The notes under the pieces: generated by a model | Databases searched by the model: none | What the model was told of the DNA's origin: nothing | What the model saw: the letters and a program-made list of their open reading frames with translations, nothing else | Assembly: GCA_963727525.1 (NCBI GenBank) | Contig: CAVSGO010000007.1 | Location: 1,152,001 to 1,216,000 of the forward strand | DNA: 64,000 nt | Direction of reading: 5' to 3' | Source: an uncultured bacterium | Lineage (GTDB): Bacteria > Krumholzibacteriota > Krumholzibacteriia > LZORAL124-64-63 | Position numbers and translations under genes: made by a program | Part shown: positions 1 to 64,000 of the stretch, piece by piece | Layout of the letters: each line of letters begins with the position of its first letter | Numbering within the stretch: position 1 is the first letter of the stretch

Positions 1-323
1 GGGCCGGGCTGGACAGTCACGCCCGGTCCCTCGCCATACATCGTGGTCACGTCCGGGGCGAATACGGCCGCCACGGGCAGCTCGCCGAGTGCATGGAGAT
101 CGCGTTCCAGGTCGCGCGGATAGGCCCGGAAGTCCTCGCCGGGACCGAACTGCGCGGGATTCACGAAGATCGACACGACCACGCGCCCCAGCTCGGCACC
201 GCGGCGTACAAGTGCCAGATGGCCGGCGTGGAGCGCGCCCATGGTGGGCACCAGGACCAGCGGGCGCACGCCGCGCCAGGCGTCGAGCCGCACCAGTTCG
301 TCCGGCGTGCGCAGCAGCTCCAT
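1..323 (-). CDS. panC: pantoate--beta-alanine ligase, 5' part (runs off window)
   Basis: Not in the ORF track. Reading the minus strand from ATG 323 gives [39 protein letters not shown]...VVVSIFVNP, containing the PanC PTMGALHxGH motif. Directly downstream of panB. Confidence 0.93.
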
Positions 324-325
324 GG

Positions 326-1156
326 TCACTCCTGTCCGCCCATGTCGGCCGCATCGTCGAAGCTGTGCTCGACCGCCGGGAAAGCGCCTTCACGCACCTC
401 GCGCGCATAGGCGGCGATGGCCGCCGTCGCCTCGCGCCCCAGCTCGGCATACCGCTTGACGAACCGCGGTTGCCAGTCGGGGAAGAGCCCGAGCATGTCA
501 TGGAAGACGAGCACCTGGCCGTCGCAGTCCGGACCGGCACCGATGCCGATCGTGGGCACCGGAACGCTCGCTGTGATGCGCCGCGCGAGGTCGCGCGGGA
601 TACACTCGAGCACGATCGCGAAGCATCCGGCATCGGCGAGGAACTGCGCATCCTCGACGAGGTGGGCGGCCGCCGCCGTCCCACGGCCCTGCACCTTGAA
701 GCCGCCGAAGCGCTGCACGCTCTGCGGCGTGAGGCCGAGGTGCCCCATGACGGGGATCTCCGCGCCGATGAGAGCGCGCACATGCGTCTCGCGCACGCGG
801 CCACCCTCCAGCTTGACGGCCTGGGCGCCGCCTTCCTTCACCAGGCGCAGCGCCGCGCCCACCGTCGCCGACGGCGTGGTGTGGAACGTGCCGTACGGAA
901 GGTCGGCGATGACGGGTAGCCTGCCGGCCGCGCGCCGCACGATGCGAGTGTGGTAGACCATGGCATCGAGGGTCACCGGCAGTGTCGACTCGTGCCCCTG
1001 AACGACATTGCCCAGTGAATCGCCGACGAGGAGCGCATCCACGCCGCCGGCCTGCGCGAGCGTGGCGCTGCTCACGTCGTAGGCGGTGATCACGACGATC
1101 TTCTCGGCCTTGCGCTTCTTGCGCGCGAAGAGGTCGAGACTGGCGAGGGGACTCAT
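326..1156 (-). CDS. panB: 3-methyl-2-oxobutanoate hydroxymethyltransferase
   Basis: [32 protein letters not shown] and IGIGAG motifs. Confidence 0.97.
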
Positions 1157-1812
1157 GCGCGACCTTCCTCGTCGCCCCGCGATTGCGGGGCGAAGTAACG
1201 GATGCCCGTGAAGACCTCGCCCAGCGCATCGATGAGCAGGTCGAGATCCTGCGGCACTCCAACGTAGTCCAGCTCGTCGGCATTGACCACCAGCAGCGGC
1301 CCGGTCTCGTAGTGGTGGAAATAGAAGCTGTAGGCCGTGTTGAGCGCCTCGATGTACTCCTTGTCCATGTCGCGCTCGAACGCGCGCCCCCGACCGCGGA
1401 TCCGCCTCATCAGCGTGGGCGTGCTCGCCTGCAGGTAGATCACGAGATCGGGCTTGAGGATGCGCTGCTCGAGGATCACCGCGAGCTGATTGTAGAGCGC
1501 CAGCTCGTCGTCGCTCAGGTTGAGGTTCGCGAAGATGCGGTCCTTCGCGAAAAGGTAGTCGGAGATGAGTACGCGGCTGAAGAGGTCGTGCTGGAAGAGA
1601 TCCTGCTGCTGCCGGAAACGGCTCAGCAGGAAGAAGATCTGCGTCTGGAAGGCGTAGGCCGCACGGTCGCGGTAGAACTTGCCCAGGAAGGGGTTGTCCT
1701 CGACGACCTCCAGGTTCACCTTGCCGCCGGTGCGGGCGGTCAGAAGCTTGACGAGGCTGGTCTTGCCCACCCCGATGACGCCTTCAACGACAATGTATCG
1801 CCAGGGCAGCAC
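1153..1812 (-). CDS. deoxynucleoside kinase family protein
   Basis: P-loop EGVIGVGKTS, FQTQIFFLLSRF, RIRGRGRAFE lid. GTG start at 1812 chosen for the upstream GAGGAGG. Typical folK-dNK-panB context. Confidence 0.9.
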   Translation of the reverse strand: MLPWRYIVVEGVIGVGKTSLVKLLTARTGGKVNLEVVEDNPFLGKFYRDRAAYAFQTQIFFLLSRFRQQQDLFQHDLFSRVLISDYLFAKDRIFANLNLSDDELALYNQLAVILEQRILKPDLVIYLQASTPTLMRRIRGRGRAFERDMDKEYIEALNTAYSFYFHHYETGPLLVVNADELDYVGVPQDLDLLIDALGEVFTGIRYFAPQSRGDEEGRA

Positions 1813-2389
1813 GCCAGCCCTCCTCACCCGTGTCCGGGTGGTCCGTCTTCAGAAGTCGCTCCACACAGAGGCGCACCCACGGCCCCTGCTCGCGCTGCAT
1901 TCTAGCCCAGGCCGCGCTCACCGTCTCCCCGGAATCCGGCAGAACGAGATCCGGCGCCAGTTCCTGCAGGGGGGCGAGTACGAAGGCCCGCTCCGCCAGC
2001 CGCGGGTGCGGCAAGGTCAGCAGCGCGTCGTGCCCGCGGCGCTCCCCGTAGAGCAGGATGTCCAGATCGAGGGGACGAGGCCGCATGTGTCCAGCCGGCG
2101 CCCGGCCCAGCCTCTGCTCGATGCCCTTGACCACCGCGAGCAACGCCGCCGGAGCGAGGGTGGTTCGCACCCTGCAGCAGGCGTTCAGGTAGTCCGCCTG
2201 CGTGCCGGGGCCGACGTACTGGCTTTCCCACACCCGGCTGAACGCATCCACGCGGATCTCGGGGTGCGTGAGCAGGGCAAAGAGTCCGTGGCGCAGGCAC
2301 GCCAGCCGGTCGCCCATGTTGCCACCCATGCCGAGAAAGACGGTCTCGGGGTCGACGGGTGGCCGCAGGTGCGCGGCGATATCGCTCAT
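1784..2389 (-). CDS. folK: 2-amino-4-hydroxy-6-hydroxymethyldihydropteridine diphosphokinase
   Basis: LGMGGNMGDR, YLNAC, IEQRLGR, PRPLDLDIL and LPHPRLAERAFVLAPL motifs. Confidence 0.95.
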   Translation of the reverse strand: MSDIAAHLRPPVDPETVFLGMGGNMGDRLACLRHGLFALLTHPEIRVDAFSRVWESQYVGPGTQADYLNACCRVRTTLAPAALLAVVKGIEQRLGRAPAGHMRPRPLDLDILLYGERRGHDALLTLPHPRLAERAFVLAPLQELAPDLVLPDSGETVSAAWARMQREQGPWVRLCVERLLKTDHPDTGEEGWRAALAIHCR

Positions 2390-2778
2390 GAGCGCTCGTC
2401 ATCGCGCGCGCGCAGCCAGGCGCGATCGCGCTCGAGCGTGGCCGCCACGTCGCCGAGGAAATTGGGGATCGGCGGATTGGGCTTGTGCACGCCCACGACC
2501 ACTCGTTCCACCGGGAACCGTCCCAGCAGGTCCGCGCAGATGGCATCCGCCAGAGCTTCCAGGAGCTGGAAACTCGTCGACGCCGTGACGTCGCGGATGC
2601 ACCGGTGCACCTCGACATAGTCGAGGGCATGGCGCAGGGAGTCGGTGGTTGCAGCCATGGAGAAGTCGCCGACCAGCTCGACATCGATGACGAAGCGCTG
2701 CCCCAGCTCGCGCTCGGCCGGATGCACGCCATGGTACGCGTAGACGTCGATGCCGGTGAGCGTGATCCGATCCATCAC
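2386..2778 (-). CDS. folB: dihydroneopterin aldolase
   Basis: YAYHGVHPAERELGQRFVIDV, LDY, LLEALA and KPNPPI motifs. Confidence 0.95.
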   Translation of the reverse strand: MMDRITLTGIDVYAYHGVHPAERELGQRFVIDVELVGDFSMAATTDSLRHALDYVEVHRCIRDVTASTSFQLLEALADAICADLLGRFPVERVVVGVHKPNPPIPNFLGDVAATLERDRAWLRARDDERS

Positions 2779-3926
2779 ATCCCTCGCAGTCGCTGCGCGG
2801 CCTCATCGATGTGTCGATCCGCGGCAGTGAGACTGAGGCGGAACCAGCCCTCGCCGGCTTCGCCAAACCCCACGCCGGGAGTTGCCACCACGCCGGTGGT
2901 GCGCAGCAAGCGGGCGCAGAAATCGAGGCTCGATTCGTCGGTGGGCACGCGGGCCCATACGTAGAATGTCGCCCGGGTCGGAAAGACCCGCACCCCGGCC
3001 GCCGTGAGGGCGTCGACAATCACCTCGCGGCGTCGCGGGTAAGGTGCGCGCACCTCCGCGAGGAGGCCGTCGCAGACCTCCCCCAGGGCGAACGCCGCAA
3101 CCTCCTGCAGCGCTCCGAACACGCCGCTGTCGATGCTCTCCTTCACGCGGACCAGGCGGGCGATCAGGTCGGCGTGGCCCACCGCGAACCCGAGTCGCCA
3201 GCCCGTCATGTTGAACATCTTGGACAGGCTGTGAAACTCGACCACGGGCTGGCGGCGGTGGTCGGCCACCTCGAGCAGGCTCACGGCGCGATGCTCGTCC
3301 AGCGTGACCTCGAGATAAGCCCCGTCGTTGGCGAGGATCCAGCCGCGCCGAGCGGCCAGGGACACCAGCGGCCGCAGCAGGCCCTCTACGGCCTCCGCGC
3401 CCGTGGGGTTATTGGGGTAATTCAGCCAGAGCAGGCGCGTGCGCGCGTCGCCGAGCGCATCCAGAGTTTCGGGATCGGGCAGGAAGGCGCGGTCGGCCAA
3501 GAGCGCGAAGGGTCGCGGATCCGCGGCCGCCAGCACCGTGCCCTGTGTGTAGACGGGATAGCCAGGATCAGGCACCAGCACGTTGTCGCCCGGTTCCACG
3601 ACACCCAGCGGCAGGTGCGCGATGCCTTCCTTGCTGCCGATCAGCACCGCGACCTCGCGTTCGGGGTCCACGGCGACGCCGTAGCGCATGTGCATGCGGC
3701 GGGCGATCGCCTCCCGCAAACGCTGGCTGCCGCGACCGGATGGGTAGCGGTGATGGGACGGGTTCTTGACGGCGACGCCCGCCAGCTCGACGAGACGCGC
3801 CGGCGTCGGCCGGTCGGGATCGCCCACGCCCAGGTCGATCACGTCCTGTCCAGCCGCCACGGCGCGCTGACGAGCGGCGTCGATCTGGGAGAAGAGATAC
3901 GGAGGCAGGCGATCGAGTCGTCCCAT
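2775..3926 (-). CDS. class I/II PLP aminotransferase, LL-diaminopimelate aminotransferase-like
   Basis: LPPYLF, LGVGDPD, GSKEGIAH, LNYPNNPTG and PLP-lysine motif SLSKMFNMTGWRLG. Start 3926 (ATG) or 3935. Confidence 0.85.
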   Translation of the reverse strand: MGRLDRLPPYLFSQIDAARQRAVAAGQDVIDLGVGDPDRPTPARLVELAGVAVKNPSHHRYPSGRGSQRLREAIARRMHMRYGVAVDPEREVAVLIGSKEGIAHLPLGVVEPGDNVLVPDPGYPVYTQGTVLAAADPRPFALLADRAFLPDPETLDALGDARTRLLWLNYPNNPTGAEAVEGLLRPLVSLAARRGWILANDGAYLEVTLDEHRAVSLLEVADHRRQPVVEFHSLSKMFNMTGWRLGFAVGHADLIARLVRVKESIDSGVFGALQEVAAFALGEVCDGLLAEVRAPYPRRREVIVDALTAAGVRVFPTRATFYVWARVPTDESSLDFCARLLRTTGVVATPGVGFGEAGEGWFRLSLTAADRHIDEAAQRLRGM

Positions 3927-3957
3927 CCGCGGCAACCCCGGGTCAGGTCAAGGGGAT

Positions 3958-3983
3958 GCCCCGCGGGCGGCGGCCCACGGGGC
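3958..3983. terminator. GC-rich hairpin downstream of the TPR gene
   Basis: gccccgcgggc-ggcg-gcccacggggc near-perfect inverted repeat; no strong U tract. Confidence 0.35.
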
Positions 3984-4003
3984 GTTCATCGATCAGCGCG
4001 ACG

Positions 4004-5182
4004 TCAACCGCCGTGTTGAGCGGATTTGCGGGCCTCGTAATCAATGTATTCCTGGCAGGCATTCATGCCTTCTTGGGCCGGGCCCGTCCAGTGCGGGTCG
4101 CCGCCATTGGCCGCATCCTGGAACTTGACCTTGGCCTGCGCATAGTCCTTGGCGCAGAACAGCGCCTTGCCCCAGGCGAAGTTGACCTTGGCCATCTCCT
4201 GCTTGCCGAGCGACTCGAACTTCTTGGCGGCCTTGGCCGCCTCTGCGCGCGCGACGTCGCACTGTTCGGCCTCGGCCATCACGATGATCATGGCGGACGT
4301 CGCCTGCACGTCGTCCGGGCTGACGGCGAGATAGGCCTGGTACGCCTCGGCACTCGCCGCCTTCTGATCCTGGGCATCGAGCGCGCGGGCCTTCGTCAGC
4401 AGCGCCGGCCCATGCATGGGATCCTTGGCCAGGATGTCGTTGCACAGCGTGACCGCTTTGGCGTAGTCGCCGCTGCTCATGGCCTTGCGTACGAGATCGT
4501 AGGTCGTCGAGCCGCCCGCGTCGACCGCGTACTGCTGGGCCTTCCGGGCGTAGAGGTCGGCTGCCTCATTGTTGCCGATCTGACGCTGCTGGGCCGCCGC
4601 CTGCTCGCAAGCCTCGGCGAGCTGTTTGATGATCTTCGGCCGGTATTGCTCGCAGTTGTTATAGGCGCGTTCCAGCGTCGTCACGGCGCGCGTGGATTGT
4701 TTCGCCGCCTTCTCGAGAATGCCCAGGTTGACGAGCACCCCGCAATTGTCCGGCTCGAGGTTCTGCGCCTTCACGTACTCGGCCCGCGCGAAGTCATATT
4801 TTTTCTGCATCGTGTAGATGCGCGCCAGGTAGGCGAAATCGCCGGCCTCGACGTCGTGGGTCGCGCTGCGCAGTGCGACGACCTTCTGGAACGCCTGCGC
4901 CGCGAGATCGAGCTGTTCGGTATTCATGTACGCGATCCCCAGACCGCGCCATGCCGGGAAGAACTCGGAACAGAAGTCCTTGATCGACAGGAGCTGGGGA
5001 ATCGCCTGGCTCCATTGCTTGGCGTCGAGAAGCTTCTGGGCCGACGCGAACTGCAGGTTGGCCTCGCTCTGCTGACCCGGGCTGCATTCCGCCACCACGG
5101 CGGCGGGGGTAACGAGCGCCAGCAGGCTGGCGAGCACGGCCAGTGCGATCACGGACTGTCGGGTGAGGATCGAGTGGCGCAC
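4004..5182 (-). CDS. secreted tetratricopeptide repeat protein
   Basis: Sec signal peptide followed by TPR motifs (AWRGLGIAY, VLVNLGIL, ALLTKARAL). GGAGG upstream of the GTG start. Confidence 0.8.
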   Translation of the reverse strand: MRHSILTRQSVIALAVLASLLALVTPAAVVAECSPGQQSEANLQFASAQKLLDAKQWSQAIPQLLSIKDFCSEFFPAWRGLGIAYMNTEQLDLAAQAFQKVVALRSATHDVEAGDFAYLARIYTMQKKYDFARAEYVKAQNLEPDNCGVLVNLGILEKAAKQSTRAVTTLERAYNNCEQYRPKIIKQLAEACEQAAAQQRQIGNNEAADLYARKAQQYAVDAGGSTTYDLVRKAMSSGDYAKAVTLCNDILAKDPMHGPALLTKARALDAQDQKAASAEAYQAYLAVSPDDVQATSAMIIVMAEAEQCDVARAEAAKAAKKFESLGKQEMAKVNFAWGKALFCAKDYAQAKVKFQDAANGGDPHWTGPAQEGMNACQEYIDYEARKSAQHGG

Positions 5183-5368
5183 GGGAACAACCTCCGTCTG
5201 GCACAGCGAACCGGGTGAAAAAAGATCGGGCCCGGACGGCCGGGCGCGTAGACAAGAAACGCGTTCGGCAGGTCGCTGTCAATTGCATCCAACCCCCACG
5301 ACGGTCGCACGATGCAACCGCCCCGGCTTGAACTCCCCGCGACCGTCGCAGTTCCCGCCGGCGCGGCC

Positions 5369-6496
5369 TCAGGCGGGCCGCAAAGCACCGTACCAGGTTT
5401 CGAGATCCACTGCGAGGCGCCGACGGTCGAAACGCTCCTGCACGCGGCCCCGTCCTTTGGCTCCGCGCCGGCGGGCCTCCTCGGGATCGGCCAGGATCGC
5501 CGCGAGCACCGCCGCCAGGGCGCCGACGTCGCCGGGCGGACAGCTCCAGCCGGTGACACCGTCCTCGTTCACCTCCAGGACCCCCGTATCGAGCTGGCTG
5601 GTCACAACCGGCAAGCCCGCCGCCATGGCCTCCAGCAGGACGAGGCCGAAGGTCTCGCTGCGATCCAGGCTGGGCAGGACGACGGCACGGCACCTCTGCA
5701 TGAGATGCGGTAGCTCGGCGTCGGGAACCTCGCCCAGCAGACGGATGCGCGCGGACCAGCCGGCCCGGGCGATCTGGCCCGCCAGCGCGGCACCGAGGGT
5801 ACCGGCTCCGGCGATCACGAGTTCGGCCCCGGGCACGGCACCCACCGCGTCGATCAGCGTCGTCAGCCCCTTGTAGCGGACCAGCCGGCCGACGAAGAGG
5901 AAGGGCCCGTCTCCGCCCACGGGCAACGTGAACCAGGGCGCGGTCTCGATGCCGAACGGAATGACGCGCACTTTAGCGCGCCACGGCGCCAGGACGTTCG
6001 ACGTTTCCCGCAGATGCCCCGTGGACACGCTGATGCCGTCGGCCTGAGCCAGACACCCACGCACGATCGGTGCGATCAGGCGGCGGGTGAAACGTTGTCG
6101 CGTGATATCGGCGTGGTACCAGACGGCGAGCGGAGGCCGCGGGAGCGTGCCGCGCCGCACCGCCGCGCGCCAGGCCCAGCACGCAACGGGATTTGGCAGA
6201 TGGAGGTGCACCACATCCGGACGGAAATCTCTCAGTTCGCGCGCCAGGAGATCCGGCAGCGAAAGGGTGAGAGGCTGGGAATTCCAGGTTCCCCAGGTGG
6301 CGGCGCGCACGAGGACGCCGCGCGCGGAGTCGTCGCGCCCGACGAGCGGCTCCTCCCGTGAGCGAAGACCGCCGCCGGCCGTGAGTGCGTGCACGTCGTG
6401 TCCGCGAGCGAGCAGACTCTCGCAGATGTGGCGTAGCGCCGTCTCCATGCCGCCCTTGACGGGGGGATAATACTTGCCGACCTGCAGGATTCGCAT
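5369..6496 (-). CDS. GT4 family glycosyltransferase
   Basis: MRILQVGKYYPP..GGME, FVGRLVRYKG and ETFGLVLLEAMAAGLPVV motifs. Confidence 0.92.
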   Translation of the reverse strand: MRILQVGKYYPPVKGGMETALRHICESLLARGHDVHALTAGGGLRSREEPLVGRDDSARGVLVRAATWGTWNSQPLTLSLPDLLARELRDFRPDVVHLHLPNPVACWAWRAAVRRGTLPRPPLAVWYHADITRQRFTRRLIAPIVRGCLAQADGISVSTGHLRETSNVLAPWRAKVRVIPFGIETAPWFTLPVGGDGPFLFVGRLVRYKGLTTLIDAVGAVPGAELVIAGAGTLGAALAGQIARAGWSARIRLLGEVPDAELPHLMQRCRAVVLPSLDRSETFGLVLLEAMAAGLPVVTSQLDTGVLEVNEDGVTGWSCPPGDVGALAAVLAAILADPEEARRRGAKGRGRVQERFDRRRLAVDLETWYGALRPA

Positions 6497-6556
6497 GGAT
6501 GCCACTTTAGCCAAGCACGGCACGCGGCGGTAGAGGAAATCCCGCCACCCACGACT

Positions 6557-6582
6557 AAGGGGCGGCCCGTGGGCCGCCCCTT
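6557..6582 (-). terminator. hairpin terminator after groEL
   Basis: Perfect inverted repeat aaggggcggccc-gt-gggccgcccctt, 30 nt after the groEL stop. Confidence 0.65.
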
Positions 6583-6611
6583 GTCAGTCGAGACACGCGA
6601 AGCGCGCCGGA

Positions 6612-8300
<1,689 letters not shown>

Positions 8301-8316
8301 TCAGCGCAAGTCGGGT

Positions 8317-8604
8317 TTACAGGATCGCGAGGACGTCGCTCTCCCGCAGAATCAGGTAGTCCTTGCCCTCGACGGTGACCTCGGTGCCCGCATACTTGCC
8401 GTAGAGCACCACGTCGCCCTTCTTGACCTCGGGCGCCACGCGCTCACCGCTGTCGCTGACCCGGCCCGGTCCTACAGCGATGATCTTGCCCTGCTGCGGC
8501 TTCTCCTTGGCGGTGTCGGGAATGATGATCCCGCCCTTGATCTGCTCCTGCGCCATCGGCTCGACGACGACCCGGTCGGCCAGGGGCTTCATGGAAATGG
8601 CCAT
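8317..8604 (-). CDS. groS: co-chaperonin GroES
   Basis: [35 protein letters not shown] 8604 with GAGGAGG upstream. Confidence 0.98.
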
Positions 8605-8645
8605 TGCCTGCCTCCTCGATCTGGGGTGAATGCGGGACACTGCCG

Positions 8646-8672
8646 CTAGCAGTCTCACCGCGTGATTGCTAA
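8646..8672 (-). promoter_or_regulatory. CIRCE element (HrcA operator)
   Basis: Minus strand reads TTAGCAATC-N9-GACTGCTAG versus consensus TTAGCACTC-N9-GAGTGCTAA, upstream of groES. Confidence 0.85.
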
Positions 8673-8680
8673 GCGGGCGG

Positions 8681-8708
8681 AATATAGTGGCCATACACCC
8701 TTCCGCAA
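8681..8708 (-). promoter_or_regulatory. putative sigma70-type promoter of groES-groEL
   Basis: TTGCGG-N16-TATATT immediately upstream of the CIRCE. Confidence 0.55.
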
Positions 8709-8868
8709 GGCGGAATTTCGCGTTATCGCGGCAGGATATGTCAGCGGCTGCCATCCTGACAGCGCAGTCATTCATGATGTTCCATGATTTGATGTGATGT
8801 GCTGATATGAGAGCCGGCCCAAAAAGAGGGCCGGACCCGGAGCCGGGGTGCTGGGCGCTGCCAGCGGG

Positions 8869-9450
8869 TCAGGAGCCGACGATCGTGATCGTCTCCTCCT
8901 TGAGGAGCTGGCGGTCGAGATAGATGCGCAGCAGGTACTCTCCCGTCTCGCGATGCTTCGCGCGCGAGATGTCGAAGATCGATTCCAGCATGAACGACGG
9001 CGCCTTCACGTGCTGAAGCTCGTGCCGGGAGTGATGTAGGTCGACCGCCTTCTTCCACGCGATGTCGATGTCGTACCCGCCGCTGTCGGCCGGCGTGACG
9101 GCGACCTCGGCGTAGCGGCGATACAGTTCGCGACCGTCGGGGCGGATCCAGACGAGGTGGGCCGAGTACAGCCGATCCGTACGCACGTCATGGAACGTCA
9201 CACGCGCGCGCACCCGACTCGTCTTCTTGATGCGGAACTCGAGGTCCTTGTCGCGCAGCCAGTGCTTCTTCGTGTAGCGGCGGGAGAAGGTGGTCGTGAT
9301 GTGGAACTGGTCGGCGGGCGCTTTCTCGCCGGCGGCCAGCGCCTGCTCATGGGCCGCCTGCTGCTGGGCCTCGCGAGTGTCGCAGCCACCAAGGGCCACC
9401 GTCAATAACATGAGCGCGAGCGTGATCATTCCGATGCGCCAGGATACCAT
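8869..9450 (-). CDS. basic, beta-rich putative lipoprotein
   Basis: GGAGG then ATG 9450; hydrophobic leader ending LGGC (lipobox-like); Arg/Lys/His-rich body; no family recognised. Confidence 0.7.
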   Translation of the reverse strand: MVSWRIGMITLALMLLTVALGGCDTREAQQQAAHEQALAAGEKAPADQFHITTTFSRRYTKKHWLRDKDLEFRIKKTSRVRARVTFHDVRTDRLYSAHLVWIRPDGRELYRRYAEVAVTPADSGGYDIDIAWKKAVDLHHSRHELQHVKAPSFMLESIFDISRAKHRETGEYLLRIYLDRQLLKEETITIVGS

Positions 9451-9543
9451 GGTGCCTCCAGCTGTCCGCGATCTGCACGAGCGCAGAGGCGGCCGGGCGC
9501 GAGCCCGGCCGCCGCCTGTGGTCACAGTGGCACGGGGCCACCG

Positions 9544-12500
9544 TTATTTCAAGAGCAGCATCTTGCGCGTGAGCTGCCCCGCGTCGCTGGTCAAGCGGTA
9601 GAAGTACAATCCGCTGGCCACCAGGCCGCCTTGGTCGTTCTGCCCCTGCCACGTCACCTCGTGGGTGCCCGGCGCCTGCAGTCCATGCACGAGCGTGCGC
9701 ACGAGCTTGCCCTGGACATCGAAGATCTGCAACGAGATCTCCTGCGCCCGCGGCACCGCATACGTGATGGTGGTGCGCGGGTTGAACGGGTTCGGGTGAT
9801 TCTGGTGCAGCCCCACGGCGAGCGGGATCTCCGCGTCCACGCCCGTGGAGATGTCGAAGGTGACGTCACCATCGGCCGTGTCCACGGCCTGATGCTGCGC
9901 GGCGTCGCGCACGGTCACGCGGAAGCGGCCGGTGTTCAGCCCCGGCTGCCCCGCGAAGTGCTCGTTCCACACGAAGCTGTAGCTGCCGGCAAAGGCGCCT
10001 TCCGCCACCGGGTAGATGTCGCTGCCGACCACGAAGGCGATCTCCGCATCGACCACGCCGATGTCGTCCGCCGCGTTCCACGTCACATTGACCGGCGTGC
10101 TCGTGGAGAAGGTCTGCCCTCCGTTGGGGTAGGTCAGCGCCACCGTGGGCGGCGTCTGGTCGGCGATGAGAACGTTCGCGTCGAGCGACAGGTCGTCGAC
10201 CAGGGCCTCGACGATCGAACCGGAGCCCGTGTCCTGGGCGATGAAGCGCAGGCGGACGTTGGGCGTCATGGCGATGTAGTCCTCGAGCACGAAGCTCTGC
10301 TGCACCCAGCTGCGGTTGCTCGTGGTGGTGTTCTCGAGCGTGACCCACGACGAGCCGTCGTCGGTGGCCTGGACAACCCAGGCGTCCTCGCCTGGCGCGT
10401 TGCCCGTGTCGTTGCTGAACCAGCGCCAGTAGCTGACGGTGGCGCCCGCATAAGCCGAGAGGTCATAGACCGGGCTGTAGAGCGTCGTCGCCCCGTTGTC
10501 GACATCGTCGCCGCCCTCCACGGCACCCTCGGAATCCTGGCCGGTCACCCAGCAGAGCGTGCCAGGCGTCGGGGTGTGGTCGTCGCTCGGCACGAGGATC
10601 TCGCCGCCGGCCGACACGTAGACGGTATTGGGATCGACACGAGTCCAGATGCCCGTGGTCGCGGTGTCGCCGCCGCCCACGTTGACCTGCCAGCCGGTGT
10701 CGGTTTCCATGGCGTCGTCGAGAATGTGCGTGACGTCGGCCACCTGGAACGAATACACCGGCCAGGGCGCGCCGACTGGATCGGCCGAATCGTTGCCCAC
10801 CACGTCGGCCGCGGTGAGCCAGTACTGCACCCGGGTGCCGACCGGCTGGCCCGGAATCTCCCCGTGCACCAGGCCGCTCGGCGGGTCAACCACGGTGAGC
10901 GGAACCTCGAACGGTCCGCCGTTCGTGGACGACGTGTAATACAGGTGCCGCGAAGCCACGCCGGTGACGTCGGTGATGTTGCTTTCCACGACGTACGGAC
11001 CCGCCGTGTCGGTGGTGTTGCCCAGCATCGTCGTGTTCGCGATGTACGGACCTCGGATGTCGACGAGATTGAAATCCGCCACCGTGAGATGGTCCTCGGT
11101 GATGACCACGTTGCGCGTGGTGTCGGGCGCGAAGCTGTCGTGGTACACGGCCACGTCCCAGGTGCCCACCGGTACGCTGCCCTCGTAGTGGCCGCTCGCA
11201 TCGGACGCGATCTGGCGGCCGGCGCCGACGACCGTCACCAGTGCGCCCTCGATCGGCGCGCCGCCGCCCGAGGCGTTCGTGATCGCGCCACCCAGGCTGC
11301 CCTGGATCTGCGGCACGATGGGCACGATCCGGATCGCGCGCCCGGCCGCTACGGTCGCGGCGCCGCCGGCGTAGTGATTGCCATACGCATAGGTGAGGCC
11401 GTCGGTGCGGTCCTCGTTCTGGATGCCGACGGTGAAGTACGTCGACTCGTCACCATAGATCGACACGCTGTTGTAGAGGATCTCGATGGGGCCGTCGCCC
11501 GTCTCGGTCGCATGGTAGGCGGGATCGTAGAGGATGATCTGGAAGGTGTTGTTGCCGCTGTATCCGCCGCCGGTCTCGGCCCGCCAGCCCGTCCACTGCA
11601 CGATGAATCGATGCTGAGCCGTGTCGTTGTACGTGTGGACGGTTCCGTTGGCGAGATCGTCCCAGAACCCACAGATCATGTTGCCGGGGCCGCCGTCGCT
11701 CGGCAGGTACCAGTTGCGGTACAACCGCTGGTAGGTGTGGCCGAACGCGAGCCAGCCGTTGGTGCAGATCGACACCTGCGTCTGCGGCTGGCCGTAGAGC
11801 TCGAAGGTGAACGGCAGCGCGAAGGTGCCGGTGTCGTCGTCGTAGGACGAGTTGTCCGACAGGCCCGTGTTCTGGCCGATCGCGGAGATGTCCATCCAGT
11901 CGTAAACCGGCGCATTGGCATCGGAGTCGGTGTTGTCGAACGCGTAGTAGCCGTATGCGTCGGGACCGGCCGGATCGCCGGCGACCGCCGTGCCGATCAC
12001 CTTCTGGAACTCCAGCGTGCTGGTTCCACCCTCGGCGAACTGCAGCGTGAGCGTGAAGTTCGCCAGATGGCCCGGATAGCAGTCGGAGGAGATACTCACG
12101 GCGAAGGGGTCACTCTGGCTTACCTGTTGCCCGATCGGCAAGGCGCCGAACGTGCCGGTGTCGTCCGTGATCGTCACCCAGTTGCTCGTGGTGGACAGAG
12201 TCGCCGTGGCCCCGCTCGAGGCCAGATTGCCCGTGTTGACGAGGTCGCTCGTCACGTTGCCCGTTTCTCCCGGGTCCATGGTGCCGCCAGGCCCACTGTA
12301 ATTCACGCGGCTGAGGCTGCCGCGCGGACCGGTGACGAGCACGTCGACAAGGCTGGTCCAGGTCTGGGCGCCGCTGCTGGCATCCAGCCGCAGCGAGATG
12401 GTCTGGCCGCCCGGAGCATCGGCGTCGAGGCTCACCGCGTACGCCCCCTGACTCCAGGCCGATGCGCCGCCTGCAATCGTCCCGAACGCCTGCGTGCCCG

Positions 12501-14667
12501 TGGTGACGTGCACATAGGGCAACGGACTGCTGAGCGTCGCCGTGACGCTGCCCAGCCCGTTGCTCCCGTGGTTGGCGAGCTGAATCGTGAGATCCAGCGC
12601 CTCGCCGGGATTCGGCACGTCGTCACCGTTGCCGCTCGCCTCGCTCAACTGCAGCGCGCTGTAGTCGAGCGATGCGCTCACGTTGCCGATCGTCGCGGAT
12701 CCGAGGAACGGCTTGAGGTTGTGCTTGGTCACCGTGACCTGCAGCGTGCCGTCGGCGACGCCCGCCACCGACAGCACCGCCTGGCCGGCCTGGTCGGTGT
12801 ACGCCGTGGTCTGAACGTTCCCGGCCTGGTAGACGGTCACCATCGCGTCGGCCACCGGTATGCCGCCCACCATCACCGTGACGGGGATGGCATTGGCGCC
12901 ACTGGACAGGGTCGCCGGATAGCTGACCGTGGCCGCGACGGGCACGCCCGTGTAGATCTCGGTCGCGGGATCACCCATCAGGTTGTTCCACGTCGACCAG
13001 ATCGTGACGTTGCTCGGTTCGTTGACGATGAAATTCTTGTAGAGCGCAAGCTTGCCGCGGGTCAGGGCGGGACCCACGCGGTAGTCGCCCGTGTTCAAGA
13101 CGCCGTTGCACACGCCAAGGAAGATGCAGTTGTTGTAACGCGTGTGGGTATGGATGGTCGAGGTCCCGATCGCCGCGACACCGCCACCGCCGGTGTTGCG
13201 CAGGAAAGCCTCGCTCTGCGAGGTCTCGGATAGGAACGACCCCGTGCCACAGGTCATGATGACGGCGAATGGCAACTGGCGGCCGTTGGACAGGGAGTTG
13301 ATGTAGGAATTGGAGAATCCACTCATACCCCACCAGCCGCGGTACGTGAAGATCGACTCGCCCTGGTTGATCGTGTTGAACATCTGCGTCGTGAAATCAC
13401 CGCTGAAGATGGTGTCGATGCGCGTGTATTCGAGGCTCTGCAGCGACTCCTTCACGAACTGCTGGACCCAGACGGTGCTGTAGCCGGAGTTGCCGGGATC
13501 GCCCGTCAAGCCTGCCGTGGTGAACCAGCTCTGATCGCTGAGATCGGGATTGGTCTCATACTGTACGACCTTGTTCACCACGTTCGTCAGCTCCGCTGCG
13601 CTAATCACCGACAGGCGACCGATGTGGACATCCGACAGCACGTCGCCACCCTCGAGCAGGGTGTATTCGTGATCGCCCTCGCCGGAAGCGCCGGAGAGGT
13701 TCTCCTGCCAGGTCGGGATCGAGACGGAACCGGACGCGTCGCCCACCAGCGCGACGAATTCGAGGGGCGGATCGACGTTGTTGTAAATCGACTGGAGGTA
13801 GGACTTGATTGCCGTGTTCGAGGTGCCCGTCTGTGCCGTGGTCGCCAGCAGCACGTGATAGCCCTGACGGCGGCGCCAATCCAGAAGCGGCTGCGCGGCC
13901 GCCGTCACGGACGCGTTATCGGGGCAGATCATCAGGTAGGTCCCCGGTCCGACCATCGTATCGGCGTCGCGGACATAGCCGATGATCTCCTGCTCGTATA
14001 TGCGCGCAAACGATTCCGGGATGCGATGGTGCGCAATCACCGGGTCGTTGCGGGTGTCGCGACCGGCGAACGTCACGTCGACCGTCAGCTTGTGCGCCAC
14101 GGCGATGGCGCCGGTGCTCGGATCGTAGCTGACCGGTGCAAAGGTGACTGGCACGACGCGCAGGCCGTGCATCAGCGCGGGCTCCCCGAGGGCGACCGTG
14201 GCCTCGGACCGCGGCGCCGCCGCATACTGCGTCAGGTCGAGATGCAACGGGGTGTCCGCCTGGAAGGCGTCGCGCAGGGGCAAGTTGGGCGCGATGGCCA
14301 TCGGTGCCAAGGGCGTCATCTCCTTGTCGACCACGCGCAGGCGAGCACCGACGCCCGCCGGCAGAGCCACCAGGCGCGTGATGGTGGGCAGGGCGGCCTG
14401 GCCGACCTGCCCGCTGACACCGCCATCGGCCAGGGCGAGGGCCTGATAGGTACGACCGTCGATCGTCATGTCCGTGACGTCGAGGCTCGGGACGGTCAGT
14501 TCCAGAGTGAATCCATCCAGGCGCTCGGCGAGCACCTTGACGGCGGCGTCCCCCGTATCTCCCTGCGGCGACAACGATAGCGATCGTGTCGCGTCGTCAG
14601 CGGCCCAGGCCGGGGTAACGGCCACGACCAGCGTGAGGATGATCACGGCCCACTTTTGCCAGCGCAT
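9544..14667 (-). CDS. gingipain-like C25 family multidomain protein with propeptide, Ig-like modules and FlgD/T9SS-like C-terminal domain
   Basis: Signal peptide from ATG 14667 (GGAGG upstream); propeptide-like GQAALPTITRLVALP; C25 features LLDWRRRQG, LVGD, DVHIGRLS, LPFAVIMTCGTGSF, NLMGDPA; C-terminal NHPNPFNP...WQGQND.G..VASGLYFYRL...KMLLLK. Confidence 0.88.
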   Translation of the reverse strand: MRWQKWAVIILTLVVAVTPAWAADDATRSLSLSPQGDTGDAAVKVLAERLDGFTLELTVPSLDVTDMTIDGRTYQALALADGGVSGQVGQAALPTITRLVALPAGVGARLRVVDKEMTPLAPMAIAPNLPLRDAFQADTPLHLDLTQYAAAPRSEATVALGEPALMHGLRVVPVTFAPVSYDPSTGAIAVAHKLTVDVTFAGRDTRNDPVIAHHRIPESFARIYEQEIIGYVRDADTMVGPGTYLMICPDNASVTAAAQPLLDWRRRQGYHVLLATTAQTGTSNTAIKSYLQSIYNNVDPPLEFVALVGDASGSVSIPTWQENLSGASGEGDHEYTLLEGGDVLSDVHIGRLSVISAAELTNVVNKVVQYETNPDLSDQSWFTTAGLTGDPGNSGYSTVWVQQFVKESLQSLEYTRIDTIFSGDFTTQMFNTINQGESIFTYRGWWGMSGFSNSYINSLSNGRQLPFAVIMTCGTGSFLSETSQSEAFLRNTGGGGVAAIGTSTIHTHTRYNNCIFLGVCNGVLNTGDYRVGPALTRGKLALYKNFIVNEPSNVTIWSTWNNLMGDPATEIYTGVPVAATVSYPATLSSGANAIPVTVMVGGIPVADAMVTVYQAGNVQTTAYTDQAGQAVLSVAGVADGTLQVTVTKHNLKPFLGSATIGNVSASLDYSALQLSEASGNGDDVPNPGEALDLTIQLANHGSNGLGSVTATLSSPLPYVHVTTGTQAFGTIAGGASAWSQGAYAVSLDADAPGGQTISLRLDASSGAQTWTSLVDVLVTGPRGSLSRVNYSGPGGTMDPGETGNVTSDLVNTGNLASSGATATLSTTSNWVTITDDTGTFGALPIGQQVSQSDPFAVSISSDCYPGHLANFTLTLQFAEGGTSTLEFQKVIGTAVAGDPAGPDAYGYYAFDNTDSDANAPVYDWMDISAIGQNTGLSDNSSYDDDTGTFALPFTFELYGQPQTQVSICTNGWLAFGHTYQRLYRNWYLPSDGGPGNMICGFWDDLANGTVHTYNDTAQHRFIVQWTGWRAETGGGYSGNNTFQIILYDPAYHATETGDGPIEILYNSVSIYGDESTYFTVGIQNEDRTDGLTYAYGNHYAGGAATVAAGRAIRIVPIVPQIQGSLGGAITNASGGGAPIEGALVTVVGAGRQIASDASGHYEGSVPVGTWDVAVYHDSFAPDTTRNVVITEDHLTVADFNLVDIRGPYIANTTMLGNTTDTAGPYVVESNITDVTGVASRHLYYTSSTNGGPFEVPLTVVDPPSGLVHGEIPGQPVGTRVQYWLTAADVVGNDSADPVGAPWPVYSFQVADVTHILDDAMETDTGWQVNVGGGDTATTGIWTRVDPNTVYVSAGGEILVPSDDHTPTPGTLCWVTGQDSEGAVEGGDDVDNGATTLYSPVYDLSAYAGATVSYWRWFSNDTGNAPGEDAWVVQATDDGSSWVTLENTTTSNRSWVQQSFVLEDYIAMTPNVRLRFIAQDTGSGSIVEALVDDLSLDANVLIADQTPPTVALTYPNGGQTFSTSTPVNVTWNAADDIGVVDAEIAFVVGSDIYPVAEGAFAGSYSFVWNEHFAGQPGLNTGRFRVTVRDAAQHQAVDTADGDVTFDISTGVDAEIPLAVGLHQNHPNPFNPRTTITYAVPRAQEISLQIFDVQGKLVRTLVHGLQAPGTHEVTWQGQNDQGGLVASGLYFYRLTSDAGQLTRKMLLLK

Positions 14668-14749
14668 GCTTCTCGCCTCCATCTCGTTCAAGGGCACGCA
14701 GCCGCACGCTGCGGCGCGACGTCCGAGGTCGGTTGAGTTCTCGCATTTC

Positions 14750-14758
14750 ATTATAGCA
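14750..14758 (-). promoter_or_regulatory. extended -10 element for the C25 gene
   Basis: TGCTATAAT on the minus strand in an AT-rich intergenic region. Confidence 0.5.
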
Positions 14759-14896
14759 GATTGCATATTTTCAAGTACGTCCGTTTTCTTAACGATTCCG
14801 TGATTAATCCCGACAAATTGTCCTGTAGAGCGCGCATTCTGCAGGATTTGTCTCATAAATATGATTTTCGACCCATGGCGAGGGCATTCGGCGCCG

Positions 14897-14905
14897 TGCT
14901 ATACT
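14897..14905 (+). promoter_or_regulatory. extended -10 element for the beta-helix/C25/pgs operon
   Basis: TGCTATACT about 50 nt upstream of ATG 14955. Confidence 0.45.
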
Positions 14906-14954
14906 CGCCCGTACTGAAACACCGTAACCCGACGTATGCCGGAGGTTGTCGCCC

Positions 14955-16604
14955 ATGATCCGCGTTTTGACCCGACCCCTAGCCCTGCTCGTGCTTCTCG
15001 TCGCCGCCACGGCCACGGCCGGCGTGATCAACGTACCCGGCGACTACTCCCTGATCCAGGATGCCGTCATGGCCGCGGCGTCTGGCGACACGGTCCTCGT
15101 CGCCGCCGGGACCTACCACGATTGCACCCACGAGACGGAAGGGCCGGGCACCACCCCGGCCTGCGTCATCATGCGTTCGGGCGTGACGCTGCGGGGCGTG
15201 AGCCAGAGCGGCACCGTCATCGACGCCGAGGGCCTCGGCCGCGGCATCTTCGTGCAGAACGTGGCGAACTGCCGCATCGAGAACCTCACCGTCACCGGCG
15301 CCTTCGCCGACGTCTACGGGGCCGGCATCCTGGTACGCCGCGTCGGCGATACCGTCACCATGACGGACGTGACGATCGATCAGAACCTCGACGGCGGGAT
15401 CATCTGCACCAGCCACGCCGACCCGGTGCTGACCCGCGTCACGTTCACGCAGAACGTCGCCAAGCAGGGTGGTGGACTGTCGATTGAAGATACGAGTTCT
15501 GTCCAGGTCATCGACTGCATCGTCGACGACAACAGCGCCCCCTCGGCGGCGGGCGTGTTCGTGCGCAACCAGAGCGTGGCCACGCTCACCGGTTGCCAGA
15601 TCATCGACAACGTGGGCACAGCGCCCAACAGCAACTGCGGGGGCTTGTTCGTCAACGAGGCCGAGATCCACATGAGCGACTGCCTCGTCGCCGGCAACGT
15701 CAGTCTCGGCAACGGTGGCGGCATCGCCATGAGTGCCACTTCGGGCGAGATCGCCAATAGCGTGATCAGCGGCAATACCTGCAGTTCGCCCTTCACGAAG
15801 GGCGGCGGCCTCGCTTGTGAGCAGTCGTCGGTGACCCTGCGCAACCTGCTCATCGCGAACAACGCCGTCACCGGCCTGTCGGGCAAGGGCGGTGGCATAG
15901 ACGTGAGCTTCTCGCCGTCGCCGACGATCGAGCACTGCACGATCGTGGGCAACTCCTGCGAGGCCTCGGGCAGCGGCGGCGGCATCTCCTGCCAGCTCGG
16001 CGCCTCGCCGACGCTCACCAATTGCATCATCGCCGGCAGCCCCGTGGGCGAAGCGATGGTCTGCCTCATCGCCGCGAACCCCACGGTGACGGGTTGCGAC
16101 CTGTGGGGCAATGCCGGGGGCGACGCGATCTGCGGCACCGACGGCGGCTGCAACTTCTCGGCCGACCCCGTCTTCTGCGGTACGACCGGCCACGAGTACA
16201 ACATCCAGCCGGGCAGCCCCTGCGCGGCCGGCAACCATCCCGATGGCGGCGCCTGCGGTGCGAGTTACTGTGGAGCGTACGCCGTTGGCTGCGGCGACGT
16301 GGGTGTGGAGGATCTGCCGGACCCGGCCGGTCTCGTGCTGGGCAACGCGCCGAATCCGTTCAACCCACTGACCAGCATCTACTTCATCCTTGACGCGCCC
16401 GGCGACGCCGTGCTTGGTATCTACGACCTGCGTGGCCACGCGCTCCGCACCTTCCACTTCTCCCAGGTGCGCGCGGGTCAACGGCACGAGATCGTCTGGA
16501 ATGGCAAGGACGACGCCGGCCTGGACCTGCCTAGTGGTGTTTATCTCTACCGCCTGCAGGCAAACGGCCTGACCACCAGCAAGAGGATGAGTCTGATCCG
16601 ATGA
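14955..16604 (+). CDS. secreted right-handed parallel beta-helix protein with FlgD/T9SS-like C-terminal domain
   Basis: Signal peptide; VPGDYSLIQDA..GDTVLVAAGTY start; repeated GGG/N-ladder units; NFSADPVFC; C-terminal NAPNPFNP...WNGKDDAG..LPSGVYLYRL. Confidence 0.85.
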   Translation: MIRVLTRPLALLVLLVAATATAGVINVPGDYSLIQDAVMAAASGDTVLVAAGTYHDCTHETEGPGTTPACVIMRSGVTLRGVSQSGTVIDAEGLGRGIFVQNVANCRIENLTVTGAFADVYGAGILVRRVGDTVTMTDVTIDQNLDGGIICTSHADPVLTRVTFTQNVAKQGGGLSIEDTSSVQVIDCIVDDNSAPSAAGVFVRNQSVATLTGCQIIDNVGTAPNSNCGGLFVNEAEIHMSDCLVAGNVSLGNGGGIAMSATSGEIANSVISGNTCSSPFTKGGGLACEQSSVTLRNLLIANNAVTGLSGKGGGIDVSFSPSPTIEHCTIVGNSCEASGSGGGISCQLGASPTLTNCIIAGSPVGEAMVCLIAANPTVTGCDLWGNAGGDAICGTDGGCNFSADPVFCGTTGHEYNIQPGSPCAAGNHPDGGACGASYCGAYAVGCGDVGVEDLPDPAGLVLGNAPNPFNPLTSIYFILDAPGDAVLGIYDLRGHALRTFHFSQVRAGQRHEIVWNGKDDAGLDLPSGVYLYRLQANGLTTSKRMSLIR

Positions 16605-19600
16605 CGAAGTTCAGCTTGCCGGGCCTGGTTGCGGCTCTGCTCGTCCCGGTCGCCTTCGCGGCGGTCGGGACGGCCGTCGCGACCCCCGCGCCCGCGGTTC
16701 ACGCCCAGGAAACCCTCGTCACCCTGTCGCCGGAGCCGGCACAGGGCCAGCTCCCCGCGGCCCGCGGCGTCCTCGTCGCCGTGCCGGCGGACGCGCGGAC
16801 AGTCACCGCCAGCGTGGTCGGCGGCGCGGCCCGCGGCGCCCACGTCGTCGGCGACATCATGGTGATGCGCGGCGTGGCGATGGTGCTCGTCGCGGTCGAC
16901 GAGCCGGGGTCTGGACCGGTCACCGTGGCGGTACGCCACGATGGCGACTGGAGCCGGCCGTCGGCCCGCGCGCAGAACCTGGCGTTGCCGGGACTGCCGG
17001 CGATCGCGACGGGAATGCCGCCGGCCGACAAGGCGATGACCGACGTCACGGCGGCGGGCTACGTCATCGTCACCGCCCCCCAGTTCGCGAGTGCCGTGCA
17101 GCCCCTGGCCGACTGGAAACGCCGCAAGGGCCTGCACGTGACCGTCGTCACCACGAACGAGACGGGAACCTCGGCGGCCGCGATCAAGGCCTGGTTGCAG
17201 AACGCGTACGACACGTGGGATCTTCCGCCGGCCTACGTCCTGCTCGTGGGCGATGTCGACACGTTGCCCACGTACAACTACTCCGGCAACGTCACCGACC
17301 TCCCCTTCGCCTTGCTCGACGGCGACGACTTCCTGCCCGACCTCATGGTGGGCCGCTTCTCCGTCTCCAACCAGACCGAAGCGCAGACCCTGGTCGCCAA
17401 GACCGTGGCCTACGAGCGCACGCCCGACATGGGACAGCCCGACTGGTTCACCCGCGCCTTGCTGGTGGCCGGTCAGTCGGCGGCCACGACGCCGAAGCGT
17501 GTGGTGGCGTTCTGCGGCGAGCAACTCGGCACGCTCGGATTCGACCCCATCGATCCCTCGATCTCGGTGCGTGATCAGCAGGGGAACCCCATCTTCGTGC
17601 ACTACGGCAACTACATCGTCTCGCCGTACCAGCAGGACGAGGACATCGGCATCCCCGAGGGTGACGGCCCCGACATGGTGGACGAGGCCATCGACACAGG
17701 GTGCAGCTTCGTGGTCTACCGCGGCTGGGCCTACGGCCCCAACGGGTGGCAACCGCCCACCTACACCGTGGACGATATCCCCGGGCTCGCCAACGGCTCG
17801 ATGCTGCCGGTCGTCATGAGCTTCGTGTGCCTCAATGGCAACTTCGCCGCCGATATCCCCTGCTTCGGCGAGGTCTTCACGCGCCAGGGTCAGCCCACCG
17901 GTCCCTTCAAGGGTGCCGTGGCCTTCATCGGTAACGGCGAGCACTGGTCCCACACGCGTTTCAACGACGCGATGGCCATCAGCTTCTTCGAGCGCGTCGT
18001 GGATCCCGGCATCACCGACCTCGGCAGCCTGATGACCGCGGGCAAGCTGCGCTTCCTCGACTACTACCCCGGCGAGCTGCAGTCGATCGGCGTCGATCCC
18101 GAGGAGTCGGCGATCTTCTACCTGCACATCTACAACCTGCTCGGCGATCCGGAGCTGAACTTCCACAAGGCCGTCCCCACCGCGCTGACGGTGGCGCACG
18201 CGCTGGACGTGCACGCGGGCACGAGCTACCTGGCCGTGGACGTGCACGAAGCCGATGGCGTGACACCGCGTCCGGGCGCCCTGGTCGGCGTGGTGCAGGG
18301 TACGACCCTGCTCGGTAGCGCTTACGCCGGCGACGACGGTATCGCCCGCGTGGCTCTGACCACGCCGGTGAGCGCCGGCGACGACGTGACCGTCACCATC
18401 ACGCACCCCGATCGGCTGGCGGTGGAGGATGCGCTGCCGGTGACGTCGGGCGGCGCCTTCGTGGCCGTGACGGAGACCGCGATCGACGCGGGCGGCGACG
18501 CGGTGGTGAGCCCGGGCGAAACCGTCCAGGTCACCCCCACATTGCACAACGGGGGCGCCGCGGCCAGCGACGCCGCGAGCGCCACGCTCACGCTGACCGG
18601 ACCGGCCACTGTGGTGATCGGCACCACCTCGGTACCCGCCATCCCCGCCGGGGCCGACGGCACGCCCGCCCAGCCTTTCACCTTCACCGTGGCGACCGAT
18701 GCCCAGGACGGGGACACGATTCTCGGCATCGTCGAGGTGCAACGCAGCGGGGCGAGCGACTGGTCGCAGTTCACGCTACCGGTGCGCGCGCCTTCCGTGC
18801 AGATCGTCGCCGCGCAGGTCGCCGGCGGTACCGCGCAGCCCGGCGCCACGCGCGACGTGACGCTGTACCTGACCAACGCGGGAAGCGCCGCCACGGCGGG
18901 CGGCACTCTCGCCATCACCCTCGACGACCCGGTCGGCGCGACGGTATCGGGCAGTCCGCGCCCCTTCGACGCCCTCGCGGCCGCGTCGGGCGACACCGTC
19001 GCCACCACGTTCGGTCTCACCATCGACGCCGACGTGGCCGTGGGCACCGGCCTGACCTTCAACGTGGACGTCACCACCACCGAGGGCGGCACGTCCGCCA
19101 CGACGGTCGCGCTCGTGGTCGGCGACGTGGACGTGACGGCGCCGGTAGGCCCCGACGCTTACGGCTACTATGCCTACGACAGCGCCGATATCCTCTATCC
19201 CGGCCAGTCGCCCACTTACGCGTGGCAAGAACTGAGTACGGACCTGGGCGGGGACGGTACGCGGCTGCCGTTCCAGTACGACAATATCGAGACCCAGATC
19301 ACGGTGGACCTGCCATTCAGCTTCACGTACTACGGACAAGCCTTCACCAGCATCCGCGTCAGCGACAACGGTTGGATCAGCTTCGACGCCGCCGACGCCC
19401 ATTACAACTTCTACAACTGGCCCCTGCCCTCGGACGAGGGCAACGGCGCCCTGGTCGCCCCGTTCTGGGACAACCTCTCCCCCGAGCATTTCGCGGATCC
19501 AGATCAGAATCCCACGGGCCTCGAGGCCGATGGCGTGTACTACCGCTATGACATCGCTGCCGGGACGTTCACCGTGGAGTGGAGTCGCATGCGCAACTAC

Positions 19601-20407
19601 AAGGAGGAGATCGCCGACCTGCAGACCTTCCAGGTCGTGCTCACGCCGAACGGCAGCGACGACGGCGACATGCTCTTCCTCTACAAGCAGGTGGCCAACA
19701 GCGACTACCTGCGCATGTTCGCCTCGGTGGGCATCGAATCGCCCGACGAGACCATGGGGCTGCAGCTCACCTACGACAACGTGTACACCCCCGGCATGCC
19801 GGCGCTGGGCCCCGGCCTCGCGGTGCGCATCACCACGGAAGCGCCGGTGCGCGTGCCCTACACCGTGGCCGACCTCGCTGCGGTGACCGCGCCCGACGGC
19901 GTGCGGATCTCCTGGCGGACGGTGGATGAACGCCCGGTGATTGGGTGGGAGGTCCTGCGGTTGGATGGCGCCGCCCCGGCGAGCGTCACGCCCACGCTGT
20001 TGCCGGCGAGCGCCCGCAGCATCGTGGTCGCGGGCGCCGATGCGGCCGCACAGTTCGCCCTGGTGGCGCACCACCCCTACGGAGCGACCTCGCGCGTGGG
20101 CACGGTGACGGCCACCGGAACCGTGGCCAGGCTCGCCCTCGGCGCGGCCTCGCCCAATCCGCTGCGCGGCGGCGAGACGGCGATCGCCTTCGCCCTACCG
20201 CGCGCCGGTGCGGCCACGCTTCGGATCTACGACGTGCGCGGGCGCTGCGTGCGCACGCTCGTCGACGGCGACGCGACCGCCGGTGACGCGATCGTGACGT
20301 GGGACGGACGTGACGGGGCGGGCCGGGCATTGCCCGACGGCGTCTACGTCTATCGCCTGGAGGCCGCGGGTCGGACGTTGACTCGCAAGTTGCTGCTGGT
20401 GCGCTGA
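16601..20407 (+). CDS. second gingipain-like C25 family protein with FlgD/T9SS-like C-terminal domain
   Basis: LADWKRRKG, YVLLVGD, PDLMVGRF, LPVVMSFVCLNGNF, YNLLGDPEL, GPDAYGYYAYD module shared with the first C25 protein, C-terminal PNP..WDGRDGAG..LPDGVYVYRL. Confidence 0.88.
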   Translation: MTKFSLPGLVAALLVPVAFAAVGTAVATPAPAVHAQETLVTLSPEPAQGQLPAARGVLVAVPADARTVTASVVGGAARGAHVVGDIMVMRGVAMVLVAVDEPGSGPVTVAVRHDGDWSRPSARAQNLALPGLPAIATGMPPADKAMTDVTAAGYVIVTAPQFASAVQPLADWKRRKGLHVTVVTTNETGTSAAAIKAWLQNAYDTWDLPPAYVLLVGDVDTLPTYNYSGNVTDLPFALLDGDDFLPDLMVGRFSVSNQTEAQTLVAKTVAYERTPDMGQPDWFTRALLVAGQSAATTPKRVVAFCGEQLGTLGFDPIDPSISVRDQQGNPIFVHYGNYIVSPYQQDEDIGIPEGDGPDMVDEAIDTGCSFVVYRGWAYGPNGWQPPTYTVDDIPGLANGSMLPVVMSFVCLNGNFAADIPCFGEVFTRQGQPTGPFKGAVAFIGNGEHWSHTRFNDAMAISFFERVVDPGITDLGSLMTAGKLRFLDYYPGELQSIGVDPEESAIFYLHIYNLLGDPELNFHKAVPTALTVAHALDVHAGTSYLAVDVHEADGVTPRPGALVGVVQGTTLLGSAYAGDDGIARVALTTPVSAGDDVTVTITHPDRLAVEDALPVTSGGAFVAVTETAIDAGGDAVVSPGETVQVTPTLHNGGAAASDAASATLTLTGPATVVIGTTSVPAIPAGADGTPAQPFTFTVATDAQDGDTILGIVEVQRSGASDWSQFTLPVRAPSVQIVAAQVAGGTAQPGATRDVTLYLTNAGSAATAGGTLAITLDDPVGATVSGSPRPFDALAAASGDTVATTFGLTIDADVAVGTGLTFNVDVTTTEGGTSATTVALVVGDVDVTAPVGPDAYGYYAYDSADILYPGQSPTYAWQELSTDLGGDGTRLPFQYDNIETQITVDLPFSFTYYGQAFTSIRVSDNGWISFDAADAHYNFYNWPLPSDEGNGALVAPFWDNLSPEHFADPDQNPTGLEADGVYYRYDIAAGTFTVEWSRMRNYKEEIADLQTFQVVLTPNGSDDGDMLFLYKQVANSDYLRMFASVGIESPDETMGLQLTYDNVYTPGMPALGPGLAVRITTEAPVRVPYTVADLAAVTAPDGVRISWRTVDERPVIGWEVLRLDGAAPASVTPTLLPASARSIVVAGADAAAQFALVAHHPYGATSRVGTVTATGTVARLALGAASPNPLRGGETAIAFALPRAGAATLRIYDVRGRCVRTLVDGDATAGDAIVTWDGRDGAGRALPDGVYVYRLEAAGRTLTRKLLLVR

Positions 20408-20412
20408 CGACC

Positions 20413-21585
20413 ATGACCCTGATCGTGATCCTGCTGCTCCTCCTTGCCACGCTCGGCGTGTGGGAAACCGCACGCCACGCGCGGTATCGTCGGCGCATCC
20501 CCATCCGCGTGCACGTCAACGGCAGCCGCGGCAAGAGTTCGGTGACGCGCCTGATCGCCGCGGGCCTGCGTGGCGGTGGGCTACGGGTGGTGGCCAAGAC
20601 CACGGGGTCGGCAGCGGCCCTCATCCATGCCGACGGCCGCGAGACCCCGGTGGCGCGCCGCGGCGGTCCGAACATCCGCGAGCAGCTCGGCGTCATGCGG
20701 CAGGCCGTGCGCGAACGGTGCGATGCCCTCGTGATCGAGTGCATGGCCGTACGCCCCGACCTGCAGCGCACCTGCGAGCACCAGATCGTGCACGCCACTC
20801 ACGGCGTGCTGACGAACGTGCGGCCCGACCATCTCGAGGTGATGGGACCGACGATGGACGATGTCGCCGCGAGCCTGGCGAACACCATCCCCCGGCGTGC
20901 GCGGTATTTCACGGCGGAGATCGAGTTCGCGCCCTACCTGGAACGACGGGCCGCGGGGCAGGGCACATCGTTCACGCACGCCGGTGCCGATACCATCACG
21001 CCGCAGGAGATGGAAGGTTTCCGGTACGTCGAGTTCCCCGACAATGTGGCGCTGGCCCTGGCCACGTGCGTGGGCGCCGGCGTGGAACGCGAGGCCGCCC
21101 TGCGCGCGATGTACGACGTCGTGCCCGACGTGGGCGCGCTCACGCGCTGGCGCTTCATCGAGGGCACCAAGGACGTGACGTTCGTCAATGCGTTCGCAGC
21201 CAACGATCCTGTGAGCTACGTCCACGTGTGGGATCGCCTGCGCCTGGCCGACCGCAGCGACGAGGTCATCATGCTAATGAACAACCGCGGCGACCGCATG
21301 CGGCGCGCCAAGGACCTCGCGCCCCTCTTCGGCCGCGAGCTGGTGGCCGGCCGTTACGTACTGATCGGCGAGCAGACCCGCGTGCTGGCGGACATGCTAC
21401 GCCGTCAGGGGCTACCGATGGACCGCGTCGAGGACCTCGCCGGACGTCCCGCACCGGAGCTCTGGGATAAACTCGTGCAACTCGCCCCGCCGCGGTGCCT
21501 CGTGGTGGGGATCGGCAACATCGCCAACATCGGCAACGAACTGCTGGACCATCTACGGTCCCGTATGCAGCAGGAGCTGGTCTGA
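20413..21585 (+). CDS. pgsB: poly-gamma-glutamate synthase, Mur-ligase family
   Basis: N-terminal TM helix; HVNGSRGKSSVTRL, KTTGS, ECMA, TNVRPDHLEVMGPT and NAFAANDP, all characteristic of CapB/PgsB. Confidence 0.94.
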   Translation: MTLIVILLLLLATLGVWETARHARYRRRIPIRVHVNGSRGKSSVTRLIAAGLRGGGLRVVAKTTGSAAALIHADGRETPVARRGGPNIREQLGVMRQAVRERCDALVIECMAVRPDLQRTCEHQIVHATHGVLTNVRPDHLEVMGPTMDDVAASLANTIPRRARYFTAEIEFAPYLERRAAGQGTSFTHAGADTITPQEMEGFRYVEFPDNVALALATCVGAGVEREAALRAMYDVVPDVGALTRWRFIEGTKDVTFVNAFAANDPVSYVHVWDRLRLADRSDEVIMLMNNRGDRMRRAKDLAPLFGRELVAGRYVLIGEQTRVLADMLRRQGLPMDRVEDLAGRPAPELWDKLVQLAPPRCLVVGIGNIANIGNELLDHLRSRMQQELV

Positions 21586-22058
21586 TGCTGTACCAAGCCA
21601 TCGGCCTGGGTCTCGTGGTCAGCCTCGTATTCTCCGAGATCCTCGGCCTCGCCGCCGGCGGCCTCGTGGTGCCGGGCTACATCGCGCTCTACCTCGACCA
21701 GCCGCTGCGCATCGCCGCGACGGTGCTCGCCGCCCTCGTGACCTTCGCATCGGTGAACCTGCTCGGACGCGTGATCCTTCTCTACGGCCGGCGCACGATG
21801 GTGTTCTGCGTGCTGGCGGGGTTCCTCTTCGGCTACCTCACGCGGTACCTGCTGGTCTTCAACGAAACGTTTGCTCTGGGCGTGGACACCGCGGTACTGC
21901 GCTCGATCGGCTACATCATCCCCGGCCTCATGGCCTACTGGATGATGCGGCAGGGTATCATCGAGACCCTGTGCACTCTCGCCATCGCGGCCTTCATCGT
22001 CCGCGTCGCTCTGGTCGTCGTCCATGGAGGCAGGCTCATTGAGCTGGCGCTTGGATAG
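21585..22058 (+). CDS. pgsC: poly-gamma-glutamate biosynthesis membrane protein
   Basis: Start overlaps the pgsB stop (TGATG). GLVVSLVFSE..GLAAGGLVVPGYIAL, LYGRR and IGYIIPGL..W..RQG match CapC/PgsC. Confidence 0.94.
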   Translation: MLYQAIGLGLVVSLVFSEILGLAAGGLVVPGYIALYLDQPLRIAATVLAALVTFASVNLLGRVILLYGRRTMVFCVLAGFLFGYLTRYLLVFNETFALGVDTAVLRSIGYIIPGLMAYWMMRQGIIETLCTLAIAAFIVRVALVVVHGGRLIELALG

Positions 22059-24045
22059 CCGTCGCAAGTGGGTTCTCGCGGGACTCGCCGCCCTCGCCAT
22101 CGCGCTGCAGGTGCTGCTGGACGTCACGCGCGCGCCGATGCGGCAGAGCAACTACGACCTCAAGCTTGCCGCCACCGAACGCGCGGCCGAGGCGTTCGGT
22201 GTCCTGCGCGACTACCGGCTGCACAAGGGTGCCGTGCTCGACATGCTGAACGATCCGGCCGGCACCGGACTGGTGGGACCCGAGTTCAGCCGCATCACCA
22301 ACGCCCGCGGCGACCACGCGTCCAAGTTGACGAGCCTGAATCCGAACTGGGCCGCCGTGATCGTCGATTTCTGCCGTGAAGCCGGACTCAAACGTGGCGA
22401 CCCCGTCGCGGTGGCCGTCTCGGGATCGTTCCCCGGACTGAACATCGCCGTGCTCTCCGCCCTCGAGACGCTGCGGCTACGGCCGGTGCTGCTCACATCC
22501 GTGGGTGCGTCCATGTGGGGTGCCAACGATCCCGATTTCACCTGGCTCGACATGGAGTCCATCCTGCACGAGGCCGGCATCTTCACCACCCGGACCGTGA
22601 TGGCCACCTACGGCGGCGGCAGCGACATGGGACGCGGCCTGAGTCCCGAGGGGCGGCGCCTGATCCGCGAGGCGGCGAAGCGCAACCACGTGGAGTTCCT
22701 CGAGCCGCGCAACATCGAGTACTCGATCGCCAAGCGCATGGCCGTGTACGAGGAGGAGGCGCGCGGTCGTCCTTACAAGCTCTACATCAACGTGGGCGGC
22801 GGCGTGGCCAGCCTGGGCAGCAGTCACAACGGAGTACTCGTACCCCACGGACTGACGCTCGATCTCGGCATGCACAACTTCCCGCGCAAGGGCACCATGA
22901 TCCTCTTCGGGGAGAAGGGTATTCCCGTGGTCCACATGCTCCAGATCAAGAGCCTGGCGAGGAAATTCGGCCTGCCGATCGCGCCGGATTACATGCCGGC
23001 GCCCGGCGAGGGCGAGATCTTCGTGCGCGATGCCTACCGCCTGCCGCTGGCTGCCGCGGTGCTGGCCGCCTACACGCTGCTGTGCGTGTTGATTCTCGCG
23101 CCCGAGGTCCGGCGCGGCATCTTCGACCGGCTTTCGCGGCCGCGCGGGGCGGCTTCGGCGGGATTGGTCTTCGTCATGCTGCTCGGAGCCTCGGCGGCCA
23201 CCGCGGCCACGAGCGGCTGGGTCCGGATCAAGACGTTGCACGCCCCGGACAAGACCTGCATCAATGTCGGCGGGCGCGAATACAGCTACGCCGTGTTCCG
23301 CCCCGAAAATGCGGCCACGTTTACCGTCACCGGCCCGCGGCAGCTCCGCGTCAGCAGCCGCTATCTCTTCAGCGAGGACGACCCGGCCAAGGTCCCCTAC
23401 ACCATGGTCGTCACGGTGGACGGGCAGGAACGCCTGCGCAAGACCCACACCGGGCGGCCGCACGGAGAGGTGCGCCTGTGCCGGCAGGCAGGCCGCGTGG
23501 GTACGCTGCGCAAGGCCACCCTCGATATCGGCCCAGGCAAGCACACCGTGCGGGTCACGGCGCTCACGTCCGGCAAGGGGCACGTGGCCGGCCGCGTATA
23601 CCGGCAGGTCAAGAACCGGCGCGTGCGCACGGTCCTCTACGCACCCGACGGCTACGACGACGTGCGCGAGCTGCAATTCGCCAGCGGCAGCCATTCCACG
23701 TATTACCATCTCACCGCCGATGCGCCCGTGCGATTCACGGTGGGAGGCCCGACCGACCTGCAGCTCTACGCACGCCTCGATTTCGACCACACGATGAACG
23801 GCAGCCAGACGTACGCCCTCGCGGTGCGCTGCGACGGGGAAGAGTGGAAGACCTTCGTCTTCGACAGTCGCAAGCTCGACACCGCGGTGTACGTGACGCA
23901 GCCGGACGTGCTGCCCGGCAGCCGCAACGACTTCAGGATCGCGGTGGCCCGTGGCCGCCATGTTTACGAGATCCGCTGCCTGCGGCCCGAACGGTGCGGG
24001 GTGGCGGTGCAGATCCGCATCCCGCGCACGGATCTGCAACACTAG
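22024..24045 (+). CDS. pgsW: poly-gamma-glutamate system protein PgsW with a ~300 aa C-terminal extension
   Basis: NDP..TGLVG.EFS.IT...G...SKLTS.NPNWAA, SGSFPGLNIA, SVGASMWGANDP, TYGGGSD.G and YINVGG motifs; follows pgsBC. Start may be TTG 22039. Confidence 0.85.
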   Translation: MEAGSLSWRLDSRRKWVLAGLAALAIALQVLLDVTRAPMRQSNYDLKLAATERAAEAFGVLRDYRLHKGAVLDMLNDPAGTGLVGPEFSRITNARGDHASKLTSLNPNWAAVIVDFCREAGLKRGDPVAVAVSGSFPGLNIAVLSALETLRLRPVLLTSVGASMWGANDPDFTWLDMESILHEAGIFTTRTVMATYGGGSDMGRGLSPEGRRLIREAAKRNHVEFLEPRNIEYSIAKRMAVYEEEARGRPYKLYINVGGGVASLGSSHNGVLVPHGLTLDLGMHNFPRKGTMILFGEKGIPVVHMLQIKSLARKFGLPIAPDYMPAPGEGEIFVRDAYRLPLAAAVLAAYTLLCVLILAPEVRRGIFDRLSRPRGAASAGLVFVMLLGASAATAATSGWVRIKTLHAPDKTCINVGGREYSYAVFRPENAATFTVTGPRQLRVSSRYLFSEDDPAKVPYTMVVTVDGQERLRKTHTGRPHGEVRLCRQAGRVGTLRKATLDIGPGKHTVRVTALTSGKGHVAGRVYRQVKNRRVRTVLYAPDGYDDVRELQFASGSHSTYYHLTADAPVRFTVGGPTDLQLYARLDFDHTMNGSQTYALAVRCDGEEWKTFVFDSRKLDTAVYVTQPDVLPGSRNDFRIAVARGRHVYEIRCLRPERCGVAVQIRIPRTDLQH

Positions 24046-24057
24046 GGTGGATGGCGC

Positions 24058-25575
24058 ATGAGACGGAAACGTACCAATCGCATCGTCGTAATGGGCCTCG
24101 TTGCAGCACTCCTGCCGGCCGCGATGGCCGCGGCCTACGTACCCGATCCGCTCGGCCTCACCTACGAGGTCGGCATCGGCGGGCGTCCGTACCTGCGCGT
24201 GGGCGCGGTGCCCGTGATGCTGGCGCTGCGGGGCCCGGGCACGTTCTACGGCTACGCCCGCACCACCTTCCTCCCCGGCGAGGCGGGCAAGAAGCAGGGC
24301 CGCCTCCAGGTGAGCGGTTTGCCGGGCGATCCGATCACGCTCCCGCTCACCTTCGAGCCGTCGACCGAGAGCGACTTCGACGACGGTCGCCCCGGCCAGG
24401 CGAGCGCCGGCGCGCGCTTCGAGGTGAAGGTGCCCGACGGCGCCTGGACGCTCGTGCTGCGCGGCGACGTGGACGCGCCCACCGACGGCGCCGACGAGAT
24501 CTTCGTGACGTTGTACTATGACGGCCCGCGCCAGACCTCGCGCAAGGGTACGGCCAGCGCCAAGTCGTCACCCTGGTCCTGGCACAACCGCGCCGGTCTC
24601 GAACTGATCTACGATGACAACATCCTCACGCAGAGTCCCGACGCGTTCATCATCTTCGAGAACAATTCCGATCCGGCGGCCTTCCGCATCCACAGTACGG
24701 ACGACCTGCTCGTGGTGCCGAGCGTCGATCTCGAGGTGCGGCGCAATCTCTTCGACTTCGGACAGACCCGCGTTCGCTTCCGGGTGAAGTACTGGCATTA
24801 CACTTACAACCCCATCAAGACGAACACGGATTTCGACTTCTACCTGCGCCAGTACTGGGGCCGAAAGACGTCGTTCGAACTCTACGTGAATCACGCGCCC
24901 GAGCAATACATCCGGCAGCTCAACGACTTCGCGCCGTTCCAGGATCCGGAAACGCCGACCGAATCCAAGGAATTCCGATTCACGCGCAACGTCGTGAATC
25001 TCACCTGGCGCCAGAGCGTCAGCCGGCGCGTCGCCACCAAGCTCTCGCTGGAGACCAACCGCCGCTATTACAACAAGCCGTTCATCGAGAACGACATCGA
25101 GGCCTGGGAACTGCGCGGCAATGTGCGCTTCCGCGCGACCCGCTGGCTCGATATCGACGTCGACTACGGCTGGGAAGACGCGGCCGGCCGCGGCTACGAC
25201 ACCGTGGGTGAGACCCCGGAAACCAGCGACGACGGCGATCCCAGCTACGAGCGCGACCTCTATCGCCTCGGCTTCGGCATCGACACCCCGTTCCTCGATC
25301 CGGTCGTCGACGGCCTCGACGTCGCCGGCCTCTTCATGGACTATTACTACACCACGAAGAAGCCCATCTTCGATGCCCCGTTCCAGAGGGGCCGGCGAGA
25401 CAAGTGGGGCAAGGTCTTCGTGACGCTGCACAAGCGACTGAACCGGCGGATCAGCCTCGACGTGGGCTTCACCTATTCCGAACGCGCCGTGGAGTCGCCG
25501 TGGTACGGCGACATCACCCTCGACAAGAACTACATCCAGCACCGTTACTCGGTCGGTGCCGACTACCGATTCTGA
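24058..25575 (+). CDS. putative outer-membrane beta-barrel protein with an N-terminal soluble domain
   Basis: Signal peptide; C-terminal ~330 aa of aromatic-rich amphipathic strands; ends in a BAM-type signal (SVGADYRF). Confidence 0.7.
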   Translation: MRRKRTNRIVVMGLVAALLPAAMAAAYVPDPLGLTYEVGIGGRPYLRVGAVPVMLALRGPGTFYGYARTTFLPGEAGKKQGRLQVSGLPGDPITLPLTFEPSTESDFDDGRPGQASAGARFEVKVPDGAWTLVLRGDVDAPTDGADEIFVTLYYDGPRQTSRKGTASAKSSPWSWHNRAGLELIYDDNILTQSPDAFIIFENNSDPAAFRIHSTDDLLVVPSVDLEVRRNLFDFGQTRVRFRVKYWHYTYNPIKTNTDFDFYLRQYWGRKTSFELYVNHAPEQYIRQLNDFAPFQDPETPTESKEFRFTRNVVNLTWRQSVSRRVATKLSLETNRRYYNKPFIENDIEAWELRGNVRFRATRWLDIDVDYGWEDAAGRGYDTVGETPETSDDGDPSYERDLYRLGFGIDTPFLDPVVDGLDVAGLFMDYYYTTKKPIFDAPFQRGRRDKWGKVFVTLHKRLNRRISLDVGFTYSERAVESPWYGDITLDKNYIQHRYSVGADYRF

Positions 25576-25587
25576 CAAGGAGCTGAC

Positions 25588-27975
25588 ATGTTGGCGACCT
25601 CGCGCACCCGCATTCTCGTGACCCTGGCGACCGCCGCCGTATTGCTCGCGGCCTGTGGCAAGCAGGACCTCTACGAACCGCCCGGCGCGCCCTACGAGGT
25701 GACGGGGCGCCTCCCGTTGCCGAGCGCCAGCCAGGCCGTGGCCGTCCTCGGGACCCATGCCTTCGTGGCGGGCGGTGAGGCGGGCCTGTATGGCGTCGAC
25801 TTCGGCAACCATGCCGCGCCGCAGCTCCTGTCGATGACCAATACCACCAAGTCGGCCGACGGCGTGAACGTGGTGCGCATCTACTCCGGCGGCCGGGTGC
25901 GCGACATCGCCCACGTGGTCGAGGGCACCGAGGGCATCACGTCGTATGATGTGACCGATCCTGCCAGCGTTTTCGACTTCCACACCGGCACCACGGCGGT
26001 CGTGGGCCAGAGCGCGTACGTCGCACAGACCGCCGACCCCGCCGCCGCCTACACCGTGTTCCTGGCCGAGGACTGGAAAGGCGTGCGCATCTTCGACTCC
26101 ATCCCGGCCGACCCCGGCATCCTGGCCTACAACGGCGTCTTCGTCGGCACCCTCGGCAAGGCCTATTCTATCGAGGTGCGCGACGGCTGGGGCTACGTGG
26201 CCGACGACGAGATGGGCCTGGTCGTGCTCGACCTGCGCGTGCTCGACCTCGATTCCGTGTCCATCGCGTCCTGGGCCGACACGCCGGGCAACGCGCGCGC
26301 CGTCGCGCTGTGGGGCGACTACGCCTTCGTCGCCGATGGGGTCGCGGGTCTTGCCGTGTTCCGCATCCACGAGGGCGACACGCCCGTGAAGGTGGCTCAA
26401 CTCGACCTCTCCGGCTTCAGCGAGGCCATCGCCCTGCGCGACGGCCTGATGGCGCTGTCGGCGAACAGTGCCGGCACCCATTTCGTGGACGTCCGCAATC
26501 CCGCGGCGCCCGTCTACCTGGGCACCATCCCGTCCGGATACGCCACCGGCGTGGCCTTCGCCGAGGACGGCACCTGCGTCATCTGCGACGAGGACGACGG
26601 CCTGCTCATCTGTACGGGCCACGGCCCGTTCCGGGATCTTACGGCGCCATCGCCCGTGACGACGCTCGCGGCCGCCCCGGCCGGCGCCTCCAGCATCCGT
26701 CTGTCGTGGGTCATGACGGGCGACGACCGCATGGTCGGCACCGCCAGCAACCTCGAGGTGCGGCGCAGCGACGCTCCCATCGTCGATGACACCACGTGGG
26801 AGGCCGCCACGCCGGTGGCCGGCGCGCCGGCGCCCGAGGCGCCGGGCACAGCGATGTCGCTCGTCGCCGATGGCCTCACCCCCGGCGTCACCTACCACTT
26901 CGCATTGCGCGTCACCGACGACGCGGGAAACGTCTCCGACCTCTCCAACGACGCCAGCACGGCGACGGCCGAGGGTATCATCCTGGTGAATCCCCAGGTG
27001 GACGTCGGCGGCGGCACGACGAGCGACACCTATACCTTCAGCGTGGAAGCCCTCTTCGAGGGCACGCTCACAGCCTCCGAGGTCGTGATCGACGGCACGC
27101 CGCACGCGATGACACTGGCGGACGGCTTCTACTCCTACGCCACCACGCTGGCTCCGGGTGTCCACTCGTATCACTTCCACTTCGCCGGCGACGGCGTGGG
27201 CGACGCGACCACCGAGGAGTTCGAAGGCCCGTATGTCGGCGAGATCGCGGTGACGCTCGGCAGCCCGGCCAGCGAGTCGGGACGCCGTGCTGACGAGGCT
27301 CGACACGTCGCGGTGTTCTCGCACGACGTGCAAGGTGGCACCTCCGAGGTGACTCAGGCCGAGTGGGATGCCGTCATGCCGGCCGGTTCCAACCCGTCGG
27401 AGTTCCCGGGCGCCGATCGCCCGGTCGACAGCGTCACCTGGTTCGACGCGATCATGTACTGCAACGCCCGGAGCACCGCTGACGGCACCACGCCGTGCTA
27501 CACGATCGACGCCGACAACCAGGTCACGTGGAATCGCGATGCCGATGGCTGGCGGTTGCCCACCGAGGCCGAATGGGAATACCTCTGCCGCGCCGGCACC
27601 ACCACTGCGTTTTATACGGGAGCGCTCACCGAGTTGTATTGCCGCCTCGATCCCGTGCTGGACGCGATCGGCTGGTACTGCGGCAATGCCGGCACCGGCA
27701 CGAGCACCGTCGCGCAGAAGCAGGCGAACGCCTGGGGCCTTTACGACACGTCCGGCAACGTGCGCGAGTGGTGCTGGGACTGGTACGGCGAGGCGCTGCC
27801 CGACGCGGCCCTCGACCCGGCCGGACCCGACACGGGCACGCAGCGCGTGTGCCGCGGCGGGAGCTGGTACTACAGCAGCCAGGATTGCCGCAGTGCGGCG
27901 CGCGGAACGTACTATCCCACGAGCCGCGACAACACCGTCGGCATGCGCGCGGTGCGCACCGTGTTCGAGAACTGA
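25588..27975 (+). CDS. lipoprotein with LVIVD repeats, FN3-like domain and FGE-sulfatase (SUMF1-fold) domain
   Basis: Lipobox LAAC; LVIVD-type repeats (YVADDEMGLVVLD, YAFVADGVAGLAVF, FVDVRNPAAP); GLTPGVTYHFALR; FGE-fold motifs EVTQ, RLPTEAEWEY, NAWGLYDTSGNVREW, RGGSW. Confidence 0.85.
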   Translation: MLATSRTRILVTLATAAVLLAACGKQDLYEPPGAPYEVTGRLPLPSASQAVAVLGTHAFVAGGEAGLYGVDFGNHAAPQLLSMTNTTKSADGVNVVRIYSGGRVRDIAHVVEGTEGITSYDVTDPASVFDFHTGTTAVVGQSAYVAQTADPAAAYTVFLAEDWKGVRIFDSIPADPGILAYNGVFVGTLGKAYSIEVRDGWGYVADDEMGLVVLDLRVLDLDSVSIASWADTPGNARAVALWGDYAFVADGVAGLAVFRIHEGDTPVKVAQLDLSGFSEAIALRDGLMALSANSAGTHFVDVRNPAAPVYLGTIPSGYATGVAFAEDGTCVICDEDDGLLICTGHGPFRDLTAPSPVTTLAAAPAGASSIRLSWVMTGDDRMVGTASNLEVRRSDAPIVDDTTWEAATPVAGAPAPEAPGTAMSLVADGLTPGVTYHFALRVTDDAGNVSDLSNDASTATAEGIILVNPQVDVGGGTTSDTYTFSVEALFEGTLTASEVVIDGTPHAMTLADGFYSYATTLAPGVHSYHFHFAGDGVGDATTEEFEGPYVGEIAVTLGSPASESGRRADEARHVAVFSHDVQGGTSEVTQAEWDAVMPAGSNPSEFPGADRPVDSVTWFDAIMYCNARSTADGTTPCYTIDADNQVTWNRDADGWRLPTEAEWEYLCRAGTTTAFYTGALTELYCRLDPVLDAIGWYCGNAGTGTSTVAQKQANAWGLYDTSGNVREWCWDWYGEALPDAALDPAGPDTGTQRVCRGGSWYYSSQDCRSAARGTYYPTSRDNTVGMRAVRTVFEN

Positions 27976-27986
27976 GGAACGGAGCC

Positions 27987-29201
27987 ATGGCCACCAAGAA
28001 GAGAAGCACAGCCGTCCGGGCGCGCATCGCCGCCGAGACCGCGGTCGTGGACGCCCCCGAGCTGCCACCCGGCGCCGAGATGGCCAAGATCCCGGGCAAG
28101 AAGCTGCGCTTCACGTTCATCGACGAGTTCCGCGGACTCATCGGCATCATGATGGCCCTCGGGCATGCGCAGGAGTACATGAACTCGGCCTGGCTGAGCT
28201 TCGACTACGTCGATCCGCTGTACCCGAACCTGCCGCAGTTCCTGATCCGCTACATGGGGTACCTGTGCGCGCCCGGGTTCCTCGTGATGAACGGCGCCAT
28301 GGTCTACTGGGCGTTCCGTGTGCGCGTGAAGAGGGGCGAATCGGTGGGCCGGGCGCGCTGGGATTTCATCCAGCGCGGTCTCTTTCTCATGGCGGTCCAG
28401 TGGATCTGGGTGAACGCGGCCTGGGGCGGATTCACCCGCCTGCGCCTGGATCACCTGGGGATCATCGCCACGATCGGCTTCTCGATGATCATCCTGGTGT
28501 GGATGGTGCACTGGGACTGGCGCTACCGCCTGCTCGTGACCATCGCGGGTTTCCTGATCCACCCGCTATTGCTTCGTATCCCTTACGACCAGAGTTCCTG
28601 GCTGCACTATCCGATGCAGTTCTTCGTGGACAGCGGAGAGTTCAATCTCTACCCGGTGATTCCCTGGTTCTCGCTGGCCTGTCTGGGCTCGGTCATGGCC
28701 CACTTCTGGTTCTCGGTCTGGGTCGACCGGCGCAAGCCCGATGAGCGCGCCATCAAATCGATGCTCATCGGTGTGCTCATGGTGGTGTTTGCGGTGGGCC
28801 TGCGCGACTGGGGCAACTCCTACTTCAACATCTTCCCCCACAACGGCTTCTTCACCTACAGCTTCTTCATGGTACAGAAGTATCCGCCGAGCCTGACGCA
28901 CCAGATCTGGTTCGGCGGCGCGGTGATCTTCATGGTGGGTCTCTTCGCCTGGATCGACAATCGCCTGCCGGTGCTGCGCCCTCTGGCCATCGTCGGCCGC
29001 GTGCCGCTCTTCTACTACTGCCTGCACATCCCGATCCTGGCCTTCGTCTTCCGGCGCCTGGCGTGGCTGCCGTACCGCAGCGGCGAGGTGGCCGAGAGCC
29101 TGTACACGTGGTTCGGTCTGCTGGCGGTGATGCTGCCGTTGGCATGGTGGTTCGGCGGTGTGAAGCGCAAGCACCGCAACTGGTTCGTCCGTATGATCTA
29201 G
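27987..29201 (+). CDS. DUF1624 / heparan-alpha-glucosaminide N-acetyltransferase-like polytopic membrane protein
   Basis: RFTFIDEFRGLIGIMMALGH motif, CAPGF, YPVIPW, KYPPSL, GRVPLFYY..H; many TM helices. Confidence 0.8.
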   Translation: MATKKRSTAVRARIAAETAVVDAPELPPGAEMAKIPGKKLRFTFIDEFRGLIGIMMALGHAQEYMNSAWLSFDYVDPLYPNLPQFLIRYMGYLCAPGFLVMNGAMVYWAFRVRVKRGESVGRARWDFIQRGLFLMAVQWIWVNAAWGGFTRLRLDHLGIIATIGFSMIILVWMVHWDWRYRLLVTIAGFLIHPLLLRIPYDQSSWLHYPMQFFVDSGEFNLYPVIPWFSLACLGSVMAHFWFSVWVDRRKPDERAIKSMLIGVLMVVFAVGLRDWGNSYFNIFPHNGFFTYSFFMVQKYPPSLTHQIWFGGAVIFMVGLFAWIDNRLPVLRPLAIVGRVPLFYYCLHIPILAFVFRRLAWLPYRSGEVAESLYTWFGLLAVMLPLAWWFGGVKRKHRNWFVRMI

Positions 29202-29214
29202 CGGGGAGGTCGGG

Positions 29215-29976
29215 ATGAAGACACGCAATCTCTTGCCGTTCTTGTTCATGATCGCTGGTGGTCTGGCCATGCTGGGCGCGGCCGGCGGCGACCTGATCAA
29301 GGATGGCGGCTTCGAGCACCTCAAGAAGAGTTCCGCCTTGCGGCGGGACGACAAGGGTCAGGACTGGTACGAGAGTCGCAAGGATGGCAAGGAGGGGCCG
29401 AAGCTGCTCATCCTCTCGAGCAAGGCCATCGCCGGCAACGCCACGCGCAAGGCCATGATCAAGGCCCACCCCGATCTCAACACGTATCTCACGCAGAAGC
29501 TCGCCACGCCGCAGACGGGCCGCTTCGCGCTGAGCTACGACGTGTGCGTCAAGGAGATCCTGCCTGACGACAACCACTCGGCATTCTGCTTCGTGGGCGC
29601 GAGCTACGATCGCAAGGGCGGGCCCTGTTCCACGGCCAAGGAGCGTTTCCTCTTCCTTGGATTCGAGAACTCCGCCACCGCGCCCGGCAAGCTCGCTCTT
29701 TTCTCCCGCGAGGGCGACAAGGACTGGCCGTCGCGCACGGTCCTGGCGCCCGAGCTCACGACCATGGCATGGCACCACATCGAGGCCCAGGTGGACGTGA
29801 AAGCGAGCAAGTACCGCGTGCGGGTCGACGGAGGCCCCTGGAGCAAGGACCTCAAGGCGTTCAAGGCCACGGGCGGGACGCCGCCGAAGCGCCTGACGCA
29901 CGTGTGCTTCGCCTCGTGGAACGACGGCGCCGGCACCTTCTATATCGACAACGTCTCCGTGGTCCCGACGCCCTAG
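29215..29976 (+). CDS. secreted Lys-rich beta-sandwich hypothetical protein
   Basis: GGAGG upstream; signal peptide; LIKDGGFE start and FYIDNVSV end resemble CBM/ConA-like folds. Confidence 0.7.
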   Translation: MKTRNLLPFLFMIAGGLAMLGAAGGDLIKDGGFEHLKKSSALRRDDKGQDWYESRKDGKEGPKLLILSSKAIAGNATRKAMIKAHPDLNTYLTQKLATPQTGRFALSYDVCVKEILPDDNHSAFCFVGASYDRKGGPCSTAKERFLFLGFENSATAPGKLALFSREGDKDWPSRTVLAPELTTMAWHHIEAQVDVKASKYRVRVDGGPWSKDLKAFKATGGTPPKRLTHVCFASWNDGAGTFYIDNVSVVPTP

Positions 29977-30677
29977 CGCGTCGCGGCGAGCACCGCGAGG
30001 CCGCGCAGCGTCCAGAGCGGATCGTGATACCAGCCTGGTCGGGTGACGAACCCGGCCAGGCCGCCCGTCAGGACGACCGCCAGCCCGGGATAGCGCGTCA
30101 GCAGGGCTTCGATCGTGCCGGTGACGCCGTGCACACCCACGTGGAAGGCGCCCACCGCGAGGGCCTCCTCCGTATCGCGCCCCGCCCGCAGGTCGCACGG
30201 CGCGAAAGGGACCGGCCACAGCCGTGCGGCGCGCTCCTGCAGAGCCCGCGCGGCGAAGGCCATGCCCGGCGCGATGAGGCCGCCGAGGAATACCCCGTCC
30301 CGCACCACGTCGAGGGTCGTCGCCGTGCCCGCGTCGACGACGAGCGCATCGCGCCGACCGCCGACCACCGCGGCGGCCGCGTTGCACCAGCGATCGGCGC
30401 CCACGGTGTCCGGATGCCGTAGCTCGTGGGCGAAGGGGAACCGCCATGTGTGGTCGACAACCTGCGCTGCAGGTACGGCGGCCTGGACCGCGACGGCCAC
30501 CGCCGGGACCACGGACGCCACCGCCACCGCAACGTCGGGCCCAGCCAGCGCCGCGACCGCCGCCGCCGCGGCGGGGGTCGTGTCGCCGCGCCAGACCACG
30601 TCGGGATCCGCCGCGCTATCGCCGGCACGCGCGACCACGACCTGGGAATTGCCGATGTTGACCAGAAGCAGGTTCAC
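29973..30677 (-). CDS. coaX: type III pantothenate kinase
   Basis: NIGNS, ASVVP, VGADRW, VVDAGTATTLD, GGLIAPG and LTGG motifs. Confidence 0.92.
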   Translation of the reverse strand: MNLLLVNIGNSQVVVARAGDSAADPDVVWRGDTTPAAAAAVAALAGPDVAVAVASVVPAVAVAVQAAVPAAQVVDHTWRFPFAHELRHPDTVGADRWCNAAAAVVGGRRDALVVDAGTATTLDVVRDGVFLGGLIAPGMAFAARALQERAARLWPVPFAPCDLRAGRDTEEALAVGAFHVGVHGVTGTIEALLTRYPGLAVVLTGGLAGFVTRPGWYHDPLWTLRGLAVLAATR

Positions 30678-31540
30678 AGCCGCAACTCCAGTTCCAGGGA
30701 CAGGTCCAGCGCAGGCGCGGAGTGCGTGAGCCGGCCCACCGAGACGGCGTCGATCCCGGCCTCGGCCTGGTCGCGTATCGTCTCCAGCGTGACGTTGCCC
30801 GACACCTCCAGCCGCGTGGCGACACCGGCGGCGTCGCGTTGCGCGACCGCTTCACGCGCGCTCGTCGCGGACAGGTTGTCCAGCAGGATCCATTCAACAT
30901 TCAGAGGCAACACCCGAGCACACTGGTCGACCGAGTCGACCTCCACCTCGATGCCGAGCTGCGGATAATCCCGTCGCGCGCGCGCGACGAGATCCTCCAC
31001 CGCGTCGCCGCCCGCCGCCCAGTGGTTGTCCTTGAGCATGATCCGGTCGTACAGTCCCAGGCGGTGGTTGTGACCACCGCCGCAGCGCACCGCGTACTTC
31101 GCGAGGTGGCGGTAACCGGGTGTGGTCTTGCGCGTATCGAGCACCTGGCAGCGCGTGTCCGCCACCGCGTCCACGTAGGTCGCCGTGAGCGTGGCGATGC
31201 CCGAGAGCTGCTGCAGGAAGTTGAGCGCCGTACGCTCCCCCGTCAGTAGTGCGGCCGCCGGACCGGCCACGCGCGCCACCACGTCGCCCGGCACGATGCG
31301 CGCGCCGTCGGCCACGGCGGACGTCACCGTCACGGACGCATCGAGCGCTCCAAAGACCAGGCCCACGAGCGGCAGGCCGGCCACCACGCCGGCGCGCCGC
31401 GCCACGATCCGCCCCCGCCCCCGCGCGGCGGCCGGCACCGTGACAGCGGTGGAGACATCACCCGTGCCGACGTCCTCCGCCAGAGCGCGCGCCACGAGGG
31501 TCGCGGTCCAGTCGTCGTGGGGAAACGCGTGGTCGTTCAT
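30674..31540 (-). CDS. nadC: quinolinate phosphoribosyltransferase
   Basis: ALAEDVGTGD, ERTALNFLQQLSGIAT, DTRKTTPG, HRLGLYD..MLKDNH, LLDN, SVGRLTHS. ATG overlaps the uvrB stop. Confidence 0.96.
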   Translation of the reverse strand: MNDHAFPHDDWTATLVARALAEDVGTGDVSTAVTVPAAARGRGRIVARRAGVVAGLPLVGLVFGALDASVTVTSAVADGARIVPGDVVARVAGPAAALLTGERTALNFLQQLSGIATLTATYVDAVADTRCQVLDTRKTTPGYRHLAKYAVRCGGGHNHRLGLYDRIMLKDNHWAAGGDAVEDLVARARRDYPQLGIEVEVDSVDQCARVLPLNVEWILLDNLSATSAREAVAQRDAAGVATRLEVSGNVTLETIRDQAEAGIDAVSVGRLTHSAPALDLSLELELRL

Positions 31541-33561
31541 GCCTTGCCCTTCCGGCCACCGCCACTGGTGAGGCCCCACTGGGCCTTGAGGTCGTCGATC
31601 CGGTCGCGGATGGCGGCGGCTTTCTCGAACTCGAGGTCGGCCGCGGCGCGGACCATCTCCGTCTCGAGCATCGTGATCATGTCGCGTGGCGTGAGATCGT
31701 CGCGTAGTACCATCTCCCACGGACGCGCTGACTCCTCGCGCGGCGCGGACATCTCGCCGGCGGCGAGCGTCTGCTGGAGGATCTCCTCGCGCGTCTTGGT
31801 GATCGTGCGCGGCGTGATGCCGTGCTCCTCGTTGTAGGCGAGTTGCTTGGTACGGCGCCGCTCCGTCTCGTCGATCGCGTGCCGCATGGAATTCGTGATG
31901 GTGTCAGCGTACATCACGACCACGCCGTTCACGTTGCGGGCCGCGCGGCCGGCCGTCTGGATCAGCGAGCGGGCGCTGCGCAGGAAGCCCTCGCGGTCGG
32001 CGTCGAGGATGGCCACGAGCGAGACCTCGGGCAGATCGAGGCCTTCGCGCAACAGGTTCACGCCCACGAGGACCTCGCTCTCGCCCAGGCGGAGGTTGCG
32101 CAGGATCTCGATGCGATCGAGGGCCGAGATATCCGAGTGCAGGTAACTCACCTTGAGCCCCGCCGCCTGGAGGTACTCCGTGAGGTCTTCCGACATCTTC
32201 TTGGTGAGGGTAGTCACCAGCACGCGCTCGCTGCGGGCGGTGACGGTGCGGCAGCGATCGATGAGATCGTCCACCTGCGTCGCCACCGGTGACAGGATGA
32301 TCGGCGGATCCACGAGACCGGTGGGCCGGATCACCTGCTCCACGATCACCCCCTCGCTCTTGCGTAGCTCGTAGTCGCCGGGCGTGGCCGACACGAAGAC
32401 CGTGGTGGGCATCAGATCCTCGAATTCCTCGAAGAGCAGCGGTCGGTTGTCCAGGGCGCTCGGCAGGCGGAAGCCATGTTCCACGAGGGAGAGCTTGCGC
32501 GAGCGGTCGCCGTTGTACATGGCGCCGATCTGCGGCACCGTGGCGTGCGACTCGTCGATGATCAGCAGAAACTCGCGCGGGAAGTAGTCGATCAGGCAGG
32601 CCGGGCGCTCGCCCGGCTGGCGGTTGTCGAAGTAGCGCGAGTAGTTCTCCACCCCTGGGCAATGGCCGATCTGCAGGATCATCTCCATGTCGTAGCGCGT
32701 GCGCGAGGCCAGACGTTGCGCTTCGAGCACCTTGCCGGCGGCGTCCAGCTCGTCTAGGCGGCGCTCGAGATCGCGGCCGATCGCATCCACCACGGCCTGG
32801 CTCTGCGAGCGGTCGATGATGAACTGGCTCGCCGGAAAGATGGCCGCGCGATCGACCGTCTCGAGGGTGCGGCCGGTGAGCGGTTCGATCCAGGCCAGAC
32901 GTTCGATCTCGTCGTCGAAGAACTCGATGCGCAGCGTGCGCTCCTCGTGAGCGGCACGCACCTCCACCACGTCGCCACGCACACGGAAGGTGCCGTAGGT
33001 GGGATTGACGTCGTTGCGCTGGTAGGTCGCGTCGATGAGTTGCGCAAGCAGGTCATCGCGGTCGCAACGTTCCCCACGGGCCACCGCGATGATACCCTCC
33101 TTGAACGTACGCGGATTGCCGAGGCCGTAGATCGCGGACACGCTGCACACGGCGATCACGTCGCGGCGCGCCAGCAGGCTGCTCGTGGTACGCAGGCGCA
33201 GGCGCTCGATCTCGTCGTTGATGCTGGCGTCCTTCTCGATGTACGTGTTGGTGGACGGGATGAACGCTTCCGGCTGGTAATAATCGTAATAACTGATGAA
33301 GAACTCGACCGCGTTGTGCGGAAAGAATGCCTTCAGCTCTCCATAGAGCTGCGCGGCGAGCGTCTTGTTGTGGCTGAATACGAGCGTGGGCCGCTCGTAC
33401 TGCGCGATGACGTTGGCGATGGTGAACGTCTTGCCCGAGCCGGTGACGCCGAGCAGCGTCTGGAAGCGCGAGCCGCACCGGGCCTCGGACACGAGCGTGG
33501 CGATGGCGTCCGGCTGGTCGCCGGTGGGCTTGAACGGCGCATGCAGTTCGAAGAGGCTCAC
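31537..33561 (-). CDS. uvrB: excinuclease ABC subunit B
   Basis: LGVTGSGKTFT, HNKTLAAQLY, SYYDYYQPEA, DESH, NLLREGLDLPEV and C-terminal UVR domain. Confidence 0.99.
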   Translation of the reverse strand: MSLFELHAPFKPTGDQPDAIATLVSEARCGSRFQTLLGVTGSGKTFTIANVIAQYERPTLVFSHNKTLAAQLYGELKAFFPHNAVEFFISYYDYYQPEAFIPSTNTYIEKDASINDEIERLRLRTTSSLLARRDVIAVCSVSAIYGLGNPRTFKEGIIAVARGERCDRDDLLAQLIDATYQRNDVNPTYGTFRVRGDVVEVRAAHEERTLRIEFFDDEIERLAWIEPLTGRTLETVDRAAIFPASQFIIDRSQSQAVVDAIGRDLERRLDELDAAGKVLEAQRLASRTRYDMEMILQIGHCPGVENYSRYFDNRQPGERPACLIDYFPREFLLIIDESHATVPQIGAMYNGDRSRKLSLVEHGFRLPSALDNRPLLFEEFEDLMPTTVFVSATPGDYELRKSEGVIVEQVIRPTGLVDPPIILSPVATQVDDLIDRCRTVTARSERVLVTTLTKKMSEDLTEYLQAAGLKVSYLHSDISALDRIEILRNLRLGESEVLVGVNLLREGLDLPEVSLVAILDADREGFLRSARSLIQTAGRAARNVNGVVVMYADTITNSMRHAIDETERRRTKQLAYNEEHGITPRTITKTREEILQQTLAAGEMSAPREESARPWEMVLRDDLTPRDMITMLETEMVRAAADLEFEKAAAIRDRIDDLKAQWGLTSGGGRKGKA

Positions 33562-33565
33562 GGGG

Positions 33566-34462
33566 TCATGGTCCGCCGGCGCCGAGGGCGTCGCGGTCGA
33601 GGCTTACCGGACGTCCCGCACGCCAGCCGTCGGTGTCGATGAGCTGGCCGTTCAGTGTCACCTCCACGCCCGCGAGGTCGTCGAGCGTGATCGTGAGATG
33701 ATCCGCAGCGCCCCAGTACGCCACCGTGCCGTTGGCGGTAAGGTACACGCGGCCCGCCGCCGGTCCCGTCACCGGCAGGGGCGGCGGTGGGTCGGCCCAG
33801 ATCAGCGGGCGCGACTCCTGGCCGTCGGCGCGCACCGCGCAGTTCTGCGTATGCGGGAAGGTTACGCGCAGAATGAGCGGCCAGCGCTTGCCATCCTGAA
33901 GACCCATGCCCGCGCGGCCCGCCATGGCGTGCGGAAGGACCCGCACGCTGTCGGGCGGCGCTGCGACGCTGTCCGGCACGGTCGCTGTCGTCTCCGCCGG
34001 CGTGACGGTCTCGACCATCGGGAGCGCCGGCTCCGCCGGCGGCGCGGGTTTGTGCGTCACGAGGCGCCACACGCCGAGCACCACCACGCCCACCACCGCG
34101 AGAACGATCCCGACGCGCCAGAGCAAGGGACCGTATTGCACACCGACGCGACGCACCTCGACGGATTCCTCGGTCCATACGTCGGCCATCTCCGCGACCG
34201 GCGCCACATGCGGTCCAGCAGCCTGGTCATAGACGTCGACCACCTGCTCGGGATCGAGGCCCACGCTCGCCGCGTAGTGGCGCAGGAAGCTCTTGACGTA
34301 CAACGGCCCCGAGAGCTTCTGATACTCGTCGCGCTCGAGGGCCTCCAGCATGCGCAACGGGATCTTCGTGCGCTCGTGCACCTGCTCCAGGCTGAGTGCC
34401 CGGGCTTGCCGGGCCTCGCGCAGCATCTCGCCCGGGGTGCGTGGGGGCATGGCCTCAGACAT
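33566..34462 (-). CDS. rodZ: RodZ-like protein (N-terminal HTH plus single TM)
   Basis: GEMLREARQARALSLEQV...LEALE...YVKSFLRHYA..VGLD followed by a TM helix. Confidence 0.75.
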   Translation of the reverse strand: MSEAMPPRTPGEMLREARQARALSLEQVHERTKIPLRMLEALERDEYQKLSGPLYVKSFLRHYAASVGLDPEQVVDVYDQAAGPHVAPVAEMADVWTEESVEVRRVGVQYGPLLWRVGIVLAVVGVVVLGVWRLVTHKPAPPAEPALPMVETVTPAETTATVPDSVAAPPDSVRVLPHAMAGRAGMGLQDGKRWPLILRVTFPHTQNCAVRADGQESRPLIWADPPPPLPVTGPAAGRVYLTANGTVAYWGAADHLTITLDDLAGVEVTLNGQLIDTDGWRAGRPVSLDRDALGAGGP

Positions 34463-34471
34463 GGATGCTCC

Positions 34472-37243
34472 TCATCCGGATGTCGCCAATCCGTCCAGGC
34501 GCGCCCTCAGTCTGACGGCGGTGGCCTCGTTCTCGGCCAGGAGTTGCCGCTGCTGCTCCACCACATCGGCGGGCGCGTTGGCGACGAACTTCTCGTTGGC
34601 CAGCTTGGCGTGGCAGCCACGGATCCAGCCGTCGACCTTCGCCAGCTCCCTGGCCAGTCTTTCGCGTTCCTTCGCAAGGTCCACGAGGCCGGCCATCGGC
34701 AGAAAGACCTCGATCTCGCCCACCACGCCGACACCGGCGGGCTTCGGGTCTGGTCCGCCGTGCACCACGTAAACGCGCTCCAGCTTCGTGAGCAGGGCCA
34801 CGCGCTCGGCCACCGCTTCGCGCAGTGGCTCCACTTCGGCGGCCGTCGGCACGCGCAGCACGGCCGTGCCGCGCTTGCCCGGAGCCACGCCCAGCTCGCT
34901 GCGCAGGTTGCGCAACACGCCGGTGATCTCCATGACCCGGGCGAAATCGGCCTGGGCGGCCGCGAAGGGCGCCATCGTCGTGCACACGGGGTAGGGCGAG
35001 GTCATCACGTAGCCATGAGCCGGCGGCAACCAGCTCCACAGCTCCTCCGTGATGAAGGGCATCACCGGGTGCAGCAGCTTGTAGCTGATGGCGAGATCGA
35101 GGACCGCCACCAGCAGCACGGGACGTGCGCGCTCGGGATCGCGCAGGCGAGGCTTGATGGCTTCGAGATACCAGTCGCACAGCTCGTGCCGGAAGAAGTT
35201 GAAGGCCGCGTAGGCGCCGTCGTTGAGGCGCCGCTTCGCGTAGCAGTCGTTGCAGTCGGCCGCGGTCTGGCAGAGTCGCCCGAGGATCCAGCGGTCCTCC
35301 AGCTCGAGGTCGGCGTCCGCCACGGATATCGGCAACTCACCGCCGAAGGTGTCACGCCACACCGCCGCCAGGGTCGCTGCCGGCGCTTGCTCCCAGTCGC
35401 GACCGGCGCCCAGCTCGAGATGCCCCGCCGTGGGCGCCGACGCGGGATCGGCGGCTGGCAGACCCGCCGCATCCCAGGCGCCGAGCACCAGCTTGGTGGC
35501 CTGGAAGATCTTGTTGCAGAAGTTGCGCCCCACCTCCAGCGACGACTCGCTGAAGAAGATGTCTGCGCCCGTGGGCGTGAGCATGACGAGGGAACAGCGC
35601 AACGCGTCGGCGCCATAGTTGTCGATGAGGTCGATGGGGTCCGGGCTGTTGCCCAGCGACTTGCTCATCTTGCGCCCCTGCTCATCGCGCACGATGCCGT
35701 GGAATAGCACCTCGCCGAAGGGCGGTTCGCCGAGGAACTCGTAGCTCGCCATGATCATGCGCGCGACCCAGAAGAAGATGATGTCGGCCGCCGTCACCAG
35801 CAGTGACGTGGGATGGAAACGCGCGAGATCGTCGGTCTGCTGCGGCCACCCGAGCGGCGAGAACGTCCACAGCCAGCTCGAGAACCAGGTGTCCAGCACG
35901 TCGGGGTCCTGCTCCAGCGCCTGGCCACCGCAGGCCGGGCATCGCGTGGGTGGCTCCATGGCGGCGATCTCCTCGCCGCAGTCGCAGTACCACACGGGGA
36001 TGCGATGCCCCCACCAGAGCTGGCGCGAGATGCACCAGTCACGGATGTTGCGCATCCAGTTGTGGTACACCCCTACCCAGCGCTCCGGCTGCAACACGAC
36101 GGTGCCGTCCTCCACCGCCTTCACCGCGGGACCGGCGAGCTTCTCCATGCGCAGGAACCACTGGCGCGACAGATACGGTTCGATGACGGTGCCGCAGCGA
36201 TCGTGATGCCCCACCTGGTGCACGTGCGGCGCGACCTTGTCGAGCAGTCCCTGCTCCTCGAGGGCGGCCACCGTCGCCTTGCGGCAGGCGTAGCGATCGA
36301 GCCCGGCAAAGCGGCCGGCGGCGTCGTTCATGACACCGTGCTCGTCCATGCACACGACCTGCGGCAGTTCGTGCCGCTTGCCCACGAGAAAGTCGTTCGG
36401 ATCGTGGGCCGGCGTGATCTTCACCGTGCCGGTGCCCTTCTCCGGGTCGGCATGCGGGTCGCCGATGATCGGGATCTCCCGATCGGTGAGCGGCAGGCGC
36501 ACGCGCTTGCCGATGAGCGCGTTGCGCTGCGGATCGGTAGGGTTCACGGCCACGGCCGTGTCGCCGAACATGGTCTCCGGCCGTGTGGTCGCCACGGTGA
36601 TGTGCCCGTCACCGTCGGCCAGAGGGTACCGGATGTGCCACATGTGGCCGTTCACCTCGCGGTATTCCACCTCGTCATCGCTGATCGCGGTGAGGCAGTG
36701 GGGGCACCAGTTGACGAGGTAGACGTCGCGGTAGATCAGCCCCTTGGCCTTGAGATCGACGAAGGCGCGGGTGACGGCCCGATTGCGCGCCGCGTCCATC
36801 GTGAATGCCTCGCGCGGCCAGTCGAGGGAGCAGCCCAGGCGCCGCAGCTGCTGGGTGATGCGCCCGTGCGTCTTCTCCTTCCAGATCCAGGCCCGCTCCA
36901 GGAAGGCCTCACGGCCAGCGGCGCGCTTGTCGAGGCCTTCCTCGCGCATCAGGCGGGAGACGACCTGTTCGGTCGCGATGCTCGCGTGGTCGGTCCCGGG
37001 TACCCACAAGGTCTCGCGGCCGAGCATGCGGTTCCAGCGGATCAGCGTGTCCTGGATCGAGTTGCCGAGGCAGTGCCCCATGTGCAGGATACCGGTCACG
37101 TTGGGCGGCGGAAGGGTAATGACGAAGCGCTGGCCATCGGCGGCCGGGAGCGGCGCGAAGAGCCCCTCGCCCTCCCAGCGGGCATACCAAGCCTTCTCGA
37201 TACCCTGGGGCGCGTACTGGGCCTTCTGCCGGATGTCGGTCAC
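34472..37243 (-). CDS. valS: valine--tRNA ligase
   Basis: PPPNVTGILHMGH, DWCISRQLWWGHRIP, KMSKSLGN and C-terminal coiled coil. GTG 37243 with a purine-rich RBS. Confidence 0.98.
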   Translation of the reverse strand: MTDIRQKAQYAPQGIEKAWYARWEGEGLFAPLPAADGQRFVITLPPPNVTGILHMGHCLGNSIQDTLIRWNRMLGRETLWVPGTDHASIATEQVVSRLMREEGLDKRAAGREAFLERAWIWKEKTHGRITQQLRRLGCSLDWPREAFTMDAARNRAVTRAFVDLKAKGLIYRDVYLVNWCPHCLTAISDDEVEYREVNGHMWHIRYPLADGDGHITVATTRPETMFGDTAVAVNPTDPQRNALIGKRVRLPLTDREIPIIGDPHADPEKGTGTVKITPAHDPNDFLVGKRHELPQVVCMDEHGVMNDAAGRFAGLDRYACRKATVAALEEQGLLDKVAPHVHQVGHHDRCGTVIEPYLSRQWFLRMEKLAGPAVKAVEDGTVVLQPERWVGVYHNWMRNIRDWCISRQLWWGHRIPVWYCDCGEEIAAMEPPTRCPACGGQALEQDPDVLDTWFSSWLWTFSPLGWPQQTDDLARFHPTSLLVTAADIIFFWVARMIMASYEFLGEPPFGEVLFHGIVRDEQGRKMSKSLGNSPDPIDLIDNYGADALRCSLVMLTPTGADIFFSESSLEVGRNFCNKIFQATKLVLGAWDAAGLPAADPASAPTAGHLELGAGRDWEQAPAATLAAVWRDTFGGELPISVADADLELEDRWILGRLCQTAADCNDCYAKRRLNDGAYAAFNFFRHELCDWYLEAIKPRLRDPERARPVLLVAVLDLAISYKLLHPVMPFITEELWSWLPPAHGYVMTSPYPVCTTMAPFAAAQADFARVMEITGVLRNLRSELGVAPGKRGTAVLRVPTAAEVEPLREAVAERVALLTKLERVYVVHGGPDPKPAGVGVVGEIEVFLPMAGLVDLAKERERLARELAKVDGWIRGCHAKLANEKFVANAPADVVEQQRQLLAENEATAVRLRARLDGLATSG

Positions 37244-37302
37244 GTTGATCTCCCTCACGAAGTCATCGAACGCCGGAGTTGCCAACCGCTTGGCTGGGCA
37301 GC

Positions 37303-37331
37303 AATGTAACACCGGTTGCGCGGAAGCTCAA
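37303..37331 (-). promoter_or_regulatory. putative sigma70-type promoter of the valS operon
   Basis: TTGAGC-N17-TACATT with a TG extension. Confidence 0.55.
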
Positions 37332-37483
37332 CACGAGCCCCGAAGCCGCTAGCTGTAAATTTCTGTGGCCTTTACCGCCACTTTGGTCGATCCTGAATGG
37401 GATCGGTCTACCCCGTCGCGACCGGGCGTTGGGCCGTTGTGTGCGCGGGGGGCGTTCCGTTGCGGAGGGATGAAGTGGATTCG

Positions 37484-38656
37484 ATGTCTTTCGAGATAAC
37501 TCACTGGGATCGCCTCTGTTGGGCCCGCCTTGGCTTTCTGGTCCTCGGCGGTGTTCTGCTTGCCGCTGGACCCGCGATCGCCAGCACCATCGCCGTTCCG
37601 GGCGGAGCCCCGACGATCGGCGCCGCGCTGGCGCAAGCCAGTTCCGGCGACATCATCCTCGTCGCCTGCGGCACCTACTACGAGCACGACCTGCGCGTCC
37701 CCTCCGGCGTGTCGCTGTGGAGCGGCACCTTGCAGTCCGCCTGTGCCACGATCGACGCCGGCGGCCGTGGCCGCGTGCTCGTGTGCGAGGCGGCCGATTC
37801 CACCACGGCCGTCGTCGGATTCACGCTCACCGGAGGCCGCGCGGAGGGACCGGGCGGCGCCGTGATATGCCGCAACGCCGCGGTGAAGCTCGCCAACTGC
37901 ACCTTGAGTGCCAACACGGCGACCGAGGGCGGCGCCCTCGCCGTGGTGGGCGCGGTGGGACCGACCGTGGAGAGCTGTCTTTTCGAGAACAACCAGGCCA
38001 GCAACGATGGCGGTGCCGTGTCCTGGCGCGCCGCTGGGCGTGGTGGCTTGCGCAATTGTGAACTGCGGGGCAACGCGGCCCTGCGCGGCGGTGCCATATT
38101 CGGCGACGGGTGCGGTGGGTTGCGGCTCGTGAACGTCACCTGCGTCGGCAACGAGGCCGGCAACGCGGGCGGCGCCGCGTATATCAGCAATGCGGCCGGG
38201 AGCCTCGAGGACTGCGTCCTCGCCGGCAACTGGGGCGGCATCGGCGGTGGCGCCCTGGTCCTGGCAGCGTCGTCCACCCGCGTCGTCGGGTGCACGCTGG
38301 GCGGCAACGAAGCCGAGCCCGACGGCGGGGTCCTGCTCAGCCTGAAAGCCGCGGCCACGCTGGATCACTGCCTCGTGGCCTACAACTCGACGGCCTCCAT
38401 CGCGGGCCAGGGTCCGCCTTGGCCGAGCCTCCTGGGTTGCGATCTCTTCGGCAACCGGGGCGGCGACTGGGCCGGCCCACTCGCCAGCATGCAGAACCAG
38501 GCGGGCAACTTTTCTCTCGATCCCCGCTTCTGCGGACAGAGCGAGGGCGACTACAGCCTCCAGGAATCGTCGCCGTGTCTGCCCGGTCGCGCGCCGCATC
38601 ATGCGGATCGGCCCGTCGGCGCACGGTCCGTGGGCTGCGCCGACGGCGGGCGGTGA
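37484..38656 (+). CDS. secreted right-handed beta-helix protein (paralog-like to 14955, no C-terminal FlgD domain)
   Basis: Signal peptide; VPGGAPTI..GDIILVACGTY; N-x-A-x-x-GGA repeats; NFSLDPRFC. Confidence 0.8.
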   Translation: MSFEITHWDRLCWARLGFLVLGGVLLAAGPAIASTIAVPGGAPTIGAALAQASSGDIILVACGTYYEHDLRVPSGVSLWSGTLQSACATIDAGGRGRVLVCEAADSTTAVVGFTLTGGRAEGPGGAVICRNAAVKLANCTLSANTATEGGALAVVGAVGPTVESCLFENNQASNDGGAVSWRAAGRGGLRNCELRGNAALRGGAIFGDGCGGLRLVNVTCVGNEAGNAGGAAYISNAAGSLEDCVLAGNWGGIGGGALVLAASSTRVVGCTLGGNEAEPDGGVLLSLKAAATLDHCLVAYNSTASIAGQGPPWPSLLGCDLFGNRGGDWAGPLASMQNQAGNFSLDPRFCGQSEGDYSLQESSPCLPGRAPHHADRPVGARSVGCADGGR

Positions 38657-38718
38657 CCCACCGACCCGGCCAACCGGGGAGGGACGTCGTGCATCAGGAG
38701 TCGGTCCTTGCGCGGGCC

Positions 38719-41172
38719 ATGCGACGGTTCAGTGTCATGGTGCTGGCGCCACTGCTGTGTCTGCTGTCCATCCCCACTGCGGTGAGCACCATCCAGAAGC
38801 CTGACCTCGGTCTGCGCATCCACAACCTCGAGGTCGCTGTCGTGGTACCGGGCGGTCCGGCCGATCGTGCCGGCGTGCGCGTGGGCGACCACGTCCGTGC
38901 CCTCGACGGTCACGTGCTGGCGTTCACGACCGAGTTCTACGCCGTCCAGGCCGCCACCTACAGCCTGCAGCCGCGCATCCTCACGGTCGAACGCGGCGGC
39001 GTGGTGCGCGACGTGGCACTCGTGCCGCGCCGCGTGTCGCAGCCGCGTCTGGTCTGGGGCCTGAGCATGTGGCTCGCTGGACTTGCGTTCCTGATGATCG
39101 GCTGGTGGGTGCTCACCCGCCGGCACGACGCCGTCGGGCGCAACTTCTTCGGCCTCTGCCTGGTCTTCGCGTTCTTCCTGCTCGACGTCCCGGATCTGCC
39201 CAACGCCACGTACATGACGGTGAAGGATTTCGTGCGCGAGGTCATGCAACTCCTGCTCCCCCTGTTCTTCCTGCGCTTCTTCCGGCTCTTCCCCACCACG
39301 CTGCCCGGTGCCCCCGCGCCGCGCAAGCCGCGGATCCTCATGTTGCCGCCGCTCGTCCTCTTCCTGCTCACCGTGGCGATGTACCTGACCCACCAGCGCG
39401 AAACCTCGCCGGCTGTGCGCGTGCTGACAGGCATCACGCTGCTCTATTTCGTCGTCTATTTCGTGGCAGGCCTCGTCGCGTTCGCGCGCAAGGTGTGGCG
39501 ACGCGACCGGCCCGTGCTGCACTCGAAGCTGCGCGTGATCTTGCTGGGTCTCGTCTGCGGCCTCGTGCCGTTCCTGACGGCTCACCTCATGGCCGGCCTG
39601 CCGGAGCCGCCGATCCCCCACACGGAGTACCTCGGTTTCTCCCTGCTGCTCGTGCCGGCCAGCTTCGCCCTCGCCATCATGCGCTACGGCGCGCTCGACA
39701 CGGCCTTCGTCGTACGCATAGGCCTGGTCTACGGCCTCGTGACGCTGGCGATCGTGGCGGCATACGTCGTCGCGGTGGCTGGACTCGGGCACCTCATCAC
39801 ACAGACATACGGGCTCGACGAGTTGCCGGTCATGGTGCTCGCCATCGCCGGTTGCAGCCTCGCGGTGCTGCCGCTGCGTCGGGCCATCCAGCGCTGGGTG
39901 GATTCGATGTTCTACCCGGCGCGCCGCGCCGATCGGGAAGCTCTCGCCCGACTCGCGCGAGAGCTGTCCGACCAGATGGATCAAACGGCGGCCCACGAAC
40001 TGCTGCTCGCCCGCCTGCACGCACTCTACCGGCCCGGGCACGTCGCCCTCATGCTGGCCGAGAACGATTTCCCGGCGCCGCTGCGCTGCGTGCACGCCCT
40101 CGCTGGCGGCAAGGTGCGGCCGGTCGACTGCGCGCTCGCCCCGGATGGCGCGTTGCCCGGCTTCCTCAACCGCATCCGGCGACCTGTGTACCGGGAGGAG
40201 TACGAGGATGCGCTGCCCGCGCATTCGCACGACGACGAGACCCGCACCGTACTCGACGACCTTGGCGCCGTGCTGCTTGTCCCTCTCGTGACGGGCAACG
40301 CCCTGCAGGGCATGATCGTGCTCGGGGCCAAGCGCAGCGGCGATCTCTACAGCCAGACCGATCTCACCAACCTCGGCCCCCTTGCCCTGCAGGCCGCGCC
40401 CGCGCTGCGCAGCTTGCGGCTGTATCGCGAGAGCCTGCGCCAGCGCCAGCTCGAGACCGAGCTGGGCGTGGCCCGCGAGATCCAGTCCCAGCTCCTGCCG
40501 ACGGCCCCGCTCGACACGGCGCGATTCAGCATCGCCGGCCACATGGAACCGTGCACGGAGATCGGTGGCGACTACTTCGACTACTTCCTCCTGGACGACG
40601 GCACGCTGGGCCTGGCGATCGCCGATGTCGCCGGCAAGGGCATTCCGGCCTCGCTCCTCATGACGACGGTGCGCGTGACGTTCCGCGCCGAAGCCCTGCC
40701 CGGCCGCGCGCCCGACGCGGTGGTGGGGGCCCTGAACCGCAGCCTGTCGCAGCTACTGGCCAGTGACCAATTCGTGAGCTTCTTCTACGGCATCTTCGAC
40801 CCGGAGACCCGGCAGATCACGTACAGCAACGCGGGCATGGATCCGCCACTGCTCCTGCGTGCCGACGGGAGCCGGGAGGTCCTGCGCAAGGGCGGGCCCG
40901 TGCTTGGCGTGGCGCCCGACCACACCTACCGTCGAGGGACGGTCCGTCTGGAGCCCGGCGACCTGCTGCTCGCCTACACCGACGGCATCACCGAGCAGAC
41001 GGCCCCCGACGGCGAATTCTTCGACCTGCCCCGCCTCGAGGCCCTCGCCAACCAGGCCCGGAACCTGTCGCCGCGAGATCTCTGTGTCAGGATTTTTGGC
41101 GCTGTCGCCGCGTTCGGCGGGCCGGAGGCCTCCGACGATGAGACCGCCATGGTCTTGAAATTCCACGGATAA
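38719..41172 (+). CDS. membrane sensor phosphatase: PDZ, multi-TM, GAF-like and SpoIIE/PP2C domains
   Basis: GGPADRAGVRVGD PDZ motif; multiple TMs; GGDYFD, DVAGKG, SNAG, TDGITE and DDET PP2C motifs intact. Confidence 0.88.
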   Translation: MRRFSVMVLAPLLCLLSIPTAVSTIQKPDLGLRIHNLEVAVVVPGGPADRAGVRVGDHVRALDGHVLAFTTEFYAVQAATYSLQPRILTVERGGVVRDVALVPRRVSQPRLVWGLSMWLAGLAFLMIGWWVLTRRHDAVGRNFFGLCLVFAFFLLDVPDLPNATYMTVKDFVREVMQLLLPLFFLRFFRLFPTTLPGAPAPRKPRILMLPPLVLFLLTVAMYLTHQRETSPAVRVLTGITLLYFVVYFVAGLVAFARKVWRRDRPVLHSKLRVILLGLVCGLVPFLTAHLMAGLPEPPIPHTEYLGFSLLLVPASFALAIMRYGALDTAFVVRIGLVYGLVTLAIVAAYVVAVAGLGHLITQTYGLDELPVMVLAIAGCSLAVLPLRRAIQRWVDSMFYPARRADREALARLARELSDQMDQTAAHELLLARLHALYRPGHVALMLAENDFPAPLRCVHALAGGKVRPVDCALAPDGALPGFLNRIRRPVYREEYEDALPAHSHDDETRTVLDDLGAVLLVPLVTGNALQGMIVLGAKRSGDLYSQTDLTNLGPLALQAAPALRSLRLYRESLRQRQLETELGVAREIQSQLLPTAPLDTARFSIAGHMEPCTEIGGDYFDYFLLDDGTLGLAIADVAGKGIPASLLMTTVRVTFRAEALPGRAPDAVVGALNRSLSQLLASDQFVSFFYGIFDPETRQITYSNAGMDPPLLLRADGSREVLRKGGPVLGVAPDHTYRRGTVRLEPGDLLLAYTDGITEQTAPDGEFFDLPRLEALANQARNLSPRDLCVRIFGAVAAFGGPEASDDETAMVLKFHG

Positions 41173-41234
41173 GAACGGCTAAAGAAAAACCGGCCCCGGA
41201 CTTGCTTCAGAATTGTCGGCCGTTCAGTCCGGGA

Positions 41235-41261
41235 TCAAGTCCCGGCCCGGATTGCCGATGA
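41235..41261 (+). promoter_or_regulatory. sigma28 (FliA)-like promoter
   Basis: TCAAGTCC-N11-GCCGATGA versus consensus TAAAGTTT-N11-GCCGATAA. Confidence 0.5.
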
Positions 41262-41311
41262 CATCGATACGTCCGAAACCGAGGACCCTAGCCCAGGAAA
41301 GGGGGAGAGAG

Positions 41312-41377
41312 ATGGACGGCGACACCATCGTGATCGTACTCATGCTCATCGATCTCTTCTGGTGGTTGAGACGATGA
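41312..41377 (+). CDS. putative 21-aa hydrophobic small protein MDGDTIVIVLMLIDLFWWLRR
   Basis: Purine-rich RBS (AGGAAAGGGGGAGAGAG) directly upstream; single hydrophobic stretch; hairpin directly downstream. Confidence 0.5.
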   Translation: MDGDTIVIVLMLIDLFWWLRR

Positions 41378-41392
41378 TCCCAGCAGCCTGCT

Positions 41393-41428
41393 AGTCCCTA
41401 GTCGGGCCTCGCTCGCCGGCTAGGGACT
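41393..41428. terminator. hairpin between the sORF and the convergent tlpA-like gene
   Basis: agtccctagtcgg ... ccggctagggact stem followed by a pyrimidine-rich tract. Confidence 0.6.
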
Positions 41429-41444
41429 TCCTCTGTTCCGCCGC

Positions 41445-41984
41445 TCAGATTGCGAGCACCTGCTTCACTTCCTTCTCGTACGTCTCCTTCGCATTCAATC
41501 CCACCCACGCCTTCACGACCGTACCCTGCGGATCGATGAGATACGTGGTCGGAATGCTCTGGACGTTGCCATACGCGGCCGCCACCTCGGGTCCGCGCGG
41601 ATCGGCGAGCACCGTGAACGTGAGCCCCATCTTGTCGACGAAGGCCGGCACCACGGCGGCCGGATTCTGATCGAGGGACACGGCCAGGACGACGAGCTTA
41701 TCGGCGTACTCCTCGCTCAGATCCTGCAGATGCGGCATCGACGCCCGGCAGGGCGGACACCAGGTCGCCCAGAAGTCGACGATGACGGCCTTGCCGCGGT
41801 AGTCGCTCAGCGACACGGCCTTGCCCGCCACATCCTTGAGCGTGAAATCGGGCGCCAGCTTCCCGATGCCGAACCCGCCGGTGGCCGCCATCGCCTTGTC
41901 GGCGGTACCGGAGTCCTTCTCGCCGCCGCAGCCGGCGACGACGAGCAACGCGCAGAAGGCCAGCAGGGTGAACTTGCGGGTCAC
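41445..41984 (-). CDS. TlpA/ResA family thiol-disulfide reductase lipoprotein
   Basis: Lipobox VAGC, APDFTL, DFWATWCPPC, IPTTYLID. Confidence 0.9.
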   Translation of the reverse strand: MTRKFTLLAFCALLVVAGCGGEKDSGTADKAMAATGGFGIGKLAPDFTLKDVAGKAVSLSDYRGKAVIVDFWATWCPPCRASMPHLQDLSEEYADKLVVLAVSLDQNPAAVVPAFVDKMGLTFTVLADPRGPEVAAAYGNVQSIPTTYLIDPQGTVVKAWVGLNAKETYEKEVKQVLAI

Positions 41985-42143
41985 GATTCGGTCCTTTCCA
42001 TCGGGGGTCCAGGGATTCGCCACGGGGCCGGAACTCTTGCCATACCACACAAGTTCATTTGGCCCGTCGTCCCTCTATGGTATACCTTGGCGCGAGCATC
42101 CGAAAGGTCTCGCTCGCAGTCCCCGCCGGAAAGGACAGCCCCG

Positions 42144-43934
42144 ATGCCCCCGCATCCGAAGCCTCGCTGGTCCCGAATCGCGATCCTCGGCCTGACCCTC
42201 CTCGCAGCTGTCGGATCCCGATCCGTCCTGGCCGCCGACCTCGATGTGACGCCTCGCGACGAGACGGTGATGATCGGGCAGGATCTCATCCTGGAATTCC
42301 GCCTTCCCGACGGGGCCGTGGTGCCGGCCACCGACCTCGAGATCGTGGTCTCGGGCGAGAACACCGATGATATCCTCGCCTCCGCCTATCCGGTGAAGGA
42401 TCTTGGCGGCGGCCGCTACGAGTTCGCGTCGCCCACCATGGCCGACGCCGCTCCGGGCACGTACCCGCTGACGCTCACCGTCCGCTACCCGGGCAGCGAC
42501 GGCCCGCAAGAGGCGAACTGGACCGGCGACGTGGTGCTCGACTTCGGCGGCAAGTGGACGAGCGCGCGCATCACGTGGTTCATCGCCAACAAGGGTCTGC
42601 CGCTGTTCTTGCTCGTGGTGTTCGGGTTCGGCGTGCTCATGAGCTTCACGCCCTGCATCTATCCGATGATCCCGATCACCCTCGCCGTCATCGGCGCGCA
42701 GAGTACCGACAAGGGCCTGGTCAAGGGCTTCCTGATCGCCCTCACCTACGGTCTGGGACTGGCCATCGTCTACGCGGTGATCGGCGCCGTCAGCGCCACG
42801 GTGTTCAGCGGCATCACCGCCTTCTTGCAGAGTCCCGTGGTGCTCATTCCCATCGCGGTGCTCATGATCACGCTCAGCTTCGCGATGTTCGGCGCCTACG
42901 AATTGCAGGCTCCGGCGTTCCTGCGCGATCGCCTCACCGGCCCCGGCGGCAACCGCGCCGGAGTGGCGGGCGCGTTCGTCATGGGCATGGTCGCCGGCCT
43001 CGTGGCCTCGCCCTGCGTGGGACCGTTCCTCGGCGCCCTGCTCCTGTGGGTGGGCACGACGGGCAGCGTGTTTCTGGGCTTCTGGACGCTCTTCGTCTTC
43101 GGCCTCGGTCTCAGCCTGCTGCTGGTGATGGTGGGCACCTTCCCCGCCGCTATGGGCTCGCTGCCGCAGAGCGGCGGCTGGATGGACACCGTCAAGAGAG
43201 GCATGGGACTGCTCCTGCTCTACATGGCGTTCTTCTTCCTGCGCCCGGGCATGGTGCTACCCGCCGGGATCTTCTACCCCCTGCTCGGCATCGTGACCAT
43301 CATCGTCGCCACGTTCCTGGGTGCATTCGATCGCCTGGGCGAGACCAGCACCTGGTGGGACCGCACGCGCAAGGCCCTGGGTCTCGTGGCCCTCGCCGCC
43401 GGCATGTGGCTGCTCGTGGGATCCTGGATCCAGCACGGCTGGTTGCTGCCCCCGCTCAAGGGCGAGCCCGTCATCGTCACCGAGGCGGGCGACGCCGGCC
43501 TCCGCGACGCGATGACCACCGCCCCACTGCGGACCACCGCGCCGGCCGCGATGGAGCCGGAGGTGCCCTTCCAGAAGGTCCAGACCGGTGAACAGGTACA
43601 GGCCTTCCTCGACACACAGATCGCGGAAGCCAAGCGTACCGGCCAGCCCATCGTCATCGACTTCTGGGCCACGTGGTGCAAGATCTGCCACGAGCTGGAC
43701 GAGAAGGTCTGGGTGGATCCCGCGGTGATCCAGGAGAGCCAGCGCTACCATTGCCTGAAGGTCGACTGCACCGACATGGACGACGAGATGGAAGCCATCT
43801 GGGACCGGTTCAACATTAGCGGACTGCCGACTGTCGCGTTCATCGACAGCCGTGGCGAGATCCTGCACGGCCGCACGGTACGGGGCTTCAAGTCGGCTCC
43901 CGACATGGCGGCGTTGATGGCGTCGATCCGCTGA
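42144..43934 (+). CDS. dsbD: DsbD/CcdA-type disulfide reductase with C-terminal thioredoxin domain
   Basis: TM cysteines in FTPCIYP and ASPCVGP; LPQSGGWM; DFWATWCKIC. Confidence 0.87.
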   Translation: MPPHPKPRWSRIAILGLTLLAAVGSRSVLAADLDVTPRDETVMIGQDLILEFRLPDGAVVPATDLEIVVSGENTDDILASAYPVKDLGGGRYEFASPTMADAAPGTYPLTLTVRYPGSDGPQEANWTGDVVLDFGGKWTSARITWFIANKGLPLFLLVVFGFGVLMSFTPCIYPMIPITLAVIGAQSTDKGLVKGFLIALTYGLGLAIVYAVIGAVSATVFSGITAFLQSPVVLIPIAVLMITLSFAMFGAYELQAPAFLRDRLTGPGGNRAGVAGAFVMGMVAGLVASPCVGPFLGALLLWVGTTGSVFLGFWTLFVFGLGLSLLLVMVGTFPAAMGSLPQSGGWMDTVKRGMGLLLLYMAFFFLRPGMVLPAGIFYPLLGIVTIIVATFLGAFDRLGETSTWWDRTRKALGLVALAAGMWLLVGSWIQHGWLLPPLKGEPVIVTEAGDAGLRDAMTTAPLRTTAPAAMEPEVPFQKVQTGEQVQAFLDTQIAEAKRTGQPIVIDFWATWCKICHELDEKVWVDPAVIQESQRYHCLKVDCTDMDDEMEAIWDRFNISGLPTVAFIDSRGEILHGRTVRGFKSAPDMAALMASIR

Positions 43935-43942
43935 GCGCGCGG

Positions 43943-44737
43943 TTACTGGAAACGCTTCTCGTTGCGGTAGTCGATGTCGAAGACGCGTAGCGGCAGGCCG
44001 TCGCTCTCGGTGAGCACCTCGAGGATGCCGTCGCCATCGATGTCGAGCAGCTGCACGCGGTTGCCGAACGCCTCGTCTTCCCACTTCACGGCCCCCGAAC
44101 CGGAGTCCAGGATCTGGCCGGTGTTCAGCACCAGTTCGGGGCGGCCGTCGCCGTCGACGTCGCCCACGACGAGGCGCGTGGCGTCGTAGTCCTGAAGGCT
44201 CGTCCAGTCGCGCGAGAAGCTCTGGCCGTCCACGTAATTCAGCTTGTGGTCGGCAAGCAGCACGATCTCCGCCTGCGGATCCTGGTCGACGTTGGCCACG
44301 GCGAACGCCTGGATCTGCTGGTAGTCGTTGGACAGCGATTCGAAGAGCAGCTGGAAACCGTCGAGCGACCACACGTAGAGTCGCCCACCCGAGGTGCGTG
44401 CCACGATCGCGTCGTCGAGGCCGTCGCCGCTGAGGTCGACGCAGAGCACCTCGTCGGCGTTGCCGGCGAGCTGGCGACTCTTCCACACCGGCTTGCTCTC
44501 GCCGTCGGGTTGCAGGGCGAACACGTCGACTTTGCCGTAGCGGTCGCCCACCACGATGTTCATGCCCGCTTCTCCGGACAGCGGCTCGAACATGGCCACG
44601 TGCTTGAGCCGCGCCGACGTCTCGGCGATGGCGCGGTACTGATCGTAAGAGAGTTCGTCCTGCGCGGCGGCGAGCGAGGCCGCCATAAGCAGGACCGGGA
44701 CCAGCAGGCGCCAGCAGTTGCAGCGAGTCGGGTTCAT
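43943..44737 (-). CDS. secreted FG-GAP/VCBS-repeat protein
   Basis: Signal peptide; repeats DLSGDGLDD, NVDQDPQAE, DVDGDGRPE, DIDGDGILE. Confidence 0.8.
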   Translation of the reverse strand: MNPTRCNCWRLLVPVLLMAASLAAAQDELSYDQYRAIAETSARLKHVAMFEPLSGEAGMNIVVGDRYGKVDVFALQPDGESKPVWKSRQLAGNADEVLCVDLSGDGLDDAIVARTSGGRLYVWSLDGFQLLFESLSNDYQQIQAFAVANVDQDPQAEIVLLADHKLNYVDGQSFSRDWTSLQDYDATRLVVGDVDGDGRPELVLNTGQILDSGSGAVKWEDEAFGNRVQLLDIDGDGILEVLTESDGLPLRVFDIDYRNEKRFQ

Positions 44738-44853
44738 GTCTCTTCCTCACGGAGTCGGGACAGCGGTGCAGGGGATGCCCCTGACGATACTGCCGCCGGC
44801 CGGAATCGACCAGGACGTTGTCTCAGGCGCGTGGGATCGCTAAACTCCCACAG

Positions 44854-45477
44854 ATGGACGACGCCTACCTCACGCTCGCCGGGCCGGCCGAGGCCGAGAT
44901 CCGTATCCAGCGCTCGCGGTTCCTCGCGCTGGCCGCGCCGGCCGCTGACGAGGCCACGGCCCGTGCCGCTGTCACCGCGATGCAGCAGCGCTACCACGAC
45001 TGCCGTCACGTCTGCCACGCCTGGCGGCTCGGCCGGGCCACCCATACCATCGAGGCCCGCCAGGACGCCGGAGAACCGGCGGGCACGGCCGGCGAGCCGA
45101 TCCTCGTGGCGATCCGCCAGGCTGACCTGGTGGACACCGTCGTCGTGGTGGCGCGCTATTTCGGGGGCATCAAGCTGGGCACCGGCGGCCTCGCCCGCGC
45201 GTATGGCGACGCCGCCCAGGGTGCGCTCACGGCCGCACCACGCCGCGAGGTGCGCCTCGGCCGCATGGCCGCCCTGGCGTTCGGCTACGCCTGGCAACGC
45301 ACGGTCGGACACGTCCTGGAGCAATGCGGCGGCCACTGCGTCGGCGAGGAATACGGGGCGGACGTCCGCTGGCGGGTATGGCTGCCCCTGGCCACGGTGG
45401 ACGCATTCACGACCGCCGTGTGCGAAGCCACGGCCGGCGCCGTGGCCGCGGCCTGGCATGACGAAGGCCCCGCCTGA
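44854..45477 (+). CDS. yigZ: YigZ/IMPACT family protein
   Basis: SRFLA, H.CHAW, DAGEPAGTAG.PIL, RYFGGIKLGTGGLARAY. Confidence 0.92.
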   Translation: MDDAYLTLAGPAEAEIRIQRSRFLALAAPAADEATARAAVTAMQQRYHDCRHVCHAWRLGRATHTIEARQDAGEPAGTAGEPILVAIRQADLVDTVVVVARYFGGIKLGTGGLARAYGDAAQGALTAAPRREVRLGRMAALAFGYAWQRTVGHVLEQCGGHCVGEEYGADVRWRVWLPLATVDAFTTAVCEATAGAVAAAWHDEGPA

Positions 45478-45485
45478 GCGGGGCC
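45466..45485. terminator. hairpin between convergent yigZ and sigma factor genes
   Basis: ggccccgc-ctga-gcggggcc. Confidence 0.5.
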
Positions 45486-45517
45486 CTCGCGCGACGCGGT
45501 CAAGAGGTGCGGGTGTC

Positions 45518-46399
45518 CTAGCTCGCTTCCGCGTAATCCTGCATGTACCGGAACGTCTTGCTCGACCGGATCTTCTCGAACGCCTCTTCCTTGATCTGAC
45601 GGATCCGCTCGCGCGTCAGTCCCATGATCTGGCCGATCTCCTCGAGCGTCATCTCGCGCTCGCTGCCGAGGCCGTAGTACAGGCGCAGAACCTTCGCCTC
45701 GCGCTCCTTGAGGTCGCCGAGCATGCGGTGGATCGAGCTGTGCAGGTCGTCCTCCAGCACCTGGGCGTCGGGACCGGCGCTCGTGGTGTCCTCGAGGAAG
45801 TCGAGGTACGTACTGTCCTCGTCATTGCCGACGAAGTCGTCGAGGAAGAAGTTGTCCTGCATGAGCGGCAAGGTGTCCTTCACTTCGTCCACCGAGAGCT
45901 TCAGCTCCGCCGCGATCTCCTCGGGCTCCGGCTTGCGGCGCAGGCGCTGCTGCAGCTCGCCGCTGACCTTCTTGATCTGGTTCAGCACGCGCGCGCGATT
46001 CAGGGGCATGCGCACGATCTTGCTGTGGTTCGCCAGTGCCGCGAGAATCGACTGGCGGATCCACCACACGGCGTAGCTGATGAACTTGTAGCCGCGCGTC
46101 TCGTCGAAGCGCTGGGCCGCCTTCAGCAATCCGAGGTTGCCCTCGTTGATCAGATCCTCCAGGGGCACGCCGTAGTGCGCGTATTCTTTCGCGATCGAGA
46201 CCACGAAGCGCAGGTTCGCCTTCACCAATCTATGCAGCGCGGCCGCGTCGTTCCCGTGAATGCCGCGGGCGAGTTCGCACTCCTCCTCGCGGGTCAGCAA
46301 CTGGTACGCCTTCACTTCCTGGAAGTAGAGGTCGAGGTTGCTCATCAGCTGGTTGGTGGCACCGCTTTGCTTCTCACTGAATTTCTTCACGTTGGCCAT
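45518..46399 (-). CDS. short RpoD/SigA-family sigma70 factor lacking region 1.1
   Basis: ANLRFVVSIAK, DLINEGNLGL, FDETRGYKFISYAVWWIRQSI, TLEEIG..MGLTRERIRQI; 293 aa. Confidence 0.93.
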   Translation of the reverse strand: MANVKKFSEKQSGATNQLMSNLDLYFQEVKAYQLLTREEECELARGIHGNDAAALHRLVKANLRFVVSIAKEYAHYGVPLEDLINEGNLGLLKAAQRFDETRGYKFISYAVWWIRQSILAALANHSKIVRMPLNRARVLNQIKKVSGELQQRLRRKPEPEEIAAELKLSVDEVKDTLPLMQDNFFLDDFVGNDEDSTYLDFLEDTTSAGPDAQVLEDDLHSSIHRMLGDLKEREAKVLRLYYGLGSEREMTLEEIGQIMGLTRERIRQIKEEAFEKIRSSKTFRYMQDYAEAS

Positions 46400-46691
46400 G
46401 GATCACCTCGTCAGCCCGGGGTCGCGTGGGGTTCATTGGGTCTTTGTTGTTTTCCTTACTAACAAGATCCGGACCACTTGGATGGGTTTCCGAGAACTCC
46501 AGGCGGAATTTGAAGCTGTTATTATTCAATGACTTACAACGTCGACCGAACACCTCTCGCCTGGCAATACATGAGATCAATCGTCCAGCTATGCCATATT
46601 GTCAAAATGGCGTCAATTCGGGGGTCAGTTTGTCAAAGTGATCGCACCTTTCGCGCTGGTCTACGCCGGGCCCGATGACTAGACTTCCGGC

Positions 46692-48803
46692 ATGCCGCAC
46701 CGACCGCCCGACACCTCTGGTTCGCCACCCGCCGCCGCCACCGCCGTGCGCGCCCTGACGTGGTTCGGCGTGCTCAGCATCCTGATTCTCGGGGCTGCGC
46801 TGGCCCACCACTCGCTGTCGGATCGAGACATATTCCTGCACGATCGCGCGGGGCGCGACATCCTGGCGGGCGAGGGCGTGCCGGCGACCAACGCCTATTC
46901 GTTCACGGCGCCGGATCAGCGCTGGGTGGACCACGAGTGGCTGTTCCAGACGCTCGTCGCCGCCGTGGCGGGGGGCGCCGACCTCGTCGCGCGGGCGCCG
47001 GCCTGGAACGCGTTGCGCATCGCGCTCGCCGTCGCCCTCGTCACCGTGCTCGTGCTGGGCGATGCCTGGCGCCGGCGGCGTGCGCCAGCGGGCTGGCTGT
47101 TGCTGCCGGCGGCCGTCTCCCTGGGCATGCTGTGGACACGCCTCACGCTGCGTCCCGAGCTGCTGAGCTACCTCTTCCTCGTCCTGGTGTGGCACGCGGT
47201 GGAAGGCGCCACGGGCGCACCCGGCACCGCGCGCTGGCGCGACATGTTCGATCCGCGGCGCCCGGCCGGTCGTGCCGTGCTGCTCACACTGGTGTGGGCG
47301 CAGTGCCACGGCTTCTACGCGCTGGCGGCCCTCGTCTGGCTCCTCGTCGGACTCACGGCGCCACGCGCGGCAGCGGGCCGGATCTCGCCGCGCCGTCTCG
47401 CCCTCGCCGGTGGCGCCCTCGCGCTCCTGGCCGGACTCGCCACGCCGTCGCTCGTGCAGGGCCTGCTCTACCCGCTGCGGGCCCTGACCCAGTTCACGCG
47501 CCCCGGTCCGCAACTGACATCGCTCGTCAGCGAACTCGTGCCCCTGCTGCGCTCGCCGGACAGCCTCGCCTGGACGATCCGCGTCACGCTTTTCAGCTAC
47601 GTCTGGGGTGCAATATGGGTGGTGGCCACGTGGGGCCGCGTGCCGCGCGGACGCGTGCTCTTCTGGCTGGTCGCCGCCGTCGCGGCGTGGCAGACGCAGC
47701 GCAACCTCGCGCTGTACGCAGTGGCCTTCATGCTGCTGCACACGGGACTCGACGGCCCTCCGGCGTGGTTCGCGCGACGGGTTCGTGCAACCTGGCGACC
47801 GGCCGCGGCGGCGGCGGCCGCGCTGCTCGCACTCGCCGTCGTCGGGCTCTGGTTGCCGGCCCTGACGAGCAACCGGTTCTACCTCGCGGAAGGCGTCGCG
47901 CGGCGCTGGGGCGGCGGCGTGACGCCGACCAATTACCCCTTCGCGCAGGCGGCACGGCTGGGCGGCGAGCTGCGCCTCGCCAACACCATCGACGCCGCAT
48001 CCACGCTCATCGACGCCACGGCCGGCCGCGTGTGCATCGACGGCCGCACCGAGGCCTATCCCGCGTCCGCGTGGCGCGACTACGCCACCCTCAAGGATGG
48101 CGGCGCCGATGCCCTCGCGCAGCTGCGAACGTGGCGCGCCGATCGCGTGGTCATCGCACATCGCAGCACCGCGGCCGACCGCCTGCTCCGCACGTTGTTG
48201 CAAGCGCCAGACTGGCACCTCGTCGATGCCGACGACGCCGGCGTTCTCTTCGCCCCCGGCGCCGACGACACGAACGCGACAGCCGCGAACCGCGCGCTCC
48301 TGCGCGCGCGTAGCGACGCCTTCGCCGCCACGTTGCCCACCTCGGCGTCCGTGCGCGCCGCCGATCGCTGCGCAGCGTGGGCCGGTCTGCTCGACGCGGC
48401 GGATCTCGGCACCGAGGCAGCCGCTCTGCTACGGCGCGGCCAGGCGCTCGCACCCGACCACCCCGCCATCCTGCACAATCTCGGCAACCATCTGATGGCC
48501 GCGGGCGACCTCGGCGGGGCCCGCACCCTCTTCCTGCGCGCCGCGCGCATCAACCCGCGCGCGGCGGGCGCGCTGGTGAATGCCGGAGTGTGCGCATTCC
48601 GACTCGGCGACCAGCGCGGTGCGGCCACTACCCTGCGCAAGGCCACCCGCGTGGATCCGCGGCGCTTCGAGGCCTGGGCGAACCTGGCCGAGGTGCGGCG
48701 CGCGGTCGGCGACATCGGCGGCGCGGCCACCGCCTACAGGAAGGCCCTGGCGCTGCGCGATGATCCGCGTCTGCGCGCCAGGGCCCGGTCGCTTGGCCAG
48801 TGA
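46692..48803 (+). CDS. polytopic membrane protein (GT-C-like) with C-terminal TPRs
   Basis: DIFLH..AG.....P.TNAYSFT...WVDHEWLFQ, LRPELLS, WAQCHG, IDGRTEAY; C-terminal TPRs. Confidence 0.65.
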   Translation: MPHRPPDTSGSPPAAATAVRALTWFGVLSILILGAALAHHSLSDRDIFLHDRAGRDILAGEGVPATNAYSFTAPDQRWVDHEWLFQTLVAAVAGGADLVARAPAWNALRIALAVALVTVLVLGDAWRRRRAPAGWLLLPAAVSLGMLWTRLTLRPELLSYLFLVLVWHAVEGATGAPGTARWRDMFDPRRPAGRAVLLTLVWAQCHGFYALAALVWLLVGLTAPRAAAGRISPRRLALAGGALALLAGLATPSLVQGLLYPLRALTQFTRPGPQLTSLVSELVPLLRSPDSLAWTIRVTLFSYVWGAIWVVATWGRVPRGRVLFWLVAAVAAWQTQRNLALYAVAFMLLHTGLDGPPAWFARRVRATWRPAAAAAAALLALAVVGLWLPALTSNRFYLAEGVARRWGGGVTPTNYPFAQAARLGGELRLANTIDAASTLIDATAGRVCIDGRTEAYPASAWRDYATLKDGGADALAQLRTWRADRVVIAHRSTAADRLLRTLLQAPDWHLVDADDAGVLFAPGADDTNATAANRALLRARSDAFAATLPTSASVRAADRCAAWAGLLDAADLGTEAAALLRRGQALAPDHPAILHNLGNHLMAAGDLGGARTLFLRAARINPRAAGALVNAGVCAFRLGDQRGAATTLRKATRVDPRRFEAWANLAEVRRAVGDIGGAATAYRKALALRDDPRLRARARSLGQ

Positions 48804-48810
48804 TGCCCGG

Positions 48811-50229
48811 CTAGGAGGACACCTGCACCGTGTAGGTGACCGTCTTCTCGCCATCCTTCGGCACGTCGACGACGAACTCGAGCGCCTGCGCGCTGAGCTT
48901 CTGGAACGGCTGCGAACTCTCCAGCACCTCCCAATCGCCGCCCACCATCTCCTGCACGTGCACCGACACGGCCTCATCCTTGTGGTTGCGCAGGGTGATC
49001 GCGAACGTCGAACGGCTCACGGTGTCGGCGACCTTGCGAAAGTCCTTCTGCACACGCGTGGCCACCACGTCGAAGGCCTTGCCCACCTCGAGGTTCACAC
49101 GCTCGTCCTTCGGCGTGTGGTCGATGCGGTCCTCGCCCAGAAGTTGACGGCTGCCGCTCTGCGCCTCGCCATAGACCCGCACGACGCCCGCCGGCATGGG
49201 CAGACCGAGGTGGTTGTCCTGGCGGTTCTCGAAGGCGTAGGTCACCGTCACGTCCTGCGGCATCTCGCCCCAGCCGCCGCGCCTGAAGAACTGCCCCTGC
49301 GCCCGCGTCGTGTATTGCTTGGTCACCGTCACGCCGTCCGCGTCGAAGAGCGACACCTGCTTGGTCTGGTTGTCCTTGAGCGTCGTGGGCCAGTTCACCG
49401 TGTAGAGGTGGTAGTCGTAGAGCGCCTCCTCGGTGACGGCGCGGGCCTCGTCAGCCATCGCGTACACCTGCCCCTTCATCGCGATGGGCGGCCGGGCGGC
49501 CTGATGGATGTCGCCGGCGACGAGCATGAGCTTGGCGTCGTCGTAGGTGGCGCCGCTGCGATTGTCGACCGACACCCACGCCTGCAGACTCGCCTGGTCG
49601 CCCTTCGGCGTGAGCTGCAGAATGTAGTCCGCGGCCCAGCTCAGGCCACCGGTGAGATAGGATGCATCGATCTCGGCATCGCCGGCGCGCTTGGCCTCCG
49701 CACGCCACACGAGGGTGGGGCGGGCGCGTAGATCCGCGGGCAGCGATGGCAGCACGATGCGGCCGGGCATGTCGAAGACGATCTCACCATTCACCGCGTA
49801 CACCGGCCCGTTGGCCATGCCCAGCAGCTTGCCCGTGATGCGACCGCCGGTCTCCTGCTGCCAGGCGACGTCATGGCCCACGTACTTCTCCATGATCTTC
49901 TCGCGCGACATCAGATCGAACTCGTAGTTCTGCTCGAGCACGGACAAGCCCGTCTTGCCGCCGATCGCGAGCACCAGCGTCTTGGGTTGGATCTGCGACG
50001 GCACGCCCTGGAACTCGAGAGCGACAGCGCCGGCGGGCACCGCGACCCGACGCACCTCGCGCACAAGCCCGAGGTTCTGGTTGTAGACTGTCAGCTCGAG
50101 CTGGGTGCGCTGCGTGGGTTCGGACACCACGGTGGCCGGTGCGTCACCAGCCGCGCCGGCGGGCGCATCGGCCGCCAGCATCGCCCCGGACAGCGCCGCA
50201 AGCGTGAGGATTCGCAAGCGGTTGGACAT
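48811..50229 (-). CDS. DUF4139/DUF4140-type secreted protein
   Basis: LTVYNQNLGLVREVR, VLEQNYEFDL, SYLTGGLSWAADY, LGLPMPAGVVRVY, GEDRIDHTPK. Confidence 0.8.
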   Translation of the reverse strand: MSNRLRILTLAALSGAMLAADAPAGAAGDAPATVVSEPTQRTQLELTVYNQNLGLVREVRRVAVPAGAVALEFQGVPSQIQPKTLVLAIGGKTGLSVLEQNYEFDLMSREKIMEKYVGHDVAWQQETGGRITGKLLGMANGPVYAVNGEIVFDMPGRIVLPSLPADLRARPTLVWRAEAKRAGDAEIDASYLTGGLSWAADYILQLTPKGDQASLQAWVSVDNRSGATYDDAKLMLVAGDIHQAARPPIAMKGQVYAMADEARAVTEEALYDYHLYTVNWPTTLKDNQTKQVSLFDADGVTVTKQYTTRAQGQFFRRGGWGEMPQDVTVTYAFENRQDNHLGLPMPAGVVRVYGEAQSGSRQLLGEDRIDHTPKDERVNLEVGKAFDVVATRVQKDFRKVADTVSRSTFAITLRNHKDEAVSVHVQEMVGGDWEVLESSQPFQKLSAQALEFVVDVPKDGEKTVTYTVQVSS

Positions 50230-50341
50230 ATCGTCACTCCTTGTTCAGGTCATGCAGTCAACGCTAAAGAGGCGCCCCGGCGGGACGATCCCTCCCATAA
50301 CACATCAGCGGGCCGGAAAGTGCCACGACGCGGAGGCATAC

Positions 50342-50725
50342 ATGCTGGGAACCGTCATCATCGCGGACGATGCACCTTTCATGCGGGCCATGTTGCGCGG
50401 GATCGTGACCGACCTCGGGCTGGAGGTCGCCGGCGAAGCCTCCGACGGCGCCGAGGCCGTGGCGCTCTACCGGCAACACGCCCCCACCCTCGCCCTGATC
50501 GATCTCACGATGCCCGGCGTCGATGGTGTCGAGGCCGTGCGACAGATCGTGGCTCATGACCCCGCCGCCGCACTCGTCATGGTGTCGGCGCTCGGACAGA
50601 AGGACGCCGTGCTCGCGGCGGTCAAGGCCGGCGCGCTCGACTTCATCATCAAGCCGTTCGAAGCCGACCGGGTCGAGGCCACCTTGCAGAAGATCCTCGG
50701 TCGCTTGCCCGTGACCGTGGCCTAG
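50342..50725 (+). CDS. stand-alone CheY-like response regulator
   Basis: ADDAPFMR, DLTMP..DG, VSALGQ, DFIIKPF. Confidence 0.9.
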   Translation: MLGTVIIADDAPFMRAMLRGIVTDLGLEVAGEASDGAEAVALYRQHAPTLALIDLTMPGVDGVEAVRQIVAHDPAAALVMVSALGQKDAVLAAVKAGALDFIIKPFEADRVEATLQKILGRLPVTVA

Positions 50726-51510
50726 CTCAGCAACACGAGCGCGACCACGCCCAGGGGCAGACAGTACAGCGCGAACTTCCAGAAGTGGCGCTGCACCACT
50801 GCCAGCGCCGTCCAGCGGATCGCGAGCAACCCCACGACGAACGCCGTGAAGGCGGCGAGTGCGAGCCCCGTCGCGCCCACGCGCGAGGTAAGGTTGCCGT
50901 CCATGAGTTGCAGCACCAGCGCCCCGGCAATCGCCGGCACGGCGAGCAGGAAGCTGAAGCGCGCCGCCTCCGCCCGGGCCAGACCCAGCCACAGCGACGC
51001 CGCGATCGTGGATCCCGAGCGGCTCACGCCGGGACAGATGGCCACGGCCTGCGCACAACCCACGAGCAGCGCCCTGCCCAGGGTGGGCGGCCGCGGCTCC
51101 CAGATCCCCGCCAGCTCCGTGGCCTGATCCCGCGCGGCACGCGTGGACAGCAGCACCAGGCCGGTGAAGATGAGCCCTCCGGCCGCGAACACCGGTGCGC
51201 CGAACAGCCCTTCGACCGTGTCCTTGAGTGCGAGCCCCACGATCACCGCCGGAACCGTGCCCACTGCCAGAGCCATGAGGTACTGGATGGCTGGACGGTC
51301 GAAGCGCAGCAAGCGCAGGATTTCGCGCCGGTACACCACGAGCACCGAGACCAGCGTGCCGCAGTGCAGCACCACGTCGAGAAAGAAATCGTCCGCCGAT
51401 GCGCCGAACAAATGCTGCAAGAGCACGAGGTGTCCGGAACTGCTGACGGGAAGAAACTCGGTCAGACCCTGCACGATGGCGAGGATCAGCGACTCCAGCA
51501 ACGGGGACAT
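50722..51510 (-). CDS. uppP: undecaprenyl-diphosphate phosphatase
   Basis: VQGLTEFLPVSSSGHL, PGVSRSGSTI, AARFSFLL. Confidence 0.96.
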   Translation of the reverse strand: MSPLLESLILAIVQGLTEFLPVSSSGHLVLLQHLFGASADDFFLDVVLHCGTLVSVLVVYRREILRLLRFDRPAIQYLMALAVGTVPAVIVGLALKDTVEGLFGAPVFAAGGLIFTGLVLLSTRAARDQATELAGIWEPRPPTLGRALLVGCAQAVAICPGVSRSGSTIAASLWLGLARAEAARFSFLLAVPAIAGALVLQLMDGNLTSRVGATGLALAAFTAFVVGLLAIRWTALAVVQRHFWKFALYCLPLGVVALVLLS

Positions 51511-51527
51511 GGTTTCTCCTGGGACGC

Positions 51528-52409
51528 TCAGGCGTTCTCGCGCGCGAGGCGCGCGAGCCGGTAGTGGTGGCGCGCCTCAGGCGTGCTGCCGAGGGCGTCG
51601 TATGTGAGGGCGAGTTGATACTGCAGGCGGCTATCCTCGGGGAACGCCGCCTCGGCGGCCTGCAGCGCGGTGAGCGCTTCGGGAAAGCGCGTGAGCTTGT
51701 GCAGGCAGGTGCCGCGATAGAACTGGGCTCGCGTGAGCTGGGGCGCCTGCCGCAGCACACGATCGAAGCGTTCGAGGGCGTCGCCATAGCAGCCCTGACG
51801 TAGCAGACACATGCCCGCGTAATAGCTTCCGCGCGCGTCGGAAGGATCGGCGGCCACGGCCTTCTCGAAACAGTTGAGCGCCCGATCGAGCATGCCGGCC
51901 CGCAGATGCACCATCCCGAGCCCGTGGTAGGCATCACGATCCGGCTTGCTCGCGATCGCGGCCTCGAACGCGCGCACCGCCTCGTCGGTGCGCCCTTCCT
52001 CCGCGTACAGCGCGCCGAGGTTGTAATACGTCTCCGCCGATGCATCCTCGTGGAAGATCGCCTTGCGGTAGGCGCGCACCGCGTCGTCGCTGCGTCCGCG
52101 ACGGTCGAGGGTGACGCCAAGATTGGTCAACAACGCGCCGCTGGTGGGATTGACCGCGAGCCCGTCGCGGAACCAGCGCTCCGCGTCTTCGAGGTCGCCC
52201 GCCTTCAGGCACACGCAGCCGAGGCGGTAGTACCAGTCCCAGTGTCCGCTCTCCTGGACGACCGCGCGCCGGTAGGCGCGGACAGCCTCGGCCCAGTCGC
52301 GCTTCAGCTCGGCATCGCGACCGGCCTGGTACCACGCGGCGGCATCGGGTTGGGCTTCGGGTTGGGCGCACATGGGCGGTATGGTAGTCGAGGCGGGTCG
52401 GTCGGTCAA
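51528..52409 (-). CDS. cytoplasmic tetratricopeptide repeat protein
   Basis: About 7-8 canonical TPRs (YYRLG, LTNLG, YYNLG, YHGLG). TTG start overlaps the upstream stop; ATG 52373 is an alternative. Confidence 0.85.
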   Translation of the reverse strand: MTDRPASTTIPPMCAQPEAQPDAAAWYQAGRDAELKRDWAEAVRAYRRAVVQESGHWDWYYRLGCVCLKAGDLEDAERWFRDGLAVNPTSGALLTNLGVTLDRRGRSDDAVRAYRKAIFHEDASAETYYNLGALYAEEGRTDEAVRAFEAAIASKPDRDAYHGLGMVHLRAGMLDRALNCFEKAVAADPSDARGSYYAGMCLLRQGCYGDALERFDRVLRQAPQLTRAQFYRGTCLHKLTRFPEALTALQAAEAAFPEDSRLQYQLALTYDALGSTPEARHHYRLARLARENA

Positions 52410-53188
52410 CGATCCTCGATGTGCACCTCGAGCAGGATCCGCGTCTCGCCGCTCGTTCCCAGGGCGCTACGCGGAATGCGGACCGGGACCACCAGCGCCA
52501 CCGGCGCATCGGACCGCGGGCCATCCTCGTGGTAGCCGGGCGTGTGCGGGGTTCCCGGCACGGGTGGCGAGGAGTCGAATCCGGCCGGGCTGCCGTCGGG
52601 GCCGGGAACCGGGCTCTGGGCGGCGAGCTGCTGCTGCAGGATCTGCCCGATGGTGAGGCTCAGGATGGCCTTGAGCGCCTCACGCACCCCCTCGCCGTTG
52701 GTCACGTCCGCCGGGAACGACAGCAAGCCCCACGGATTGAGCAGGCTCTCGAGGCGGTCCACCGGCAGCACCGCGGCGGCATCGCGGTTGTTGTACTGCA
52801 GCACCACCGGCACCGACATGAGATCGCGGTTCCAGGTATCGAGGAAGCCCTTCAGCGCCTCCATGGCACTGAGCGCCTGGTCGAGCTCGTCGGGGCCCGA
52901 ACTGCAAGCGAAGACGATCCCATCGAAGGGCGGACGCTGTGTCGGCGCCAGCGCCAGGTTCTCGCGCCCCACGTCCACGGCCTGGACGAAGACCTGCCAG
53001 TCGCCCTGCTGGCCATTGCGCAGCATGAAGGCGATCTGGCGACTCGAGTCCTCCGTGGCGACGGCCAGCCGGTGCTCCGGGGGGAGCGATTGCTGGATTC
53101 GCGCCAGGGTCTGTCGCTTTCCGACGCCTGCCGGACCATAGTACAGGATCCGGCAAGATCGTGTGGCCGTATGCTGGGCAGTGAGCAC
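52406..53188 (-). CDS. MglA-like small GTPase, degenerate
   Basis: ILYYGPAGVGKR, DGIVF, PVVLQYNNRD, GEGVREAL align with MglA. GTG 53188 has CGGAGG upstream and lies downstream of the sigma54 promoter. Confidence 0.75.
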   Translation of the reverse strand: MLTAQHTATRSCRILYYGPAGVGKRQTLARIQQSLPPEHRLAVATEDSSRQIAFMLRNGQQGDWQVFVQAVDVGRENLALAPTQRPPFDGIVFACSSGPDELDQALSAMEALKGFLDTWNRDLMSVPVVLQYNNRDAAAVLPVDRLESLLNPWGLLSFPADVTNGEGVREALKAILSLTIGQILQQQLAAQSPVPGPDGSPAGFDSSPPVPGTPHTPGYHEDGPRSDAPVALVVPVRIPRSALGTSGETRILLEVHIEDR

Positions 53189-53232
53189 CTTGCGCCTCCG
53201 TCGCGAACCATCGCTTGTGAGCAACACCTGGC

Positions 53233-53248
53233 AGCAACATCCGTGCCA
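53233..53248 (-). promoter_or_regulatory. sigma54 (-24/-12) promoter
   Basis: TGGCACG-GATG-TTGCT matches TGGCACG-N4-TTGCW exactly. Confidence 0.75.
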
Positions 53249-53500
53249 TTCGAATGGTCATTGAAGCGACTCCTGGGCAACGGGTTACGTCGTCCGCCGA
53301 TACGGACCCGGCAAAATGCACCCTGGAGGCGCCCCGGCAGCGGGGACTTCGCCATGGCATTGCGGAAGGCCCCGCGGCGAGTTCCTGAAGTTTCTGCTCA
53401 GTCCCGATGGGTGAGGCAAGGATCTTGCTGTCCCACCGCGAGATCAGGCGGTACGCGCCGCCACCGCACCACGGGACGGACCCCCATACGGGAGCGAACG

Positions 53501-53941
53501 ATGGCCAGCAATACCCCGCAGATCCTCAAAACGATGTTCTCCCGGCTGCTGAACGTGGAGGTCGAACCGGCGCTCGCCGCCAAGCTGAGCGCGGTCATCG
53601 ACAGCGTGACCGAGCGGGTGGGCAACAACTTCGACCTCGAGACGGTCCAGGGCCAGAACACGTTCCGGGCACTGCTGTGCTCGATGGTCGTTCACGGCTG
53701 GGGCAACGGGATGCATCCCTTCCACAACCCTGAGAACGACCTCGAAGGCCAGCCCATCGAGGTGCGGGTGAGTAAGGACATCCTGATGCAGATGGCTGAT
53801 CTGCAGTCGCTGCGGTACGTGAAGAAGGATGCGGAAGGGCGGGTCAGGAAGGCCCTCTTCGAACCCGATCAGAACACCCGGATCCGCCAGCAGATCGACG
53901 ACATCCTCGGCGAGATCAGTGCGACCAAGTGGTCCGAATAG
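53501..53941 (+). CDS. hypothetical cytoplasmic protein (146 aa)
   Basis: GGGAG RBS, ATG 53501, typical GC3-rich codon usage, terminator hairpin follows. Confidence 0.7.
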   Translation: MASNTPQILKTMFSRLLNVEVEPALAAKLSAVIDSVTERVGNNFDLETVQGQNTFRALLCSMVVHGWGNGMHPFHNPENDLEGQPIEVRVSKDILMQMADLQSLRYVKKDAEGRVRKALFEPDQNTRIRQQIDDILGEISATKWSE

Positions 53942-53951
53942 GTCGCCCATG

Positions 53952-53990
53952 GACGACGCGCGACCAGGGGGCCCCCGATCGCGCGTCGTC
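53952..53990. terminator. probable bidirectional hairpin between convergent genes
   Basis: gacgacgcgcga ... tcgcgcgtcgtc perfect 12-bp arms. Confidence 0.6.
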
Positions 53991-53998
53991 TTGAAGAT

Positions 53999-54553
53999 CT
54001 AGAAGAGTTTCTGGCCCTCGGCGAGGATCTCGTTCAGCGCGTCCTTGAAGTACGTCGTGCCGCTGGCGGCCTCGGCCCCCACTTTCTCCTTGTACAGCTC
54101 CCACGATTTCTTGATCTCCGGCCCCAGGACCTCGAGCAGATTGCCGTCGGCCAGGGCGCGATCGCGCGCCTCGCGGTTGTACACGACGATATCCGAGACG
54201 AGCGCCCGGGCGAGCATCTCGGTCTTGTCGCGACGCCGTCGGGCCGTCGACCGCGTAGGCGCTTCCGCCACGGCCACGGCCGGTTCGGTACGCGCTGCGG
54301 CGGGACGCGGCGCCGGTGTCGCCGGCGCGGTGGGCGCCTCGACGGGCGACGTGAAGTTCTCGAAGCTCTCGAGGCTCTCGAGCCCCGTCACGGCGGCTGC
54401 CGGACGCGGCGAGGGCGCAGCGGTCTCCGGCGCCGTACCATCGAGGGTGAAGACGGTCTTGCAGTTCGGACAGCGTACGCGCACCTTGCGCCGGGGCACC
54501 TTGTCGTCGTTCAGGCGGTACCGCACGCGGCAACCGGTGCAGGTGGTGATCAT
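53999..54553 (-). CDS. MJ0042-type zinc-ribbon protein with a helical C-terminal domain
   Basis: MITTCTGCRVRYRL.DDKVP...VRVRCPNCKTVF, Pro/Ala linker, LARALVSDIVVYN domain. Confidence 0.82.
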   Translation of the reverse strand: MITTCTGCRVRYRLNDDKVPRRKVRVRCPNCKTVFTLDGTAPETAAPSPRPAAAVTGLESLESFENFTSPVEAPTAPATPAPRPAAARTEPAVAVAEAPTRSTARRRRDKTEMLARALVSDIVVYNREARDRALADGNLLEVLGPEIKKSWELYKEKVGAEAASGTTYFKDALNEILAEGQKLF

Positions 54554-54642
54554 GGCCAGAATCCTCTCCTCTCAGGTTCAGCGCTCCAGGAACACGTGAG
54601 GATCTTCGGCCGCTACCTGTCGATCTTTAATCCTGAATAGCC

Positions 54643-56724
54643 TCACCCGGCCGCCACGGGCACCAGCTTGCCGTAAGCCAGCTGGAGCTGGCGATGCAGG
54701 GGCGCCACGGCGGGCGCCTCCAGATGGGGATCCCCGGCCAGCAGGGCGCGCGCATCCTCGGCGCAGGCGCGCGCGAGGTCGCCGTCGCGTAGCGGGTTGG
54801 CCAGGCGGAAGCCCGGCACGCCGTGCTGACGCTCGCCCCAGAGGTCGCCCGGACCACGCAGGCGCAGGTCCTCCTCGGCCAGTTCGAAGCCGTCGGTGGT
54901 GCGCGCGAAGAACTGCAGACGATGCCACGTGGCCTCGGCGAGGTGGTCGTCGGCCATGAGCCAGCACCACGACGCGCCGCCGCCGCGGCCGATGCGCCCG
55001 CGCAGCTGGTGGAGCTGCGCCAGGCCGAAGCGCTCCGGATGGTGGATCACCATCCAGGCGGCGTTCGGCACATCGACCCCGACCTCCACCACCGTGGTGG
55101 CCACCAGCACGTCGATCTCGTTGGCAGCGAAGGCGGTCATCGCCGCCTCCTTCTCGCGCGGCTTGAGCCGGCCGTGCACCAATCCCACGCGCTGGGATCG
55201 GAAGGCGCCGGACGCGAGGTTCGCGGCCTCGCTCACGGCGGCCTTGATGTCGAGCGTCTCGCTCTCCTCCACCACGGGATAGATCACGTAGCCCTGGCGC
55301 CCAGCCTGCACGAGGTCGCGGCACTGCGCGTACACGCGCGTTTCGGCTCCCGCGTTCACGACCTGCGTGTCCACGGGCTGGCGGCCGGCGGGCATCTCGT
55401 CGAGGAGCGAGAGATCGAGATCGCCGTACAGCGTGAGTGCGAGGCTACGCGGGATGGGAGTGGCGCTCATCACGAGCAGGTGCGCGGGCACCTCGCCGTC
55501 GCCGCGCGCCGTGCGCCCGCGCTGCCGTACGCCGAAACGATGCTGCTCGTCGACGATGGCCAGGCCCAGGTTCGGCAATTGCACCTGGTCCTGGATCACG
55601 GCGTGCGTACCCACGAGCAGATCCACCTCGCCCTGGTTCGCGGCGCGGATGCGGCGGCGGCGCTCGGCAGCGGGCAGGGAACCGGTGAGCACCTCCACCG
55701 ATACGTTCAGTGGCGCGGCCAGGCGCTGCAATGTGCGGCCGTGCTGCTGCGCAAGCACCTCGGTGGGCGCCATGAGCAGGGCCTGGTATCCCTGCTCGAT
55801 CACGAAGAGCGCCGCGATGAGCGCCACCAGCGTCTTGCCCGACCCCACGTCGCCCTGCAGGAGACGGTGCATGGCGCGGCCCCGCCGCAGGTCAGCCAGG
55901 ATCTCGGCCAGCACGCGACGCTGGCCGCCGGTGAGCGCGAAGGGCAGCGCTGCCACGAGACGCGTGGTGAGGTCGCCCGGCTTCTCCAGCGCGATGCCGG
56001 GCTGGTCGACCTGCGCGCCGCGCCGCAGAGCCATGATGAGCTGGATGGCGAGCAGCTCGTCGTACACCAGACGGCGGCGGGCGGCGTCGTGCTGGGCTTG
56101 GTCGTCGGGGAAGTGGATGCCGCGCAGTGCGGTGCGCAGATCCACGAAACCGCGCCGGCGGCGCAGGGCGTCGGGCAGGTGATCGACCACCTGGGGTGCA
56201 AGGTCGGTGAGCGTTTGGTGTACCAGGCGGCGCAGCCAGTGCTGACCGATGCCCGCGGTGAGCGGGTACACCGGCACCAGCCGACCGGTGTGGAGCTGCT
56301 CGTTCTCGGCCTCGAGCACCTCCCAATCGGGATGGGTGAGCTGGCGACGGCCGCCGTGCACCTGCACCAGGCCGCTGAGCATCACCTTCTGGCCGCTGCG
56401 CAGTTGCTTGAGGAGCTGGCGCTGGTTGAACCAGACGCAGAAGATCACCCCGCTGTCGTCGGCCACGGTGACCGTCTGCAGGCTGCCGCCGCGCCGCGTG
56501 CGCCGGTCCCCGCAGGTGAGCACTTCGCCCAGGATCGTGGCTTCCTCTCCCACGCGGAGACTGCGAATGGGGATGGCGGTCGTGCGGTCGAAGAACCGCC
56601 GCGGGTAGTGCCGGAGCACGTCGGCGGCCGTCTCCAGGCCCAGGCGCGCCAGGGCAACGGATCGCACTGGACCCACCGTGCGCAGGTACTGGACCGGGCT
56701 GTCGAGGGAGAGCGGCGGTTTCAT
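54643..56724 (-). CDS. recG: ATP-dependent DNA helicase RecG
   Basis: [62 protein letters not shown]. Confidence 0.98.
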
Positions 56725-56750
56725 GGGCCATCCGATTGCGGGAAAAGACC

Positions 56751-56779
56751 TTGCCGTCCAGGCGTCCGCATGTTAAATT
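56751..56779 (+). promoter_or_regulatory. putative sigma70-type promoter of rpmB
   Basis: TTGCCG-N17-TAAATT with a TG extension. Confidence 0.6.
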
Positions 56780-56816
56780 CCCCGGCCCTGGAATTCAATG
56801 CCCATCGGAGGGTGTC

Positions 56817-57008
56817 ATGAGCCGCAAGTGCTCCGTCTGCGACAAGGGTCCACAGTACGGTAACCGGGTCAGCCACGCGCATAATCTGACCCGGCACCGC
56901 TGGATGCCGAACCTTCAGAAGATCAAGTTCGAGCAGGGCGGCAAGGTCGTCCGCGGGTACGTGTGCACACGATGCATCCGCGCCGGCACCGTCAAGAAGG
57001 TCGTCTGA
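56817..57008 (+). CDS. rpmB: 50S ribosomal protein L28 (zinc-binding C+ form)
   Basis: [34 protein letters not shown]...CTRCIR. Confidence 0.96.
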
Positions 57009-57018
57009 GTCCCCTGCG

Positions 57019-58458
57019 TCAGCGAACCCGCTTGAAGACGTGCGTCAGCCCTTTCGACTCCACGAGAGGGCTGGTGGCGCCGATATCGAGCTTGGCGATC
57101 GTCGAGCGCAGTGGCTCGACCATATCCTTCGGATTCACCCACCCGATATCGCCCCCCTGCGCCGCTGTCGGCCCTGTCGAGAAGCGCACGGCCAGCGAGC
57201 CGAAGTCGTCGCCGCGCGCGAGCGCGACCTTGAGGCTGTCGGCCGCCCGCGGGTCACCGGTGACGATATGCATGAGATGCACCTTGCCGGTCTCGCGTGC
57301 GCTGGCGACCTGCGCCCCTTCCGTCGTCAGTTCCCGGCGCCATTGCGCGAGCTCGCCCTGGCTCGATGGGTCGCGCCGGTCGAGTAGGCCGACGACCTGC
57401 AGCGCATCGTCGTAGCGGCCGAGCTTCTCCAGGATCTGCCCCTTCACCACCAGACCCGACAGCTGTGACGAATCCTGCGCCACCGCGCGGTCGACCTCGG
57501 ACAGGGCTTGCTCCAGCTCGCCGACACCCTCGAGGTGGATACCATAGTTGAGGTGGCCGATCGGATCGTCGGGCGCCAGGGTGACGTAGCGCGCGAATTG
57601 CTCGCCTGCCTCGTCGACGTGGCCCTGGATCTCGAGCACGTTGGCCAGGTTGAAGCGGTGCCGCGGCTCCTCGGGCGCCATCTTCACCGCCTGACGAAGT
57701 GCCGCGAGAGCCGAATCGGGCTTGTTGGCCGAGAACCACGCCTCGCCAAGGCCTCCGTAGGTTTCACCGCTGGGTTGCATCGCCACGGCGCGCTGGAAAA
57801 TGCCCACAGCTTGCCTGGACTGGTGCGCCATGATCTTCAGTTCGCCCAGCGTCACCAGGTCCCCGGCATTCTCCCCCTCGACATCCATGGCGTCGCGGAG
57901 ATGCTCCGCCGCCTGGCCCCAGAGCTGCTTGCGCTTGGCGAGATTCGCGAGCAGACGGTGCAGCCAGGGTTCGTCCATACCCTGGATCTGGAGCTGGTTG
58001 AGCAAGTTGTAGGCCTTGGCGTCCTGGCCCCGGTTCATCGCCAGACGCGCCAAACCCTCGAGAATGCCGGCGTGGCGCTGGTCGAGCGCAAGACCCTTCT
58101 CCCACTCGGCCTCGGCGGAGTCGAGCTTGCCCGTGCCCAGAAGCGCACGGCCGTACCAGTAATGGGCGTCGGCATTGTCCGGCGCCAGCCGCGCCGCCTT
58201 CTCGCCGTAGTCCACGCCCGCCGCGTTGTCATCCTGCGACACCGCGATCACGGTGAGCGGCAGCAGTGCGTCCACGGAGTCGCCGGAGCGCTGCAAGCAC
58301 TCCTTCAGTGCCGGCTTCGCCGCGGCGTAATCCTGAGCCTTGAAGAGCCGCACCCCCTCGCCGCACGGGTCGGCCAGGGGAGCCATGGGTTGTGCACGGG
58401 CGGCGGTGGCGGCGAGGCAGAGCGCAAGGAGCAGGACGGACAGACGGTTCACGGACAT
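57019..58458 (-). CDS. secreted TPR protein with C-terminal parvulin-type PPIase domain
   Basis: Signal peptide, many TPRs, HLMHIV...FGSLAVRFS..PTAAQGGDIGW...SPLVES..GLTHVF. Confidence 0.85.
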   Translation of the reverse strand: MSVNRLSVLLLALCLAATAARAQPMAPLADPCGEGVRLFKAQDYAAAKPALKECLQRSGDSVDALLPLTVIAVSQDDNAAGVDYGEKAARLAPDNADAHYWYGRALLGTGKLDSAEAEWEKGLALDQRHAGILEGLARLAMNRGQDAKAYNLLNQLQIQGMDEPWLHRLLANLAKRKQLWGQAAEHLRDAMDVEGENAGDLVTLGELKIMAHQSRQAVGIFQRAVAMQPSGETYGGLGEAWFSANKPDSALAALRQAVKMAPEEPRHRFNLANVLEIQGHVDEAGEQFARYVTLAPDDPIGHLNYGIHLEGVGELEQALSEVDRAVAQDSSQLSGLVVKGQILEKLGRYDDALQVVGLLDRRDPSSQGELAQWRRELTTEGAQVASARETGKVHLMHIVTGDPRAADSLKVALARGDDFGSLAVRFSTGPTAAQGGDIGWVNPKDMVEPLRSTIAKLDIGATSPLVESKGLTHVFKRVR

Positions 58459-58519
58459 CCTCTCGGGTTTCGCGACGGTGACGCGCTGCAAACAACCCCG
58501 GATCCCGCTCCGGGTTCCC

Positions 58520-60175
58520 CTAAGCGATCCAGCGCCTCACCGGTCCGAGCCAGAATCCGCGGCTGGCCCACCACCAGCGCGGCTGATCGGGTCTCACCGC
58601 GCGGCGTGCCTCCACCAACCGTTCGGCGTCGGCGCCCCGGCCCTGGCGACGCCAGAGGCCGGCCAGCGGGACGATCCAGGCATCCGGCCACACCGCGGCG
58701 GGCGGCGCCGCCGCGCTACCCGCGGCCGCCGCAGCCACGAGCCAGAGCGCTCCGGTCTCCTCGTCGGCCGTTCCCACGTCGATCAGCGACTGCGCCAGCG
58801 ACAGGGCGGTGTCAGGTTGCCCATCGCGCAGCTCTCGATGAATGGCAAGCTGCTGCCAGGCCGCCGCTCCGGGCTGGTCCGCGGCCGCCTCCGGCGGAAC
58901 CTCGTCCGGCGCCTCGGGCGCCAGCCCCATCCGCACGGCGAGTCGCGCGCGCAGCAGCAGCAGACGTTGGTCCTGCCCGGCACTGCCGGGCCAGTGCGCC
59001 ACGCCGTGCTCCACACGATCGGTGAGGCCGAGCGTGAGCGCGTATGCCAGCGCGAGAAAGTGCAACTCCACGTCGCCGGTCCACAGCTCCATCAGCTCGT
59101 CGAGACGCGCGAGGCAACGATCGGGACGTTCGTCGGCGTCGTCGCACGCGGCCAGTAGCAGGGCCGCGCGTGCGAAGTGATGCGGGAGATCGTCCCAGCC
59201 CGCGAGAAGCCTGCGGCTCGCGTCGACATCGCCGAGCAGGAACGCCACCACCGCGCGCAGATAGGCCAGGAAGATCTCCTCGTGCCGGCCCGCGGCGCCC
59301 TCGGTGCGCGGCATGGCGTCGGCGAGGAAGTCGTGCGCCGCCGCGACGTCGCCCTGATCGGCGAGGATCAGGCCTTTCAGGCACACGGCCGTGCGATAGC
59401 GACCATTGATGGCCAGCGACGCGTCCACCTCGCGCAAGGCGTCGTCATCGCGTCCGACCTGGAAGAGTGCCGCAGCGTGTTTGGCACGGATGTCCGGATA
59501 CCGCGGGTGCTCGGCCGCGAGTTCGCCCAGCCGGGCGAGCCCCTGCTCCCACTCCCCCGCCTGGCAACGCGCCACGGCATCGGCGAGCCGATCTTTCAGG
59601 GCGTCTCCTGCCACCTCCTGGCGCAGGAGTCGCGGCAGATCGTTGGGCAGAGTCGTGGCGTCGAATCCGCCATCGCGGGCGAGCACGTCGAGCAGGCGGT
59701 GCGGCACCCGCCGACCCGACTCCACCAGAGCGTCGAGGCTATTCGCGGACTCGCGCTCGCGGTGTTGCGCCTGCAGCGCCGTCGCCTCGAGCAAACGCGC
59801 CTCGCAGTAGTCGGGATTGCGACGCAGCGCCTCGCGCGCCGCCGTGAGCGCGAGCGACCAGTCGCCCGCCAGACCGGCGGCCGCGCCGCAGAAGAATTGC
59901 AGGTCGGGAAATTCGGGCCAGGCGTCAGCAGCAGCCCGCAGGTCGTCGAGCGCACGCGCCGGTTCGCCGGCGCGTAGCAGCCGGCGCCCCTCGGACATGA
60001 GCGCCTTGCGCAGATAGAAGCCCGCGAGGGACCCCCGCGGGCTGCGATCGTCGAGCGCCCCTGCCTCCCGCAGCCGCGTGGCCGCCTCGGCGTAACGCCC
60101 CCCCTCGAAGAGCGCGATGCCCTCCGCGTAGGGATCACCGCCCCGACCACCGAAGAGCTTGCTGAAGATGGTCAT
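58520..60175 (-). CDS. TPR protein directly downstream of ftsZ
   Basis: Helical repeats with PEFPDL, NPDYCEA, HPRYPDI, NGRYRTA turns; start immediately after the ftsZ stop. Confidence 0.75.
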   Translation of the reverse strand: MTIFSKLFGGRGGDPYAEGIALFEGGRYAEAATRLREAGALDDRSPRGSLAGFYLRKALMSEGRRLLRAGEPARALDDLRAAADAWPEFPDLQFFCGAAAGLAGDWSLALTAAREALRRNPDYCEARLLEATALQAQHRERESANSLDALVESGRRVPHRLLDVLARDGGFDATTLPNDLPRLLRQEVAGDALKDRLADAVARCQAGEWEQGLARLGELAAEHPRYPDIRAKHAAALFQVGRDDDALREVDASLAINGRYRTAVCLKGLILADQGDVAAAHDFLADAMPRTEGAAGRHEEIFLAYLRAVVAFLLGDVDASRRLLAGWDDLPHHFARAALLLAACDDADERPDRCLARLDELMELWTGDVELHFLALAYALTLGLTDRVEHGVAHWPGSAGQDQRLLLLRARLAVRMGLAPEAPDEVPPEAAADQPGAAAWQQLAIHRELRDGQPDTALSLAQSLIDVGTADEETGALWLVAAAAAGSAAAPPAAVWPDAWIVPLAGLWRRQGRGADAERLVEARRAVRPDQPRWWWASRGFWLGPVRRWIA

Positions 60176-60176
60176 C

Positions 60177-61505
60177 TCAGTCCATGTACTTGCGCGTGTA
60201 TGCTGGCGCATTCAGGTCGTCCAGCAGAGCATCGCTGCGGAAACCGCCGCTCTTCGGCCGCGCAGGACGCAGTTCCTGCGCTTCGCCCACCGGCCTGAGG
60301 TACCGCTGCGACGTCTCGTTCGACGACTCCGTCGGCGCCTGCGGCATCACCACCTCGGGCTCGTCGCTGCCTCCGGCCGCGGCCATGGCCGCCATGGGCT
60401 CAGCTTCCTGCACAAGTTCAGGGTCCGGAGCGATCGCCGCAACCGGTTCGGGCACGACCTCGACGACAGGCTCGGGCTCCACCGATGCCAACACCACAGG
60501 CTCCGGCTCCGCCACGAACGGCCGACGGTACGCCGGCGTCGTCTGCGCGCTCGCCGGGAAGCCGGTGGCGATGACGGTGACCTGCAGCTCGTCGCCCAGG
60601 CTGTCGTCGTTGCCGTAGCCGAAGATGACGTGGGCTTGCGGGCCCGCCGCTTCCTGGATGTGCTGCATCGCACCCGAGGTGTCCATGAGCGTGACCTGCT
60701 TACCGACCAGATTCACGAGCACCGCCTGGGCGCCGTGGATGTCGACGTTCTCGAGCAGCGGCGAGGCCACGGCCGCGCGGGCGGCCTTGATCGCCCGCTC
60801 CTCGCCCGTCGCCGTGCCGGTACCCACGAGCGCCACGCCCATGCCCTGCATGACAGTGCGGACGTCGGCGAAGTCGAGGTTCACCACGGCCGGACGCGAG
60901 ATGATCTCGTAGATGCCCCGCGTGGCCTGGTAGAGCACGTCGTCCGCGGTGCGGAACGCTTCCTGCATGGTGGCCGTGGGCGACACGACCTCGAGCAGCC
61001 GCTGGTTAGGAATGACGATGAGCGTGTCCACATGCTCGCGCAGAGCGGCGATGCCGGCCTCGGCCTGGCGCCGCCGCACGTCGCCCTCGAAGAGGAATGG
61101 CTTGGTGACGATCGCCACGGTCAGCGCGCCAGCCGCCTTCGCCACCTCTGCCACCACCGGCGCGGCCCCCGTGCCTGTGCCGCCACCCATGCCGGCGGTG
61201 ACGAAGACCATGTCGGCCCCGTCGACGATGGACGCGAGGTGCTCGCGATCCTCCTCGGCCGCCTTGCGCCCGATCTCGGGATTCCCGCCCGCGCCGAGGC
61301 CTCGCGTCAAACGTGAACCGATAGCCGTAACCTGATGGGCTTTCGAGTCCTTCAGGACCTGCGCGTCGGTATTGATGGCGTGGAATTCGACACCGGAGAG
61401 CCCAGCCTCGATCATACGATTGACGGCGTTGCCGCCTGCCCCGCCGATGCCGAGCACCTTGATATTAGCCAGCCGCTCGGGGTTGTCGGCAAACTGGATA
61501 TTCAT
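60177..61505 (-). CDS. ftsZ: cell division protein FtsZ
   Basis: [38 protein letters not shown]-terminal [11 protein letters not shown]. Confidence 0.99.
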
Positions 61506-61611
61506 ATTGGACCGCCTCCTCCTTGAGAAAGGTCCAGCCGCAGAGACTCCTTGTCTCATCTGATTGAATTAACACAAACGGAGCGATTGGCCAAGGGGAT
61601 TCTGGGAATGC

Positions 61612-62829
61612 TCAGCGCTTCTTTCCACCCAGCCAGTTCTTCAACCGGTCGACGACGCGCGTCGAACGTTCCGGAACCGACGGCGCTTGCGGCTCCACCG
61701 CGCCGGCGCCCGCCCACAGCGCAAGCCCCAGCGCGGTGGCCCACTGGCCCTCGCCAAGGTGCTCGGCGCCCGGCAGATCATCGGGCAGGAACCGCGGCTG
61801 CACGCTCATGCCGAAGACCTCCTCGCACAGCGGCACGCTGCCGTCGCAGCGGCTGCCGCCGCCGGTGAGGATGAGGCCGGCGGCGAGGTCGGTGAGAGGG
61901 CGATCGCTGCCGAGGTCGGACTTGACGAGGGTGAGGATCTCCTCGAGGCGGGGTTCGAGGATGGCGGCCACCAGCCCTGGCGTCTCCTGCGGGCGATCGT
62001 CATCGAACAGCACATCCAGCGATGCCGACTCCACCAGACTGCGCAGCGCGACGCCGCGGGCGCACTTGAGGCGCTCGGCCGCGTCGAGTTCCACGCGCAG
62101 GCCATGCGAGAGGTCGCGCGTCAGGTGCATGCCACCCCACGGCACGCTACCCACGCCCACGAGGCGGCCGGCGCGCAGCATGGCCCAGTGTGTCGCCAGA
62201 CCGCCAATGTCCACGAGCAGCACGCCCGCATCCTTCTCGGCCTCGGAAACGAGGCAAGCGGCGGCCGCGAGCACGTCGACCGCATGGCCGGCGGCCGTGT
62301 AACCCGCCGCGTCGATAGCCTGCTCGACATTGCGCACCACCGAGCGCGAGCCCGTGATGAGGTGCGCCTGCACCTCGAGCTGGCTGCCGGTACGGCCGCG
62401 CGGATCCACGATGTTGCCGACGCGATCCACCGTGTAGGACACAGGATTCACGGCAAGGATCTGGTGGTCGAACGGGATGGCGAGGCTGCGGGCCTTGGCG
62501 ATGACGGCCTCGATGTCGCGGTCGCGGATCGCGCGGGGCGCCGAGCCCACCTGCACCTGGCCGCGCGCCCACACCGAGCGCAGGTGCGGACCGGCGACGT
62601 TGTGGAAGAACGCCTCCACCTCCAGTTCGGCGGCCGACTCGAGGGCGCGCAGCGTGCGCTGGATGGCGCGGCTGCCGGCGCGCAGATCCACGAAGTCGCC
62701 GTCCTGAAACCCCGCGGCCCGTTCGCTTGCGGCGCCGAGCACGGCCAGCCGACCATCGTCGAGCACCTCGACGGCCACCGCACGAAAGACGGTGGTGCCG
62801 AAGTCGCAGGCGACGATGACGTGGCCCAT
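61612..62829 (-). CDS. ftsA: cell division protein FtsA
   Basis: DFGTT, DPRG..G..LEV..H.ITG, VDIGG, GG..LT.DLS, LTGGGS, C-terminal amphipathic helix. Confidence 0.93.
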   Translation of the reverse strand: MGHVIVACDFGTTVFRAVAVEVLDDGRLAVLGAASERAAGFQDGDFVDLRAGSRAIQRTLRALESAAELEVEAFFHNVAGPHLRSVWARGQVQVGSAPRAIRDRDIEAVIAKARSLAIPFDHQILAVNPVSYTVDRVGNIVDPRGRTGSQLEVQAHLITGSRSVVRNVEQAIDAAGYTAAGHAVDVLAAAACLVSEAEKDAGVLLVDIGGLATHWAMLRAGRLVGVGSVPWGGMHLTRDLSHGLRVELDAAERLKCARGVALRSLVESASLDVLFDDDRPQETPGLVAAILEPRLEEILTLVKSDLGSDRPLTDLAAGLILTGGGSRCDGSVPLCEEVFGMSVQPRFLPDDLPGAEHLGEGQWATALGLALWAGAGAVEPQAPSVPERSTRVVDRLKNWLGGKKR

Positions 62830-62832
62830 GAT

Positions 62833-63642
62833 CTACCTCGCGTCGGCGACCGGGGGTACGAAGGTGATACGATCGGAGAAGCGCAGGTCGACGTCGCTTC
62901 CGGCGGGCACCTGCGCCTGCGCCATGATATAGCGGTCGAGGCGCGCGCGGTAGTCCTCGCGGCCGACGCGCAGGCTACCGCGTCCGTCCTGGAGCACGAT
63001 CGCGAAGCCCTCGCGCCGGCAGAGCACGAAGTCGACCGGCGCCACCGCCTCGAGGCCGGTGGCGGCGAGCGCGTCGACGAGGGCGAGCACGTCGCTCACC
63101 GCCGGCTCCTGCAGCATCCCGTCGCTCGCGAGCCGCGCGTCGACGAGCACGGGCAGGCCCGGCGCCTCGAGGTGCGCCGGTACCGGGAGCACGCGGCCGT
63201 TCTCCAGCAGCAAGCGCGGTCGGCCTCCCGTCTTGGCGGCGGGTAACTCGAGGACGGGGCGCCACTCCCGGAAATCGACGACCACCGTGCCGGGCAGCCG
63301 CCGCCGTACGCGCAGGTCGCGCACCCAGGGCAGAGCCTGGAGCTGCGCCGCGACCTCGTCGGTGGAGAGGCGGAAGATGTTGTGGTGCAGGCAGCCTGCG
63401 AGGGCGCGCTGGAGCGCCGCCTCTTCGGTGTAGCGATAAGGTCCCGACTCCAGGCGCGTGACCGCGAAGAGGGGTGCCGTGAGCAGCCACCACACGGCGA
63501 CGCCGAGGGCCGCCGCGACCAGGACGGCGGCTGCCCCACGCCCCAGCAGGCGCCGGCGCGAGGCACCGCGCTTCTTGCGGCGCGCCATGCCACGCGTCCT
63601 CGTATCGGCGAATTCGCCGATGATGAGCGCCGGTCCTCTCAT
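62833..63642 (-). CDS. ftsQ: cell division protein FtsQ/DivIB
   Basis: Basic N-terminus, TM helix, POTRA (LPWVRDLRVRRRLPGTVVV), C-terminal VDLRF. Start overlaps the murC stop. Confidence 0.88.
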   Translation of the reverse strand: MRGPALIIGEFADTRTRGMARRKKRGASRRRLLGRGAAAVLVAAALGVAVWWLLTAPLFAVTRLESGPYRYTEEAALQRALAGCLHHNIFRLSTDEVAAQLQALPWVRDLRVRRRLPGTVVVDFREWRPVLELPAAKTGGRPRLLLENGRVLPVPAHLEAPGLPVLVDARLASDGMLQEPAVSDVLALVDALAATGLEAVAPVDFVLCRREGFAIVLQDGRGSLRVGREDYRARLDRYIMAQAQVPAGSDVDLRFSDRITFVPPVADAR

Positions 63643-64000
63643 GGCGTGGCCCGCTCGTCGAGATGCGAGGTGATCGTGTCCACGAGGCGACCGATGTCGC
63701 CCGCGCCGAGAGTGAGTAGCAGATCGCCAGACTGCACCTGATCGTCGAGCCACGCCGGCACGTCGCGCGGGCTCGCGAGGACGGTGACGACGCCGGCGTC
63801 CTTCTCGCGCAGGCCGTCGGCGATGAGATCGCTGGTCACGTCGCCTGGGTCGACTTCGCTCGCCGCATACACCGGCAGCAGGGCCACGGTGTCCGCACCG
63901 GCAAGGGAATCGGCGAACTCGCGCTGAAACCGCCGCGTGCGCGAGTAACGATGGGGCTGAAAGAGCACGGCCACGCGCCGGTCGAAGCTGCGCGCCACTT
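63639..64000 (-). CDS. murC: UDP-N-acetylmuramate--L-alanine ligase, 3' part
   Basis: FQPHRYSRT, VYAASE, GDLLLTLGAGDI; truncated by the window edge. Confidence 0.93.
   Translation of the reverse strand, partial: VARSFDRRVAVLFQPHRYSRTRRFQREFADSLAGADTVALLPVYAASEVDPGDVTSDLIADGLREKDAGVVTVLASPRDVPAWLDDQVQSGDLLLTLGAGDIGRLVDTITSHLDERATP

Follow-up and report, generated by a model that had tools for sequence, protein, structure and literature searches.

Gene organization of the block

The window (the whole stretch of DNA analysed, 64,000 nucleotides from an uncultured Krumholzibacteriota bacterium) contains a 21-kb block (8869-29976) of eleven genes that unites genes for a poly-gamma-glutamate (PGA) synthase, outer-membrane parts and gingipain-like surface proteins. 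Employing ORF calls, Pfam and NCBIfam, we found the eleven genes at the coordinates and with the spacing given in the initial annotation. Nine of them are on the plus strand, with successive gaps, calculated from the coordinates, of -4, 5, -1, -35, 12, 12, 11 and 13 nt. Based on Pfam, the block indeed lies between housekeeping genes, with groEL/groES at one end and coaX/nadC/uvrB at the other. In two relatives without the cluster (G008 and G017), groES and coaX are adjacent, and the whole 8869-29976 block is absent there as a unit.

PgsB, PgsC and PgsW all exceed the curated family cut-offs of NCBIfam. pgsB (20413..21585, +) encodes the ATP-dependent PGA ligase (TIGR04012, 403 bits, cut-off 222.7; Mur_ligase_M), and pgsC (21585..22058, +) encodes the membrane subunit of the synthase, with four hydrophobic segments (TIGR04011, 118 bits, cut-off 96; Caps_synth_CapC, 112 bits). 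The next gene (22024..24045, +) is an extended pgsW, which matches TIGR04332 with 316 bits over amino acids 18-324 and continues for about 290 amino acids. The extra length reported earlier is present, but it is X, a conserved downstream gene that is fused to pgsW here and that most relatives encode as an ORF of its own. The stand-alone X of Bacteroidota and Ignavibacteriota has a signal peptide, and X is separate in many Krumholzibacteriota too. The PgsW part (22024..23190, +) consists of a TM helix, an alpha/beta domain of about 300 amino acids and another TM helix; judged from the hydrophobic segments and the positive-inside rule, the alpha/beta domain is read as periplasmic. It showed no sequence match in Pfam or PDB, and its structure model had a pLDDT of 89. 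The X part (23191..24045, +) comprises a hydrophobic anchor and two beta-sandwich domains in an all-beta model, the latter likewise read as periplasmic. In fold comparison it weakly resembled tandem CBM and BcsB-type sandwiches (TM at most 0.26).

Three genes for outer-membrane and modification parts follow. The first (24058..25575, +) encodes a probable outer-membrane beta-barrel of 505 amino acids, as suggested by its signal peptide, its C-terminus (...GADYRF) and a weak Pfam match to the Autotransporter beta-domain. An atlas pointer to BBP2_2 porins at 0.89 is a mere lead. The second (25588..27975, +) encodes a lipoprotein (lipobox LLAAC) with an LVIVD beta-propeller region (46 bits) and a C-terminal FGE-sulfatase-like domain (121 bits); it also matched GldK/PorK weakly, at 64 bits where the cut-off is 350. 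The third (27987..29201, +) encodes a polytopic membrane acyltransferase of the DUF1624/HGSNAT-like type (HGSNAT_cat, 38 bits, cut-off 22).

Three products carry the type IX secretion system's C-terminal sorting domain (T9SS CTD, TIGR04183) above its cut-off of 23: C25a, C25b and a right-handed beta-helix protein. The beta-helix gene (14955..16604, +; Beta_helix 88 bits, NosD, TIGR04183 23.1 bits) is the first gene of the operon. C25a (16601..20407, +), directly upstream of pgsB, is a T9SS cargo protein with a gingipain-fold domain (Peptidase_C25, 214 bits). C25b (9544..14856, -; likely start 14667), transcribed divergently from the operon, is a large T9SS cargo protein with Propeptide_C25, Peptidase_C25 (189 bits), CarboxypepD_reg, Big_7 and TIGR04183 (33.5 bits). 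Adhesin-like modules of the block's C25 proteins include CARDB, NPCBM_assoc, NIDO and Big_7, as identified with Pfam. With a pI of 4.3-4.6, both the C25 proteins and the lipoprotein are strongly acidic, a property that hardly favours general polyanion binding.

Two genes are peripheral members of the block, and their products matched no family in Pfam, NCBIfam or a further search. One (8869..9525, -; likely start 9450) encodes a small lipoprotein of 218 amino acids with a lipobox (LGGC) after a hydrophobic stretch; it lies within the indel unit, and a homologue was found in G011 only (L032/L049), adjoining groES. The other (29215..29976, +) encodes a secreted protein of 253 amino acids with a signal peptide and a pI of 9.3. 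Lys accounts for 9.1% of its residues, compared with 0.8-3.6% in the other cluster proteins, and its homologues were confined to the closest relatives (L041 and L045).

Conservation of the arrangement in three phyla

In all 14 same-class relative loci that have upstream sequence, pgsB is immediately preceded by C25a. From 80 species-representative loci, we then considered the 60 whose upstream sequence was 4.5 kb or longer, counting a C25 gene as directly upstream when it shared the strand of pgsB and ended upstream of it at a distance below 1.2 kb. This was so in 54 of the 60 loci, from Krumholzibacteriota, Bacteroidota and Ignavibacteriota, and a C25 gene occurred somewhere in the locus in 57. 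Loci of this type (type 1) were present in Krumholzibacteriota, Latescibacterota, Bacteroidales, Lentimicrobiaceae, Ignavibacteriaceae and Melioribacteraceae; every carrier encountered is an uncultured MAG. C25 lies downstream in L111 and L116 and after X in L088; the cluster-adjacent C25 gene of G223 has 12 stop codons. Four Eisenbacteria-like loci (L075, L081, L082 and L095) have the remaining cluster without C25, L082 being on a contig that starts inside pgsB and hence has no sequence upstream of it.

The other components were conserved to different degrees. Of 73 loci, 71 have X and 70 the barrel. The LVIVD part of the lipoprotein was found in 59/61; the FGE part was present in 37/61, none of them from Bacteroidota or Ignavibacteriota. 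The DUF1624 gene occurred in 45/52 loci, sometimes on the opposite strand. C25b is divergently oriented in 11/19 relative loci and also in most Krumholzibacteriota loci. The beta-helix gene keeps its first position in Krumholzibacteriota loci only and is absent from the clusters of Bacteroidota and Ignavibacteriota.

Co-occurrence was examined genome-wide. Among 40 relatives, C25a-like matches (E<=1e-50) came from 16 genomes, precisely those with a C25-type cluster, and from none of the 21 genomes without TIGR04332 or the three with a divergent pgsW (16/16 versus 0/24 overall). A replicate centred on an Ignavibacteriota genome (n=61) gave 16 genomes with both, one with pgsW only, one with C25 only and 43 with neither (16/17 versus 1/44). 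The association of C25 and the barrel with pgsBCW, on which the initial annotation had staked its interpretation, thus held across three phyla and genome-wide. The genome (4.66 Mb) has 14 C25 genes; that two of them flank the PGA operon, in an arrangement recurring in other phyla, is more than chance.

Active-site region of the linked C25 proteins

The predicted structure of C25a (pLDDT 88, pTM 0.89) has the gingipain fold, matching RgpB with a TM of 0.88-0.91. An alignment of 29 linked C25 sequences, drawn from three phyla, shows Cys410, Arg374 and His451-Thr452 (C25a numbering) to be invariant. The column of the canonical catalytic His is occupied by W/Y or E/Q (Trp376 in C25a), and this His was absent from every linked C25 examined in the alignments; C25b, aligned to RgpB, keeps the Cys and has YRGW where RgpB has YTGH. 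For lack of the canonical His, linked C25 proteins may be inactive.

Arg374 aligns with Thr209 of RgpB, and His451-Thr452 aligns with Pro286-Met288. According to an excerpt of PMC9559808, Thr209 and Met288 of RgpB line the S1 pocket beside Cys244. By alignment, the invariant Arg would therefore lie at the S1 pocket's base and the His-Thr pair in the pocket-lining loop, both near Cys410; such an Arg appears suited to a carboxylate.

A GGT gene in the C25 slot of a sister cluster

The initial annotation had proposed that C25 stands in for CapD and had noted no capA or capD. PGA_cap and GGT domains were indeed not found within the block by Pfam or NCBIfam. Outside it, the genome has two ordinary gamma-glutamyltransferase (GGT) genes, which could serve PGA processing, and a T9SS-secreted CapA-like protein; GGT was found in 37/41 genomes irrespective of the cluster.

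In the same phylum, we found a second cluster type, GGT-pgsB-pgsC-pgsW (type 2), in which a CapD-like GGT of 670 amino acids is encoded immediately upstream of pgsB in all 7 loci with upstream sequence. It shares the PgsB, PgsC and PgsW families with the block, and G154 carries both types on one contig. Unlike the block, type-2 clusters have GGT in the C25 slot and lack X, the barrel, LVIVD and DUF1624. GGT was detected in the flanks of none of the 80 type-1 loci. The slot parallel speaks for the proposed substitution; the missing canonical His, the GGT and CapA-like genes elsewhere and the few variants without C25 speak against it.

Comparison with known systems

CapD is a GGT-family anchoring enzyme. 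In Bacillus PgsBCA(E)/CapBCADE systems, as in the block, the synthase genes share an operon with those for a third, membrane-anchored component and for an enzyme that processes the polymer, and PgsB and PgsC of the block are orthologues above equivalog cut-offs. In Bacillus, according to part of PMC5751247, PgsB/C polymerise PGA, PgsA/E aid its transport, and PgdS and Ggt degrade it. The block differs in having no PgsA/CapA domain and no GGT, with PgsW in place of PgsA; in adding outer-membrane parts, a lipoprotein and an acyltransferase for a double-membraned cell; and in having a T9SS-delivered gingipain-fold protein in the processing slot.

With the gingipains RgpB and Kgp (family C25, clan CD), C25a shares the fold including the Ig-like domain, and the block's C25 proteins share the catalytic Cys column and status as T9SS cargo; C25b also has Propeptide_C25. 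They differ from RgpB in the replacement of His211 by Trp, Tyr, Glu or Gln and of Thr209 by the invariant Arg, in the new invariant His-Thr within the Pro286-Met288 segment and, in C25b, in the loss of Asp163.

PorU, the C-terminal signal peptidase and sortase of the T9SS, is likewise a surface enzyme of T9SS organisms that belongs to family C25, and an excerpt of PMC8545088 provides a transpeptidase precedent within the family. The analogy drawn earlier with PorU proved weak: C25a reached 57 bits and C25b 85 bits, with the cut-off at 420, and the fold match of C25a was poor (TMq 0.32). A true PorU (436.5 bits, GHG kept) is encoded elsewhere in the genome, at G000:C7:790047-793442. C25a and C25b were rejected as PorU on these sub-cut-off scores and the separate true PorU.

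Operons for the secretion of cellulose (Bcs), alginate (Alg) and PNAG (Pga) encode an inner-membrane synthase, a periplasmic beta-sandwich partner, an outer-membrane barrel and lipoprotein, a modifying acyltransferase and a polymer-cleaving enzyme. The block shares this architectural logic only, BcsB-type chains being among the weak fold matches of X; its polymer would be a polyamide, not a polysaccharide, and none of the components is homologous by sequence.

A proposed PGA system of double-membraned bacteria

On balance, the block is probably one copy of a conserved PGA system of double-membraned FCB bacteria, in which C25 acts on surface PGA. As family assignment suggests, PgsB and PgsC would polymerise glutamate at the inner membrane. 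PgsW, membrane-anchored with a large periplasmic domain, may replace PgsA as the third subunit, and X, the tandem beta-sandwich fused to it here, may lead the chain across the periplasm to an outer-membrane exit presumably formed by the barrel and the LVIVD lipoprotein. The DUF1624 acyltransferase could alter the polymer or its end. Judged from their sorting domains, C25a, C25b and the beta-helix protein are brought to the cell surface by the T9SS. There, the C25 domains would act on PGA via the pocket with the conserved Cys, the new invariant Arg and the relocated invariant His; cleaving gamma-glutamyl bonds, they might shorten the polymer, set it free or pass it on to an acceptor at the surface, as the counterpart of the CapD/Ggt job in Bacillus.

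A functional membership of C25 in the PGA system has good support; a catalytic role, and one in anchoring instead of trimming, is what we infer. The earlier overall interpretation is partly supported: the C25/barrel association and the CapD-slot parallel speak for it, the weakness of the PorU analogy and the missing canonical His against it. We found no description of such a diderm PGA system in the literature. With the same combination in Bacteroidota and Ignavibacteriota, it appears to be an undescribed route of PGA production and handling in double-membraned bacteria.

Alternative roles of C25

The linked C25 proteins could instead be pseudo-proteases that perform no chemistry but bind PGA or another cluster product non-covalently; attached to the cell surface as T9SS cargo, they would act as receptors holding the capsule. 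The loss of the canonical His in all of them, a pocket Arg that fits carboxylate binding, the sorting domains and the several linked-type paralogues per genome, solely in cluster-bearing genomes, are consistent with this role. We nevertheless consider it unlikely, because retained catalysis more easily explains a catalytic Cys invariant in three phyla together with a new invariant His-Thr beside the pocket, and because the sister cluster has a catalytic GGT in this position.

Rather improbable is that they are ordinary secreted feeding proteases or adhesins with a regulatory or protective link to the cluster (PGA retaining or shielding them, for example) and no action on PGA. Gingipain-type proteins are proteases, adhesin-like modules are present, and a T9SS CTD is encoded in at least 50 frames of the genome, which also has many C25 genes. 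However, the dyad His is missing, the paralogues that keep it are unlinked to the PGA cluster, and near-perfect adjacency and co-occurrence in two phyla would be unusual for a feeding enzyme.

We give little credence to a dedicated sortase that links particular T9SS cargo proteins, for instance the beta-helix protein, through their C-termini to PGA's free amino end, so that the polymer would anchor or decorate proteins and not form a capsule. PorU performs such a transpeptidation onto A-LPS (PMC8545088, in part), and the block has three T9SS cargo genes, but C25a and C25b are far under the PorU cut-off in a genome with a true PorU, and clusters of Bacteroidota and Ignavibacteriota have no beta-helix gene. 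In addition, the CTD-bearing C25a query returned 61 to 301 first-look candidates in cluster-less relatives; if these are T9SS cargo, as we read them, PGA is not a general anchor.

That the C25-pgsBCW adjacency is incidental, owing to the many C25 paralogues (14 in 4.66 Mb), is scarcely credible, considering its retention across phyla (54/60 loci), the co-occurrence in both genome sets and the linked C25 proteins forming well-supported clades of their own.

The pgsBCW block is a discrete unit

The window (C7:1152001-1216000) has a G+C content of about 68%. Its block of eleven genes at 8869-29976 is bordered by two sets of minus-strand housekeeping genes, groEL/groES (6612-8775) and coaX/nadC/uvrB (29973-33561). 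Two genes of the block are on the minus strand: one for a small lipoprotein (8869-9525) and C25b (9544-14856), whose product contains Propeptide_C25 and Peptidase_C25 domains, Ig-like modules and a type IX secretion system (T9SS) sorting domain. On the plus strand, a gene for a beta-helix protein with a T9SS sorting domain (14955-16604) and C25a (16601-20407; Peptidase_C25, NIDO and T9SS sorting domain) precede pgsB (TIGR04012, 403.2 bits; curated cut-off, 222.7), pgsC (TIGR04011, 118.1 bits; cut-off, 96.45) and a gene for a 673-aa protein, the first half of which is PgsW (TIGR04332, 316 bits; cut-off, 100). These are followed by genes for a 505-aa secreted protein with the C-terminus ...YRF, a lipoprotein with LVIVD and FGE-sulfatase parts, a DUF1624/HGSNAT-type membrane protein and a 253-aa secreted protein with 9.1% Lys. 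The start of pgsC overlaps the stop of pgsB by 1 nt, pgsW comes directly after pgsC, and all nine plus-strand genes overlap or are at most 13 nt from their neighbours. None of the block proteins matched PF09587 (PgsA/CapA, PGA_cap), and PF01019 (GGT/CapD) had no match within the block. The initial annotation, which had described nine close-set plus-strand genes and a divergent C25/lipoprotein pair between housekeeping genes, with neither capA nor capD, is therefore confirmed. In lacking both families the block differs from the canonical PgsBCA(E)/CapBCADE operon, which has PgsA/CapA and CapD (GGT). Scans of 14000-30800 for sigma-70 promoters and terminators gave nothing exceeding shuffled sequence.

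In two related genomes without the cluster (G008 and G017), the gene order is groEL-groES-coaX-nadC-uvrB, with about 200-260 nt from groES to coaX (L126 of G008, 1717-3042; L127 of G017, 16288-17249). Because groES adjoins coaX in these genomes, 8869-29976 behaves as one 21-kb unit that is present or absent at a fixed site. A third relative, G011, has the cluster at the same site without C25b, and in two others (G009 and G006) the site is filled by 2-3 kb of different DNA. Just past groEL, outside the indel unit, there is a gene for a GT4-family glycosyltransferase (5369-6523, minus strand).

A C25 gene accompanies pgsBCW in several phyla

TIGR04332 was present in 19 of 40 relatives of the same class. 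The class-level set comprised 19 loci from 18 TIGR04332 genomes, 15 of them with the C25-type cluster (type 1, with a C25 gene before pgsB). C25a was found directly before pgsB in all 14 of these C25-type loci that have sequence upstream of pgsB, and C25b lay divergently beyond the beta-helix gene in 11. In a PgsW profile search of species-representative genomes, 505 of 552 pattern-matched stretches encoded a PgsW relative; the best 80 of the 505 made up the cross-phylum survey, which shares some contigs with the class-level set and is not independent of it. Sixty of the surveyed loci extend 4.5 kb or more upstream of pgsB. In 54 of these 60, an upstream gene in the orientation of pgsB, with a C25 catalytic domain, ended at a distance below 1.2 kb from pgsB, and in 57 C25 was present somewhere in the locus. 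PgsW was next to pgsBC, in the same position, in all related loci. The other parts were also conserved: X, the gene downstream of pgsW that is fused to it in the source genome, in 71/73 loci, the gene for the 505-aa protein (the candidate barrel) in 70/73, that for the LVIVD protein in 59/61 and that for the DUF1624 protein in 45/52. The proposed association of C25 and barrel genes with pgsBCW thus held across phyla. The block is a conserved, predicted poly-gamma-glutamate (PGA) system of FCB-group diderms, and apparently an undescribed one.

In the clusters of Bacteroidota and Ignavibacteriota there is a single C25 gene, whose product is about 1260-1290 aa long and includes a T9SS sorting domain; the beta-helix gene is absent, and the LVIVD protein is without the FGE part. 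The closest species-representative loci are titled Candidatus Krumholzibacteriota or Krumholzibacteriia and all come from uncultured MAGs. C25 was not seen in four Eisenbacteria-like loci (L075, L081, L082 and L095), of which L082 has no sequence upstream of pgsB. In L111 and L116 C25 is downstream instead of upstream, and in L088 the C25 genes come after X and the barrel was not seen. A third variant (L037 of G034, 5841-13008) has a patatin-like gene upstream of pgsB and X-like and barrel-like genes after pgsW, with neither C25 nor GGT. Several loci (L049, L051, L052, L061, L064, L065 and others) carry a Krumholzibacteriota-type cluster with 59-67% PgsW identity under the title 'uncultured Fibrobacteraceae bacterium', and L066 is titled Latescibacterota; the public taxon labels of these contigs look inconsistent with their gene content.

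The linked C25 proteins have a gingipain fold and a remodelled active site

C25a and C25b matched Peptidase_C25 (PF01364) with 214 and 189 bits, respectively. The predicted structure of C25a residues 96-640 (pLDDT 88, pTM 0.89) resembled the reference gingipain RgpB with a TM of 0.88-0.91, Ig-like domain included. The block C25s are not PorU: against the PorU model NF033707 (cut-off, 420 bits) C25a and C25b scored 56.7 and 84.5 bits, both far below, and the true PorU of the source genome (436.5 bits) is encoded at a separate locus, C7:790047-793442.

In RgpB, according to excerpts of PMC9559808, Cys244 and His211 form the catalytic dyad, Asp163 accounts for Arg specificity, and the S1 pocket has Thr209 at its base and Met288 in its lining, next to Cys244. 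The Cys244 column is Cys in both C25a and C25b; the catalytic His211 column is Trp in both. Across 29 cluster-linked C25s spanning three phyla there is no variation at Cys410, Arg374 or His451-Thr452 (C25a numbering). At the position of the former His, the Krumholzibacteriota sequences have W/Y and those of Bacteroidota and Ignavibacteriota have E/Q. Among the 14 C25 paralogues in the source genome, 8 have the His and 6 do not; those with it have neither Arg374 nor the His-Thr pair. By alignment count on RgpB, Arg374 corresponds to Thr209 and His451-Thr452 to Pro286-Met288. From these positions we infer that the C25a pocket would have a reversed charge suited to a carboxylate; the general base has possibly been relocated in the linked C25s.

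In a quick C25 tree, the deep forks had support below 95 and long-branched His-containing paralogues fell among three His-less groups; the three groups may share a single origin or have several. Four further His-less paralogues of the source genome, away from the cluster (C3:301084, C7:107689, C6:175747 and C7:2298448), have YRG followed by Y or F, plus an HTR.NN motif; all four group with C25b in the same tree.

The His-less C25 branch travels with the cluster

With C25a as the query (E<=1e-50), matches were found in 16 of the 40 relatives, exactly the 16 genomes with the C25-type cluster, and in none of the 21 genomes without TIGR04332 or the 3 with divergent pgsW. Paralogue-level matches (190-260 bits) were not found in the cluster-less genomes either, so the cluster and the His-less C25 branch as a whole occur together. 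In a replicate around an Ignavibacteriota genome (n=61), 16 genomes had both genes, 1 had pgsW alone, 1 had C25 alone and 43 had neither; in both single-gene genomes the detected gene was close to a contig end. These counts are given without statistics because related genomes are non-independent samples. The predicted PGA system includes, as an integral partner, a T9SS cargo protein that has the gingipain fold but lacks the catalytic His. The PgsW family itself was present in 73 of the 208 genomes of the Krumholzibacteriota phylum, and 2,686 PgsW relatives were found among 8,000 candidates scored.

One C25 gene beside an Ignavibacteriota-type cluster (G223:C36:3993-5060) has 12 stop codons inside the match, which suggests a decayed copy; the pgsW of that contig (9398-10321) is intact.

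GGT occupies the C25 slot in a second cluster type

In divergent pgsBCW loci of the same phylum, pgsB was directly preceded by a GGT gene in the same orientation in 7/7 loci with upstream sequence (type 2, GGT-pgsB-pgsC-pgsW; L038, L120, L121, L122, L124, L125 and L123, the GGT of L123 being cut by the contig end). The cluster at L038:7382-12023, for example, encodes a GGT of 670 aa (PF01019, 463 bits). X, barrel, LVIVD, DUF1624 and C25 genes were all absent from type 2 loci, and GGT was found in the flanks of 0/80 C25-type loci. Both cluster types occur on a single contig of genome G154, separated by about 17 kb (G154:C26:21129-22031 and G154:C26:38345-39250). Of the findings here, the strongest hint that C25 handles the polymer is that a single operon slot is taken by either of two unrelated enzyme families. 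CapD of Bacillus anthracis, a GGT-family protein, is the PGA-processing and anchoring enzyme of that species. The earlier proposal that C25, as a putative catalyst and anchoring enzyme, stands in for CapD is plausible and is backed by a GGT sharing the slot of C25. In B. subtilis, an excerpt of PMC5751247 describes degradation of PGA by Ggt. After the type 2 cluster, L038 and L122 have a gene for a 456-aa T9SS cargo protein of unassigned family.

The initial annotation had called for a search of the remaining genome for capA and capD, and this turned up members of both families. The source genome has two ordinary GGT genes outside the block; GGT occurred in 37/41 genomes, with or without the cluster, and these genomic GGTs were rejected as the actual CapD, no link to the cluster having been found. 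The sole strong PGA_cap match in the source genome was a CapA-like domain in a 1009-aa T9SS cargo protein (C7:392654-395683). Of the 16 relatives that have the C25-type cluster, 13 contain frames about 850-1800 aa long in which the PGA_cap match is split in the same way; among the matches listed for the 24 remaining relatives, the frames were shorter or different.

Predicted T9SS delivery and a possible route across the envelope

C25b, C25a and the beta-helix protein matched the C-terminal sorting domain (CTD) model TIGR04183 (cut-off, 23 bits) with 33.5, 28.2 and 23.1 bits, respectively. As signs of a T9SS, the source genome has PorU above its cut-off and at least 50 frames with a CTD; no GldK/PorK in this genome reached its cut-off. 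We set aside the idea that PGA is a general anchor for T9SS cargo: in cluster-less relatives, too, the CTD-bearing C25a query yielded 61-301 first-look candidates, which we take to be putative T9SS cargo.

In the proposed mechanism, a gingipain branch would have been rebuilt as a gamma-glutamyl-bond enzyme: the classical His would have been lost, an Arg acquired in the pocket and a His established at a new position. The T9SS would put this enzyme on the cell surface, where it would cut nascent PGA and transfer it to a surface acceptor. C25 would then take the place of the CapD transpeptidase without being homologous to it, and the T9SS would thereby be coupled to capsule anchoring. That the gingipain-branch C25 is such a T9SS-placed cutting and transfer enzyme in place of CapD, and forms with PgsW, X, the barrel and the LVIVD protein the first diderm trans-envelope pathway of PGA export and attachment, is a speculative reading that we consider unlikely.

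PGA biology is known almost entirely from Bacillus. In the literature searched (supplementary files excluded), we found no paper on TIGR04332/PgsW, none linking PGA with C25, gingipain, PorU or T9SS, and none linking pgsB/capB with these phyla; nor did the literature searched describe how PGA of diderms crosses the periplasm and outer membrane and is retained. The module is widespread and supplies candidate parts for these transport and retention steps, and it connects PGA with the T9SS through gingipain-branch proteins whose active site has been remodelled. Loci with C25 and loci with GGT in one slot form a natural contrast that lends itself to comparative testing. If C25 does act on gamma-glutamyl bonds, it would represent a new class of PGA-tailoring enzymes and extend clan CD peptidase folds to a new role.

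The overall layout is like that of synthase-dependent polysaccharide secretion systems in architecture only, with no homology. PgsW has two TM helices, the first of them N-terminal, on either side of an alpha/beta domain of about 300 aa that is read as periplasmic because of the positive-inside rule. Neither PgsW nor X had a sequence match in Pfam or PDB. In a fold search with the fused PgsW-X model, low-TM beta-sandwich matches to the X half dominated and the alpha/beta domain of PgsW was unmatched. X, a candidate periplasmic guide for the polymer, is secreted as a protein of its own in most lineages; its model is all-beta with two beta-sandwich domains, the fold matches (tandem CBM and BcsB) were weak, with a TM of at most 0.26, and in the Atlas it fell into unnamed clusters alone. 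The 505-aa protein shows hallmarks of an outer-membrane barrel and is a candidate for the exit through that membrane: it has a signal peptide, the terminal ...YRF and a weak Autotransporter match, and the Atlas gave a sub-threshold lead (0.89) to BBP2_2 porins.
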